This document shows, in pieces, positions 1-64,000 of a DNA stretch of 64,000 nucleotides. A model generated the notes under the pieces. It searched no databases. It had not been told where the DNA came from and saw only the letters and a program-made list of their open reading frames with translations. Origin of the DNA: an uncultured Oscillospiraceae bacterium (GTDB lineage Bacteria > Bacillota > Clostridia > Oscillospirales > Oscillospiraceae); assembly GCA_910584395.1 (NCBI GenBank), contig CAJUAS010000001.1, positions 116,887 to 180,886 of the forward strand, written 5' to 3'. Numbering within the stretch: the stretch's first letter is position 1; each line of letters begins with the position of its first letter. The position numbers were made by a program, and so were the translations under genes.

Positions 1-3000
1 AGCGGACGCGCCCGATCCGGAGTTGATGCCCCAACCCTTATTGGCGGCATCCCAGCCCAAGACCTTTTGCGGGGTGGTATAGGTGCGGAAGGCGTCGCGG
101 CCTTGTGCGTCGGTAATGGTCGTCCAGTAACGAGTATAGTCATAACGGTTGCGGCAGGGGTTCGCGACGTTGTAGTTGTCGCGGTTGACGCTGGTGGCAA
201 TACCCAGCTGACCGTACATATTCGAGCCCCAAGCCCACACCGTGCCGTCCGCCTTCAGGGCGAGGGTGTGGTTGACGCCGGAGACCACCATGGGCGTGGC
301 GATGCCGCTGGAGGGATAGACCTCCACCTGCATGACGCTCTCGGCCACGCACTGATACCGGATGTTGCCGTTCTCATCGGTTTCGATCTCGCCGCGGTAG
401 TTCCGCACGGCCTCATAGGCGCGGAACACCACGGAGGTCTCGCCGTATTCGTTGCGTCCGGCGGCGCGGATGACCCAGTCGCCGCTGGCCGCGTCCTGAT
501 TGACCACCGCAATGGTGGGATCGGTCACGGTGACGGTGACAAAGTTGCTGCTCTTGTCATCCCGGATGGTAGCCGTACCCGTCAGGATGCGCTGGGTTGT
601 GCCGTTGGTGCCGGAGTAGATGATGTAGTTGTCCGCCTTGAGCCGCAGCTGCTGGCTGTCGTTCATGCGGTAACGCCACGCATTGGCGGTAGTGGCGTAG
701 GTGTTGGACTCGGTGACGGTCACCCGCTTGTCGGTGTCGCTGACGGTTTTGGCCACCACACCGTTGATAAGCTGGGAAGCGTCGGTGTTGGCGGCGGCGC
801 TTTCCGCCTCTACGGCGGGGCTGTTGTCCCCGGCGGCGGTGGTGTCGCCGTCCTTCTGGAGGATGGCGTTGGTGACATACACCGAGCCGTCATAACGGTA
901 ACCGCTGATGACGGGAGTGCTGTTCTCCACGCGGCCCAGATTGATCGTACCCAGCTGGAGGTAACGGTTGTTGCCCCAGCCCCAGACATAGCCGTCGTAA
1001 CGGATGGTAGAGGCGTGGTTGTAGCCCAGAGAGACGTACTTCACTTGGGTCAGATTGCCGGTCTGCTCAGTGACCTTATAGCCCTGAGTGTCCACGGTGG
1101 TGTCCTTCACGTCGCCCTGAGCGATGTGCTCCGCGGTCTCACCGTCCTGAGTAAAGAGCGGGTAGGTCACGTTGTGGGCCTTGGAGTTGCCATCGCCCAG
1201 CTGACCCAGATTGCCGTCGCCCCAAGCGTACAGCTCGGCGTTGGTGAGGTAGCTCTTGCCGTCCCACTTGTCGTCTGCACCCAGCACCTTCTTAATGCGG
1301 TTGATGGCGGCGGAGGTGTTTACACCGGCCTCCACGGCCTTGACGCCGTAGAGGTGAGACTGCTTGACGATGGTGATCACGCCGTCGTCGTCCGTGGTGG
1401 TCACGGGGGCGGCATACTGCAGGGTCGGTTCGTAATAGGTTCCGCTGGTGGTGTAATCCCCCGTCAGGGACTTCTTGTCGGTGCTCAGCTTCGCCGGGCC
1501 TTGTGTGAGCTGGTAGTTGCTGTTCGAGCCCCAGCCCCAGACCTTCTGCTGGGCGGCCTCCAGCTCTTCCTCGGTGAGGCTGCTGTCGTTGATGACAATA
1601 CTCTGAATGGCCAGCATATGGCGGTGGCCCACGGCGATAGAGGACACGTTGGTGAGGTAGTTGCCGTCGGTCATGGCGTTGCCCTTGAGCACCTGCGTGG
1701 GTGCGCCGATGGGCTTTTCGTTCGTGCCGATGCCCATCTGGCCAAAGTCGTTGCGACCCCAAGTCCACACCGTGCCGTCGCCCTTCAGAGCGGCGGAGGT
1801 GTCACCGCCGGCGGAGATCATCACCACGTTGCCGATGTGGCCTTCGCCGCGGTCGCCCAGAACCTTGACAGGGGTGCTGTTGGTGTCGACCCACTTGGTG
1901 GGCAGGGTCTCGCGGCCCAACTGACCGTAGTGGTTATAGCCCCAAGCCCAGACCTCGCCGCCGGTGGTCAGGGCGAGGGTGTGGTATTCGCCGGCGGCCA
2001 CGGCCATGATGACCACGTCTTCGCCGTTCTCCTGAATGGTGACCTTCCGGGCCAGCGAGGAATAGCTCACCGCGCCGGTGTCATAGCCCAACTGGCCGAA
2101 GTTGTTGCGGCCCCAAGTCCAGACGTAGCCTTCCTTATCCAGCGCCACCATGTGATCGTAGCCGGCAGCGATCTGGCTGATCTTGTTGTTGTCCCTGTCG
2201 CCCAGATACTCCGTGGGAATGCCGTTGGCGTTGGTCGCAATGGCCACCTTCTGCGGGTTGGCCACGCTGGTGGCGGAGTAGGCGGTGGCGTGGGGATTGC
2301 TGGGATCAAGGCTGCTCTGTGCCACGGAAGTGCCGTCGCTGTTCACAGTCACGGAGGAGGGATTCGTGCCCAGATTGGTCAGAGTGGAGGTGTTCACGTT
2401 GCGCGTGCCGCCCAGATTGCCCTGACCCAGAATGCCGTAGACGTTGTCGCCCCAGACCCAGACGTTGCCCTCGGTGGTGTTCATGGCGGAGTAGTTGCGG
2501 CCCGCCACGGTCTTAGGCACGATCTGGTCGCTGGAGGGCTGGAGGTCGATATCCAGAGAGAATACGTAGTTGCCGGTGACCACCATATCGGGGATGTGCG
2601 TCCCGGTAAGGTCATAGTCACCAAACACCTGCCAAATCTTACCGTCCCCGCTGCCTGCAGCAGTACCGGGGCCGTTGTTATAGGCCGCGCCCAAGGTCAG
2701 GGTGGTACGGCCGGTGAGGTAGTCAAACGGGTCGTCGATAAAGCTCTGGCTGTAGATCTCCGCCTTGTCCGCGCCGGAGTTCAGCACGTCCACCCGGGTA
2801 ATATCCGGGTTGGACATGACAGCGGCCCATTCCTCGCCCACGTTGGTGTGGTCGTAGGGCTTCGTCTCCACGCCGCCGCTCCACTTGTTGGAGTTGATGT
2901 CATGGTCGATGGGATAGAGGGAGAAGCCGGAGTTGTAGTGAAGGTGGGTGTTCTCCTTGTAAATGACCAGATGCTCGTTCGCGCCCAAGGTGATGAAGGG

Positions 3001-6000
3001 CGGCACAACGGGGGTGACGAGCGCGCCGGCATTTGCGCCGTAGTAGGAGGTGTGACCGGTGTAGTCGCTCTTCCACGCGCGGATGGGCTTGGTGGAATCC
3101 ACGGAGCTGCCGGAATAGGGAATGGCCTCCATGTAGTCCACCATCAGCTCCAGAGACTCACGTGCGCCGGCCTGACTGGGCAGAACGAGGTAGGTGCTGA
3201 CAAGGTTAGACAACTGGCCCAAAATGGTGTCGCCGTTGGGCGTGGTGGCGTTGTTGCCCCAGCCCCAGACGTAGCCGAACATTCCGTCCAGCACGCCGTC
3301 GTTCTTGTGATCCGTGCCCGTCTTGTAGTAGAGGGCGGTGGCCATCATGTGGTACGGGCCGGCGACGATGTTGTAGACGCCCTCCAAATAGAGGTAATCG
3401 TCGTTATACTCCTCATAACCGCCCTTGCGGGTGCGGACGGGCAGGTAGCTGGCGTTAGTCGCGCCATTGCCCAACTGGCCGCGGTCGTTGATACCGAAGG
3501 CGTAGGAGTGGGACAGCTCGGTCAGAGCGTCGTTGGCATAGCGCACCGCGCGCATACCGGTATACCCGATACCCGCGCTCAGCTCCACGATGGTCTCGTG
3601 GGCGTCGGTCACAAGCTGCTCCTCAACCTCCCTGTAGACGCTGCGGCCGTTTTCGTCCTTCTTGACGGTGACGCCGTCGGCCTCCGTCTCGATGACCAGA
3701 CCGATGACCTTATTGTTGTTCGCACCCATGGCATCGTCGCTGCCGTGGAACACCAGCGTGGGTACTTTGTGGATGCCCGCTGTATTTAGGCCCATCTCGC
3801 CGTTGGCGGTGTTTGAGCCGACGCCGTAGACGTGGTTGCCCTTGGTGAGCAGCATGGTATGGTGGTCGCCCAGCGCGGCGCCGACCACATGATAGAAGAA
3901 TTCGTTGGTCTGGTAGAAGGTCTCCACCACGGGATCGTTGATCGTACCCACAGGGTAGTTCCGGCTGGAGATGATGCGGGTGGTGGTGCTCTTCGTAAGG
4001 TCGGTGTTCTCGGTGTAGCGGTCTGCACGCATGGCGGTAGGCGCGGAGATATACGCCTTGGTAGCGGTCGCGGTGTCGGTATCGCCCTGCGTGTCCGTGC
4101 CCGTCTGGCCGGAGGTGTTGAGACCCCAAGTATACACCTGACCGTTGGCGCGGATGGCCGCGGCAGTATACATTCCCGCCTCGATATCCACCACGTGGGC
4201 CAAATAGCTGTACGGGGTGTTTTCGTTCTTGTTGAAGGAGCTGTTGTAGTCCATCGGCCCGGCGGCCATACCAGCGGCCACGCGGCGCGGGGTGGACTTA
4301 TAGTCGGTCGTGCCGTCGGCAATGGCGAAGTCGCGGCCCAACTGGCCGTAGCTGTTGTCGCCCCATGCCCAGACGTAGCCTTCGTTGTCCAGCGCCATGG
4401 AGAACTTGTTCCCCGCGGCCACAGCCACGATGAACACGGGCTTCTCCGCATTGGGATAAGCCAGATTGACCTTTACAGGCTTGTTGGAGGTAGTGGTCGT
4501 GCCGTTGCCCAGCTGGCCGCGGTCGTTGAGACCCCAAGCCCACACTGCGCCGTAGCTGTCCACCGCCAAGGTGTGGTCGCCGCCGGCGGCGATGTCCACG
4601 ATGTCGTGGAGATAGGGATAGGCGTTGGCCGTGGTCACGTCCGCGCCGCAAGTCCAGCACTTCAGCGTGCCGCCGGCGGCGTCGATGGCCCGGTCGTCAT
4701 ACACCCGTCCGCAGTTGCCGCAGGTATGTGCGCCGCTCTGGGCGCCGGCCACCACCTGAACGGGGTATGCCCTGCGCTCCAGCGTGCCGCCGTCGCCCAG
4801 TTGGCCGGACGTGCCCTGACCCCAGACCCAGACTGTGCCGTCGGGGCGCAGAACCAGAGAGTGGTAGTTGCCCGCCTCGATCTTGGAGACGGTCACGCTG
4901 CCCTTGGTGGCCTTGTTGGTGTCCTTGACGTAGACAATGAACTGATCCACATAGCGGTAGTTGACCTTGGTGGTGGGATGCGTGTACTCATAGGTCAGCA
5001 CCACGGCGGTAGAGCCGAACTTGTCGGGATGGACGGCGTAGAAGACGATGTCCGTCCCCTGCCATTCATAGCGCAGCAGGCTCTTGTCCACGATATCCAC
5101 ACGCAGGGTGGTCTTGCTGACCACACTGTCGGCCTGACTCTGCGTATTACCGTACAGATACTTCATGGAAGAGCCGGGATAGAACACGTTGAAGCCGTTA
5201 TACTCCTTCAGCCGGAGGTTTCTGGTGTCCAGACGGTACGGATTGTCCTGATCCACCACATGGCGGGTGTTGATGGTGTTGGCCAGAATGGCGGAATTGC
5301 TGTTGAAGTTGGTGCCGCTGTACTCCACCACCATGCTCTCCTCGCGGATGCCGGTGCGGATGGGGGTGTCGCTGTTCTCGGCGCGGCCGTCGCCCAGCGT
5401 GCCCGACGTACCCTTGCCGAAGCTGTAAACGTAGCCGTCCTCGCCCAGAACCGCCGTGTGGTTGCGGCCCGCAGCCGCTTGGAAGGTGGTGTAGGCGAAG
5501 TTGTCGAAGTAAGTCTCATAGACCAGCCGCGTGCCGTCCTCCTGAACGGGGCGGTTATAGTCGGCCAAGATGTAACCCTCCACCTTGGCTACGCCGGGCT
5601 GGGTCTCTCCAATGCCCAACTCGTTGTTGGTGTTGTTGCCCCAGACGTACAGTTCGTTGTTCCACTTGGCCTCGGTGCCGCGGTTGAAGGTGACGGTCTT
5701 GGTCGAGCCGTCCGCCGCCTTGTAGGTGCCGGTGACCGTGGTATACACGGGGCTTTCGTCATAATAAGTGTGGGTCTTGGTGCAGGCGTTCTCCTGAAGG
5801 ATGGTATCGCCGTTTTCATCCGTGCCGGTGGAGATACAGTCATACTCATGGGCAATCTGCGGGGTCTTGAGATCGCCGATGCGGAAGACATGGTCGCCGT
5901 CGGCGTCGGTATAGGTGTAGGTGTTGGACTTCTGCGCCGTGGCGTGGGTGCCGCCGGCAGAGACCGCCACCACATTGGTCAAGCCGGAGACCAGCACGGG

Positions 6001-9000
6001 AATGGAGCTGTGCTGGTTGCCTGCCGTGCCGTTGCCAAGCTGGCCCTGCGCGTCAGAGCCCCAAGCAAACACCGTGCCGTTGCGGGCCAGAGCCACGGTG
6101 AAGTTGCTGCCCGCGGACAGGCTGCTCATGTTGGTGATACCGATGTCACCGCCATAGGTGAACTCGTCTCTCTCCGCCGTGTTCTTCACGGTGTCTGCGG
6201 TGGAGCGGGTCTCTTGGTCGCCGTTGCCCAGCTGGCCATCGGCGTTATAGCCCCAAGCCAGAATGATGCCGTCGGAACGGATCGCCAAGCCGTGGTTCGC
6301 GCCGGCGGCGATATCGGAAATGCTGGTCATGTTGTTGCCGCCCTTGTAGCCAAGGACGCGGGTGGGGGCAATACGGTTCTGCCATGTGTTGTTGCCCAAC
6401 TGGCCCTTGTCGTTGATACCCCAAGCACAGACGCTGCCGCCGTTACCGAGGGCCATAGCGAACTCGTCGCCGGCGGACACGCGCACGATGCCGCTCAGGA
6501 CGCCGCTCTCGCCGTCCAGATTGGCCACCAGCGTGGGGGTGGGCACAGCCAGCGTGCCCTTGTTGATGCCCAACTGGCCGGAGGTGTTGAGACCCCAAGC
6601 ATACACATTGCCCTTATCGGTGACCGCCATGGCGAACGCGCCGCCGGCCGCCACATAGGAGATGGTCTCGCCGGCCGGGATCTGGACACGGACGGGGGCG
6701 TTACGCACCGCGCCGTTGCCGTTGTTGTCCACAACGGTGTTGGTGGTGCGGTCCATGGCCTCGCCGGTACCCAACTGGCCGTAGTTGTTGGCGCCCCAAG
6801 CCCAGACCGTACCATCGGAGCGGAGGGCCACGGTGAAGTCGTTGCCCGCCGCCAGCATAGGCACAGCCTTCGCCCCGTCGTCCAGCACGGCCGCCAGCAG
6901 AGAGCCGGAGTACACGTCGCCGTTAGGCAGGGTGATGTTAAAGGTAATGGTGGCTCGGCCAAAGACCTCGTTGTCGGTGGGCTCCATGTTCCAAACGCCG
7001 TCCTTGGTGCGCCAGACCTTCACCACGTCGGGGTTGGAGGAGGTCATCATCACGTGGTTGCCGTAGACGTTGGAAATGTCGATATCGCTGTAGAGGTTGA
7101 AGCCCTTGTAGTTGATCTGGAGCATTGCCCCGTCCTTCCAAGGCATCTCATAGCGGTAGCCATGCTTCAAGACCACCTCAACAGGCGGCTTCATATCGGG
7201 CGTATCGGCGTTGTACTCGGCGATCTTCTTGCCCGTCTCATCATAGAGAGCGGAGCGCTGGATCTCCAAGCTCTTATAGGGCAGCGGGCCGGTACGGGTG
7301 GGATAGTAGGCGGGGTCGTCCTCATAGTCGCCCACCTGACTGTATTTGCCTTCGCCCCAGATATACTCGTAGCCTTCATGGTTGATGGCAGCGGAGTGGT
7401 TATAGCCGGCGGCGAAGCCCTGAGCCCGGGCAAAGTAACCGGCGGTGACGGTGGTATCCAGCATGATCCCCGGGTTGGTGCTGTCGGGCACCTTGTAAAG
7501 GATATTCTTCATATCCATATCAAAGATAGCTACGTTGCTGTTTTCGCCGTCAAACACCCGCTGGAGGGCGCGGTAAGTCCCGCCGAAGCCGGTGCGCTTG
7601 TTGTCCTCGGTGCGGCCCAACTGACCGATGGTGTTGTCGCCCCAAGAGTAGATGTCCCCTTCTTCGGTGTCCAGCAGGGAGAACGTGCCGCCCGCCTGAA
7701 CATGGGAGATGAACAGCGTGCCGCGGCCCTTGCCGCTGACACTCCAATAGGGCGTTCCGTCGTCCTTCGTGCCGGACATCATCCAGCCGTCCACCCACTG
7801 GCCGGCGGCATCGGTGTAGCCCACGCCCACCGGAGCGGTGCTGGTGGAGTTCAGGGTCATGGCCGTACCGTCGGGCAGGTCGCGGATGTACGCCAGCGCC
7901 TGCAGCTTGGAGACCATGATCTTCTCCTCATCAGAGAATTCGTTGCGGCGGTTGGTGGGATAGCTTCCGAAGTAGTCCACCATCAGCGCGTAGAGGTTCT
8001 CGATGGCATACGCGCCGCCGTTGATGTCCGTCTCGGCAATGGGGGCGGCCAGACCGGCGGCCACCGTCGCGGTGTCGCGGCCGAGCTGCTCGCTGGACTC
8101 GCTGCCAACGGTCAGGTTGGTGCCCCAAGTATAGACCGTGTTGCTCTTACGCAGGCCGGTGGCAACGTCGTAATCGCCGCGCAGGGCCACGGCGTGGTTC
8201 TGGCCCATATCCAGCTCCACGATCTGATTAAGCTGGGTGCCCACCTCGACCACATAGAGATCCACGTCGTTCTCATTCTTGTGGGGATCAATGGGCTTGC
8301 CGTCCGTACCCGTGACAGAATTGTCCAGCGTACCCTTGCTGGTAAAGCCGGCGAGATCGGTCTGCACGCCGTGGGCGCCCTGAATTCCACGGCCGGTGGT
8401 GTTGCCCAGAAGCTGCTTGCTGTTCGAGCCCCAAGCAAAGACCTTGCCGTCGCTGCGGAGGATGGCGGAAGCCCCCTCCACGGCGGACGCGCCGGAAGCG
8501 GAGACGGAAATGGCGTTATTGAGCCAGTAGCCCTCGCCCACGCTGCCCGCCTGACGGACGAACTGGGGCGCAAGAGACCGGGCCACGCTGTTGTTGGGAT
8601 CGCCGGCCTGTCCGCGGTAGGTATTGCCCCAAGCAAGGACGGTGCCATCCTTCAGCAGGGCGATGGAGTGGTCATAGCCTGCCGCCACATCCACCACACC
8701 GGTGAGATAATGTTCTGCGCCGAGGGTCACGCCCGCAGGCAGGTCGGCGGCGGAGGCGATGTGGGTGCGGGTCTTGTCCTCGTTGTCCACATAGTAGCCC
8801 TGCGCGCCGTCGGTGTAGTAACGGCGGTCGTCGCTGCCCATTGCATACCAATAGGGGCTGTCCCCTGCCAGCACGCGGGTGGGATACTTATAGTAGTCGG
8901 TGTTGCCCGAACCGACCTGACCATAGGAGTTATAACCCCAAGCGTACACGTTGCCGTAGGCGTCCACGGCCAAGGTGTGGCCGCCGGCGCCGGTGGTCTC

Positions 9001-12000
9001 CTGATAGCTCTGGTTGACCGACATCTTCATGATGGCGGGGTTATGATAGATGCCCGCGCCCAAGCGGCCGCGGCCTTCCACGCCAGCGACCTGCGTGGGG
9101 GTAATAATGCGTACAGAGTCGCGCTCCTTGCTGTCGTCCACCTCGGCGGGCGGCTCTGCTCCCACCAGCGTCACATTTGCTCCGGTGAAGATCCCGGTCT
9201 GGCGCAGCTGCTCCAGACGGGAGGAATCGAGGGCGTCGTTCCCCTCCTCGTCCGTTGTCCGCTCCAGCTGGATGTTCACCCGGCGCAGCGCGCTGCTCGC
9301 ATAAGGCGCATTGGTATAGGCGTCAGCCGTGAAGGAGGACGCCAGCATAGCCCCGGCAGCCGGGATGTCGGTGTTGAAATTGATGGTCTGGATCTTGCTG
9401 CCTTGGAACGCCCCCACGCGAATGGCCTTGTACCCCTCGGAGATGGTGAGGATGGTGGCGTTGCCGTCGGCAAAGCGGTTGCCCGTGCTGGACGCGTCAT
9501 AATCCACCAAGAACACCGGCACACTGGCCACGCCGCTCAGCAGAGTGAGAGGATCGCCGGTAAAGACAGAGGTGTAATCGCTCTCTGTCAGGGTGGTGGG
9601 CAGGATCAGCTCGGAAGCGGCCTTGCCTTGGGCCGTGAGGCCCGTAATGACCGCCACGCCGGGATAACGGTTGTCGTAGGCGTTGGGGTCGGAGGGATCG
9701 TTGTTGACCCGCAGGGCGTCGATCATCGCCTGATAGAACGCAATGGTGTTCTTGTGCGGCTCCAGATCGGCGCGGGCCTTCAAATGAGCGCTCTGGGCAG
9801 CATCCAAGTTGGCGCGCAGAGTCTGGAAGCGGCCCGCGTCCAGCGCACGCAGAGTGTTGGCGGTGTCCACTGCGCCGCTGAAGTCGCTGGAGCTGTCCAG
9901 AAGGGTGTCCAGCGTCTTCATTGCCGCGTCGGCGCTTCGCAACGTGTCCAGCACCGTATTGCCCACGTTCTTGGTGTTCATATCGTAGCGCACGGTGTAC
10001 TCAAACCGGGTGCGCAGTCTCATTCCGGCGGGGAACACGGGGTTGTCGCCTGTGGTGTCCACGCCGGTGATGGCAGTGTAGTCGGTGACGGAGGGATCCA
10101 CCGTCAGCTCCCCGTTCACCCCGGTGAGCGCGTCGATGCGCCCCTGAATGGCGGCGAGACTGCTGCCCAGAGTGGCCAAGTTACTCATAAGGTCGCCGAA
10201 CTCTTCCTTGGTGGGCATATCGCCCATGCTCTGAAGCTGGGTGCGGGTGAGCCGGTAAGCCGCCACCCGGGCGTCCAACTCCGCCTTCAGGCCGGTCTTA
10301 CTGTTGGAGAGCTTTTCAATCAGCTCGTCTATGGTGGGAATGCCCGCATAGGTGTTGAAGGTCGCCACGCTCTGGTCGATGATGGCCTTGGCGGCGTCAG
10401 TTTCGGTCTCCAAAGCGTCAATGGCATTGATCAGTCCGTTGCGGCTGTTCACCCAATCCGCCTGATCCAGCGCGTTCTGGGCGTTCTTCAGTGCGCTGGC
10501 GGCGGCGTTGGCAATGGACTCCAAGCTGGTGGGGTCGGTGGCATCGCCGATGGCAGCCTTGGCGTCCAGAATAGCCTGATCCATCTTGCCGGTCGCGCCG
10601 GGAATGTAGGTGTCCGCAGGATAGAACTTCCAAGTAAAGTAGCTGGCGGGGGACTTCTTCGTCTCTTCCGCCACGTCCGCGCTCTGGGTAGACAGGCCCA
10701 GATTGCCGTTGCGGTTGTCGCCCCAAGCCCAAACCGTACCGTTGCGCTTGATGGCATAAGAGGTGTTGTAGCCGGTATACACCCGCTCCACGGAGACGAT
10801 GGCGTCGCCGTCCTCGTTGGTGCCCTCGCCCACGACCGTGACCTTGAAGGAGCCCCAATAGCCGTTGACCTTGTCCACCACCACGATGGTGGCCGTGCCG
10901 TAACGGGCGTAGTGCTCCCCGGCGATCTGGCCGGTGGGGGTGATGACCACGCCCACGTTGCGCGTTTCCTTCTTGCCGTCCACGGTGACCTCTTCGGTCT
11001 TGTTGCTCACCTGAACGATGGACTCGTCGGAAGAGAAGTAGGTAAAGCGGTTGGCATAGTCGGCCACGCTGGCCACTTCCTTCTCGGCCACGGCGGTTTC
11101 GGCGTTGCGGATGGTGCGCTCCCAGTGGAGGTTATAGCCCTTGTAGGTCTCCTCCACGATGGACTTGGCGTCCACTGTCAGCACCTGACCGGCGGTCATG
11201 TGGACATCCACAGGCAGCTCGCCCATGTAGATGCCGTCGTCGCCGCGCGTCTCGCCCACCATCAGGGTGTCGGAGGTCTCAAAGAACTGCTTGCGGCCGC
11301 GGTTGTCGTTGGCGGGATTCTTGACGGCGTTGGGGTCGGTGTTGGTGGTGTCCGTCAGCGAGCCGTTGGTGATCTGGAGGAGGTTGCCCGCCTGCGCGCC
11401 CACCAGCGCGGGCTCGCCGATGGAGAGCCCGTCGGAGTGCATCGTGCCGCCGGTGGCAAGGTTGCCCGTCTGGCCGTTGGTGTTCGAGCCAACGCCGTAC
11501 ACATAGCCGTCCTCGGTGAGGAAGAAGGCGGTGTTGTTGCCGGCGGTCACGGCGGTCACATGGTCAAGGTAGTTCACATTCTCCACCGTGGCGTACGGGC
11601 CTTCGCCGCTGAGCACGCGGTTGATGTCGGGATCGGTGTTGCCGCTGCCGGCGGTGGGAACGACGTTGCGGCCCTCGGAGTGCCAGCGGCTCACGATCTT
11701 GCCGCCGCTGGTGTAGTTCCCGGCGGTGTTCGCGCCGTCGGCGCGGCCGCCGTAGAACTTGCCGCCCCAAGCGTACACGCCGGAGGTGTCCGCCGTGTCG
11801 TCCACCACCAGAGCGTACCCGGTGTTGTTACCGGCGGCGATGGCGACCACGCTGCCCGCAGTGCCCAGCTCCACCTCTACGGGGGTGGAGTGGTTTTCGT
11901 AGTAATAGTGGGGGAAGTATTCGTTGTTATGATCCTTATCGGAGCAGTTCGACCAAGTCTGACCGTAGCTGTAATTCGTGCCGCAGGGATAATCCTGATA

Positions 12001-15000
12001 GACATAGGCCTGACCCCATGTATAGATCTTGCCCTCGTGGGTCAGAGCCATCAAATGGCTGTGGCCGGCGGCCAGCTCCACCACGCCGCTGAGGCCCTTC
12101 ACCTTGGTGGGCACATAGCGGTCGAGACGGTCGGACTTGGTGGTCTTGGCGTTGCCGGAGGCCACCGTGCCGCGGCCCAGCTGGGCCATGTCGTTCTTGC
12201 CCCAGACATACACCGTTCCGTCGCTGCGCAGAGCCATGGTGTAGAAGTCACCGGCCTCAATGGCGACGATGTGGTCAAGGTACTTGTAGCCCACGTTGGA
12301 GGAGATGCCCCGCACCGCCGCCTCGCCGCGCACCACGTGGGTGGGGGTGGTGACGGTATCCCGGGCGGAGAGCTTCTCCGCTTCGCTGATCATCAGGTTA
12401 TAGAAGGTGTCCTCCCGCAGGCGGGTGAAGCTGTTGTTCCAGTTGTAATGCTGGTAGAGATCATGGGTGGAGACGGCGGAGGCGTAGTTGATACCCCAGC
12501 TCCACTTGTCGATGTTGTTGCCGTTGGCGTCCTCATAGCTGGCCGCGTCGATGCCCAGCTGGCCGAAGCCGTCGTTGCCCCAAGCCCACAGCGTGCCGTT
12601 GGAGTCCAACGCCACGGCGTGATCCTTACCGGCGGAGATGTCCACGATGATGACGTTCTCGTCCGCATCCCCGGCAGCGGGGGTGGAGGGCACATCACCG
12701 GCCATATAATCCTCGTCGAAGCTCTTGGAGAAGTCCACCTTGGTGGCGTAGCCGCCGTTGGCCACGGGCGCTGCGCCCCAAGCCCAGACGTTGCCCCACA
12801 GATCCAGAGCCAGCGTGTAGGCGTAGCCCGCAGACACCGCCACAATGTGGTGGAGGGTGTCGCCGGTGTTCTCCAGCGTGTCGCGGTCAAGCACTTCGCC
12901 GCAGGCGCAGGTATAGGTGTACGGCGCGCCCAGAATGGGCTTGCCGTCGGCGTCGGTCACGGTGTTGCCCTCGGTGTCCTTCACCGGCGTGCCGGTAAAG
13001 GCGCTGTGGGGGATCAGCTCATCGCAGTTCGGGCAATAGTAGTACGCTTCCTGCTCGCCGCGGAGAACAGGAATGGGATAGGAGAAGGAATTGTCTGTGC
13101 CGTCGCCCAGCTGGCCCATGCCGCCGTAGCCCCAAGTCCAGACCGTGCCGTCCGCCTTGAGGGAGACGGTGTGGGCATAGCCCGCGTCGATGGCGGGGGT
13201 GGCCACGTCGCGGCGCGGACGCTGCTCGTGGTGAATATCGCTGGCCTGACGGCTGACGAAGATCTTCACCAGCATGGAATAGACCGTGCCGCCGGCGGCG
13301 GTATAGCGGATCTCCACCATGGTAGAGCCCATGGTGGTCTTGCTGGGTGTAAAGACGAGGGAACCCTTGTCCGCGCTGGCCTTCAGCGTACCAATGCGGT
13401 CGTCCATTACCTTGTAAGCCAGATCGTCGGTGGTCATGCCGGTCTTAAAGAGAGCCTCAGGATCGTTGCGATCCAGCAGGTCGAAGCCGGACATATACTG
13501 CTTCACGATATCCGCCACATAAATTACGGCGGTCTGCTCATCCCGGAGACGGATGATCTCCGTACCGATGTTGTAAACCACGGCGTCGCTGCCCAGCTGG
13601 GGATCGCGCTCCACGCCATGGGTGGTGTTGGCGTCATCGCTGAACATCATCAGGGTCGCTTCCACCTCGCCCACGCGGACGGGGTAGGTGTGGGTGGCGT
13701 CCAGATTCACCTTCACGCTGTCGGGATCGTTGAAGGTGGGCAGATACCGCTTCTGGGCGTCGGAAATACGATGGGCGTGGTCGGAATCAGTATACGCGTC
13801 GGGATCGAGGGACGCGTCCTCGTAACCGGTATAGATGTAGCTGCCATCGGGCACAGCGCGGTTGGTGAGGTTGTCGCCCAGCTTCCAGTCGTTGTTCTGA
13901 CCCCAGCCCCAAACCGTGCCGTCGTCCTTGAGGGCGATGACATGGTTGTAGCCGCCTGCGGCGGAACGCAGGTTGGTAATGGCGACATTGTAATTGTCGC
14001 CGGTATAGGACACGGACACACCCGCCAGCACCAAGGTGGGCAGGATGTTCTCGCTGTCGGCGGCCTTGGCGGTATCGTCCACGGTGGTGATGCCCAATTG
14101 CCCGTACTGGTTGCGGCCCCAAGCGTACAGCTTGCCGCTCTGATCCAGCGCGTAGCTCTGGTGTTCGCCGGCAAAGACCGCCACCAGAATGATGTTGTCG
14201 CCGCCCACAGGTGCGTCATAGGTCGAGCCAAACCAATCGTGGCTGTTGGTGGTGGAGGGATCGGCCAGCACCCGAACGGGGGTGGTGGAGCTGTAATCCA
14301 CATAGTCGTGATTACCGTCGGCGGCGGTGCCGAAGTGATCCATGCTCCACGCGCCCAACTGGCCGTAGGTGTTGTCGCCCACGGTGTAGACCTCGCTGCG
14401 AACCTTGGTCTTGTCGGTGGGATGATCCACCCGCACAAGGATCATGGTGTGGTTGAGGCCCGCAGACACCATATAGGCGTTGCGGAGGTAAGGATCGGTG
14501 GAAGCGGACATCCCCGCCAGCATCAAAACGGGCATCCCGCGGTCATCCTTGGTGCTGTCGCCCAGCTGGCCGTTGTCGTTGCGGCCCCAAGCCAGAACAT
14601 AGCCGTCGCTGCGGATGGCGAAGGAGTTATAGTGGCCTGCGGCGATGGCGGTGATGGAGCCAAGGTAGTCGGTATCCGACGCGCTCTGGCCCTTCACGAC
14701 CTTCTGGGGTACATCGGAGAAGTCCGTGCCCACGCTGGTGCCGCGGCCAAGCTGATAATTGCCGTTGTCGCCCCAAGCCCAGACCTCGCCGCCGGCGTAG
14801 ACAGTCTCTGCGTTGCCGGCGGTATAGCGCACGGTCTCCGCGCCGCGGGTCAGGGCCAGCGTATGGTTGTAACCGGCGGCCACAGAGGTGAAGAAGGGCT
14901 GCTTCTCCAGCACTTCGCCCGCCTCGTCCTTAAAGACGACCTTGGTGGCGTAGTCATTCTTATGGGGAACGGTGGTGTCAATGTCCTCGGTGGGATTGCC

Positions 15001-18000
15001 CTCGGCGTCCTCGACATAGGTCGGCTCGGTGGCATAGCCCAACTGGCCGTAAGTGTTGTCGCCGGTGGTGTAGACCTCGCCCTTGTCGGTCAGCATGACC
15101 AGATGGTTCGCGCCGGCGGCGATGGCCACCACGTTTTGGATGTACTGCCGCCCGGTCTCCGCCAGATTCTCGATCTGCACCTGAGTGGGCGTGGTGCGGG
15201 TGACGTGGGTGCCGTCGCCCAACTGGCCATAGTCATTGTTGCCCCAAGCCCAGACCGTGCCGTCGCTCTTCAACACGGCGGAGAAGTTGAGACCGGTGGC
15301 GATCATGGGCGCGACCCGGATCTCAGAGACGATCTTCTGGGTCACGGTCAGGCGCAGCGAACCAACGTGACCGGACACGGGGTTGGTCACGCGGATGACG
15401 GTCACGCCGGTGTGCCCCTCCACGGGGGTCATGGTGGCGACCTTGCTGGCGGCGCTCACGGTGGCAACGGTGTTGTCGCCGGACGTCCACTGGACGCTGC
15501 CGGCGTCGGCGGCGCGCATGGACAGGCTGCGGGAGTTCACCAGCAGATTGAAGCCGGACAGGAACACCTCCACCAGCGCGGTCTGGTCGGCGGCGGAGTA
15601 GTCCACCTTGGCGATCTCGTTGGCGGCGATGGTGAGCTGGGCCACCGTGCCGTCGGTGGGCAGAGGCCCGGCGGGATTCCAAGCGGCTGCGCCGCTGGTG
15701 GGATCGAAGGTGACGGTACGGGCCAAGGTCTCGCTGCCGTCGTCGGCCACGGTGTAGACACTGGCCTTGTAGATGGCCATGCCCTTGGACTCCAGATCGC
15801 CCACCTGAACGGGCGTGCCGGTGATGAAGCCGTTGTTGGCGGAGACGGTATTCTCATAGACGGTGGCCGTGCCCAGCTTATAGCCCTCGTTGGAGCCGGA
15901 AGCGAACACGAAGCCGTCGGCGCGGATCATCAGGGAGTGGGTCGCACCCGCCGCCACCGCCAGCGCACCTTGGAAGGTGTTCTCGGCGTTGGCGTTGAAG
16001 CTGTCGCCCCGGGCTACAGGGGACGCGGTGCGGATATAATAGGCGTCGTTCTCGGCGTTGACGCTGCCCCAATTATTTTCGTTGTTGCTGCCCGCCCCGG
16101 TGTCGGTGTGGGTGGAGTCGTCCAGACCCACGCCGGTCTGGCCCTTGCTGTTGAGACCCCAAGCATACACCGCGCCCTTGTCCTCCAGCACGGCCATACC
16201 GTGGCTGTCGCCCATGACCACATAGCTCACGCCGGACAGCTCGCTGCCGTCGGCGGTCTTCATCAGGGTGGGCCGGACGATCGAGCCATAGGCCGTGGAG
16301 TTGAGGTTGGCCCGGGCCAAAACGGGGGTGGCTTCGCCGTCGGCGTTCACCAAGGTGTTCCCCTGAACGTCGGCGGTGACAAAGTAGTCGCCCACACCCG
16401 CCTGATAGGCGTTGTTCGCGCCCCATGTGTACACCTTGCCGTCCATGGTGACCGCAGCGGAGGTGTTGCCTCCCGCGGCGATGGAGCGGATGCCGCGCAA
16501 GGGCGCGGAGGCGGAAGCCCCGGCGGGCAGACCGTGGACAGGCACGGTCTTCATGACCGCCTCGGCGGTCTCCCCTGCCTCCAGCGTGATCTCGCTGTCG
16601 TCGGCGACCGCATAATACTTTCCGCCGGCCTGATAGGCGGCCACGTCAGAGCCGTCCGCCTTGTGAACGGTGAAGAGAGGACGGCCGTTTCCGTCGGTGT
16701 CCTGAACCTCTTGCGTGCCGGTCTGAACCTCAGTGACGATATCCGTGTAGGCAAACTGCGTGCCGCTCACAGTGACATAGGACAAAGCCTTCTTCAGCCC
16801 GCCCCAAGTCTCCGTCACCACAGGCGCGGGGGTGGTATAGCGGGCGTCATCCACCGCCACAGCGACAGGCACAAGGTAGTCGCCGGCCATGGTACGGCGG
16901 GCGTTGCTGTAAGAAGTTCCGGCGTTGTCGGCCACAAACTTGCCCGTGGTGGCGTCCACCACGTTGACGGTAGCGTTAGCGGAGGCGTTGGAGCGGCGGG
17001 CGCCTGCGCCCAGCTGACCCCAAGTATTGCCGCCCCAAGTGTATACCGTGCCGCCGGCGGCCTCGGTGTAATCGGCCAGAGCCATGAAGTGCTCCTCGCC
17101 CACCGCCACCTGATGCACGGCGGCAAGACCCGCCACCTCGGTGACCTCAGCAGCAGAGCCGTCCGTCCAAGTAAGCACCTTTCCACCCACGGTGAGGGCG
17201 ATGGCGCGATTGTGGTAGACGGAGATCTGGGCGATCTTGTCGGTGATCCCGGCCACAGGCGCGGGCGCGCCGTTTTCGTCGCCGTAGCCGCCGCCGAAGC
17301 CCCACAGCGTGCCGTCGGCCGCGATGGCAAAGGTGTAGGTATCGCCCGCGGCCACGCCGGTGAACTTCACAGAGGCATTGCCGTTCTTAATGTCCAGATG
17401 GGCGGGATACTCGCGGTAGTTGACGGTCTTATATGCACCCTGCGCGTCGGCAAGGCCCAGCTGACCGCTGGTGTTGTCGCCCCAGACCCACAGCGTGCCG
17501 TCCTCGGCCAGCGCCACAGAGTGGTTGACCCCGGCGGCCACGGCGGAGTTGGTGGCCTTGCTGTTTTCCCGGAAGGTGATGCGGGTGACGCCCTCGGCGA
17601 CCTTGTTGCCCGCGCTGTCAAAGACCTTGATGGTGAGATCCGTCGCGCCGAACTTGGTGGCGTCGGCGGAGGAGACGGTGACCGTCGCGCCCGTGGCGTG
17701 GCCGTAGGCGTCCACCGTGTTGTTAAACGTCCCGATGGTGAGGTCGCTGAGGGTATAGGTCACACTGCCGCCGGCGGGAACGTCGGTGTAGTACGCGTCG
17801 CGGTAGAGGTTAAAGCCGTCGCTCTGCTGGAGCTTCGTCCCGGCGACGCCCGCGCTGATGGTGAGGGTGTCGGTCACGCCCATAACGATAAAGTCAGGCA
17901 GCGCCTTGCCCTTAGTCAGGTCGTAGGTCGCGGTGGTCGTGCCTTGGGTCAGCGTGCCGGTCACGGCCTTCACCGAGAGCTTGTTGCCCTGACCCGCCTG

Positions 18001-21000
18001 AACGGGCAGGTTCTTGGAGGCCACGGTGGTGTCGCCCAGCTGGCCGCTGGTGCCTCGGCCCACGGCGTAAACCGTGCCGTCGGTCTGATAGAGGTAGGTG
18101 GTGTTGTCCCCGGCGGCCACGGCGGCGTTGCCGGTCATGTAGACGGGCACGCGGCTGTCCACAGGCTGCTTGGCCTGCGGGGCTTGGAGCTTCACCGGGC
18201 CGACGGTGTCGTCGTGTTCCTTGGTAATGGTGTTCTGGGCGGTGGTGTACGCCTGCGCCAGCTGGCCGTCGGTGTTTACGCCCATGCCCCAGACGATGCC
18301 GTCCGGCTTCGGCCCGGTCATCATCAGGATATTGTCGCCGCCTGCCGCCACCTGATAGACATCAGAAATGGCGTTGGTCACATGGGAGCGGTCAGAGTCC
18401 TTGGTCATCAGGTCGGTGGTGACCACGGTGGGACGCGTCCACTGATACTCCGCGGAGGTGTAGTTGTGGGGCTTGAGGACACCGCTCACCAGAGCATATC
18501 CCTTGACATAGCCGTCCTTGGAGGTCTCCACGGTCTGGAAGACGCTCATCTGCCGCCCAGCGTCCACATCGGTTACCTGACGGATAAAGCGGGACTCGTT
18601 CACATGAGCCATATCCCGCCCGGCGGGGTTATTGCCCCGGGCCACGGGCAGGGCGATGGTGGTGGTGTAGTCGTATTCCAAGCCGAGCTGCTGGCCGTCC
18701 CCGGCGTTCTTGGTGACGTTACGACCCCAAGAGACCACGGAGCTGTTGTCCAGCAGGGCCAGCATATAGCCGTCGCCGGCAGACAGCTCCACCACGTTGC
18801 GGAGGTAGCCGTCATAAGCGAAGTTGGTCTGCGCCTTGCCCGCCGCGCTTGCGCCCGCCAAAACGCGGACGGGGACGTTGCGGTTGGCGGTGGCGTTGTA
18901 GCCCAACTGGCCATAGGTGTTGTTGCCCCATGTATACACATAGCCGTTCTCGTCCACCGCGCCGGCGAAATCGCCGCCTGTGCCGCCGACGTAGTCGCCG
19001 CCGGCGGTGATGGCCTTGATGCCGGTGAGGTAACGCTCGTCGGTGTCGGCGTTGGGCTGGTCGCCCTTGAGGACGCGGACGGCGAAGGTGTGGTTGGCGG
19101 TGTCAAATGCGCCGATGCCCAGCTGGCCCGCATTGTTGCGGCCCCAAGTCCAGACATACCCGTCCTTATCCAGCGCCACGGCGAAGGTGTCGCCTGCCGC
19201 GACGGAGACGATGCCGGTCAGCGGCGTGCCGTACACGTCGGTGACCACCTGAACGGGCACGGTGCGGTTGGTGGTAGAGCCGTCGCCCAGCTGGCCGTAG
19301 GTGTTCAGACCCCAAGTCCAGACCGTGCCGTCGGTACGCAGGGAGACAGCGAAGGCAGAGCCGCCCACGATCTGCGGCGCGGCCACCCGGTCGCTGGCTT
19401 TCACGCCGCCGCCCAGCGTGGGCGTGGCGGGGGTATCGGGCACGACGGTGAGGGCGATGATGCCGTATTCAGACGTGCCGTTGTTGCCTGTCTTCTTGTT
19501 CGGGTCGGTCTCGCCCGTCCACTTGACCAGAATGTTGGCCGTGCCGTAGCAGCGGTCATTGGCGCGGGCGTCTTGCGTTTCAGTGGCCGTGCGGATGATG
19601 ATCTTGTCCCCCTCCACCTTTGCGGTGGCCACGTTGTTGTTGGAGGAGGCCACGGTAAACGTGCCCGTGAGGTCGCCGGTCTCCCGCAGGGTGCGGCCGG
19701 TGGTCTCAAAGCTCTCCAGCGGCTTGTTGCCCGTGGTGGCGTCGCCCACGGCCGCCTTCTTCAGGTCGGTGGTGGACAGCTCATTCCACAGCAGGAAGCC
19801 GGAATTGTACTTGGTGGTGATCTTGTTGATATCCAGCGTCAACGTCTGGTTCTCGTGGATGGTGACGTGGGCGATCTGGCTGTCGTGGCTGGCGTAGATG
19901 TCGTCCGACGTGCCGTCGTCGGTGCTGGGACGCACCTGATCCAGTACCGCGTTCGTCCCGGCCTTGGCGGGATCGTTGCCCGCGCCGGTGTCGGCGGCGT
20001 CGGTGAGCCAGAAGGTGCTGCCGTTCTTGTTGGTGATGCCCATGGCGTTGTTGAGGAACAGGGCATGGTAGTCGTCCGCGCCCACGCGGAAGGGATAGGT
20101 GCGCCACGCGGGATCGGCGTTGCCGGCGCGATTGGCCTGATTGAGGTCGGAAAGGACGGTGGCGTCGGTGACCGCAATGTCCTCCACCTTGTTGTTGTAA
20201 TAGCTGCCCAACTGCTGGTTGGCGTTGTTGCCCCATGCGTACACAGAGCCGTCGTCCCGCAGGGCCAGACCGTGCTTGTCGCCCAGCACAAGGGACAGCA
20301 CTTTGTCCAGCCGCTGGTCGTATGCGTTGGAGTTATAGTAGCGCAGATCGCTGACGCCCCGGTTCTCTTTGGCGTCAGTGTTGTATTTGTCAACGGTGGA
20401 GAATTCCGGCTGCTGCTCCACGCCCACGCTTAGGTTGCGTCCGGCGATGTAGCCGTAGCCCTCTTCGGTCATCACCGTCAGGGTCGAACCGCGGGCGTAG
20501 AGCTGGGACATATGCTCCCCGGCCCAAAGGTCGTTCTTCACCTTGATGGCCACCAGAGAGTCGTCGTAGTTGCCCTGCGTCTTGCCGGCGTCCGCATAGC
20601 CCTGAACCAGCTGGCCGCTCTCGTTTGCGCCCCAAGCGTAGACATTGTCCTGCCATGTGGTTGTGGCGGGAGCAGCCTTAGCGTCAGAGGGGTAGGTCGC
20701 GCCGATGCCGATGGCGGCGGCGGCAAACTTGTCGCCCATGCCCATGGCCACTGCGCCGCGCAGGTAGTTATCATAGGTAAACGCCTTCAGCTCGGCGTCC
20801 GCGCCGGTGGCTTCCACCGCCATAGGCACGTCCTTGTTGTTCCAGTTGCGCTCCGCCGGCTCGCCCCATGCACCGCCGCTGCGAGCCTTGCTCTTATTAT
20901 CATCGCCCATACCGATCTGGCCCTTGTCATTGAGACCCCATGTATAGATCTGGCCATTGGACAGCAGGGCGGCGGAGGACTTGCCGCCGGCGGCAATGGC

Positions 21001-24000
21001 AATGACGCTGTGGAGGCGCGGCTCTTTGTTGGAGCCACCCACCAGACCGTCCACAGGCACAGGATCGGTCTGGTCGACGCTTGTGCCGTCGCCCAGCTTG
21101 CCATGCTCGTTCGAGCCCCATGCAAAGACGTGGCCGTCCTCGGTGAGGGCCAGATAATGGTCGATGCCGCCCGCCACGCTGATGACCTTTTCGTTGTTAA
21201 AGAACTTCTGGTCGATGGCGGTCATGGTGGTAATAACGCCGGAGGTGGCGGTCGTCGGCGCAGTATACACCTGCCCGTCGGCGGTGACCGCCAGCATGGT
21301 GTCGTCCGCGGCGGAAATGTCCACAATATTGTCCACAAGCTCGGTGGTGGTGACGCCGTCGCGGGTCACACGCACGCCGGTGATCCGGGCAGGGCTGCGT
21401 CCGCCCGTCGTGCCCCAAGCCCACACCGTGCCGTCCGCCTTCAACGCCATGGAGTAGTTGGCCGCGGCGGCGATCTTGGGCGCGGCGATCATCTGCACCG
21501 TCTCGTTCAACTCGCCCACGTTGCGGAGCACCTGACGGATGGTGATGGTGATCATGCCTTGGGCCTTGGTAACGGTATCATAGACGGTGAGCGTGCCCTC
21601 GCCGTAGTAGCCCTTCTTGTTGGCCTCGATGACCAGATCGCCGTCCTCCACCTTGACGGTGAAGAGCCGCTCGTCGGACACGCGGTAGATGAAGCGGTCG
21701 TCGCCCGCGTGGGCGAGGCCCGTCCAGTGCTTCGCACCGGCGGGTGCGTCCGCCACATCAGCCAGAGTGATCTCATTGTCGCGGGTGGTGGCGTTGTTGA
21801 TGGTGGTGGCGAGACCGCTGTGGGAGGCGATGGGGTCGCGCTCCGTCCACTGGCTCAGGTTCAGGCCGTAATACTTGGCCTGAATGAGACCGGTGACCTT
21901 GGCGGTGTCGCCCTCGTTGAGGGTGAAGAAGGGATGGGCCTCGTCAAAGATGTTTTCGGTGGGTTCGTTGGTGACCGTGCCGTCCTCGGCGGTGGCGTCG
22001 GCGTACTGCGCGCCCACCATCACCAGCTTTTCCAGCCCCATGTCGCCGGCGCGTCTGGGAATGGCGGTATTGAAGTCCGTGCCGTAGTTGCCGGCCTTGC
22101 CGAAATCATACGCGCCGCTGTTCGCGCCCGGCCGCCAGCCCGTGGGCCAAGCCCAGAGGTTGCCGTCGGCCTCGAAGTTGTCCTGAACGCCCAGCTGGCC
22201 CATGGCCTGAGAGCCGGAGGTATAGATCTCGCCGGTCTCGGTGAGGAAGATGCCCGTCGCGCCGAACTGGCCGTTGGACACGTCCATATCCACCACCTTG
22301 GGCAGATTGGTCTCGCCGTCGGTGGCGTTCCAGTGGTTGGAAATGCGCTTGGCGGTGTTGTTAAAGGTATCGCTCACCGCCCCTTCGCCAAGGCCGAGCT
22401 GACCCTCGCCGTTGACGCCCCAGACATAGGTCACGCCGCGCCCGCGTTCGGTGGCCTTGCCGTTGGCGTCATGGTAAGAGCCGGTGACATGATAGGAGTT
22501 GTTGTGGGACTCCACCGAGGTCAGGTAGAAGTCGCCGTCCGCGGTGGTGTAGGTCTCGCCGTTGAAGGCAACGCTGCCCGCGCCGGCGAAGAGATCCGCG
22601 CCGGCCTTCATGCCGTTTGCGGCCACGCCGATCACGCCCCGCTGCTCGCGAGTGGTGAGGACGGGCACAGTGCCCATATCCACGCCGGTGATGTTGCGCT
22701 GATAGAAGTCCTCGCCGGTGTGATCGGAGTTGACCTCGATGGCCAGCGCGTCAGCGGCGTCAGCCAGCGTCTTGTCGTTATAGATGTGCTGGACGCGGTT
22801 GCCAGCAAAGGGATCGCTCCCGGCGGCAATGTAGTGGGTCAGATAGCTGTTCCCGCTCTTGTTGGAGGACGCGCTCTGATAGTACACCGAGCCGTCGGCG
22901 GCCAGCGCCACCAAGCCGTCCTTGGAGACGTTGAAGTCAATGATGTGCTCCAGCGTGTTGCCATCCTGGTCGGTCATATAGCGGTTGACAATGCTAAAGC
23001 CATCGTTATTGCCCAAGTTGCCGTAGGCGTAGTGCTGGTAGAGTTTGCCATCGGCTGTAAGACCATAGTATACGGCCATGGCGGTCTTGGTCCACTCGCC
23101 GTTCAAGAAGTGGTCGGAGCTGAACTGGACAGTCCGGGCATAGTTCAGATCCATGCCAGAGGTGACTCCCACCTTGATAATATTGGTGGGCCAGTTGGAG
23201 ACTTTGATGGGCTGGGCAGCGTAGTAGTGGTACGTCCGGGTCTCCCACTCGTCATGAGTACAGTGATAGTGGGACACATTCCAGTTGTGATAATAGTATT
23301 TGCTGGCGATCCAGCCCCACTGCCAAGCCTGTCCGTCCTCATCCACAGCGATGGAGACGGCGTTGCCGGCCGCAGCATGGATGATTTTCTTGCCGCCGAA
23401 GGCGGAGGCAGAGATCTGCTGGGGCGTATCCTGATGCACTGTGTCCAGAATGATCGTCTCTCCCGCCCGGTCCTCCTCTATGCGGAAGATGTCCGTCTGG
23501 ATAACCTCTTCGGAACGGTCGCCGCCTCTGCCGCAGTTGGTGGTGTGGGCATAGAAGGTGGTCTTGGTCTCGCCCTGAGTTCCTGTGCCCAGCTGGCCGC
23601 GGAGGTTGCCGCCCCAAGAGTAGAGCGCGCCCTCAGAGCTGACCGCCAGCATATGGTCGCCGCCGGCGACGATCTGCGGCACGGTCACCAACGCCTGATT
23701 GTTGCCCGTGGGCGGCGTGGTCACGGTGGTAGTGGTCTCGTTGCCGTCCTCGTCGGTCTCCACGGTGGTCGTGGTGACGGGCAGGAGGCCGTTGAGCTGA
23801 TAATTCTGGGCGGTGTTGTCCTCGTCATAGGCGGGAACGACCCGGATGATGACCAAGCTCTGGGCCTTATGCTCCAGATCTTGGAACACCACGGTCACTT
23901 CTCCGCCCGCGCCAAGGGCCTTAAGGTCGCCGTTGGCGTCCAGATCGTGGTTGGGAATGATGTCCACCTTGGTGGGATAGCAGGGCTCGCCGGTGGAGGT

Positions 24001-27000
24001 CACGGTATACGTCCCGTCGCCGTTGTCGGTGACATCGGTCTGATCGGTCAGCACCGCGGGCGTCAGCGTGCCGCGCTCGTCCGCGGCCTTCGCCCCGGTG
24101 AGGTCGGCGGTGGCAAAGGTGTGGAAGCGCAGGGTCACCACATCGGTGTTCATGCTCTTGACCCGCAGGGCCGTCCAGTCTGCGCCGATGTCGTCAAACT
24201 TGTCGGTGCGGACGTTAAAGCCCCAGTCCTCCCGGATGAACATCTCGGTGAGATCCACCGTGACGAACTGCATGGGCTGGATGTTGATGCGCTGCTGGGC
24301 GAAGGGCAGGCTGGCGTCAATGTCGTTGTACCACTTCATGGGATTCTCCACGGAAGTGACGCTTGTGCCGGTGACGTTGCCGTCCTTGTCGGTGATCTGG
24401 GTGGTCTTGGTCAGCCGGGAGTGGCTGAACAGGGTGGACTGCTCCATCTCCACCCTGTGGATGGGATAGTCCTCGTAATCGTTGTCCGTGCCGGGGATCT
24501 GATAGGTTTTGAGGGTGGCGTTGTCCACCTGAAGGTCGTAGAAGTCCTCCTTGCCCACCTGAACGGGCGTGGGAGAAGCGGGATCGGCGTAGTTGCCCAT
24601 CTGCTGGTTGGCGTCGTTGCCCCAAGCCCAGACAGAGCCCTCCACCTGAACGCCCACGGAGGTGCGCTCGCTGAGAGAGAGCATATAGGGACGGTTCCAA
24701 TAACCGTTGTACGCCACCTTGGCCACAGGCTCAGTGAGGCTGAGGACGTTACGGCTGTTACCGCGCAGCGGGCGGGTACCGGTGAGAGTGGCGATCTCGC
24801 CGGCCACACCGGAAGCGGCGGCAGCGTTATCCACGGAGGCATAGGTATTGCCCACGTTGGTATAGGTGTTGTTGCCCCAGAGGAAGGGGAAGTTGTTGTC
24901 GGGAACAACGGTGGTGTAGTCGTTGTCGCCGTCGTAGATCACGCCGGAGGTGTTGCCGCCCGCGTAGATGCGCAGAACTTGGGTATCCCGGCCGGTGGAG
25001 GCGTCCACGCCGGAGTGGACGTGATGGACGGCGGTGACATAGCCGGGGGTCTTGCCCACGCCGGCAGAGGTCGTGCCGTTACGGCCCAGCTGGCCGTACT
25101 GGTTGCGACCCCAGCTGATGAGGTCGTGCGCCTGATGGGTGGTGGCCGTGCCGGGGATAACGTTGGTGTTGGCCATCTGGCCCACGCCGGCGCAGGGCAC
25201 GGTCGCGCCCGCCGCCGCGCCGTCGCTGGCGTCAGGCACGGTGTGGGTATCCTTGACGATCCCCCCGTCGATGTCGGCGGCATTCAAGATCGCGCCGCAG
25301 ACGGGGCAGTAATACACGGTCACGTCGGGTGTGGTGGCGTCCACCACCGTATCGCTCACCAGCGCCAGAGCATGGGTATGACCCGCCGCCAGCGTGAGCA
25401 CACGCTCCAGCTGGCCGTGGGTGTTGGTCGTGCCGGTGTGGTTGGTCTTTATCGCGCCGTTGCCGATGGGATAGGGGTTATACTCCTTGACGGTGAAGGC
25501 CTCGCCGTCGCGGCCCGCACCCAGATACTCGTTATACTCCTTCATGGCCGCGCTGCCGCCGTTGTCCATGGCGGCGGAGCTGGTCTCGTTATTGCCCTGA
25601 CCCACCACATAGACCTTGCCCTCTTGATTGAGGAGGTAGAGGGCATGGTAGGCGGCCTTCATCTCCACGATATTGGTGAGGTAGAAGTTGTGCTCGAAGC
25701 CCACAGAGCCGGCCACCTCGCCGGTGTGGCTGGGCGACATACCCGCCCGGAGCTTCACGGGGGTATCCAAGCTGCTGCGCATGGTGGTAAAGCCCGTCTT
25801 ACGCAGCTCGGTAAGGAAGTTCGCGCCCCAGACATACACCTCGCCGGTGATGCCGTCCAGCGCGGCATAGAAGCCGTAGCCCGCAGCCACCTGCGTGATG
25901 CCGGAGAGGTAAGAGGTCGCGTTGCCCTCGCTGTCCTTGGTAAGGGCAACACGGGTGGTGGTGTCGCCGGAGACGGAATAGACCGTACCGTCCTGCGTCG
26001 CCACCAGACCGACGCTGTACCCGGCGGCCACATGGATACCGTTGGTAATGCTGCCCGCCCGTACAGGCGCGCTGCTGCTGTTGCCCCAAGTCCAAACCGT
26101 ACCGTTGGACTTCAAGGCGATGGAGTAGTTGTATCCGCTGGCCACCATGGGCACGGCGGTGGCGGCCTGAAGGCCGGCAAAGGCCGCAGGCTCACCCTCC
26201 TGGGAGGCCCGGACAGACTGAGACACCTCGGTCACACGCACCATAACTGTGGTGCGGTAGCCCGTGGCGGTGTTGAAGATCATAATGTTGGCCGTGCCCA
26301 CCCCTGTGGTGGTGATCCGGATGCCGTCGGCCTCCACGGCCACCACAGCCACGCTGGGATCGCTGGTGTCCACCACCATGCTGTCCACGCTGGTCATATC
26401 CAGCGGCTCACGGAAGGCGGAGAAGCGGGTAGACCACGGGAAGTAGTAGTCCTGATACAGCTCATCGAAGGGAATCAGCGCGGTGTTGTTCAGGGTGACG
26501 GGGATCAGGTCGTCATCGAAGCCCAGACCGCCCATATCGCTGCGCTCCATCATGGCCTCGGTGCGGCTGTCCGGCTGGACGGCGTACTGGAGGGAGATGA
26601 CGTTGGACTTCTTGGTGTAGACGCCCGCGTCATCCTTCGTGGCCCAGACATAGAGCTTGCTCTCGTCGTTGCCAAAGCGGTTGGGGGTGTTGCTGTCCGC
26701 ACGGATCAGCGTGTCGCCCGTGTCATAGTCGAACTTGCCCCAGTTATAGTCGCCGGAGATATACAGCTTGCCGTCCTGACGCATAATGACCATAAAGTCC
26801 TCGCCCGCGTCAAACTCGGCGGCAAAGCGGAAGGGATCGGCGTCGTCGATGGCAGGAATGCCGCTGACCGCAGTCTGGTCGTTGTCGCCGCGCAGCACCA
26901 TTACGGGGGTCTTCTGCGCCGCAGTCTGGGTCGTGCCGTCGCCCAACTGCGCGTTGCCCAACTGGCCGAAGTTGTTGCGACCCCAAGCGTACAGCACATT

Positions 27001-30000
27001 CTCCGTGGCCAAGGCCATGGCGTTGTTCTGCCCGGCGTTGATGAGCCGTGCCTTCAAGGGGGTATCCGCATCCAGCATGACCTGAACGGGCACAGGGGAC
27101 TGCTGGGTCAGCGCGTTGCCCTTGCGGTTGGTCGTGACGCCCAACTGGCCCTGACGGTTGTCACCGAAGGTGTACACCCCGCCGTCGCGGGTCATAATGA
27201 CGCTGAAGTTATCGCCGGCGGCGATGCGGGTGGCGTTGCGGAGGAAGTAGGCGTCCTCATCGCTCTCGCCGGAGCGCACCAGCACGGGGATGGACTGGAT
27301 GTCGTTGCTGGGCACATGAGGCGTAGAGGCGGTGATGTCCTTGCCCTCGCGCCCCCAGTTGTTGCCCACTTCGCCCTGAACGTTGTCGCCCCAAGCGTAC
27401 ACCAAAGAGTCGGTGCGAAGGGCCAGCGCGTGGTCATGGCCGGCGGCCACCCGGGCCACATGCTGCAGCGTGCCGATATCCTGCATACCGGTGACCAGAG
27501 CAGGCTTGGTCTCCAAAACGGGGTGGGCGGAGGAGAACTTTTGCGTGCCGTACCAGTGGTGTGCGGCGTGATTGTAGCTGCCGGCGCAATAGGTTCGCGC
27601 GCCGTGGGTCACCGCGCCGCCGCTGCTGTTGGTATTCAGGTCACTGTCATAGACATAGGGAATGTAGAGGTTGTGGCCGTAGTATTGGCCGTTGTGGCCG
27701 CGCCGCCACTGGTAGCTCCACGCGCCCACATAGCCGCGGCCCAGCTGCCCGCGGTCGTTGAGACCCCAAGAGTAGACCTTTCCGGAGTTGGAGGAGGCCA
27801 GCGCGAAGCCGTCACCCATAGCCACGGAGAGAATGACCTCGCCGCCGTTGGCCGGGCCGATGTTTTGGACACGGGTAGCCTTGGAGCTGCCCACGCCCAA
27901 ACGGTCGGTGCTTCGCTGAACGTAGCTGTAGTACTCGCCGGTGCCGTCCGTTCCGTAGAGCTTGAAGCTGTTCCAGTCGCCGTTGCCCAACTGGCCGTAG
28001 TCGTTGTTGCCCCAAGTGTAGACGTTGCCCTTGTTGGTCAGGGCGATGAAGGACTGGACGGAATCCGCGCCGCGGTCGGCGGCGGTGTCCCACTTGTTGC
28101 CGGTCAGGGGGCTCGCGCCGTAGGCGTCGATGTCCACGATGTACTCGTCGGCATCCAGATTTTCAAATTCCACCTGAACGGGGTACTCATAGGTCACATA
28201 GTAGACGGGATTCAGCACCACGCCAGTGCCCTGAACGCGGCTATTGCTGTTGGCGTAGCTGGAGTTGTTGCCACCCTCAAAGTAGCTGTTCTCCCAAGTG
28301 ATGCCGACGTTGTTTTGGTAGGCGTTCGCCGTGCCGTCCTCATTGACAAAGTTCTGGCGCAGGCCAATGCGACCCCACATCCAAACCGTACCGTTGGCGT
28401 GGAGGGCAATGGCGGCGTTTTCGGCGGCCTTGACGGTGACGGAGGCCACAGGCAGGCCGCTGCCCACGCTCTCGGTGGGCAGAACGATGACCTCATAGTC
28501 GCCGCGGTAGTTGTCGTGGACGTTGTTGACGGTGATGATCAAACGGCCGTAAGCCTCGGTGGTGGGCTGGAGGTAATACTGGCCCTTCTGGGCGTCATAG
28601 TCGAAGTAGGCGATGGTCTCGTCGCTGGAGCGGTAGGTCACCACCGCGTCGTCGGGCAGATGGCGCTCAAATTCGTTTTCAATGAGGTTGAACTGGCTGT
28701 TAAAGACCTCCCAGAGGTCGTCTTCGTTGATGTAAAGCCGCTGATTCTCATAAATGGTGATGGAGCGCGGCATCCGCAGCTTCTCAGTGGTCACCTGAGG
28801 CGGCCAGTTATAGCCGTTGCCGGTCCGGATGGGCCAGACGGCGTTGGTCAGGTCGGCCTCGTTGTAGACCTTGGCGTCGCCAATGGCCAGAGAGTAGTAT
28901 GTGCCGGCGCCAGTCTGCGTCAGCGCCTGACGCTCCACGGCGGTAAAGTCCGCGCCCTCGCGGTGGCTGTTCGTGCCGGAGAACCAGACCGTGCCGTCCT
29001 CCTGAACGGTCTGGAAGGTGGTGTTGCCCTTGCTGACCAGCAGGGTCTCGCGGACATACTTGGCCAGCTCTTCGCCGCCCACAAGCTCCACCTTGGACAC
29101 CGTGCCGCCCTTGAGCATGGGCCGGGGCAGGGTGGTGTCCGCAGGAACGATGATGGTCTCTGTACCGATCTTTTCGCCCAGACCCAACTGGCCTTGGGTA
29201 TTACGCCCCCAAGAGTAGACCAGAGAATCCACATATTCAAAGGTCTGCTGGGCGGGGTGGTCGGGATAGTGGCCCTGACCGGGATTACGGTCGCTGTCGG
29301 CGGCATCCACCGGGTGATCCTTGTCCACCACGGTCAGGGTGTCCGCCACCACAGCCGTGGCGTAGTCCGTGGCCGCGGAGATCTGGCGCACCCGCTCCAA
29401 AGGCGTAGCGGTGCGAACGACAGAGGGGGTGGTCGAACCGGGGGTAATGACGGTCACGCCGTCGTCGGCCAGCACCGGCGGGATGGTGGTGGTGACGGTT
29501 TTGTCCTCCAGCAGATCCACGCGAGTGGGCTGATAGGTAAAGGCCTGCTGCTCCTCGGTCTTGCCCAGACCCAGCTTGCCGTGCTCGTTCGAGCCCCATG
29601 TATACACCCGGGTGGTGGGGGTAAAGAGGCCGTTTTCGTCGGCCTTGGGCACGACCTTGCCGTCCGCGCCGATCTCTTCCCCGTGGAGGCCCGCCACGAT
29701 GGCCATGGCGTGGTCGCGGCCGGCGGAGATGGCGGTCACGTTCTTGAAGTAGTAGTCGTCGGGGCTTTGATCGTTGGCAAAGCCCACCTCGGAGGGCACA
29801 GTGACGTTGCCGCTGGAGACAATGCCCAGCTGGCCCTTTTCGTTGCCGCCCCACGCGAAGACCACGCCGTCCGCCCGGAGGGCCATGGAGTAGTTGCCGC
29901 CGGCGGAGATCTGGATAATACGGCTCAAATAGGCGTCGTCGCTGGCGGAAACGCCCTGAACCACCTTGACCGGGGTGTAGCGCACCTGATCGTGGTAGGT

Positions 30001-33000
30001 ACGCACGTCCCGAATGGTAATCTGCTTGTCGCTGTAGATGTTTCCGGTGTCGCCCTGACCGAGCTGGCCGTTGGAGTTGTCGCCAAAGGCCCAGACGTTG
30101 CCGTGGTCGTCCAAAAGCAGAGTATGACGATCACCGGCAGCGACATCCACGATCTTTACCTTGTCGGCGTCCGCATAATTGGCGAGCCAAGGCAGAGAGA
30201 TGGGGCCGTTGTCGGGGTCGTAGTTGTCGGGATAGATGCCGCCGTCGGTCTTGTTGGCGTGGCCCAGATCGTCGCGGTAGTAAGCGTCCCACTGGGTGCG
30301 GGCCATCAGATGCTCGTTGAGGTTCTGGAAGCTGGAGAGAACGTCGGTGGCGTAATCCGAGTTGCTCTTGGTCTGGGTGAAGGGTGCGCCGGTGTAGCCC
30401 TTCAGCACCTTGCGGTTCACGTCCTTCGTAATGGGCATATTCTCGCCCGCATCGTCGCCCGAGCCCTCGGTAATATCCCGTACGATGGTCTTGTAGTAGG
30501 CGTCCTCCGCCTCATAGAAGCCGGTCTGGCCGTAGGTGTTGTCGCCCCAAGTGTAGACGTTGCCGGACTCGTCCAGTGCCACCACATGGTGCGGACCAGC
30601 GGCGATGCGGACGATCAGCGCGCCGCCGGGAATGAGCATATGCTGCGGGGTATCATAGGTCACATTGCGGCTCGCCAACACCGGCGCGCCGGTGTTGGGC
30701 TTCACAATGGAGGAGGTATAGCCCTTGGTGGTGAATGTACCCCAGATGTAAACCTCGCCGTTGGCCTTCAACGCCACAGTCCCCTGCTCCGTGCCGATGA
30801 CCATGGGGGTGGTGACCCGGTCGCGGGTCGTGCCATTGGCGTCGGTGTAGTTGCCGCGGATGTTCACACGGAACACAGCGATCACGTTGCCGTTGGCATC
30901 CACGGCGGAGACGGAGGTAGAACCGATCTTCTGGAAGCTGGAGTAAGTGGCGGGGGCGTTTTGGATGACCCAAGTGCCGTCGTCCAGCGGACGCACCCGC
31001 ACCATGCTCTCGTCGGTGGCAAGGAAGGTATAGCCGGGATAGGCCGTGGCCAGATTGATCTCCTCGGTCTCCACGCCGGAGGTAATGAGGTTAAAGCCGC
31101 CGTAACGATAGCGGGTAGCGGCGGTGGTATTGATGGTGGCGTATTCGTTGGCGTTCAGGCTCCAGCCCAAGGTCAGCTCGTTAAAGCTGCTGACGCCGCC
31201 GTCCTTGATGTTCGCGCCGGTAAAGCTGAACTCCACCATGACCGCCTGATGCTCGCCCGCGAAATAGGGCACATCGCGGACGTCTTCGCTGGCGCTGCCG
31301 TTCTCCGCGCCACCGATGGCGGCAAGACCCAACTGGCCCTTCCCGTTGTCGCCCCACGTCATCACGCGGCCGTTTTCCATCATTACCGCGGAGAAGTTGC
31401 CGCCGGCAGTAATGATGGAGACCTCGTCCAGCCGCGTGGCGGTCGCCTTGGTCCGCACCCATTCGCCGGCCGCAACGGTGACATAGCCGTTTGCATCCGC
31501 CGCGCCGCTGGAGAGCTGCTTCAAATCGTTGCTGCCGAAAGCGATGAGCTTGACCTCGCCCATCTCATCCACCGTGCGGATCAGGGTATGCGCGCCGCCG
31601 GCGGCCACGGCGGTCGCGCCGCTGACGCCGGGCACTTTGCGGGCATAAGCGGCCACCGCTGCGTCAACAGCGCCAAGCTGGCCCTTGGAATTGTCGCCCC
31701 AAGCAAACACAGCGGGCTCGCGGACATAGCCGCCCATACCTGCGTTGGCCGTTTCATCCCAATCGCTCTCCATGGCAACAGCCACCACATGGTGACGGCC
31801 TGCAGAGACCATATATACGCCGGAGAGGACGCGGAACTGCGCGTTATGATCCACGGAATACTCGCCGGAGTTGACCTGTACGGGGGTGGCGGAGTAGTTG
31901 GCGATGGCCACATTCCCCTCGGTGTCGGTGACAGGGGTGGTGGCGACCAGCTCGCTGCCCAGTTGGCCGAAGCTGTTGTCGCCCCATGTATACACGCTGC
32001 CGTTGCCCAGCAGGGCCACAGAGAAGGCCTCGCCCGCCTCCATGTCCACCACGTGGTCCAGCGTGTCGCGGCCCTTAAAGCCCTTGACCTTTACGGCCGT
32101 GCCGATCTGCTGGGTGTTGTCCTGCCCCAGCTCGCCATGGTCGTTGGCGCCGGCGGTGTAAAGCTCGCCGCCGGCCGTCAGCGCCAGCATATGATCCGCG
32201 CCCGCCGCCACGTCTACAATATCCGTGATCGGCTCGCCGTTTTCGTCGGTGAGGAGCTTCACCTCGGGGGTGGGCACATCCTCGCCGCCGTCATAGGGGG
32301 CGATCCAAGTGTGACCGCTTTGGCAGCGCCAGATCCGGTAGCTCTCTTCCTTCTCGGGCAACTCCCGCCACTGGGCGGGGACGTCATACTGCGCCCAGAC
32401 GTCGGCCGCATCCTCGTAGATAAGCATGAAATGATCCTGACCCACGCGCTCGCAGGCGTCATTGCCGCAGACCACGGGGGTGATGGTGTCGGCGGGGTTA
32501 TAGCCCTGAAGCTCGCAGCGCTTGCCGTCCTCATCCTTATAGGAGCAGTTCAACTCGCCGGTAAAGTAGTCTACCGTGCGGGTCGTCCAGTTCATAACGC
32601 TGGCAACATTCACCGTATCGCCGCTGTCCTCGGGGATCATCAGATAAGACCAGTTAGAGTTGACCTTTTCGATCTCCTCCTTGGAGGGCAGGTCGATCTG
32701 GAGCTGACGCTCCCATGCCGCGAACTGATCACTGACCCAGTAGCGCTTCCCAGTCCACTTCTCTGGTTCGCCGTTGGTGGGCCAGATCCGGTCATAGACC
32801 ACCGTCTCCTCGACTGGGCTTCCGCCCGGGCCGGGCACCATGTAGGAGACCTCATACCCCTTGGGGTTGCCCTTCTCATCACTGTGGGGACGCAGCTGGC
32901 TCAGCTTGGTGCGGTCGGTAATGTCGGTCACGCCGATATACTCGACCCCTGCGTTCTCCACCACGCGGGTCATGAACTCGCTGGTGTGGGGATTGTGGGG

Positions 33001-36000
33001 GTTGGGGCAGTTTTTGGGGATATCGACCCAGATACCGCAGTCGTCACCCTCTTGGTTCACATACTTGTAGTAGGCCAGATAGTAGACCGTCCAGCCCTTG
33101 CTCTCGGCGTACTTCACCGCGTCCTCGCTGTAATCCATGGCGGTAAACTGCTGGCCGGGACGCACGCCGAAGCGGATGTCCGCCTCGGTATTTTCAGGCA
33201 CGCGGTTGTTGTCGTTTCGGAACTCAATGGCGCGGGTCAGGTTGCCCACGTCGTTCCAGCCATCAGCCTCATGGTCGGCCACCTGCTCATAGGTGAAGGG
33301 CTGATAGACGCCGTCGGCTTGGAACATCTTCATAAACTTCGGGCCGTTGAGACGCTCCACCTGAGCCAGCTCTTCCTCGCTGGGCACATGGATCAGGTTG
33401 GTGGTAATGGAGCTTAACCCGCCCACCACATAGACCTCCCGGTCGTTGGTGGTGCTCAGGTCGCCGTCCACGTCCTTGAGGACGATGCTGAAGTTGTCGC
33501 CCGCGGCCACAGACACCACGTTGGTGAAGGGATTGCCGTCGGCGTCCTTCACCTCCACGGGATAGGCGCGGTCAACGAACGTGCCGTCGCCCAGCTGGCC
33601 CTGTGCGTTGTCGCCCCAAGCCCAGACGCTGCCGTCCGCTTTCAATGCAATGATATGGTTCTTGCCCGCCACCAGCATGGGGGAGGTGGCGAAGCCGTCG
33701 TCCTTTTCGGGCACGACCTTCACCCGAAGCAGAAGGGTGCGGCCGGTGGTTGTCTCATAGATCTGGATGAAGGTGTCGCCGTACTTGACGTTGGCCGGGT
33801 CCCGCGGGCCAAAGGTCACGGTCGTGCCGTCGTTGCTCAGCTCCATGGTGATACTCTCGTCCAGAGAGGTGAACTCCCACTGGGCGTTCTTAATGTCCTC
33901 CACAGGCTTGTGGCTCAGGAGGTTGAAGCCGTAGTCCACCAAATAGGCCATCTTGGTCAGGTCGAACTTGGCCTCCTCCGCGCCCACCAGCGTGATCTGG
34001 GGGGTGAGGTCGTGGGGCGTGGTGTTGTGATCCGTGCCCCATGCCACCAGACTCTCATAGCTCAGGCGGCCCACCACAACGGGGTACTCGGAATTAACAT
34101 CAGTATAGTCGCCCAACTGGCCCAGCGCGTTTGAGCCGGCGGCAAACACCGTGCCGGTATCGCGAGCAAAGACGATGAAGTCGCCGCCCACGGCGGTCAC
34201 CATCACCTTTTGCATCCAGTGGTAATTATCGTCGATGACCTGGAGTTCGTGTGCAATCTCACGGGCCACAGTATTGTCGTAGTCAACAGGAGAACCGCTG
34301 GGGATCGGGCCGCGGGTCACGTTGTAGTTGCCCAACTGGCCAACACTGTTGTCGCCAAAGGCCAGAAGCTGAATGGGGTCAAAGCCGCTGCCGTTGCCCT
34401 TGACCGTCTGGTTCTCCACTTGTGCCAGCGTCGCAGCATAGCCTGCGCTCAGCTGGCGCGCACCGGCGGTCAGCGCCTCGCCGGCTGCGTTTTTCATCAC
34501 CATGGGCGTACTGAACGCCTGCGTGGTGTCGCTATTCAAACCGATCCCAAGCTGTTCTTTTTCGTTGTTGCCCCAGCCGTAGAGACCCGGGGTCACAACA
34601 AAGTCCTTGCCGCTCTGGTCGGGAGTTGTCATTGTGATGTTCAGGGCGATGGCGACAGTGTGGTTCGCACCCATGGCGATGGCCACGCCCTTGTTGAAGT
34701 TATAGTCGTTCTTATCATTGGGGTTCATGCCGGGGTTGCCGGTAAAGCTGTTTTCATTCCATGTGTTGCCCTGTCCGGCCTGAACCTTCACGGCGGAGTA
34801 GCGGTTGCGGTCGGAGCTGTCGCCCAGCTGGCCGTAGCTGTTGTCGCCGAAGGTAAAGAATGTACCGTTGGAGAAGAGCACGCCGCCGGTCTTGCCGCCC
34901 GCAGCAATGCTGACAGCCTCCTGCATATGGTTGGTCTGGCTGGGCGAACGGCCCTTGCTCACCCACTTGGCATAGCCACTGGTGGTAACGCCGCGGTCGT
35001 TGACGCCCATTTGTCCATTGCTGTTGTCGCCCCACGAGTACACGAAGCCGCTCATGGACAGGGCCATGCCGTAGCTCTCGCCGGCGGCGATGGCAATGAT
35101 ACGGTCGCGCTCCACATAGGTGTCGGTGACATAGCCGCCAAGGACGGAATCGTGATAACGGTATTCCTTGGTGACCTTTTCTTCGCCCAGCGTGCTGATG
35201 CGGCTCACGCGCATACGCACCCGCACAGGCTGATAGCCCTGATAGGCGCTGTCCGCGCCGCGGCCGAGCTGGTTGAGCTTGGTGATGCCGGTGCTGTCGT
35301 AATTGTTGCCCCAAGCCCAGACATAACCGTCAATGTCCAGCGCATAAGTAAAGTCCTTGCCGGCGGCGACCGCAGAGAAGGTCAGCGGCCCGCCGTCCAG
35401 CGCCAACTGCGCGTCGGTGTTGTCCGGACGCACAGCGCTGTACTGATAGAAGTTGGTGACCTGAACGGGGTGATCCACATAGGCGACCTTTTCCGGATCA
35501 AGGCCCAACTGGCCCTTGGAGTTGTCGCCCCACACCCACACGCGGCCGGAGGAATCCAAGGCCACGGCATGCTTCGCGCCCGCGGCCACCATGGGGGACG
35601 CGGACACGGACGCATTATGGTCATCGGCCGGTTCTGCCGGATCATAGGTTTGGCGGTGGCGCGCCCAAACGGGCAGCACCATCATATTGCTGGTCTGGGG
35701 ATCGCCCTCCACGCCCTTGGAGAACTCGTAGTCGATGTAAACGCTGGTCAGGCCCAGCTTCCCGGTGTTGCGCACCTTCACCTTGGTGCCGCCGGCGTTC
35801 TCAGCGGCAAAGATGGAGGGATCGGTGACCCCCACATCCACCAGATTGAGCTTGTCGGCAATGGAGGTGTTCTCGCCGTCGGAGAGGAGGTTAAAGCCGG
35901 TGCGGTGGCTGTACAGGATATCAGCCATATCCAGCAGCAGGTAATCCCCCTCATCCATCATCACGATGTTGGGGTTCTCCTCGCCCACCGGGCGCAGTTG

Positions 36001-39000
36001 GTTATAGGTGTGGAGCAGGGCGTCATTCTCGTCGTAGTGCTCATAGTGGTCCAAAATCAAGCTCTTGGACTCGCCGTCGCCCGCCTGAACGGCCCGGAAG
36101 CTGTCGTCCCGCGTCCCGTTGCCCAACTGGCCGCGGTCGTTGCGGCCCCAGTTCCATACATAGCCGTCATAGCGGACAGCCGCCATGTGCTTGCCGCCCA
36201 CGGCGATGGCAATGGCGCGGGTGAAGAACTTGTAATCCTGATTGGAATTGGCGCTCTCGCCCTGCGCGACCTGAACGGCGTGGCCCACAAAAGCGGTGCG
36301 CGCGCCCTCCAGATCGTCCTCGTCCCGTTCGTCCAGACCCAGCTGGCCTTCCATATTAGAGCCCCAAGCGTACACAACGCCGCCCGCTTCGCCGAGCATT
36401 GTGCCGTCGCGGACAATGGCTTCGCTGGACTGCCCGCCGGCAGCCACAGTCAGCACGTTTTGAAGATCGGCGCCGGAGGCGGTCTTGACCCGGACAGCCC
36501 CAGCCTCACGCCGCTTGACGATGGATTCGCCCACCAGATCATAGGCGTCCACGCCCTCAATGCCGGGCTGGCCTCCCACGCCGGGCACTTCGGTCACCAG
36601 ATCCTTGATGTCATAGGTCACATGGTCCACCGCGGCGTTGCCGATCTGGCCATAGGTATTTTCGCCGAAGGCCGCGACCGTCCCGTCGGACAACAGAGCC
36701 AGAGAGTGGTTGCCGCCGGCGGAAATGCTCATCACATTGACCAGATAGCCGCGCATCTCGCCGGCCGCCTGATTTGCGGGATCACCGTTCACAGCACCCA
36801 CCTTCACCCGCACCGGCACACGGTAGGTAAAGGTCGCACCCAGAGTGGAATTGTCGCTGCGGACCAAGGTGCTGTCAACGCCCACACCCAACTGGCCGTA
36901 GGAGTTGTCACCCCAGCCAAAGAGAGAACCGTCGCTGCGAAGGGCCAGCACATGGCCGTCGCCGGTGGAAATGGACATGATCTCACTCAGGTAGTAGCCC
37001 TTGCTGGCGGCTTCGCCCTCCATGACCTGAACAGGCTTCCAAGTGAACTCGTTGAAGGTCGGCTTGCTCTCCATCACCTTGTTGCCGCTCTCGTCGTCAA
37101 GGGATGCACCGTATTCGCCGCCGGTGGTCACCAGCGTGCCGTTCTTCTCGCGCTCCAAATACTGCTCCAGAGCGGTCTCATAGTCCTCATAGCTCCACTT
37201 CACACCGCTGTAAGTCGGCCGCGCCAGCACCCAGTCCGTACGGAAGGTCGGCTCGCCGTCCTTTTTGTCGCCCAGAGGCACAAAGTGGTCGTACTTTTCC
37301 CCGTAAGAGGGGTTGTCAATGGCCATCCGCTCATAGGCGGACTGGAGATAGCTGACCGCCGCCTCATAGAGCTGGAGGGCAAGGACAAACTCGTCCATGG
37401 TGGCTACCTCGTTGCCGCGGTAGTCGCCCAAGGGGCGGATCAGCTTACTGTTATCGCTGTCATCCTCGTAGTAGTCCTTCATGTTCGCCGGATCGCGCAG
37501 CGCTTTTTCCTGCAGTTCCACGAACTCCGTCATATCATAAAGGTACTTGGCATACAGGTAGTAGCTGTCCAGATAATAGGGGTCAGCCTCCGGACGCTCG
37601 TTGTGTCCGGTATACATCACTTCGCGGTTGAAGCGGCTGCCCATCCCGCTCAAGCCCAGCTTGGCGCACAGCTCGTCATAGATGCTGGGGTAGGCAGTGT
37701 AATCGCTGGTGCGGTAGGTCAGCTCGGTCAGGTGCTGCCCACGGACGCTGTCGTAGCCGAGCACGTCCCCTACATAGCCCACACCAAGCTGGCCCTTATC
37801 GTTGCGACCCCAGCTCCAGACCGTGTTGCGCTCGGTACGCACGACGGTAAAGCCGTCCCCGGCAGCGATCTCAACGATCTTGCCGAGCACGCTGCTGATG
37901 TCCGCTTCCACAGCGGAGAAGCTGCTATAGCCGATCACTTCGCCTTCATCGCCGGTGAGAGCAAAATCGGCGGGATCAAGGGCAAACTGCCCGAAGCTAT
38001 TGTCGCCCCAAACATACACCGTGCCCTCGCGGGTCAATGCGGCGGCGTGCCGCCGCCCGGCGGCCACCGCCACCACATGGCGGATCATGGGCGCAAGACC
38101 GCTTTCCGCGTCGGTGACCGTGCGCACCGCCATCGGCGCGTCAGAGTATGTCTCCACTTGGTTGTTGATGCCAAGCTGGCCATAGGTATTGTCGCCCCAA
38201 GTCCACACTGTGCCGTCCGCCTTCAGCGCGACGGAGAAGTTCTCGCCCAGAGCGATCATAGGCGTGGACTTATAGGCGTACTCCTGCTCCATGTGCTCGC
38301 CCGAAGCGTCCTCCACATTGAGGACGTGCACGACGATCATCGCAGAGCGGTGGGTCAGGGTGTTATAGATCCGCACGGTGGCCACGCCGCTCTGCTTCCC
38401 GGCGATAAGGGTATAACCCCTATGATCCACCACGGCGGGGTTGGAGGAGGTGATGACCAGCGGAGCGTTCGCCCACATATCCTCATACTGGGGCACTTCG
38501 TTGCCCTCTTCGTCCTCGGTCACACCCACCAGCTCATAGCGTTCGAGGTTGATCTCGGTGATGTCGTTGCCCAGCTCGTCCTTCCCTACCACGATCCGCT
38601 CGGCAGGGATTTCGATATAGGGCTGAACCGTGCCGTCCTCCGCAGTGGTGACGTTGCGGTAATATTTCTCTCTCCCCTGCGTGTAGACCAGACGGTAATC
38701 GGGAATATAACGCTCGCTCGTCCCCACGATATCCACGGTATCGTCGGTAACCAGCTCCAGATAGTTGCCCAATGTCAAGTCAGACAGCTTTACATCCCTG
38801 CCCGACCAGTTGGGAAGATCGCGCCCGGGTACAATGACCTCGGCGTCCAACACGCCGCCGGAGGGAAGAACCACGCTGTCGCCGCCCGTCTCCTCCATCA
38901 GCTCCGCGCCCGCCTCAAAGGTGGGACGCTGCATGGTGAACACCACGTTGTAGCCGGTCAGAAGGGCATCGTCCACCGCCGTCAGCTCATCCAGCGAACT

Positions 39001-42000
39001 GAGGGTGGCGTCCGAATAGCTGCCGCCGCCGGTGATCACGCTCTCCCCCTTGCCCACCACGCGGATGGTGAGGCTGGTGGCAGTGGCCAGATCCCAAGGT
39101 TTGTTGTCTGCATCGTCAATATTTTCGCTGATGGTGGCGTCCGTGCTAAAGGTCACGGGTTTCCCAAGCACAATGCCGCTCTTGTCGATCAGCATATTGT
39201 TGTCAGCATCCTCAAAGTTCTGCTGAATTCTCACAGAGAACTCGTCGGCGTGGCTGCCGATGATCTGCACGGAAATGGTGTTGTTCACGGGCAGCACCAG
39301 TTTGCCTTCCGCCTTGCCGGCAGCGCCCTTCTTCGCCGCCGCGTCAATGGTTTGGAGCACTGTGACGTTAAAGGCGGGCGACTGCTCGTCGGGCATGGCC
39401 ACGATCAGGCCGTTGCTGGTCTTGCCGTTATAAATGTCCGCGTCGGTATCATTGATCGAGCCGTTGAAGCCGCTGATGATCTGAACGTGGCCTTGGGTAA
39501 GGGTGTTGTTCATGGTCGTGCCGTCGTCGTTGGCCACCATCAGGGTGTACTGGATCTCCCGCGTCGGCACGGACAGCGGCGTCACAGCGGGATCCACCGC
39601 CCCTTGAAGGATGTCCTTCACATAGCCGCGGTAGGTCAGGTTAAACTGCGTGCCCATCACGGGGAGCTTCACCCCGTTGGGATAGCGCAGATAGACCATA
39701 TAGTCGTCTCTGGGGATGCCGCCCCGCGCCGTTCCGCCCAGCTCGCTGGTGTCGAACAGACCGTCGCCGCGGTGGGTGAGCTTATAGCTGGCCCAGACAC
39801 GCTGCGGTGCGCCCACCGCAGTTGTGCGGCCGCGCTGGCTTTCCAGATACAACTCATACCCCTGCGCGGTGGCGTCCGCCCAGTTCACATTGTTCTTGGT
39901 GAGGCGAACCGCCATGGGGATCATGTAGTTTTCGTCCCCGGCGACATTGCCGTCCATGGTCACCACCAAGTCGGTCTCACCCACCGCCTTCATGATCTGC
40001 AGGGGGGTCGTCCCGTCGGTGGTGGCGTACTGGTACTCGATCTTCTCCAGACCGATATTCGCCGTGCCGCCGCTGGAATTGCGCCAAGTGCTGCGGACGC
40101 GAGACCCCACCACGCCGCTGGTGAGGGCGGTGGTGGCGGTAGTGAAGATCAAGGGTGCATCCGCCATGACCTTATCGCCGTTAATGAGCTTCCAAGTGAC
40201 GTTGCCGGCGCTGCCGCCAGTATAAATGCTGTAGCGATCCTCGCCGTCCACCTGCGTGCGCTGTGCATAGTAGACGGAAAGCTCCGCCATGGCAACGCCG
40301 TTTACCGGCACGATGGCTACGTTCAAAGTGAAGTAGTCCAAGGTGTCGGTTTTGTTGCCATTCTTAATGGTGATGGTTTTCGGCCCTTCAAAGGCCAGCT
40401 CCGGGTGGGTCAGCAGGCCGCTGTCGGCATCAAACGCGCCGTCCACATACTCCCACACCTTATATGTGCCCTCGGGCACGTCCTTGGCGGTGTAGGTGTT
40501 CTTGCCCGCCTGCTTTTCCAGTACCACAGTCTTATAGCTGCTCTTGAGGAACAGCTTGCGGTCGCTGTCTGTCCAGCTGGCGTGATCCAGATCCACCCGC
40601 AGGGTCACGTCGAAGAGGCGCGGATGCTCCACGGTACACTGCACATCCACCTGATCGCCCAGAGACTCCACCGTGAAGTAGCCGTCCACCGTGGCGGCCT
40701 CGGCCTGTGTCAGTTCCTCCTTAAAGGAAGTACCGTCGGTATAGCCGCCGGTGTGCTCCACGCCGTTGTCATCCGTCCACTTGCCGTCGTAGACGACCCA
40801 GCGGTTCTTGCGCTCAGTGGTATAGACCGTGGCGGCGGGATTCACCGCCCACTCGTAGTTATAGTCGGAGACATAGCCGCCGCGGCCGGTCACATGGAGC
40901 ACCAGCTTGCCGCCGCCCCAGACGCTGTCACCGGAATGGATGACAATGGTCTCTCCGCCCACGGTGTATTCGCCCGTCAGAGTAGAGGTGGCGCTGCTGT
41001 CGCCGCCCGTTTCCGCCAGACCGAAGGTAATGGTGAAGAAATCGATCACAGCAGGGGCCTTTGTAAAGTCAATCCCCTTGCCAACCTTCACTTCCGCGCC
41101 CGTATCCTTCCAGACCGCGCCGTCCTTGTGCTCTTTCGACCAGATGTTGTAGCTGCCGCCGATCACATCCGCCGCATCGTAGTGCGTATAATAAGGAATC
41201 GCCACGCCGTCGGAATTTACATAGCCCGCGCCCTCCACCGTCCGGGTCAGCGGATACTCCCGCTTCATGGGGGTGTTCTGCACCAGCTTATAGTCGCAGT
41301 CATTATACGCCGCGTCGGGTACGCGATTCCAAAGGACGCCGTTCTGATGGGTCTCCATCCGCACAGAGAATGTGCGGTTGCCGCCGTAGTTCACTACGCC
41401 GGAAACAACAGGGATATAAGCGTCGTCAAAGCCGGACTGGCCCGCGCTGCTGCGGTCTACCAGAGACATTTCGCCCAACTGGCCGGACTCGTTCTTGCCC
41501 CACGCGAACACCTCGCCCCGATCCGTCAGGGCGACGGTGTGCTTGCCGCCGGCTGCCAGCGAGGTCACTACGCCGTCCACGTTTCCGGGCTTGGTCACCA
41601 CTTGATAGTTCTCGGCGACGGTCTGGGATTGATAATAGCCGTTGGAGTCTGTCGCGGGGATCGCGATCTGACCGTCGGTGTTTGTGCCGAAGGTATAAAT
41701 GGTACTCTCGATGATCGGGCCGAGAATGGTGGGATCGGGCAGTACCGCGCGTTTCCCCCGGAGGATGGCGGTATGGTACTGGCCTGCGGCCACACCCACC
41801 GCGTCAGTAATGTCGACGCCGTTGTCATCCACCAAGGCGGTGGCATACTGGACAAAGCCGAGGCCGTTCTGATCCGCAGAGGCGGCACGGCCGAGCTGGC
41901 CGTAGCGGTAGTCGCCGGCCGCCATAATGCGTCCGCCCGTGCCGCGGGTGGGGTCGCCCTCGGTAAGCACGGCGGTGTGATAAAAGCCCGCGCCGATCTG

Positions 42001-45000
42001 GATCACGCTGTCCACAAGGATGCCCGCGCCCTCGCCGGTGTTGCTGTACTGGCGCATATAGTCCACCGCCACCCCGTACCGGGTGCCGTCTTCATCAATT
42101 TCGTGAGGGCCAATACCCAACTGGCCATATGTATTGTCGCCCCATGCAGCCACATAGGTGCTGTCGCTGCCGCTGGTGCCGCCCACGTTGGCGTAGGGGA
42201 ACGGGCCGATGGCCAGAGAGTGCCAGCCGCCGCCCGCCACTTCGGTGGCTGCGGTCAGATACTTCATTTCCGGGGTCTGGCCGTTAACGTCGCGCACCAC
42301 CCGGTCGGGGTATGTGCGAATATCGCCGATGGCGCTGACCTTATACCCCGTGCCGAGCTGTGCCTTGGAGTTATCGCCCCAAGTATAAACCCAGCCGGTG
42401 TCGCCTACGGCGGCCATGGAGTGATACCCGCCGGCGGCAATGCTGGTCGCGCCCATCAGGTAGTTGCTGCCGCTCTCGTCGCCGCTTGCACCCGCAGTCA
42501 CCTGAATGGGATAGCAGCTCCAAGTGTCCTTCAGCTTCTCCACCGCCGCCTGATCCACTTCCACCTGAATGGTGTCGCCATGGACCTCATAGGTAATATA
42601 CACATCCTCGTTCTGGCCCAACTGGCCTCTGGAGTTGTCGCCCCAAGCGTACACCGAGCCGTCCGCCGTCCGGGCCAACGCATGGTTGAAGCCGGCGGAG
42701 ATCTCCTTTATTAAGGTAAGGCGACTCATCACAGGCTTGCTTTCCCGCGTGCCCAGTCCGGTCACGCGCATGGGATAGGGCGCATAGGGCAGCTCCTCGT
42801 AGCTCTTGCCCGTACCCAACTGGCCGTAGCTGTTGTCGCCCCATGCCCAGACCGTACCGTCGGACTTCAGCGCGACGGTAAAGTTCTCGCCGGTGCGGAC
42901 CATAGGCGTTGCAAAGTTGTTGGCGTCCTCGATGATGACCTTCAGCTTGCCTGCATAGACGCCGTTAATGTCCACATCCGCCGCGTCCTCCACAATGCCC
43001 ACGATGGTGAACACATCCTTCAGATCGGTGGGCTCCAGCACGGCGTTGTTCCGGCTCAGCTTCTCCCAAGGCTCTTGGTGATCCTTGGTGTCGGTGATGT
43101 CCAGATTGGGGATCTCCTCGGTGTGGGTATAGCCATAGATCATCTCGCTGTCCTTGGCGCTGGGCACAGCCCGGTCGCGCTCGGAGATGTTAAAGCCCAC
43201 ACTATAATAACGCTTCATTCCACTCTTGAACACCACCGCATACTGCTGGTCGGTGAGGGTGATGGAATATTGGAGGCTGACAGCCTTCAAGGCGTCGAAC
43301 TGCTCGTCGTTCAGCTCCATCAGGTTCTCGTCGTCCTCGGTGGGATCAATCTGGGTGAGCTTGGACACGGGGATGGACGCCACGTTGGGCGCGATGTCCG
43401 CATCGCCGTCCTCACCCTGAACAGGCACGGTTTCCGGCTGGACCGCGTAACGGGCGGTAAGCTGGGTGGTGGTCTCGCCGGTGTCCTCATCGGTCATGGT
43501 TGTAAAGACCCACACCTTGTCATAGATCAGGTTCTGGCTCACGCCGTAGCCGACCCGAATGGGAACTGCCACAGAGTCGTTGTCCGCCATGGGGTCACCC
43601 TTGCTGTTGACCATGGTCCGCAAGGTGGGGGCTGCGCCAAGCTGATAGACAAAGTTGTAGCCCGTGCCAAAGACCTCGCCCGCTTCATCCCACAAAATGG
43701 AGAAGTTATCGCCGGCGGACACGCCCACCGAGCCGGTCACATACTTCAGCTCCCCGCTGTTAATGTTGCCGTTCTCGTCGCGGGTGAAGTTCTCGGACAG
43801 CATCTTGGTGGGGGTACGCTTCTGGCTGCTGGTGTTGACGCCCGAACCGTCCGAGCTGACCTGACCGGAGTCACTGCTCTGGCCCAACTGTCCACGGGTG
43901 TCGTAACCCCAGCCGTAAGTATAGTAGATGTCGTCCCGGCTGTCGTTGCTGCTCTTGGGCCGCTCGCGAACCACGGACAAGGTGTGGTCAATACCCGCGG
44001 ACACGCTTACCGTGCGGATGTCGAACTCGTTGGCGTCGCGGTAGACCACTTCCGTGGGCAGGATGGCGTAGGTGTTTTCCTCGTCCTTAGGGTCGGGCTG
44101 AGGAGAGTTGTCGCCCACCTGACCGCGGTCATTCTGCCCCCAGCCAAACACCGTGGTGGTGTCGGTGCGAACGCCGTCCACCATATTAAGGTTGGCGGTG
44201 ATGGCCATCATGTGGCCGTAGCCGTGCTCATCGTTGCTGGCCGCGCCGCCCGCGCTCACCGCGACTGCGCCGCCAAAACCAGAAGTCTTGGTGGTCCATT
44301 CGCTGCCGTTGCGGGTCATGTAGGCCTGCACCTCGCCGGCAGTGGACTGCTGGAACCACTCGTTGTCACTGCCGTCGCTGGGTTTATGGTTGAGACCCAA
44401 CTGGCCGCGGCGGTTGTCGCCCCAAGTGTAGACCTTCCCCGCCGCGCTCAACGCCACCGAGATAGAGCCGCCCGCCGCGATGGACACGATCCCGGTCAAA
44501 GGCTTGTCGTTTCCGTCTTTGACCACCACCGGGTAACCACTATAGTAGAACTTTCCGGCCTCGCTGTACGTCAAGTCCTCAACCTTTACACCCAACTGCC
44601 CGTAGCTGCCGCCGCCCCAAGCGTACACCGTGCCGTCCGCCGCCAGCGCCAGCGCATGGTTGCCGCCAGCCTCGATAGCCACGATGTTGCAGAGGTAACC
44701 GTTCGCGTCCGTGTTAGGATCTGCCGGCTGGCCTTCCGCCACCGCCGGGCCGCGCACCAGCATCGGGTCCTGCACAGTCTCGCGGGCATTGATATCGCCC
44801 GTGCCGGTCTGGCCACGGGTGTTGGAGCCCCAAGCATACACATTGCCGTCGGCTGTCAGGGCCAGAGAGAAGTTCAATCCGGTGGACACCATCACCACGC
44901 CGGTCAACGGGGTGTAGATGCCGTTGGCGCTGCGCAGATAAATGGGCGCAGGGGAACGGAGAACGCCGCCGTTGGCGCTGCCCAGCGCGTTGGTGTTGCT

Positions 45001-47499: not shown

Positions 47500-47631
47500 G
47501 ACCCTCACCCCTTTCTTTGCGATATATATAAAGGTATAAGTCCTGTGGTCAGACGCAGTTTTGGTCGTGGTTTTCCCGTCTGTACCCCTCAAATGGGCGC
47601 AATGACACCACGATGGCATTTTTACGGGAAT

Positions 47632-47660
47632 ATTATGGCACAACCTGCCGAAGAATGCAA
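47632..47660 (-). promoter_or_regulatory. candidate sigma-A promoter of the giant gene (TTGCAT-17 nt-CATAAT)
   Basis: The minus strand reads ggcTTGCATtcttcggcaggttgtgcCATAATattccc, with the -35 at 47660-47655 and the -10 at 47637-47632. This would give a ~125-nt leader before ATG 47499. It lies downstream of the strong terminator at 47785-47820. Confidence 0.4.
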
Positions 47661-47784
47661 GCCTTTTTTTGGGTTTTCCTCAAATTGTCCATGTGGAACT
47701 GTGGAAGCTCCAAATCAATTGCCCCGATTTCCCGTGTTGCTCCCTATATGACGAGATATATTTTAGAAAAGTTCCCGCATTTTT

Positions 47785-47820
47785 CAAAAAAAAGGCGTCC
47801 TTTCCCGCAGGAAAGGGCGC
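47785..47820 (-). terminator. rho-independent terminator of the upstream lipoprotein operon
   Basis: The minus-strand RNA reads GCGCCCUUUCC-UGCG-GGAAAGGACGC followed by C-U8. The stem is 11 bp (one G-U) at 47795-47805/47810-47820. It lies 63 nt after the DUF4358 stop and separates that operon from the giant gene. Confidence 0.85.
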
Positions 47821-47882
47821 TCCTAAAAAAGCACATCTTCACATTTGTGGAACTTGCTTGTGGAAGCGGCGTGGAAAACTGC

Positions 47883-48347
47883 TCAACCCAGCGCGCGGTT
47901 CGCCGCTTCGTAGTCCGCCGCCACTAAAAACAGCAGGGTCTTGCCCCGCCGCTCCACCACGGCCTTCTCTAACTTGGGCATTTCCTTGGGGCGGTAGTCC
48001 ACGTTGGATTCGATCTGATACTCCAAATGGGCCTGAAGCAGCAGCTCTGCGTCCTCGGCCGCCTGTTCGTCGGTCATTTCAAACACCGCCACCTCTTCCG
48101 CAGTCAGCCCGGTAGAGCCAAAGCCCGCCGCGGCGGTCACCTTACTCTCGTCCAGCTCGTAGAGGCGCAGAAGGATGTCCTCCTCCAGCTCCTCTAACTC
48201 CTCGGAAAACGCCCCCGCATCCATCAGGGCCTTTGGGGTGCTTTCCGCGTCGAATTCCTTCGTTTCTTTCCCTCCGCAGGCCGCCAGACTCACCGCCAGC
48301 AGCAGCGCCAAAACCGCAGCTGCGCCGCGCTTTATCAGGGTTTTCAT
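47883..48347 (-). CDS. DUF4358 domain lipoprotein
   Basis: I place the start at MKTLIKRGAAAVLALLLAVSLAAC (lipobox L-A-A-C) rather than at the upstream track start 48398. The ATGA overlap with the stop of the preceding gene (48344-48347) supports this. The C-terminal pattern ...AEEVAVFEMTDEQ...YRPKEMPKLEKAVVERRGKTLLFLVA matches my recollection of DUF4358 proteins of Clostridia. Confidence 0.8.
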   Translation of the reverse strand: MKTLIKRGAAAVLALLLAVSLAACGGKETKEFDAESTPKALMDAGAFSEELEELEEDILLRLYELDESKVTAAAGFGSTGLTAEEVAVFEMTDEQAAEDAELLLQAHLEYQIESNVDYRPKEMPKLEKAVVERRGKTLLFLVAADYEAANRALG

Positions 48348-49192
48348 GCGTCCCACTCTCCTTTGTAGATGGTGTGCCGCTTCAGGTAGTCGAACCACTG
48401 CTTGTAAGGCTCACGCTGGAAGTGGACACCGTCGGCCACGCTCTCATAGGGCGGCTCCCCGGTCTCGTCGGTCAGTTCCTCCGCCGGATCGACCAAAAAT
48501 ACGTGCTTTTCTTGGGCAACCTCCCGCAAAATGTCATTGTAGATCTGCAAATGGCCGTTTTCAATGTAGCTTGCGATGCCCTTCTCCCGGCACTTCTTCT
48601 CGTTCACGGGGATGAGAAGCTGAATATAGATGGTGGCGTCGGGCTGCTGGGCGCGGATATCGTCCATGAGCTTGGCGAAGCGGTCGCGGTAGCCCATGTC
48701 GTTGTTCATGCCCAGCTCATTGACCCCAAGGCTCACATACACCTTCTTGTATTCGCCTTTTTTCAGCGCTTCCAGCACCTTCATCTTCTGTCCCTTGTAG
48801 GTGATGTCCTTTTTCTCTACCTGAAAGATGCTCAGGCCCGTGTGGACGATGAACTCGCCGTTTTTGATGCCGCTGTAAAGGCGGAAGCCGTCGATGCGGG
48901 AGTCGCCGATGAAGGCCGCGTCGTCAAAGTAGCTGTCCTCTACCGCCTCCGTCTCGGGCACAGGGCTTGCGAAGTCATAGTCCTCCCCCGCCGCCATGCC
49001 CGCGCCGTAGGTCTCCGGCGCAGGGGTCGGAGTGGGCGTGGGGGTAGGGGTCGGCGTCGGGGCGGGGGTGGGGGTGAACGTCTCCTCCGCAACCTTTGAG
49101 GGGGAGGGCGACGGGCTTACCGCCGCCTCCTTCGGGGTGCATCCGGGCAGCAGCAGAAGCGTGCAAAGCCCCGTAAGCAACACTCTTTTCAT
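48344..49192 (-). CDS. SGNH/GDSL-family hydrolase lipoprotein with a Pro/Thr-rich linker
   Basis: MKRVLLTGLCTLLLLPGC carries a lipobox. A (TP)n linker is encoded at about 49016-49075. The catalytic block I motif is FIGDS and the C-terminal motif is DGVH (D-x-x-H). Confidence 0.85.
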   Translation of the reverse strand: MKRVLLTGLCTLLLLPGCTPKEAAVSPSPSPSKVAEETFTPTPAPTPTPTPTPTPTPAPETYGAGMAAGEDYDFASPVPETEAVEDSYFDDAAFIGDSRIDGFRLYSGIKNGEFIVHTGLSIFQVEKKDITYKGQKMKVLEALKKGEYKKVYVSLGVNELGMNNDMGYRDRFAKLMDDIRAQQPDATIYIQLLIPVNEKKCREKGIASYIENGHLQIYNDILREVAQEKHVFLVDPAEELTDETGEPPYESVADGVHFQREPYKQWFDYLKRHTIYKGEWDA

Positions 49193-49194
49193 CT

Positions 49195-49878
49195 CTATCT
49201 CTCCTCTAATATGATCTCCGCCACTTGAGCCAAGCTGTTCGCCCGGTAGGTGGGTCGCCCGTCGTTCTCTTCGGAACGCGAATACCAGATGGAATCTATC
49301 CCGGCGTTGATCGCTCCCTGTATATCGGAGTTCAGGTCGTCCCCCACCATCACGGTGGCGGCGGGGTCGGCGTGCAGCGCGGCCAAGACCTGCTCAAAAT
49401 AGCCTTTTTCCGGCTTCCCGATCCCCATTTCCTCGGAAATGAAGATGGCGTCCAGATAGGGGGTGATGGGATTGTCCTTCAGCCGCCGCCGCTGGATATC
49501 CGACAGGCCGTTGGTGGCCAGCGCCAAGGTGCAGTGGGGCTTCAGGGCTTCCAAAAGTTCCTGCGCGTTGGGAAGCACGTCGCCGCAGTCGCCCAGATAG
49601 CGCAGATAGGTTTTGTTCCACTCCGCCGCGTCCGCCTCCACGCCCAGCGCCTTGGCAAAGTCCTCAAACCGCCGGAGCATCAGCTCTTCCCGGCTGATCT
49701 CCCCCCGGTGGTAGGCCGCCCAAAGGGGCACGTTGATGGACAGGTAGGTCTCTAAAACCTCGCCGTTATAGGGGATGCCCCGCTCCTCCATACTGCGCCG
49801 CAGGGCCTGCCGCTCGGTGGCTTCGAAGTCCAGAAGCGTTCCGTCGGCGTCCAGAAGCACTGTCTTATACCGCGCCAT
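49195..49878 (-). CDS. HAD-family hydrolase, YjjG-like noncanonical pyrimidine nucleotidase
   Basis: The start is set at MARYKTVLLDADGTLLDF (HAD motif I, DxDGT) at 49878. The track start at 49968 adds an implausible Cys/Trp/Arg-rich extension that overlaps the upstream gene. The C-terminal GDDLNSDI is HAD motif IV-like. Confidence 0.85.
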   Translation of the reverse strand: MARYKTVLLDADGTLLDFEATERQALRRSMEERGIPYNGEVLETYLSINVPLWAAYHRGEISREELMLRRFEDFAKALGVEADAAEWNKTYLRYLGDCGDVLPNAQELLEALKPHCTLALATNGLSDIQRRRLKDNPITPYLDAIFISEEMGIGKPEKGYFEQVLAALHADPAATVMVGDDLNSDIQGAINAGIDSIWYSRSEENDGRPTYRANSLAQVAEIILEER

Positions 49879-50350
49879 ACCGCTGTCCGCGTCTCCTTTC
49901 CGCCACCGTTCGCCGCATCCGCACCGCCGAGGATACCAACAGCACCCCCAGTGCCAGCGCGCCGGCAAACTCCACCGTGTGCATCAAAGTGTTGCCGAAA
50001 TTCCTTGTTTGACCGGAAATGGCGAACTTCATGGCGTAATAAATGCCGCCGCCGGGGACAAGGGGGAAAAAGGCCACCAGCAGATAACCGGTCACCGGGC
50101 ATTTGCGAAGCCGGGCCATGGTCTCGCTCCAAGCGGAGATGGACACCCCCGCCAGCAGGGCGGAGGGCATATCTCCCAGCCCCAGCGGCCTGCTGCACAG
50201 CAGATACACCAGCCAGCCCAGCGCGCCCCCTGCCCCGCAGATGAACATTCCAAGGCCGTGGATGTTGAAGATCACCGCAAAAGCCAAGCACGCGCCGAAG
50301 GCCCACAGGCAGGGCAGCACAAAGACCTGTATCACTTCCGTCAGTTCCAT
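49865..50350 (-). CDS. threonine/serine exporter family protein (ThrE_2/DUF3815-type small subunit)
   Basis: This is a 161-aa polytopic membrane protein (MELTEVIQVFVLPCLWAFGACLAFAVIFNI...). It is paired with the ThrE/DUF1212 gene upstream and overlaps the HAD gene start by 14 nt. Confidence 0.8.
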   Translation of the reverse strand: MELTEVIQVFVLPCLWAFGACLAFAVIFNIHGLGMFICGAGGALGWLVYLLCSRPLGLGDMPSALLAGVSISAWSETMARLRKCPVTGYLLVAFFPLVPGGGIYYAMKFAISGQTRNFGNTLMHTVEFAGALALGVLLVSSAVRMRRTVAERRRGQRYGAV

Positions 50351-50362
50351 GCCCGCCCCTCC

Positions 50363-51121
50363 TTAAAACATCTGGGCGATGCCCAGCGCCAGTCCTGTCC
50401 CCAGCGCGATGGCCACGCCGATGAGCACCGCCTCCGCCAGCTTGGAAAGCCCGGAGACCATGTCCCCCACCATAACGTCCCGCACCGCGTTGGTCAGCGC
50501 CACGCCGGGCACAAGGGTCATCAGCGCGCCGATGGTGACGAGGTCTGTGCTCTGTCCCAGCCCCGCCGCCACAAGGCCAAGGGCCAGCAGGGCGGACACC
50601 CCGCCCCCCGCGATGGTGCGGATGAAGAGGTTGGCTCTCAGCCCATCCATCCACCAGACGGTCAGGCCGATGGCCGCGCCACAAGCTCCTGCGCACAGCG
50701 CGTCCCGCCAGCTTCCGCCGAAAAAGAGGGTAAACATCCCCGCGCCAAAGAAATGGGCCAGCAGGATCACAAATTGGGAATACTGCTTCTCCCCCTCCAG
50801 TTCCTCCCGCAGGGCGCTCCGGGCCTGATCCACGGGCAGGGGCACGGCGCAGAGCTTGCGGCACAGGCCGTTCATGGCCTCTAACTTCCAGATGTCCGTC
50901 CCGTGGTTGGGGATGCGGCGCATACTGGTGACCTCCCGGCCGCCGGTATGCACGGAGGCAATGAGGCAGTTGGGGATGGCGAACACCTCCCCCGTCTCCA
51001 CGCCGTAGGCTTTCAGCAGGCGGCTCACCGACTCCTCCACGCGGTAGATCTCGCCCCCCGCCAATTGAATGTGGTAGCCCACCTCCACCGCCAGATCCAG
51101 TATCTCCTCAACGTCCACCAT
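50363..51121 (-). CDS. threonine/serine exporter ThrE family protein (DUF1212-type large subunit)
   Basis: The start is set at MVDVEEILDLAVEVGYHIQLAGGEIYRVEESVSRLLKAYG (ATG 51121), preceded by the RBS GGGAGGG. The track start at 51289 would run into purL. Confidence 0.85.
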   Translation of the reverse strand: MVDVEEILDLAVEVGYHIQLAGGEIYRVEESVSRLLKAYGVETGEVFAIPNCLIASVHTGGREVTSMRRIPNHGTDIWKLEAMNGLCRKLCAVPLPVDQARSALREELEGEKQYSQFVILLAHFFGAGMFTLFFGGSWRDALCAGACGAAIGLTVWWMDGLRANLFIRTIAGGGVSALLALGLVAAGLGQSTDLVTIGALMTLVPGVALTNAVRDVMVGDMVSGLSKLAEAVLIGVAIALGTGLALGIAQMF

Positions 51122-51170
51122 TTTACCCTCCCAACGCGCCGGGTGCAAGTTACAATTCGCCAACAAAAGT

Positions 51171-54100
51171 TTACAAATAGTACGCCGCGCCGCCCTCAAA
51201 CAACGGCTGGAGCTTGTCCCCCACAATGTTGACCCCCACATAGCGGCCCTTGCGCTCGGTGTGGCCCATCTTGCCAAACACCCGCCCATCGGGGGAGAAC
51301 AGGCCCTCCACTGCGCCCACCGAGCCGTTGGGATTGGCGGAAATGTCCATGCTCACCTTCCCGTGGGCGTCCACATACTGGGTGGCGATCTGCCCCCCAG
51401 CCGCAAAGGCGTTCAACACCTCCGGGGTACACACGAACCGTCCCTCTCCGTGGGAGATGGGGATGGCGTGGATGTCCCCCACCTTGCAGAGGCTCAGCCA
51501 CGGCGAACGGGTGGAGGAAACGCGGGTGTAAACGTATTTGCTCTGGTGACGCCCGATGGCGTTGAAGGTCAGGGTGGGGCAGCTTGCGTCCGTGGGCCTG
51601 ATCTCGCCATATTGAATGAGGCCCAGCTTGATAAGAGCTTGGAAGCCGTTGCAGATGCCCAGCATCAGGCCGTCCCGGTGTTTCAGCAGGTCATGCACCG
51701 CGTCGGTGACGGCGGCGTTTCGGAACAGGGAGCAGATAAACTTGGCCGAGCCGTCCGGCTCGTCGCCGCCGGAGAACCCGCCGGGAAGGGCCACGATCTG
51801 GGCCTTGCCGATGGCGGCGGCCAGCGCGTTCACCGACTCGGCCAGCGCGGCGGCCGAGCCGTTGCGGATGACCAGAATTTCCGGGTCGATCCCCGCCTTG
51901 ACGCAGGCGGCGGCGGTGTCCAGCTCGCAGTTCGTGCCGGGGAACACGGGGATGACCGCCTTGGGATGGGCAATTTTATGCTGGGCCACAATGGGGGCCC
52001 GCTCGGTGCAGGAATAGGTCTCCGCCATCCCCTCTACCGGGGCGTCGGTGGGATAGACGTCCTCCAAAACCCCCTCGTTCAGGGTCAGCAGCTCGTCAAT
52101 GGGGGCGGAATCGCCGCCCAGCTCGATCACCGGTTCTTCCGTGGTGACGCCCCAGCGGGTCGCGAAGGGGCTGTCCACACCCTCCGTCAGCTCCGCTATG
52201 ATCGCGCCGGGCCATGATGTGTCACTCTCCCAAAAGCCGTTTGCTTCCTCCGCCTTGGCGGAGAATCCCACACGGTTTCCGAAAGACATCTTCATGATGC
52301 CCTCCGCAACGCCGTTCTCCACGGCCCAAGCCGCCTTCACCTTCCCGGCCCGGCACAGGGCGTGAAACTCCTCCCACGCGGCCTTCCGGCTCTCGGCAGT
52401 GTCCTTTTGCGGTGCGAACAGATACACCGGATGTCCCGGCTCTTTGAACTCCGGGGAGATGACCTCAGAAGCCTGAATGGGCGCAATGGCAAAGGAAATA
52501 AGGGTGGGCGGCACGTCCAGATCGAGGAACGACCCGCTCATGGAATCCTTCCCGCCGATGGCGGCGCAGCCATACTTTAGCTGCGCTTCCATCGCTCCCA
52601 GCAGCGCCGCCACGGGCTTGCCCCAGCGGCCCGGCTCACTGCGGAGCTTCTCAAAGAACTCCTGCAAGGTGAGATAGGCCTTCTTGTAGTCCGCCCCCGC
52701 CGCCACTAACTTGGTAAGGGAGGTGGTCACCGCCTCATATGCCCCCCAGTAGGGGTCGCGGCTCAATGTATCCGGGTCGCAGCCCCAGGCCATGACGCTG
52801 GCCTGCTCGGTCTCCTGCCCCGGCTCGACGGGCAGCAGCGCGGCCATGGCCTGCGCCGGGGTAGTCTGGTGCTTGCCGCCGAAGGGCATGAGGACGCTCC
52901 CCGCGCCGATAGAGCCGTCGAACCGCTCCACCAAGCCCCGCTGGGACGCGCATTTCAGGCTGGAAGCCATCTCCCGCAGGCTCACTTTTCCCTTGGGGCA
53001 CACTCCCGGCGCTTCCGGCACGTAGACCTTGGCGGTCTTTACCGCGCCGTTGGTGTTCAAGAAGTCCCGGCTCAGGTCGGCAATGACCTCTCCCCGCCAT
53101 TTCATCACCATCCGGGGGCTTTGCGTGACCGTCGCCACCACATAAGCCTCTAAATTCTCCCGCTCGGCGGCGGCAATGAACGCCTCCACGTCTTGGGGCG
53201 CGACCACCACCGCCATGCGCTCCTGACTTTCCGAGATGGCAAGCTCCGTGCCGTCCAGACCGTCATACTTCTTGCGCACCGCGTCCAGATCAATGCTGAG
53301 GCCGTCGGCCAGTTCGCCGATGGCGACGCTCACCCCCCCTGCGCCGAAGTCGTTGCACCGCTTAATGAGCCGGGTGACCTTTCCGTCCCGGAACAATCTT
53401 TGAATTTTCCGCTCCTCCGGGGCGTTGCCCTTCTGCACCTCGGAAGCCATGGTGTCCAAGCTCTTGAGGTCGTGGCTCTTGGACGAGCCGGTCGCGCCGC
53501 CGATACCGTCCCGCCCGGTGCGCCCACCCAGCAGGATCACCACGTCGCCGGGGGCAGGCCGCTCCCGGCGGACATGATCGGCCGGGGCTGCGCCCACCAC
53601 CGCGCCGCACTCCAAATGCTTGGCCACATAGCCGGGGTGGTACAGCTCGGAGACCTGCCCGGTGGCAAGGCCGATCTGGTTGCCGTAGGAGGAATACCCC
53701 GCCGCCGCCGTCTGGCAGAGCTTGCGCTGGGGGAGCTTGCCCTCCAGCGTCTCCGAAAGAGGTGTTCTGGGGTCGCCGCAGCCGGTGACCCGCATGGCCT
53801 GATGGACGTACACCCGCCCGGAGAGGGGGTCGCGGATGCACCCGCCGATGCAGGTGGCCGCGCCGCCGAAGGGTTCGATCTCGGTGGGGTGGTTGTGGGT
53901 CTCGTTTTTGAACATCAAGAGCCAGTCCTGCTCCTTGCCGTCCACCACGGCGGGGACGTGGATGGAGCAGGCGTTGATCTCCTCGCTCTCGTCCAGCTCG
54001 GGGAGGAGACCGCGCTTTTTCAGCACTTTTGTCCCGATGGTGGCCATGTCCATGAGGGTCACGGGCCGCTTCGCGGCCTTCTCCTTGCCGTAGACCTCCT

Positions 54101-54863
54101 CCCGGGCCGCCAGATAGTCCTCGTAGGCCGCCTGCACGGTTTTGTCCTGAATCTCCACCCCCTCCAGATGGGTGGAGAAGGTGGTGTGGCGGCAGTGATC
54201 CGACCAGTAGGTGTCCACCACCCGCACTTCGGTGACGGTGGGGTCGCGGTGTTCCTCGTCCCGGAAATAGGCTTGCAGGAATTTCAAGTCCTCCAAGTCC
54301 ATGGCAAGGCCCATCCCGCCCCGCAAGGTCTCCAGCGCGGCGGTGTCCATGGCGGCGAAGCCGGCCACAGCCGCCACCGCCTTGGCTTCGGGGTACTGCT
54401 GAACGAGGGTAGCGGGCTTGTCCAAAGCAGCCTCCCGGCTCTCCACCGGGTTGATAAGGTATTTCTTCGCCTTGTCCAGCTCTTCGCCGGTGACCTCGCC
54501 AAAGAGCCAGTACACATCGGCGCAGCGCACGGCGGGCCGTTCGCCCCCCGCCAGCATTTGCAGGCACTGCCCGGCGGAGTCGGAGCGCTGGTCAAACTGC
54601 CCCGGCAGGGCTTCCACGGCAAACACCTGAACCCCCTCGGCCTCCGGCGTCTCTTCAAAGACCTCGTCCACCTGCGGCTCGGCAAAAACAATGTTCTTTG
54701 CCCGGTCATAGGTCACCTGATCGATCCCCTCCACGTCGTAGCGGCGGAAGATACACACATCGGTCAGGCCCTTCAGCCCCAGCACCTCCCGCAGCTCCCG
54801 CGTCAGGGCGCGGCCCGCCACATCAAAGGCCTTCCTCTTTCGCACAAAGCACCGAAATACCAT
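51171..54863 (-). CDS. purL: phosphoribosylformylglycinamidine (FGAM) synthase, single-chain large type
   Basis: The 1,230-aa protein has the FGAM synthase N-terminal, AIR-synthase-like and C-terminal glutamine amidotransferase regions (...ALPGGFSGGDE...LGICNGFQAL...ISHGEGRF...). Confidence 0.95.
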   Translation of the reverse strand: MVFRCFVRKRKAFDVAGRALTRELREVLGLKGLTDVCIFRRYDVEGIDQVTYDRAKNIVFAEPQVDEVFEETPEAEGVQVFAVEALPGQFDQRSDSAGQCLQMLAGGERPAVRCADVYWLFGEVTGEELDKAKKYLINPVESREAALDKPATLVQQYPEAKAVAAVAGFAAMDTAALETLRGGMGLAMDLEDLKFLQAYFRDEEHRDPTVTEVRVVDTYWSDHCRHTTFSTHLEGVEIQDKTVQAAYEDYLAAREEVYGKEKAAKRPVTLMDMATIGTKVLKKRGLLPELDESEEINACSIHVPAVVDGKEQDWLLMFKNETHNHPTEIEPFGGAATCIGGCIRDPLSGRVYVHQAMRVTGCGDPRTPLSETLEGKLPQRKLCQTAAAGYSSYGNQIGLATGQVSELYHPGYVAKHLECGAVVGAAPADHVRRERPAPGDVVILLGGRTGRDGIGGATGSSKSHDLKSLDTMASEVQKGNAPEERKIQRLFRDGKVTRLIKRCNDFGAGGVSVAIGELADGLSIDLDAVRKKYDGLDGTELAISESQERMAVVVAPQDVEAFIAAAERENLEAYVVATVTQSPRMVMKWRGEVIADLSRDFLNTNGAVKTAKVYVPEAPGVCPKGKVSLREMASSLKCASQRGLVERFDGSIGAGSVLMPFGGKHQTTPAQAMAALLPVEPGQETEQASVMAWGCDPDTLSRDPYWGAYEAVTTSLTKLVAAGADYKKAYLTLQEFFEKLRSEPGRWGKPVAALLGAMEAQLKYGCAAIGGKDSMSGSFLDLDVPPTLISFAIAPIQASEVISPEFKEPGHPVYLFAPQKDTAESRKAAWEEFHALCRAGKVKAAWAVENGVAEGIMKMSFGNRVGFSAKAEEANGFWESDTSWPGAIIAELTEGVDSPFATRWGVTTEEPVIELGGDSAPIDELLTLNEGVLEDVYPTDAPVEGMAETYSCTERAPIVAQHKIAHPKAVIPVFPGTNCELDTAAACVKAGIDPEILVIRNGSAAALAESVNALAAAIGKAQIVALPGGFSGGDEPDGSAKFICSLFRNAAVTDAVHDLLKHRDGLMLGICNGFQALIKLGLIQYGEIRPTDASCPTLTFNAIGRHQSKYVYTRVSSTRSPWLSLCKVGDIHAIPISHGEGRFVCTPEVLNAFAAGGQIATQYVDAHGKVSMDISANPNGSVGAVEGLFSPDGRVFGKMGHTERKGRYVGVNIVGDKLQPLFEGGAAYYL

Positions 54864-54888
54864 CTCTGATCTCTCCCTTTCCCTGTGT

Positions 54889-56430
54889 TTAGTCGCGAAA
54901 TGTCCAGTTTTCCAGCTGATAGAACATGTTTCCCTGAGTGGGCTTCAGGCCGCTCACCTGTCCCCACTGGGTCAGCGCCGCCCCCGTCTTAAAGCACAGG
55001 GTCACAAAGGGCGGCCGCTGGGTGTAGCCCTCATAAAACCCCTGCCACTCCCCTGTGGCTCTGGCCTCGGCCAGCGCGGCGGCCAGCGTCTTGTCCGGCG
55101 CGCCGCCGTAGCAAAGGCCGCTCCCCGCGGTGAAGAAGGGGGTCAGGTCAAAATCCCCGGTCAGGCGGGTCTCCCCCAAATAGAGGTCGAAATCTCCGCT
55201 GTTCAGGGCCTTTTTGTACTCCTCCCACGGCAGGGCGGTCACTGTCACCCGAAAGCCCACCGCCTCCAGATCGGCGGCGATGGCTCTCCCCATCTTTTCC
55301 TTGAAGCTGTTGTCCGAATTGACCAGCAGCTTCAGCTCCAGCGTCCGTTTCCCCACATGGCGCACGCCGTCCTCGCCCAGCTCGTACCCCATGGCGTCCA
55401 GCACTTCGGCGGCGGCCGCCCGGTCATAGGCCAGCCCCTTGGCCAGCCCCGGATCATACCGCTTGGCGGTGGGCGGCACAGGAAGGGCGGCCACCGAGGC
55501 GTGTCCGCCCAGCACCTCGGTCACCAGCGCGCTGCGGTTCACCGCCTGACTCAGCGCCCCGCGCACCTCCGGGTTCTGGCACACCCCGGAGCTGCAGTGA
55601 AAGCCCAGATAGAGCATGGTGGAGGTGGGATATTCCCACGTCTGGTACGACCCGGAAAACCCCAGCGCGTCCGCGCCGGTGGGGTCGGACGCCGCAAACC
55701 CCAGCGCGCCGCTGTCAAAAGCGGCGATCATCTCATCCGCCGCGCTAATGCTCATTAGCTGAATTTCCCCCGGAATTCCGGCGGTTTCCCGCCAGCCGTC
55801 CGTTCTGGCTAACAACCGTTCGCCATCCAGCACATACCGCCCCGTGCCGGTGACTCCCTCCTTGCCCACCAGCGCGATGGGGATGTCCAGCAGGGCCAAA
55901 AAGTCCCGGTTCGGTGCGCTGAGCTGAAAAACCACCACATTCTCCCCGTCGGCGGAGATCTTTTGCACCGCCCCCAGCCGGGTGGCGTACAGGCTTTTTT
56001 CCCCTTTGGCGGCAGTGAGTGCGGTGCAGACCGCCTGTGCGTCCAGCGCCGCGCCGTTTGCAAAGGTAACGCCGCTTTTCAGGGTCACCCGCCAGATCAG
56101 GCCGTCCTCTGACCCCACCGCCCCCTGCGCCAACAGGGGTTGCGGCTCAAAGGCGTTGTCCAGCTCATAGAGGCTGTCGTAGAGGAGGGGCGCAAGGATC
56201 ATGTTGGTGGAGCGGCTGCTCAAATAGGGATTCCACGTCCCCTGCGGGTCGAGGGGGAGGGTAAAGGGCCGCTTGGCCACAGGGGTGGGGGTGGGGGTGA
56301 GCGGGGCTTGCGTGGGGGAGGGCGACGGGTCGGGCGGGGTGGGAGCGGGGGTGGTATGGCAGGCGGAGAGCTGCACCGCCAGAGACAGTCCCAGCGCCAA
56401 AGCGATCCATCCCTTTTGCCCCTTGTTCAT
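54889..56430 (-). CDS. ABC transporter substrate-binding lipoprotein, family 5 (peptide/nickel type)
   Basis: The signal and lipobox are ...LAVQLSAC. A Pro/Thr linker follows, and the family-5 SBP N-terminal pattern is LDPQGTWNPYLSSRSTNMILAPLLYDSLYELD...PLLA. No permease or ATPase genes are adjacent. Confidence 0.8.
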   Translation of the reverse strand: MNKGQKGWIALALGLSLAVQLSACHTTPAPTPPDPSPSPTQAPLTPTPTPVAKRPFTLPLDPQGTWNPYLSSRSTNMILAPLLYDSLYELDNAFEPQPLLAQGAVGSEDGLIWRVTLKSGVTFANGAALDAQAVCTALTAAKGEKSLYATRLGAVQKISADGENVVVFQLSAPNRDFLALLDIPIALVGKEGVTGTGRYVLDGERLLARTDGWRETAGIPGEIQLMSISAADEMIAAFDSGALGFAASDPTGADALGFSGSYQTWEYPTSTMLYLGFHCSSGVCQNPEVRGALSQAVNRSALVTEVLGGHASVAALPVPPTAKRYDPGLAKGLAYDRAAAAEVLDAMGYELGEDGVRHVGKRTLELKLLVNSDNSFKEKMGRAIAADLEAVGFRVTVTALPWEEYKKALNSGDFDLYLGETRLTGDFDLTPFFTAGSGLCYGGAPDKTLAAALAEARATGEWQGFYEGYTQRPPFVTLCFKTGAALTQWGQVSGLKPTQGNMFYQLENWTFRD

Positions 56431-56455
56431 TTGCCCCTCCCCCTTTCCTGTTCGT

Positions 56456-57267
56456 CTAATTTTGTTGCGGCCGGGCCAGCATGATGACCGCCGCCTGACT
56501 GCCCCGCTCCCCTTTGGTGAAGCGGTGAGACCAAAAGCGGTCGTGCTGACAGCAGGTGCAGTCTTGGCTCACGTCGATGTGTTCGCCCAAAAGCCCGGAA
56601 TGCTCCAAGATGGCGGCGTTGATGGCCTTTAAGTCCACGCGCCACTTTCCCCCCGTCTCTGTCCGGGTCATAAAGGGCGCTGCCAAGCCGCCCAGAGCGG
56701 TCTCCATGGCGGCGGGCACGTCGCCGTCGGTCTCAAAGCAGCACGGCCCGATGCCCGGGCCGATGGCCGCGCGAATGTCCAACCGGTCGCTGCCGTATTC
56801 CCTCTTCAGCGTCTCCACCGCCGCCGCGGCGATGGCGGCGGCCGTCCCCCGCCAGCCCGCATGGACGGCGGCAACGGCCTGCTTGACCGGGTCGAAGAGC
56901 AGAACGGGGATGCAGTCGGCGGAGAAAATGCACAGGGTCACACCGGGGACGTTGGTGGCCAGCCCGTCCGCCTCAAAAGGAGTGGGGGCAAGAAGGTCAG
57001 GCTTCACATCCGCCCCGGTCACCACCTTGACCACATTCCCGTGAACCTGATTGGTCATCACGATGCGGCTCGCGTCCGTCCCGGTGGCGGCGCAGAAGCG
57101 GCGGTAGTTCTCCCGGACGTTGGCCGGGTCGTCCCCCCGGCGGTGGCCCAGATTCAAGCGCGCAAAAATGCCCTCGGACACCCCGCCCAAGCGGGTGGAA
57201 AACCCGTGGGGAGCTGCAATGTCAGGGGCGGTCAAAAACTCCACGCCCTCTTTACAACAGGTTATCA

Positions 57268-57268
<1 letters not shown>
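56456..57268 (-). CDS. pgeF: peptidoglycan editing factor PgeF (YfiH/DUF152, laccase-domain protein)
   Basis: The start is set at MITCCKEGVEFLTAPDIAAPHGFSTRLGGVS (ATG 57268), overlapping the secA stop as TGATG. Conserved motifs are HG..V, ...ADC.P..., HAGWRG and C..C....F.S.R. Confidence 0.85.
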
Positions 57269-60030
<2,762 letters not shown>

Positions 60031-60093
60031 GGTTTCACCTGTCCTTCCGATCCGTTTCGGGCATATGCCCATTCGTATCCATATTAACGTCTT

Positions 60094-60102
60094 ATTGTAT
60101 CA
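60094..60102 (-). promoter_or_regulatory. candidate extended -10 element (TGaTACAAT) for secA
   Basis: The minus strand reads ...gatctgTGATACAATaagacg, about 65 nt upstream of the secA ATG. No good -35 is present. Confidence 0.3.
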
Positions 60103-60129
60103 CAGATCCCTCTGCTAAAAAAGTCTAAA

Positions 60130-60158
60130 TTGTAAAATTCCCACATCTATGCTAAAAT
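60130..60158 (+). promoter_or_regulatory. candidate sigma-A promoter of rlmD (TTGTAA-17 nt-TAAAAT)
   Basis: The -35 is at 60130-60135 and the -10 at 60153-60158. The -10 overlaps the track's ATG at 60149, which argues for the downstream GTG start. Confidence 0.4.
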
Positions 60159-60181
60159 CAACAAAAAAGGAGGGGACGCAG

Positions 60182-61519
60182 GTGGTCAAAGAGGGGGAAC
60201 GTCACACCGTTACGGTGGAAAACTGGGCCTCGGACGGCAGCGGCGTGGCCCGCATCGGCGGTCTGGCGGTGTTCGTCAAGGGGGGCATTGTGGGCGAGGT
60301 GTGCGTCATTGAGATCGAACACGTGGGCCACCGGGCCGCTTGGGCGCACATTGTCGAGCTTTTGACCCCCGCTCCCGGCCGCATTGTCCCCGACTGCCCC
60401 CATTTTGGCCGGTGCGGCGGCTGTCAGCTTCGACACATGGACTATGCCGCCGAGCTGGCCTTCAAGCGGCAAAAGGTCTCCGATGCCCTGACGCGCATCG
60501 GCGGTCTGGCGGCGGAAGTGCCGCCCGTTTTCGGGGCGGCGGACACCGTCGGCTACCGCAACAAGGCCCAATTCCCCGTGGCCGCCGGGCCAAAGGTAGG
60601 CTTTTACCGGGAACGCAGCCATACGGTGGAGGACGTGGAGGGCTGCGCCCTCCAGTCCCCCGCCGCCAATGCTCTCGCCGCCGCCCTGCGGCGCTGGATG
60701 AAGGAATACAACGTCCCCGCCTATGACGAAAAAAGCCGTAAAGGTCTCATTCGCCACCTGTTTGTACGAAGCAGCGCCGCCGGGGACTGCCTTGCGGCGG
60801 TGGTGGTCAACGGCAGCAAGCTGCCCTTTGAAGACAAGCTCGTGGAGGCGTTCCGCGCGGCCGCGGCCGGACTGGCCGGGGTCGTCCTCAACGAAAACCG
60901 CCGGGACACCAACGTTATTTTGGGCGACGGCTGGCGCACCCTGTGGGGCACGTCCACTCTCCCCGACACCCTGCGGGGGCTGACCTTCCGTTTGAGCCTT
61001 CCCGCCTTTTATCAGGTCAACCACGCCCAAACCGAGGTCTTGTACGCGCTGGCGGAGGAATTTGCCGCCCTGACGGGGACGGAGACCCTCCTCGACCTCT
61101 ACTGCGGCACGGGCACGATCGGTCTCACCATGGCCCACCGGGCCAAAAGCCTGCTGGGGGCGGAAATCGTCCCCGCCGCCATTGCCGACGCCAAGGAAAA
61201 CGCCGCGCGCAACGGCGTGAAAAACGCCCGTTTCGTCTGTGCCGACGCGGCAGAGGTGGCGGCGGAGCTGGCCCGGACAGAGGAAAACATCGACGCAGCC
61301 GTGGTCGATCCGCCCCGGAAGGGCCTGTCCCCAGAGGTTGTGGAAAGCCTGCTGAAGATCGCCCCAAGCCGCATCGTCTACGTCTCCTGCGACCCCGCCA
61401 CGCTGGCCCGAGACCTAAAGCTGTTGTCGGCGGCCTACACCGTTGAAAAAGTCCAGCCTGTGGACCTCTTCCCCCGGACCTTCCACGTGGAGACGGTGGT
61501 CAAACTGGAGCGGAAGTAA
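60182..61519 (+). CDS. rlmD: 23S rRNA (uracil-C5)-methyltransferase RlmD/RumA family (TRAM domain + 4Fe-4S + SAM methyltransferase)
   Basis: The RBS AAGGAGGGG ends at 60175, 6 nt before GTG 60182. The track's ATG 60149 is the alternative start. The Fe-S cluster Cys motif is CPHFGRCGGCQLRH, and the methyltransferase motifs are DLYCGTGTIG and VDPPRKG. Confidence 0.9.
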   Translation: MVKEGERHTVTVENWASDGSGVARIGGLAVFVKGGIVGEVCVIEIEHVGHRAAWAHIVELLTPAPGRIVPDCPHFGRCGGCQLRHMDYAAELAFKRQKVSDALTRIGGLAAEVPPVFGAADTVGYRNKAQFPVAAGPKVGFYRERSHTVEDVEGCALQSPAANALAAALRRWMKEYNVPAYDEKSRKGLIRHLFVRSSAAGDCLAAVVVNGSKLPFEDKLVEAFRAAAAGLAGVVLNENRRDTNVILGDGWRTLWGTSTLPDTLRGLTFRLSLPAFYQVNHAQTEVLYALAEEFAALTGTETLLDLYCGTGTIGLTMAHRAKSLLGAEIVPAAIADAKENAARNGVKNARFVCADAAEVAAELARTEENIDAAVVDPPRKGLSPEVVESLLKIAPSRIVYVSCDPATLARDLKLLSAAYTVEKVQPVDLFPRTFHVETVVKLERK

Positions 61520-61537
61520 AATTTTTTCAAAAACCTC

Positions 61538-61568
61538 TTGACCTTGGAGCGGCTCTAAGGTGTACGCT
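61538..61568 (+). promoter_or_regulatory. MerR-type promoter: TTGACC-19 nt-TACGCT with a dyad operator in the spacer
   Basis: The -35 is at 61538-61543 and the -10 at 61563-61568, with a 19-nt spacer. The dyad ACCTTGGAG-cgg-CTCTAAGGT (61541-61561) is complementary at 8 of 9 positions. The MerR-family gene starts 31 nt downstream. Confidence 0.55.
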
Positions 61569-61598
61569 GGGTTCATCTTCCTGAAAGGAGCGTCCCCC

Positions 61599-62486
61599 AT
61601 GAACATCAAAGACGCACAGGCCCTCTCCGGCGTTTCCGCCGAAAACATCCGCTTTTACGAAAAGCAAGGACTGCTCTCCCCCGCCCGCAACAAGCAAAAC
61701 GACTACCGGGAGTATTCCCCCGCCGACATCGCCGCCCTCAAGCGCATCCGCGCCCTGCGGATGCTGGATATGCCCCTGCCCCAGATCAAGGCGGTGCTGG
61801 AGGGTGCAGAACCCATCGGCGCAGCCGCCGCCCGACAAAAGGAGCGGCTGGAGGCCCGTTCCAAAGAGCTGGACGCGGCCATCGCCCTATGCCGCGAGGT
61901 GTCCGGGGCGGCGTCTCTGGAGGCGCTGGACATCGACGCCCTCCTGTCCCGCATGGACGACCCTGCCCGCTCGGCCGGCTTTTTCCAACGCTGGCGCGAC
62001 GACTACCGCCGGGTGGCGCTGGCCGAGCATGAGAAGCGGTTCACCTTTCTCCCTGACGAGGCCGTGACCACCCCGCAGGAGTTTACCGCCGCCCTGTTGG
62101 CCTATGCCGCCGAGGAGGACTTGGACATCGTCATCACAAAAGAAAGTATGTACCCCGAATTCACGCTGGACGGTATTGAATACACCGCCACGCGCAATTA
62201 CACCGCCGTGCGGGGCTGTCCGGTGGCCTCTATCGCCTGCGAGGTCGCCCACCCCGAGGACTTTTTGCCCGCCGACGTTCCCCCTTCTCGGCGGCGGCTC
62301 ATGAGGCTGCTGCACTACCTCTGGCTTCCGGCGGCGGTGCTGCTGGTCATTCTTCTGCCCCGGCTGGAGCTGTTTCAGCAGCTTGCCCCTTGGGAGAGTT
62401 TGCTCGTCTTGGCGGGCCTGCTCGCCCCCCTCGGCGTGATGTCCTTCCGCAGCTGGCTGCTCTTTTATAACGAAAAGCATAAATAA
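61599..62486 (+). CDS. MerR-family transcriptional regulator with C-terminal transmembrane segments
   Basis: The start is set at MNIKDAQALSGVSAENIRFYEKQGLLSPARNKQNDYREYS (MerR HTH), preceded by the RBS AAAGGAG at 61584-61590. The C-terminus ...LHYLWLPAAVLLVILLP...SLLVLAGLLAPLGVMSFRSWLLFY looks like two TM helices. Confidence 0.85.
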   Translation: MNIKDAQALSGVSAENIRFYEKQGLLSPARNKQNDYREYSPADIAALKRIRALRMLDMPLPQIKAVLEGAEPIGAAAARQKERLEARSKELDAAIALCREVSGAASLEALDIDALLSRMDDPARSAGFFQRWRDDYRRVALAEHEKRFTFLPDEAVTTPQEFTAALLAYAAEEDLDIVITKESMYPEFTLDGIEYTATRNYTAVRGCPVASIACEVAHPEDFLPADVPPSRRRLMRLLHYLWLPAAVLLVILLPRLELFQQLAPWESLLVLAGLLAPLGVMSFRSWLLFYNEKHK

Positions 62487-62497
62487 TGGGTCAAAAA

Positions 62498-62529
62498 GGG
62501 AGATGCCGTCAGGCATCTCCCTCGTTTTT
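62498..62529. terminator. bidirectional rho-independent terminator between convergent genes
   Basis: A perfect 10-bp stem GGGAGATGCC-gtca-GGCATCTCCC (62498-62521) is followed by tcgTTTTT on the plus strand and preceded by AAAAA (U5 on the minus strand). The stop codon of the minus-strand RHH gene lies in the loop. Confidence 0.85.
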
Positions 62530-62700
62530 CATCGCTTCGTCCAGCAGATCGACGATCAGGCGGTTCACGCTCTTGTTTTGACGTTGGGCAAAGGCAGTGA
62601 TCTCGGCCTTGCGCCCCTTTTTCACCACAATTTCTATACGGTCATAGGTCTTTTTGTTGTAGCGTGCGGTCGCCGCCCGCTGGGACTCAATATAGCCCAT
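62509..62700 (-). CDS. small ribbon-helix-helix (Arc/MetJ/CopG-like) DNA-binding protein
   Basis: The 63-aa MGYIESQRAATARYNKKTYDRIEIVVKKGRKAEITAFAQRQNKSVNRLIVDLLDEAMKNEGDA fits a beta-strand (DRIEIVV) plus two-helix RHH layout. The RBS AAGGGG lies 8 nt upstream. Confidence 0.6.
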   Translation of the reverse strand: MGYIESQRAATARYNKKTYDRIEIVVKKGRKAEITAFAQRQNKSVNRLIVDLLDEAMKNEGDA

Positions 62701-62712
62701 AGCACCAACCCC

Positions 62713-62742
62713 TTGACAGGATACCCAATCATACTTTATAAT
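62713..62742 (+). promoter_or_regulatory. near-consensus sigma-A promoter (TTGACA-18 nt-TATAAT) for the small plus-strand ORF
   Basis: The -35 is at 62713-62718 and the -10 at 62737-62742. The -10 and the predicted transcription start are buried in the left arm of the palindrome at 62737-62772. Confidence 0.55.
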
Positions 62743-62772
62743 TCCGTAATGATGTATAATTACGGAATTATA
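62737..62772. promoter_or_regulatory. perfect 14-bp inverted repeat (TATAATTCCGTAAT-n8-ATTACGGAATTATA), candidate operator
   Basis: The arms are at 62737-62750 and 62759-62772 with zero mismatches. The repeat lies in the 95-bp divergent intergenic region between the RHH gene and ORF 62796-63047. Confidence 0.6.
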
Positions 62773-62795
62773 TCTTTGCGGGGAGGGACACGAAA

Positions 62796-63047
62796 ATGGA
62801 GTTTACGCCATCCATACCGGAGTATCTTTGGGCGCAGGCTGTGGGAGAAAAGCTGCTGGCGGCGGCCAAATTTCTGAATTGGGAAACGACTGTGGATTCT
62901 TTTGCTGTGCAGCTGTTAGGCAATATCCAAAACATTTTGGATGACCCAAGTTTAGAGGACTGTGACTGTTTTACCCGCATGGAGGAGATTTTGGCCGCTT
63001 GGAATCGGGCAGGTCTTCACTCCACACGCCACCGGGAGACAGAATAG
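62796..63047 (+). CDS. hypothetical small protein (83 aa)
   Basis: MEFTPSIPEYLWAQAVGEKLLAAAKFLNWETTVDSFAVQLLGNIQNILDDPSLEDCDCFTRMEEILAAWNRAGLHSTRHRETE is preceded by the RBS GGGGAGGG 8 nt upstream and a strong promoter. I recognise no family. Confidence 0.45.
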   Translation: MEFTPSIPEYLWAQAVGEKLLAAAKFLNWETTVDSFAVQLLGNIQNILDDPSLEDCDCFTRMEEILAAWNRAGLHSTRHRETE

Positions 63048-63124
63048 CTGGGGTGGCTCCCCCGGGGGAGTTTCAAAAGATGGAGGCCCCGACCCTCTCT
63101 TTTGCCGTTTCAAGGGGGTGTCCA

Positions 63125-63160
63125 GAGGGGGAAATTTGGAATCCCCCTCCGGCGTCTTTT
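63125..63160 (+). terminator. candidate terminator-like hairpin downstream of the small ORF
   Basis: GAGGGGGA-aatttggaa-TCCCCCTC forms an 8-bp stem at 63125-63149. A TCTTTT tract follows 7 nt later, which is non-canonical spacing. A second GC palindrome, CTCCCCCGGGGGAG, lies at 63057-63070. Confidence 0.3.
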
Positions 63161-63209
63161 CTGGAGGGTCTGGGGGCGTCGTCATAGCAAAAAACCGTAA
63201 ATAAAGGGC

Positions 63210-63238
63210 TTGACAACCCCTTTCCACGCTGATATAAT
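63210..63238 (+). promoter_or_regulatory. consensus sigma-A promoter of the rplU operon (TTGACA-17 nt-TATAAT)
   Basis: The -35 is at 63210-63215 and the -10 at 63233-63238. Both hexamers are perfect consensus with a 17-nt spacer. Confidence 0.8.
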
Positions 63239-63244
63239 GCTAAA

Positions 63245-63325
63245 GCCGCACAGAGTGGGGTCTTGAAGTGACGCCTGACGCGTCCTCCTATGATGGCGAG
63301 CCCGTAATGAAGGAGTGAAAAAGTA
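63245..63325 (+). ncRNA. 5' leader of rplU, possible L21 ribosomal-protein leader
   Basis: An ~80-nt leader lies between the predicted start site and the rplU ATG and contains the hairpin GACGC-ctgac-GCGTC. Firmicutes carry an L21 leader element in this position (Rfam L21_leader, accession recalled as RF00559). I could not check a covariance model. Confidence 0.3.
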
Positions 63326-63637
63326 ATGCACGCGATCATTGTCACCGGCGGTAAGCAGTATAAGGTCGCCGAGGGAGACGTTCTCTACATTGAGAAGCTG
63401 CCCGTGGAGGCCGGCGAGACCGTCAAGTTCGACGAAGTTCTGGCCGTCATTGACGGCGACAAGGCCACCTTCGGCACTCCCGTGGTGGAGGGCGCCAGCG
63501 TAGAGGCCAAGGTTGCCAAGAACGGCAAAGGCAAGAAGATCATCGTCTTCAAGTACAAGCCCAAGAAGAACTACAAGCGCAAGCAGGGCCATCGTCAGCC
63601 CTACACCAAGATCGAGATCACCAAGGTGAAGGCGTAA
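63326..63637 (+). CDS. rplU: 50S ribosomal protein L21
   Basis: [25 protein letters not shown]...[29 protein letters not shown] is preceded by the RBS GAAGGAG. Confidence 0.97.
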
Positions 63638-63640
63638 GCA

Positions 63641-63979
63641 ATGACCACCGTCACCTTTACCACCCGGGACGAGCGCATCGAGCGCGTTGAGCTGAAAGGC
63701 CACGCAGGGCTTGTCCCTCCCGGAGAGCCGGACATTCTCTGCGCTGCCCTCACCAGCGCCATCCGTCTGGTGGAGACCACCGTCAACGACGTGCTGGCTG
63801 TGGGCGCGGCGGTAAAGACCCGGGAGGCGGACGCCTATGTCTCCCTCAAGCTCCCCGGCGACATGGGGCAGGAAAACGAAGCCCTGTGTCAAGCCCTCTT
63901 GGCCGGTTTGATGGTGCATTGCGCCGCACTGGCGGAGGAGTATCCCGACAATCTATCTGTCATAGACATGGAGGTGTAA
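63641..63979 (+). CDS. prp: ribosomal-processing cysteine protease Prp (YsxB family)
   Basis: The 112-aa protein lies between rplU and rpmA and carries the conserved GHAG and D.LCAA.TS motifs. Confidence 0.9.
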   Translation: MTTVTFTTRDERIERVELKGHAGLVPPGEPDILCAALTSAIRLVETTVNDVLAVGAAVKTREADAYVSLKLPGDMGQENEALCQALLAGLMVHCAALAEEYPDNLSVIDMEV

Positions 63980-63983
63980 TACC

Positions 63984-64000
63984 ATGCTGAACATTGGTTT
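63984..64000 (+). CDS. rpmA: 50S ribosomal protein L27, 5' fragment (runs off the window)
   Basis: ATG at 63984 (MLNIG...) sits in the position and with the N-terminal propeptide style expected downstream of prp. Only 5 codons are visible. Confidence 0.6.

Follow-up and report, generated by a model that had tools for sequence, protein, structure and literature searches.

The minus strand of the window, by which we mean the whole 64,000-nt stretch of DNA analysed here, carries the 5′ part of a giant gene whose product, judged from its domain architecture, is reasonably likely to be a multivalent binding or scaffolding fibre that is Sec-exported and non-enzymatic. From the ATG at 47497-47499 to base 1 the frame runs through 15,833 codons without a stop, as the original prediction had stated, where about 451 stops would be expected from base composition; the other two minus frames contain 434 and 393 stops over the same span. 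The GC content at the three codon positions of the frame (0.59/0.45/0.83) is a clear coding signature. The ORFs on the plus strand had been described as antisense shadows of up to 5,533 aa, and the ORF at 3832..20433 has exactly this length. We reject these ORFs as genes because their GC content is highest at codon position 1, they are interrupted by stops in all orthologues and they match no family. The plus-strand shadow frame contains 8 stops in the window and 2-5 per orthologue, against none in the sense frame. The features of the gene and of its upstream flank are collected in Table 1.

On two MAG contigs (176.6 and 183.9 kb), gene calling gives the complete gene as 40,167 and 40,165 aa; over the overlap that we fetched, both contigs match the window at 100% identity. 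We stress that this full length was taken from gene calls made on MAGs in databases, while the 15,833 codons are read directly here. Given these calls, the window shows 40% of the gene, its 5′ end, and the C-terminal 24,334 residues of the called protein lie beyond it. A length of 40,167 aa corresponds to a gene of 120.5 kb, about 6.6% of a small genome (~1.8 Mb), and to a product of about 4.3 MDa, which exceeds the usually quoted length of titin and is four times longer than Ebh. The original prediction had ranked the protein above the Ebh class, which stands, and had underestimated its size. It is possible that the replication terminus is located inside the giant gene, in which case transcription would run head-on against replication over most of the gene.

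Among genome records, uncultured Oscillospiraceae bacterium MGBC108936 is the closest, and the host is probably an uncultured mouse-gut Oscillospiraceae bacterium of the GTDB genus MGBC124762. A 40,167-aa protein of MGBC124762 sp910584395 from mouse faeces is listed in PMC13104272 (Additional file 13); it is probably the same protein as that of the window, and we infer the identity of the species from the equal protein length. [quoted passage not shown] (2023, bioRxiv 10.1101/2023.11.21.568195), and a table in PMC13104272 (Microbiome 2026) gives ~40,000-aa proteins of the genus MGBC124762. The claim that the architecture had not been characterised therefore fails for the class and holds for its function. 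The protein of the window belongs to this same family: according to the gene calls it has at least 30,000 aa (40,167 aa), it comes from an Oscillospiraceae lineage of the mammalian (mouse) gut, it is dominated by RCC1 repeats, and its visible part has no convincing TM-like segment beyond the signal peptide, in line with a class that is described as lacking TM anchors and predicted to be extracellular.

An assembly artefact or a decaying pseudogene, in which shorter RCC1 paralogues were joined by chimerism or collapse and the join stayed in frame, would offer a different account of so long a frame. All the named sources are metagenome assemblies, several contigs end inside the giant gene, and the orthologue from L021, a species at 56% identity, is split into 654 + 476 aa. 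However, the longest DNA self-matches in the window are of 60-113 bp at 77-87% identity, no meaningful tandem repeats were found in it, and several independent samples yielded its sequence at 99.98-100% identity; these results reject an artefact of assembly as the source of the frame. The risk of repeat-driven misassembly, which had been raised earlier, is answered by the lack of any DNA repeat above 113 bp or 87% identity that could drive a collapse, and by the identical sequence obtained with many independent samples and assemblers. In four other Oscillospiraceae/Clostridia MAGs, each representing a different species, we found colinear giant frames that are stop-free across all of the ~22 kb fetched from each. 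Measured against the closest orthologue, L011, dN/dS is 0.14 for the gene and 0.12-0.17 by domain class, so that the giant gene is under purifying selection in every class. PMC13104272, moreover, gives near-identical protein lengths for eight MAGs. We consider this alternative effectively refuted already, and give it next to no weight.

Upstream of the gene, the leader was aligned with that of L021. A promoter-like element with an extended -10 falls within the conserved block and implies a leader of about 125 nt, and a second, upstream promoter-like element is conserved in L021 too. A terminator-like hairpin followed by a T-run closes the upstream gene, which encodes a DUF4358 protein, and the giant gene is therefore its own transcription unit, which would be transcribed from its own conserved promoter. 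The adjacency of the DUF4358 gene and the giant gene was found in two species; the giant lies in a context of housekeeping genes. An Rfam search of the whole window gave nothing significant. At the start codon, both the Shine-Dalgarno-like sequence (GGGGTGAGGG) and the Sec signal peptide of the original prediction were recovered, the latter by a hydropathy scan: its n-region carries K/K/R, its hydrophobic core spans 20 residues and an AXA-type site (AMA-AG) follows, and the peptide is conserved in the orthologue fragments P0001 and P0007. The 20-residue core could also be an uncleaved signal-anchor instead of part of a cleaved signal peptide. The signal peptide is the only convincing TM-like segment that the scan detected in 15,833 aa; a further, borderline maximum of hydrophobicity falls near aa 1001, within the region of the first propeller. 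The gene of L011 continues for 3,335 codons past the window edge, with 30 more blades and no further convincing TM-like segment in the same scan.

Table 1. Positions of the giant gene, its domains and its upstream elements in the window
Feature	Position	Strand	Evidence
Giant gene, visible 5′ part (aa 1-15,833)	1..47499	-	stop-free frame, GC3 0.83, gene calls, dN/dS
16th linker (aa 15571-15705) and first blade of the 19th propeller, cut at the window edge	1..789	-	
Array of 15 complete linker-propeller units	790..45402	-	linker HMM, blade HMM, Pfam, AF2
Orphan insert 3 (aa 12278-12838)	8986..10668	-	dN/dS 0.15
Orphan insert 2 (aa 4694-5093), cysteine cluster	32221..33420	-	
Insertion of ~260 aa (aa 3246-3506), blades 3/4 of propeller 3	36982..37764	-	blade map, sequence
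Orphan insert 1 (aa 2027-2963), about seven tandem β-sandwich domains	38611..41421	-	AF2, Foldseek
Acidic low-complexity spacers (aa 300-535, 616-665) around a small domain (aa 540-615)	45505..46602	-	sequence, composition
Orphan N-terminal domain (aa ~75-215)	46855..47277	-	conserved in P0001 and P0007
Signal peptide (aa 1-34), MDANISKLKLLGTR-IIAGVLTASMLLSTAATAMA-AG (cut before AG)	47398..47499	-	hydropathy scan
Shine-Dalgarno-like sequence, ends 2 nt upstream of the ATG	47502..47511	-	
Promoter-like element, TTGCAT-17 nt-CATAAT, TG at -15 (extended -10)	47632..47660	-	conserved leader block vs L021
Second promoter-like element, TTGAAA-16 nt-TAAAAT	47760..47787	-	conserved in L021
Terminator-like hairpin and T-run	47799..47816	-	
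Upstream neighbour, 154-aa DUF4358 protein	47883..48347	-	weak lipoprotein-signal-like matches

Most of the visible protein consists of RCC1 repeats, which are arranged in linker-delimited units. Each unit opens with an Ig-like linker of ~130 aa, which is followed by one or two 7-bladed RCC1 propellers (linker starts at aa 700, 1416, 2964, 3812, 4469, 6240, 6978, 8528, 9217, 9839, 10610, 11303, 12096, 13401 and 14058). Our blade HMM detected 121-123 blades, 7 or 14 per unit, which places 18 complete propellers in the window, with a 19th beginning at its edge; the earlier estimate of about 18 was thus accurate. The suggested Pfam comparison was equally clear: RCC1 matches were obtained in 15 of the 16 tiles of 1000 aa (E down to 1e-93), with scores of up to 226 bits for RCC1 (PF00415; cut-off 21.7), 253 bits for RCC1_2 (PF13540; cut-off 22) and 313 bits for WD40_RLD (PF25390; cut-off 150). 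Structure prediction module by module had also been proposed, and the AF2 model of one unit, aa 13401-14057 (pTM 0.77), is a propeller that Foldseek matches to UVR8 (E 1e-31, TM (target) 0.83-0.88) and also to RPGR, HERC2, RCC1 and BLIP-II.

A BLASTP comparison among the linkers found nothing, and an HMM seeded from one Big_2-like segment recovered only 2 copies, while a custom HMM built from a seed of ten linkers found 16. Against Pfam Big_2 (PF02368) the best match reached 11.7 bits (E 0.26, cut-off 22.8). Given this sub-threshold score, the β-sandwich that the linkers form in the AF2 unit model and their likeness to Big_2 by eye, we take the resemblance to be one of fold only. The original prediction had suggested a search for Big_2, and the outcome is a recurrent Ig-like, Big_2-like linker, without a significant Pfam match.

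Three orphan inserts interrupt the linker-propeller array. In searches of Pfam (E<=5), NCBIfam and PDB sequences, neither they nor the orphan N-terminal domain gave any significant match. When aa 1-800 were used as a query against 5.8 billion proteins, one match was returned. In this search and in one with the module profile, every listed match was shorter than 1,500 aa, which suggests a length ceiling of the index, and the giants and their fragments were not among the matches. Only 12 relatives of insert 1 were retrieved from 1.84 billion representative proteins, and each of them is a fragment of an orthologous giant. The AF2 model of this insert is all-β and of moderate confidence (pLDDT 59), and the best Foldseek matches of this model are PitA, the TIE protein, SpaC and SdrD (E 3e-9 to 2e-4, global TM 0.09-0.16), so that the modelled insert may resemble a pilin or adhesin stalk. 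The first ~330 aa of insert 3 are Ala/Leu-rich and look helical. A helical look, by eye only, is also shown by the ~260-aa insertion within propeller 3, which is conserved in orthologue fragments and has no Pfam match. In total about 30% of the visible residues belong to domains other than RCC1, which distinguishes this protein from the RCC1-type giants as published; these parts comprise the orphan head, the 16 Ig-like linkers, the pilin-like stalk, the helical-looking inserts and putative Cys4 knuckles.

In the 15,833 visible residues we found no enzymatic family of Pfam or NCBIfam. This bears on whether the protein could be a precursor polyprotein, which would be exported and then cut into ~50 propeller proteins co-expressed at fixed stoichiometry. 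Bacterial giants of other kinds have been suggested to undergo post-translational cleavage (bioRxiv 10.1101/2023.11.21.568195, and again in PMC13104272), modules that are individually conserved and non-redundant would suit independent products, and the N-terminal region does contain acidic low-complexity spacers. However, the published proposal rests on the protease domains of Omnitrophota giants, and the visible part contains no protease family in Pfam or NCBIfam. The linkers, furthermore, are folded Ig-like domains that end 7-36 aa before the first blade, rather than exposed cleavage spacers, and no recurrent cleavage motif stood out on reading the sequence. We consider a polyprotein quite improbable.

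Scans of the visible part for anchors were likewise negative, in agreement with the original prediction: there is no LPXTG-like motif in aa 1-15,833, the true C-terminus lying outside the window, and no tile or segment of the visible part matches SLH (PF00395) or another anchor family in Pfam. These results weigh on the proposal that the chain is a membrane-tethered coat, held by an uncleaved signal-anchor or by a C-terminal wall anchor and serving as an envelope layer or inter-cell tether rather than as a ligand-specific adhesin. A hydrophobic core of 20 residues is long for a cleaved signal peptide, the DUF4358 protein with its weak lipoprotein-signal-like matches is encoded by the next gene upstream in two species and is a conceivable partner, and SLH domains occur in Firmicutes relatives of RCC1 proteins (P0091, P0124). 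On the other hand, an AXA-type cleavage site follows the hydrophobic core, the visible part has no wall-binding repeats of any kind sought, the literature on the class describes it as lacking TM anchors, and the position-specific conservation of diverged propellers exceeds what a pure structural spacer would need. On balance a tethered coat seems to us unlikely, if somewhat less so than cleavage into separate proteins.

Comparison with characterised proteins places the propellers firmly in the RCC1 fold. UVR8 (sequence E 7e-49), RCC1, the HERC2 RLDs and RPGR share with them the seven blades and the Pfam families RCC1, RCC1_2 and WD40_RLD. The eukaryotic RLDs, however, occur singly and work inside the cell, as GEFs, photoreceptors or adaptors, with propellers of ~370-400 aa, whereas here at least 18 propellers of ~500 aa, with longer loops, are concatenated in a bacterial chain that is predicted to be secreted. 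BLIP-II of Streptomyces, a secreted RCC1-like seven-bladed propeller that is purely a tight binder, matches the module model (E 5e-15); unlike the giant it is a single domain of ~270 aa with a known ligand, and it has no sequence-level match to the giant. With Ebh, SdrD and PitA/SpaC/RrgA the giant shares a signal peptide, a beads-on-a-string layout of great length and, putatively, stalk segments of Ig/CnaB-like type. It differs from Ebh and the pili in having no LPXTG in the visible part, and its main unit is the propeller rather than the Ig or FIVAR-GA repeats of Gram-positive fibrillar proteins. The tandem, highly similar repeats of MSCRAMMs and Ebh are also absent: paralogous modules here have best identities of 24-34% (median 29%), and there is no repetition at the DNA level. 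In shorter RCC1 proteins of bacteria, the repeats usually occur together with extracellular domains, for example TIG, fn3, SLH, T9SS, InlB B-repeat and Big_2.

Since the best solved relatives are the eukaryotic RLDs UVR8, HERC2, RCC1 and RPGR, and the literature mentions such roles for bacterial RCC1 proteins, we also weighed a host-directed effector or toxin, comparable to the Legionella effectors on Ran GTPase or to the RCC1-like propeller of Tc toxins. The similarity is confined to fold and repeat consensus (18-25% identity), the visible part gave no Pfam or NCBIfam match to translocation, Rhs or toxin domains, no entry route into a host cell is plausible for a 4.3-MDa chain, and the gene lies among housekeeping genes. 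LegG1/PieG and PpgA of Legionella, though also bacterial RCC1-repeat proteins, are small, type IV-secreted and active inside host cells, and nothing in the giant suggests translocation. Ran GEF activity, the role of RCC1 proper, is not expected of an extracellular bacterial protein. We therefore rejected a Legionella-type role, and regard any effector function as very improbable.

Modules were also compared within and between species. Modules at the same position in orthologues are 38-91% identical, compared with the 24-34% among paralogues, which indicates that the modules are old and diverged and have been kept position by position instead of being homogenised as simple repeats; in this respect too the protein departs from the published description of RCC1-type giants. 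RCC1-like propellers are binding platforms in characterised examples. Given that the propellers are individually conserved across species and only ~29% identical to their neighbours, a multivalent binding or scaffolding fibre is the most likely reading. We hypothesize that the product would be exported via Sec by its classical N-terminal signal peptide and would form, outside the cell, an acidic (pI ~4.6), non-enzymatic beads-on-a-string chain, presumably an extended fibre. Its orphan N-terminal head and acidic spacers would be followed by modules in fixed order, each an Ig-like linker with a 7-bladed RCC1-like propeller, 18 of them in the window and, by extrapolation, perhaps about 45-50 in the whole protein; CnaB/pilin-like β-sandwich stalks and the other orphan inserts would break the series. 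Each propeller may recognise its own ligand, and the fibre, on or around the cell, could be an adhesin, a matrix component or a coat. A bolder version of the binding fibre, which we put forward tentatively and hold to be rather unlikely, is that the array is built from non-redundant receptor modules, about 45-50 in number, which differ in their ligands and occupy positions that predate the divergence of the lineages, and so acts as an extracellular ‘barcode’ scaffold rather than a repetitive adhesin.

The giant is among the largest proteins predicted outside the Omnitrophota, and orthologues of similar size occur in gut lineages from mouse, human and rabbit. To the published class our analysis adds a usable anatomy, consisting of a supermodule in which an Ig-like linker is joined to a 7-blade propeller, the orphan regions of head and stalk and a conserved promoter, together with purifying selection resolved by domain class and the conservation of individual propellers. 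The supermodules, at about 650 aa, are expressible units for ligand screens, and the conservation of the propellers one by one, rather than their homogenisation, argues for many distinct binding specificities.

The minus-strand frame that opens with the ATG at 47497-47499 runs to base 1 of the window, as in the original prediction, through 15,833 codons without a stop, where about 451 stops are expected from base composition and where the other two minus frames hold 434 and 393. Codon positions 1/2/3 have GC contents of 0.59/0.45/0.83, the same pattern as in the adjoining real genes. The opposite plus-strand frame holds 8 stops, and the long plus-strand ORFs described as antisense shadows are present, the longest listed being 3832..20433 (5,533 aa). 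We also find the predicted Shine-Dalgarno-like sequence, GGGGTGAGGG, whose 3' end lies 2 nt before the ATG, and an N-terminus (K/K/R, a 20-residue hydrophobic core, then AMA/AG) that, judged by its sequence, is the expected classical Sec signal peptide. Repeat-driven misassembly, a concern raised at the outset, is very unlikely, because TRF detected no relevant tandem repeats in the window and the longest DNA self-matches are only 60-113 bp at 77-87% identity. With the adjacent GDSL and DUF4358 proteins as queries, the same locus was traced to 16-25 contigs from different samples (NCBI MAGs, ENA, Logan), and the compared loci are 99.98-100% identical to the window across the overlap; with repeat analysis and independent assemblies in agreement, an assembly artefact is effectively excluded.

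The giant gene is called at 40,167 and 40,165 residues on two contigs big enough to contain it, CARXPQ010000001.1 (176.6 kb) and CARJKZ010000002.1 (183.9 kb), with coordinates that place both calls wholly inside; the gene thus measures 120.5 kb, of which the window covers just the first 40%. Database gene calls and published tables are the basis for this full length, the last 24,334 residues lying beyond the sequence read here. The visible mature part has a mass of 1.69 MDa and a pI of 4.6, which scales up to about 4.3 MDa for the whole protein. The Microbiome Datahub paper (PMC13104272) reports eight Oscillospiraceae proteins of 40,144-42,508 aa from the genus MGBC124762, one of exactly 40,167 aa in a mouse-faeces MAG of 1,824,862 bp, of which the giant gene makes up 6.6%. 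From the equal protein length and the mouse-gut origin we infer that the window belongs to MGBC124762 sp910584395. Given this paper and West-Roberts et al. (bioRxiv 10.1101/2023.11.21.568195), the giant gene is already known as an object.

Pfam RCC1, RCC1_2 and WD40_RLD matches occur in 15 of the 16 1000-aa tiles, and nothing else in the Pfam scan of these tiles is significant. An iterated blade HMM counts 121-123 blades (single RCC1 repeats) in the visible part, forming 18 complete propellers and a 19th that starts at base ~700, in keeping with the predicted "about 18". The inter-propeller stretches have no mutual BLASTP similarity and show a common Big_2-like pattern by eye; an HMM seeded with ten of them retrieved 16 copies of a ~130-aa linker domain, each stopping 7-36 aa ahead of a first blade. 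The suspected Big_2 content thus stands as a recurrent Big_2-like linker, and not as Pfam Big_2 itself, which is not significant (E 0.26). Units delimited by linkers contain 7 blades, or 14 in double units (one scores 11). The AlphaFold2 model of the unit at aa 13401-14057, computed from an alignment of 12 paralogous units (pTM 0.77), shows a propeller preceded by an all-beta domain at the N-terminus. The model as a whole matches UVR8 (TM 0.83-0.88, E 1e-31), then RPGR, HERC2, RCC1 and BLIP-II, the last a secreted bacterial binder; at sequence level the E value for UVR8 is 7e-49.

The array is not RCC1 throughout (see table). Within the first 700 aa, long acidic spacers of low complexity accompany two domains, a conserved orphan one (aa ~75-215) and a small one, and this N-terminal region has a single match in a 5.8-billion-protein index. 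Insert 1 belongs to no Pfam or NCBIfam family, and its only relatives among 1.84 billion representative proteins are 12 contig-cut fragments of orthologous giants. Its AlphaFold2 model (pLDDT 59) suggests a string of about seven beta-sandwiches, whose best fold matches, PitA, B. anthracis TIE, SpaC, SdrD and UafA (E 3e-9 to ~1e-3), are Gram-positive pilus or adhesin stalks, with low global TM-scores. Pfam, NCBIfam and PDB searches detected no relative of inserts 2 and 3. The start of insert 3 is rich in Ala, Leu, Asp and Thr, has the look of a helical-bundle repeat and resembles by eye the FIVAR/GA-type modules of Ebh, with no Pfam or PDB match to support the likeness. The insertion in propeller 3 has a helical look, no Pfam relative and a motif conserved in orthologue fragments (YYLDSYY.YA.YL … GNEM). 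Cysteine is rare (37 of 15,833 residues), and CxxC…CxxC knuckles are inserted within propeller loops; these look like zinc ribbons within an extracellular protein, and one retains 4/4 Cys in four orthologues, down to 48% identity.

Features of the giant gene and its upstream region
Feature	Window position	Strand	Residues (aa)	Remark
Insert 1			2027-2963	non-RCC1, interrupts array
Insert 2			4694-5093	non-RCC1
Insert 3			12278-12838	non-RCC1
Start of insert 3 (~330 residues)	8986-~9980		12278-~12600	
~260-aa insertion	36982-37764		3246-3506	within propeller 3, separating blade 3 from blade 4
Cysteine knuckle	4648-4722		14260-14284	4/4 Cys retained
Further cysteine sites			7398-7436, 11489-11533, 4985-5059	
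Extended -10 promoter	47632-47660			TTGCAT-17-TGcCATAAT; in block conserved with L021
Promoter-like element	47760-47787			TTGAAA-16-TAAAAT; in block conserved with L021
Terminator-like hairpin	47799-47816			after DUF4358 gene
DUF4358 protein (154 aa)	47883-48347	-		directly upstream of giant; only weak lipoprotein-signal-like matches
SecA gene	57268-60072	-		full-length, canonical; 10 kb upstream of giant

Among GTDB species representatives, a scan revealed relatives in four further MAGs, the closest being MGBC108936 ("uncultured Oscillospiraceae", 85% amino acid identity) and the others 59%, 57% and 43% identical. In each, all ~22 kb fetched form a single open frame (>7,300 codons), with 2-5 stops in the antisense frames. 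The orthologous locus from the closest MAG (L011) is colinear with window positions 7-12211 and runs 10 kb beyond the left edge, adding 30 RCC1 blades. The giant gene is real and under purifying selection throughout: comparing the window with L011 gives a dN/dS of 0.14 (Nei-Gojobori, 4,022 codons), with 0.115 in blade cores, 0.15 in loops, 0.17 in linkers and 0.15 in insert 3. Paralogous units share a best identity of only 24-34% (median 29%), and every unit finds its best match in each of the four other species in its positional orthologue, in colinear order (85-91%, 48-59% and 38-53% identity). The array thus predates the divergence of these lineages, and its propellers have since been maintained one by one, in contrast to classical adhesins, whose repeats are homogenised. 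In L021, the locus of a species with a 56%-identical protein, positions 1321-4724 (Logan contig, SRR17182836) carry the orthologous gene split into ORFs of 654 and 476 aa, the first ending in a tail that looks out-of-frame; the split reflects either a frameshift from assembly or sequencing or a genuine disruption in that strain. An RCC1 ORF also occurs in an unrelated "uncultured Clostridium sp." MAG (L019, 9791-18841); it spans at least 3,017 codons, runs off the contig end and is only 24% identical to the query. RCC1 proteins of large size may occur more widely among Clostridia.

The genes that precede the giant on its own strand encode SecA, a Cu-oxidase_4 protein, an SBP_bac_5 protein, PurL, ThrE, a HAD hydrolase, a GDSL-like protein and the DUF4358 protein. 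Both promoter-like elements of the 384-bp leader sit in blocks that are conserved in L021, the protein of which is just 56% identical. The DUF4358 gene adjoins the giant there too (L021 463-927), with a gap of ~390 bp in both, and its product might be a functional partner. Rfam gave no match in the window. SecA-like domains are embedded within other classes of giant bacterial proteins; the gene here is probably just the housekeeping secA. Plus-strand GC skew flips sign at ~32 kb, at the cumulative maximum (~30,000-33,000, inside the giant ORF), while the coding strand is unchanged. The shift is also seen at fourfold-degenerate sites, where skew on the coding strand is about -0.13 to -0.31 upstream and -0.30 to -0.43 downstream. 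It fits a changed mutational strand bias, e.g. a replication terminus within the giant gene, in which case replication would meet most of the gene head-on; alternatively, it may reflect a gradient in codon usage.

Beyond this anatomy, which is read directly, the steps of the mechanism are inferred. The signal peptide is the sole convincing TM-like segment in a hydropathy scan of the 15,833 residues, apart from a borderline peak near aa 1001 within the first propeller region. Together with the acidity of the chain, its Ig-like and pilin-like beta-sandwiches, and the extracellular domains that accompany RCC1 in shorter bacterial proteins, this suggests that the giant would be exported by Sec and reside outside the cell. 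The visible part has no LPXTG-like motif, as predicted, and the 10-kb continuation in L011 has no TM segment; a structural coat tethered N- or C-terminally is a less likely alternative. No catalytic family is detectable in the visible protein, and the known characterised RCC1-like propellers serve as platforms for binding; the most likely role is therefore that of a very long, multivalent fibre for binding or scaffolding. A host-directed effector is unlikely. At ~5 nm per propeller and ~4 nm per Ig domain, the ~46 modules of the fibre, fully extended, would reach roughly 0.4 µm, and translation would take some tens of minutes, both rough estimates. Cleavage of the chain into many smaller proteins, already suggested for other giants because of their protease domains (bioRxiv 10.1101/2023.11.21.568195), is a less likely alternative here, no protease domain being seen in the visible part.

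Literature searches found no functional study. We add to the known object its linker domain and supermodule, a stalk-like insert, a conserved promoter, the findings on selection and positional orthology, and non-RCC1 content, which contradicts the description by West-Roberts et al. of "a single repeating domain along the entire length". We stress that conservation is position-specific, which argues that the propellers of the proposed fibre are not interchangeable.

Follow-up and report, generated by a model that had tools for sequence, protein, structure and literature searches.

A giant minus-strand gene in an uncultured Oscillospiraceae bacterium of the gut encodes a long, apparently old array of predicted Ig-like spacers and RCC1 propellers

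The window, that is, the whole 64,000-nucleotide stretch of DNA analyzed here, carries on its minus strand (positions 1-47499) the 5' 47.5 kb of one gene, which lies on the chromosome of an uncultured Oscillospiraceae bacterium from the gut. The reading frame runs from an ATG at 47499 to the window edge at position 1, which gives 15,833 codons, the 5' part only. Along it lie 18 complete units and one partial unit of Ig-like module and RCC1 propeller (Table 1). The super-repeat of about 18 such units that an earlier note had placed at 1-45100 is therefore real, and it is on the minus strand. The gene continues beyond the window: an orthologue (L006; 89% identical) runs at least 3,378 aa past the window-equivalent end, with about five more units, for a total length of at least 19,211 aa. 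By this extension, the full-length protein is estimated at about 19,200-21,400 aa. A homology walk toward the C terminus, queried with the final 700 aa of L006, returned generic RCC1 proteins only and no overlapping fragment.

Giant genes of the RCC1 type in Oscillospiraceae have already been named, briefly, and described as extracellular (West-Roberts et al., 2023; 10.1101/2023.11.21.568195). The present gene belongs to that class, and its anatomy is given here in more detail. As in that class, RCC1 repeats dominate a giant protein, one of above about 10,000 aa; here there are at least 15,833 aa and 119 blades. The protein likewise comes from Oscillospiraceae of the mammalian gut, the closest loci being in Oscillospiraceae MAGs from a mouse gut catalogue and from gut metagenomes. 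Proteins of that class are predicted to be extracellular and have no internal transmembrane anchor; here the N-terminal signal-like segment is the only hydrophobic one in the 15,833 aa scanned, the C-terminal 3,400-5,600 aa lying outside that scan. However, whereas a single domain is described there as repeating over the entire length, the repeating unit here has two domains, and orphan regions and inserts take up about one-third. The units here are, moreover, positionally orthologous across species.

Table 1. Positions of the features of the giant gene in the window (aa, residues of the encoded protein).
Feature	Position	Strand	Basis or remark
Putative promoter TTGAAA-16-TAAAAT	47760..47787	-	~260 nt upstream of start codon; consensus match alone, 10/12
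Shine-Dalgarno-like GGGGTGAGG	47500..47519	-	directly upstream of ATG; read from sequence
Giant ORF, 5' part	1..47499	-	stop-free frame, RCC1 matches throughout
Signal-peptide-like N-terminus, aa 1-35, MDANISKLKLLGTRIIAGVLTASMLLSTAATAMA|AG	47395..47499	-	hydropathy; cleavage site placed by eye
N-terminal orphan region, aa 36-683	45451..47394	-	conserved blocks with acidic, Pro-rich low-complexity linkers between
Unit 1: Ig-like aa 684-788, 7-blade propeller aa 810-1299	43603..45450	-	blade and Ig HMMs
Unit 2: 233-aa linker with divergent Ig-like aa 1411-1536, 7-blade propeller aa 1533-2028	41416..43602	-	HMMs
Orphan middle region, aa 2029-2964	38608..41415	-	neither RCC1 nor Ig by sequence
Unit 3: Ig-like aa 2965-3065, propeller split 3+4 blades by insert	36079..38607	-	HMMs
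Unit 3 insert, 256 aa, aa 3253-3508	36976-37743	-	conserved in orthologues
Unit 4: Ig-like aa 3843-3952, clean 7-blade propeller aa 3970-4482	34054..36078	-	HMMs and model
Unit 5: Ig-like aa 4499-4601, propeller split 2+5 blades by insert	31291..34053	-	HMMs
Unit 5 Cys-containing insert, 399 aa, aa 4697-5095	32215-33411	-	within propeller
Unit 6: Ig-like aa 5445-5553, 7-blade propeller aa 5572-6202	28894..31290	-	HMMs
Unit 7: Ig-like aa 6244-6345, 7-blade propeller aa 6355-6931	26707..28893	-	HMMs
Unit 8: Ig-like aa 6997-7095, propeller aa 7118-7654, CxxC knuckle aa 7398-7436	24538..26706	-	HMMs
Unit 9: 287-aa linker aa 7655-7941, no clear Ig; 5-blade-detected propeller aa 7942-8451	22147..24537	-	HMMs
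Unit 10: Ig-like aa 8522-8660, propeller aa 8675-9116	20152..22146	-	HMMs
Unit 11: Ig-like aa 9210-9358, propeller aa 9376-9839	17983..20151	-	HMMs
Unit 12: Ig-like aa 9868-9982, propeller aa 9986-10562	15814..17982	-	HMMs
Unit 13: Ig-like aa 10620-10723 (linker modeled), propeller aa 10732-11227	13819..15813	-	HMMs and model
Unit 14: Ig-like aa 11314-11421, propeller aa 11436-12022; zinc-ribbon-like CPNC...CAC aa 11489-11533	11434..13818	-	HMMs
Unit 15: Ig-like aa 12096-12228, propeller aa 12240-13408, interrupted after blade 1	7276..11433	-	HMMs
Unit 15 orphan insert, 555 aa, aa 12282-12836	8992-10656	-	no family match
Unit 16: Ig-like aa 13439-13544, 7-blade propeller aa 13548-14054	5338..7275	-	HMMs
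Unit 17: Ig-like aa 14078-14197, propeller aa 14206-14769; CGNC...CWTC knuckle aa 14260-14284	3193..5337	-	HMMs
Unit 18: Ig-like aa 14833-14951, 7-blade propeller aa 14998-15536	892..3192	-	HMMs
Unit 19, partial: Ig-like aa 15590-15732, first blade	1..891	-	HMMs; cut by window edge, continues in L006

Pfam matches to WD40_RLD, RCC1, and RCC1_2 are very strong and spread over all 15,833 aa. In each of the four pieces of the protein, WD40_RLD (PF25390) scored 709-949 bits against a cutoff of 150, and RCC1 (PF00415; 414-542 bits) and RCC1_2 (PF13540; 516-602 bits) also passed their thresholds. With a blade HMM made from the protein's own sequence, 119 blades were detected at E<0.01. They group into 18 complete propellers, in most of which seven blades were detected, and a 19th that is represented by its first blade. 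By this HMM about two-thirds of the units reach seven; unit 9 has five, units 10 and 11 have six, unit 13 appears to have eight, and the seventh blade is weak in units 8, 12, and 16. Putative zinc-ribbon-like or CxxC loops are inserted in the propellers of units 8, 14, and 17. Successive first blades are 610-964 aa (1.83-2.89 kb) apart, except for two longer units (1,548 and 1,308 aa). Where a large insert is absent the spacing is 1.83-2.47 kb, in agreement with the 1.9-2.4 kb of the earlier note.

Closure of a propeller was modeled for unit 4, the blade count of the others coming from the HMM. In the AlphaFold (AF2) model of unit 4 (pTM 0.77) there are seven blades of four strands each, and their cores are confident. 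In Foldseek, the whole propeller matches UVR8 (TM 0.84-0.86 normalized to the target, E ~1e-27), and it also superposes on the propellers of RCC1, HERC1/2, and RPGR; over UVR8, RCC1, and the HERC RLDs the target-normalized TM spans 0.73-0.86. This single-unit model supports discrete, closed seven-bladed propellers as the "beads" of the beads-on-a-string arrangement that had been proposed. The eukaryotic proteins (RCC1, UVR8, the HERC1/2 RLDs, and RPGR) share the seven-bladed fold and the blade signature, but they are intracellular, have one to three RLDs each, and are 15-22% identical to the propellers here, for which nothing points to a GEF or photoreceptor function.

An Ig-like module of about 105 aa precedes 18 of the 19 propellers and occurs nowhere else in the protein. 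With an improved HMM, the 18 modules were found at E<=1e-8, each ending at most 47 aa upstream of the first blade; the unit 2 match overlaps the start of that blade by 3 aa. The three example positions given earlier for such modules (15331-15530, 45151-45387, and 38300-38480) all fall on modules found by HMM. Since the Ig part had a pLDDT below 50 in a whole-unit model, a linker was modeled separately. The AF2 model of the unit 13 linker is all-beta (pLDDT 80.7), and its best Foldseek match is 2L04, the C-terminal Ig-like domain of lambda gpV (TM 0.65 to the target, prob 1.0, with a modest E of 3.5e-3), followed by Ig-like domains of Rib, titin, and the S-layer proteins EA1 and SbsB. When a profile of 14 modules was run against PDB chains, LigA, intimin, LigB, and "Bacterial Ig-like domain, group 2" came out on top (E 0.0025-0.3). 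The linker model, together with the profile, supports an Ig-like beta-sandwich fold for the spacer. The earlier claim that every unit opens with a Big_2-like sandwich holds as far as an Ig-like module goes in 18 of 19 units, but the linker of unit 9 is the sole one with no clear module (E=0.027), and the spacer modules do not reach the gathering threshold of Pfam Big_2 (PF02368; 22.8 bits). A Big_2 match of any kind was obtained for two of 14 modules (best E 0.004; 14.4 bits for the first module), and there was none in whole-protein Pfam scans. "Big_2-like" is fair as a statement of resemblance, formal Pfam membership being below threshold.

The conserved junction said to join spacer and propeller is unit-periodic in one of its halves. 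The literal pattern has four matches in the protein; with up to four mismatches allowed among the 16 defined positions, there are 22 matches, 16 of them at first blades. The N-terminal half, P-[MKQA]-[VIL]-x-x-[GA], is present at 13 of the 19 first blades versus 0 of the 100 other blades, and this half is therefore unit-periodic. The C-terminal half, ALKxDGTVWxWG, however, is the generic RCC1 blade signature.

The mechanical ORF list for 1-47 kb contains plus-strand ORFs only (5,533, 4,301, and 2,834 aa), and misassembly is common in repeat-rich regions. Both facts could be taken to mean that there is no genuine single gene here, only an assembly artefact, a recent repeat amplification, or real plus-strand genes, an explanation whose probability is close to nil. 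The giant ORF is missing from the list because it extends past the window's left edge. Its frame (reverse-complement frame 2) has no stops from window position 1 to 47682 and holds every RCC1 match. The repeats at the DNA level are short blade-signature stretches only, of 60-80% identity, and the units are about 26% identical, so the assembler could neither collapse nor expand the array; the independent assemblies L001, L002, and L006 are, besides, colinear. Frame, divergence, colinearity, dN/dS, and codon evidence together already refute this explanation. The plus-strand ORFs were rejected as true genes: their translations have no RCC1 motif or family signal, and they are antisense shadows, the antisense frames being open because TTA, CTA, and TCA codons are nearly absent. 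Stop-codon reassignment was also rejected, as the minus frame is stop-free and runs off the window. For annotation this calls for caution, since mechanical ORF finding yields only wrong-strand shadows, of at most 5,533 aa, in the region of a giant gene.

The paralogous propellers are 20-40% identical (median 26%), in keeping with the earlier view of clearly diverged units. Units at the same position are colinear and 46-96% identical across five syntenic Oscillospiraceae/Clostridia MAGs. The syntenic orthologues (41-89% identity) all come from Oscillospiraceae/Clostridia MAGs, including the MGBC mouse-gut catalogue, and from gut-metagenome contigs. In orthologue comparisons dN/dS is 0.02-0.24 in every segment. 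The linker of unit 2 (aa 1300-1532) is among the most conserved segments, being 96-98% identical in L001 and L002 with dN/dS of 0.03-0.04; the values are 0.02-0.04 for IG4 and 0.11-0.14 for the middle orphan region. These results argue strongly, from sequence comparison, that the array is old, its units having diverged long ago and each position being under purifying selection across species. They agree with the proposal of an old, maintained array rather than a recent amplification. The earlier suggestion that each propeller may have a ligand of its own would be compatible with purifying selection on residues specific to single units. In homology searches, the giant gene was found in a narrow genome set only. 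A search with a single unit returned generic RCC1 proteins (at most 1,100 aa, 25-30% identity) and no giant relatives in that database, and unit-for-unit colinearity with a distant 39%-GC human-gut giant was not found. The adjacent genes are housekeeping genes, and the divergence of the giant gene is incongruent with that of these flanking genes.

About one-third of the protein lies outside the RCC1 and Ig parts and has no family match; it comprises the N-terminal region, the middle region (~940-969 aa), and insertions of 250-555 aa in several propellers. Searches of the N-terminal region, the linker 1300-1532, the middle region, and the inserts against Pfam, NCBIfam, and PDB profiles gave nothing significant, nor did BLAST find significant similarity among the non-Ig linkers and the inserts. 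The N-terminal orphan region has one relative only in 5.8 billion clusters, and the middle region has 11 in 1.84 billion representatives. This orphan third could carry a different, dominant activity.

Elsewhere, RCC1-like propellers serve toxin complexes in receptor binding or, as in BLIP-II, inhibit enzymes tightly. It is nevertheless quite improbable that the giant is an antagonistic or defensive protein, such as a toxin- or effector-delivery fiber or an array of decoys or inhibitors, with its active function in the orphan regions. No toxin, Rhs, peptidase, or nuclease domain was detected in the available protein, the neighbors are housekeeping genes with no immunity-like or secretion-system genes adjacent, and selection between close relatives is strongly purifying, not diversifying. 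In favor of antagonism, the large and conserved orphan regions are unexplained, the mismatch in divergence between the giant and the housekeeping genes is as an arms race would give, and the preprint cited above (10.1101/2023.11.21.568195) mentions that the toxin complex of Yersinia entomophaga has an RCC1-like propeller.

The export signal is called from hydropathy and inspection by eye. The signal-like N-terminus is nearly identical in P0001 and L001-L003, and it is the sole clear transmembrane-like hydrophobic window among 15,833 aa, in which hydropathy gave no internal transmembrane segment. An Rfam scan of the 5' leader gave no credible match. Bacterial RCC1 relatives are typically paired with SLH, dockerin, T9SS-sorting, Big_2, FN3, or PKD domains, all extracellular contexts. 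We infer that the protein is probably Sec-exported and functions as a long extracellular multivalent binding fiber of Ig spacer and propeller units. The predicted N-terminal signal would direct export via the Sec pathway, each propeller would be a bead that binds ligands and has a conserved surface of its own, and the Ig-like modules would act as rigid spacers, spacing and presenting the propellers. Likely targets would be glycans or proteins of the host or of mucus, polymers from the diet, or other microbes.

Some of the same observations would also suit a mechanical or architectural role outside the cell, in a scaffold fiber of the S-layer, sheath, or matrix type whose propellers serve self-association or matrix assembly and not the recognition of external ligands. 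The spacer model resembles the S-layer domains of EA1 and SbsB, many smaller RCC1 relatives have SLH domains, and some spacers (IG4 and the linker 1300-1532, at the dN/dS values given above) are under tighter constraint than the propellers. However, the units are all different (~26% identity), which is unusual in a self-assembling lattice, Pfam finds no SLH or other wall-binding domain in the available 15,833 aa, and the gene is limited to a narrow genome set. A scaffold is on balance unlikely.

As a binding fiber, the protein can be compared with two groups of surface proteins. The LPxTG-anchored surface proteins of honeybee-gut Bifidobacterium consist of a spacer and an RCC1 propeller (Ellegaard et al., 2015; PMC4449606) and, as here, belong to a gut Gram-positive and have a small spacer followed by a seven-repeat propeller in tandem, in divergent copies. 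They have two to four propellers each, versus at least 19 here, and as spacers they use Listeria-Bacteroides repeats (Flg_new, PF09479), to which Pfam scans of the present protein and of its linker modules gave no match. They also form multi-gene tandem families and not positional orthologues, whereas here there is one syntenic gene with positional orthology. The giant adhesins SiiE of Salmonella, that of Mobiluncus mulieris, LigA/LigB, and intimin are, as predicted here, very long secreted fibers with Big-type Ig spacers. In giant Ig adhesins, however, the Ig domains make up the bulk and are near-identical, whereas the Ig modules here alternate 1:1 with propellers and their copies are highly diverged.

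A bolder form of the binding-fiber reading is put forward tentatively. The propellers, at least 23 in number, may be distinct, individually conserved recognition modules on one multi-specific fiber of ~20,000 aa, to which the orphan regions and zinc-ribbon-like loops might add activities; the mismatch in divergence might then reflect allele replacement under selection by host, phage, or competitors. Such a fiber would be ~200 nm long, as estimated from typical domain sizes. If this were true, no other known protein would carry so large a set of non-identical beta-propellers.

At ~19,000-21,000 aa the protein would be one of the largest described from bacteria. Its anatomy, namely two-domain units, Ig spacers, orphan blocks, and insertions, turns a brief mention in a preprint into testable objects. 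A clade of common, uncultured gut Oscillospiraceae has kept the gene at a single site on the chromosome. The cell pays for a gene of ~60 kb that is under strong purifying selection, and therefore its function must matter in gut life.

All 28 strict matches to the RCC1 blade motif lie in reverse-complement frame 2, with none in the other frames, and this frame is stop-free from window position 1 to 47,682. The most plausible start codon of the giant gene is ATG 47499, with GGGGTGAGG upstream and MDANISKLKLLGTRIIAGVLTASMLLSTAATAMAAG downstream; counted from there, the gene has at least 15,833 codons within the window. Judged by a promoter-like site about 260 nt before the start codon, the 5' leader (window 47500-47787) would be long; an Rfam scan of it gave no credible family match. 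The gene is absent from the mechanical ORF list because its frame runs off the left window edge. For positions 1-47,000 the list has no long minus-strand entry and gives several very long frame-1 ORFs on the plus strand (5,533, 4,301, and 2,834 aa). These were rejected as separate genes, the RCC1 motif being confined to reverse-complement frame 2. Plus-strand frame 1 is the codon-aligned antisense of the giant gene, and its stops are the sense codons TTA, CTA, and TCA. Together these account for 8 of 15,833 codons in the giant gene (0.5 per 1000) vs. 20 of 4,583 (4.4 per 1000) in nine neighboring genes of similar GC3 (Poisson P ~1e-20), and it is because the giant gene rarely uses them that the shadow ORFs are long. 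The shadow ORFs are an annotation trap, and the scarcity may reflect selection that keeps rare codons out of so long an mRNA.

In all four pieces of the giant protein, Pfam matches to RCC1, RCC1_2, and WD40_RLD were very strong, and nothing else was above threshold. A blade HMM built from the protein itself and iterated (E<0.01) detected 119 blades, which group as 18 complete propellers, most with seven detected blades, and the first blade of a 19th. First blades start 610-964 aa apart, apart from two longer units of 1,548 and 1,308 aa. With an HMM refined on an alignment of 17 whole linkers, the upstream Ig-like module was found in 18 copies (E<=1e-8), each ending where a first blade begins or no more than 47 aa before it; nowhere else in the protein was it found. 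The unit-2 match extends 3 aa into the first blade, and only for the unit-9 linker (aa 7655-7941) did the refined HMM give no clear copy. The conserved junction described in the earlier note is real and unit-periodic: 13 of the 19 first blades carry the N-terminal half of the motif, P-[MKQA]-[VIL]-x-x-[GA], and the 100 other blades all lack it. The C-terminal half is the generic RCC1 blade signature, and the literal pattern as first written matches four times.

For unit 4 (aa 3855-4482), AlphaFold2 modeling from an alignment of paralogous units and database RCC1 proteins supported the earlier note's discrete propellers. The model (pTM 0.77) has seven four-stranded blades with cores at pLDDT 85-97. 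In Foldseek it matches UVR8 (E ~1e-27; TM 0.84-0.86 normalized to target) and also aligns with the complete seven-bladed RLDs of RCC1, HERC1/2, and RPGR, so the predicted blades form a closed, discrete propeller. In its Ig part this model is unreliable (pLDDT below 50). One whole linker (aa 10563-10745), modeled from the 17-sequence alignment, is all-beta (pLDDT 80.7, pTM 0.73). Its best PDB match is 2L04, the C-terminal Ig-like domain of the lambda tail-tube protein gpV (TM 0.65 to target, prob 1.0, E 3.5e-3), a domain classed in the Big_2 family; S-layer, Rib, and titin Ig domains follow. By sequence profile, LigA, intimin, and LigB head the PDB matches (E 0.0025-0.3), and Pfam Big_2 is matched by only 2 of 14 modules, below threshold. 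The "Big_2-like" label thus survives as a predicted Ig-like fold and a probable likeness to these adhesins but not at the Pfam threshold, and the module appears to be a divergent Big_2-type spacer rather than a certified member.

Paralogous propellers are 20-40% identical (median 26%; HSPs of at least 150 aa), as distant from each other as from unrelated bacterial RCC1 proteins, and repetition at the DNA level is limited to the blade-signature stretch (60-80% identity). A search with an alignment of the N-terminal region and its single relative found five loci (L001-L005) in GTDB species genomes, all MAGs of uncultured Oscillospiraceae or Clostridia. The frame is open to the locus end in all five, and the order of parts is that of the window gene: N-terminal region, Ig + seven blades, a linker of ~233 aa, seven blades, a block of ~970 aa, then Ig + three blades, an insert of ~256 aa, and four blades. 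Upstream synteny is also conserved (SecA, YfiH-like, SBP5, PurL, ThrE, HAD, GDSL). L001 and L002 have same-position identities of 77-99%; for L003-L005 the values are 34-75% wherever the colinear segment is present. Nei-Gojobori dN/dS, calculated against L001 and L002, ranges from 0.02 to 0.24 across all segments, orphan blocks and insert among them. Together, the stop-free minus-strand frame that alone carries the RCC1 motif, the colinear loci, the low identity of the propellers to one another, these dN/dS values, and the scarcity of TTA, CTA, and TCA codons exclude an assembly artifact, a recent amplification, or separate plus-strand genes. These comparisons indicate that the array predates these species and that each position is individually constrained, in agreement with the old, maintained array first proposed. 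L003 (CAMNQX010000001.1) is the closest locus in flanking housekeeping genes (PurL 90% vs. 85% for L002 and 77% for L004/L005), yet it ranks among the most diverged in the giant gene itself (unit U01 47%, linker 1300-1532 56%, unit U02 50%, vs. 91-96% in L002 and up to 75% in L004/L005). This incongruence suggests allele replacement, recombination, or lineage-specific acceleration.

The gene continues beyond the window. An 88,374-bp gut-metagenome contig (L006), which matches the final 297 residues encoded in the window at 89% identity, carries a stop-free frame at least 3,378 aa past the edge, with ~5 further Ig + propeller units, and contig geometry bounds the ortholog to about 19,200-21,400 aa. 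Seven human-gut contigs of 39% GC (L008-L012, L017, L032) represent a remote branch with this architecture. Their 21-kb loci are open in frame from end to end (at least 7,107 aa), and ~83 blades and 12 Ig-like modules of the kind seen in the window protein recur there at a very regular ~550-aa period, with few inserts. Identity of their units to the window protein is 27-28%, with no unit-for-unit colinearity. In four further loci (L013-L015, L019; GC 38-39%), one Ig module and/or a few blades lie in a matching frame that stays open for just 63-422 aa, and these could be small paralogs, frameshifted copies, or another reading frame.

We favor reading the giant protein as a secreted multivalent binding fiber, in which Ig-like modules would space out propellers acting as diverse binding beads. 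The N-terminal segment, near-identical among orthologs, has the n-region, h-region, and AxA layout of a putative Sec signal peptide; it is the sole clearly TM-like stretch in the 15,833 aa, and the lack of internal TM segments there also favors this reading. It is further favored because bacterial RCC1 propellers co-occur with extracellular-type SLH, dockerin, T9SS, Big_2, FN3, and PKD domains, because bee-gut bifidobacteria have spacer + RCC1 proteins with an LPxTG anchor (PMC4449606), and because RCC1-type giant proteins of Oscillospiraceae have been predicted to be extracellular (10.1101/2023.11.21.568195). A rival reading is a structural matrix or S-layer-like scaffold; another is an antagonistic or inhibitory protein with its activity in the orphan regions. 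Neither aa 1-683 and 2029-2964 nor the inserts inside propellers (aa 3253-3508, 4697-5095, and 12282-12836) have a Pfam, NCBIfam, or PDB-profile match. The two large orphan regions have dN/dS of 0.11-0.24, and the 11 relatives of the middle one are probably fragments of orthologs. Zinc-ribbon-like CxxC...CxxC knuckles in three propeller loops are unexpected in a secreted, otherwise Cys-poor (0.23%) protein; that of unit 17 is kept in L006, and the 399-aa insert of unit 5 has more Cys pairs.

Features of the giant gene and its upstream region (window coordinates)
Feature	Position	Strand	Remarks
Antisense shadow ORFs (examples)	3832-20433, 20512-33417, 34210-42714	+	frame 1; up to 5,533 aa
Promoter-like TTGAAA-16-TAAAAT	47787-47760	minus	consensus match
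Terminator-like hairpin	47816-47799	minus	just upstream of promoter-like site
N-terminal orphan region	45325-47499 (aa 1-725)	minus	conserved; one relative in 5.8 billion clusters
Middle orphan region, 969 aa	38509-41415 (aa 2029-2997)	minus	conserved; 11 relatives in 1.84 billion representative proteins
Knuckle HTCGNCGR...KCWTCGA	~4648-4722 (aa 14260-14284)	minus	loop of propeller 17
Knuckle YYYCPNCD...YTCACGE	~12901-13035 (aa 11489-11533)	minus	loop of propeller 14
Knuckle YYCPVCG...PCAG	~25192-25308 (aa 7398-7436)	minus	loop of propeller 8

The window gene fits the "Oscillospiraceae RCC1-type giant genes" already named from human, mouse, and rabbit gut metagenomes and a Pseudoflavonifractor genome (West-Roberts et al., bioRxiv 2023), the only work that a literature search combining RCC1 and Oscillospiraceae returned. 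Beyond the paragraph in that preprint, the present analysis describes a unit of two domains, one an Ig-like spacer, and its strict junction, along with positional orthology and purifying selection, the large orphan blocks, the propeller insertions, and the TTA/CTA/TCA oddity. Some linkers are more constrained than the flanking propellers (dN/dS 0.03-0.04 for aa 1300-1532, window 42904-43602, and 0.02-0.04 for aa 3808-3969, window 35593-36078, vs. 0.04-0.13), so the spacers may do more than hold the propellers apart. Individual constraint on each position would be compatible with unit-specific function.
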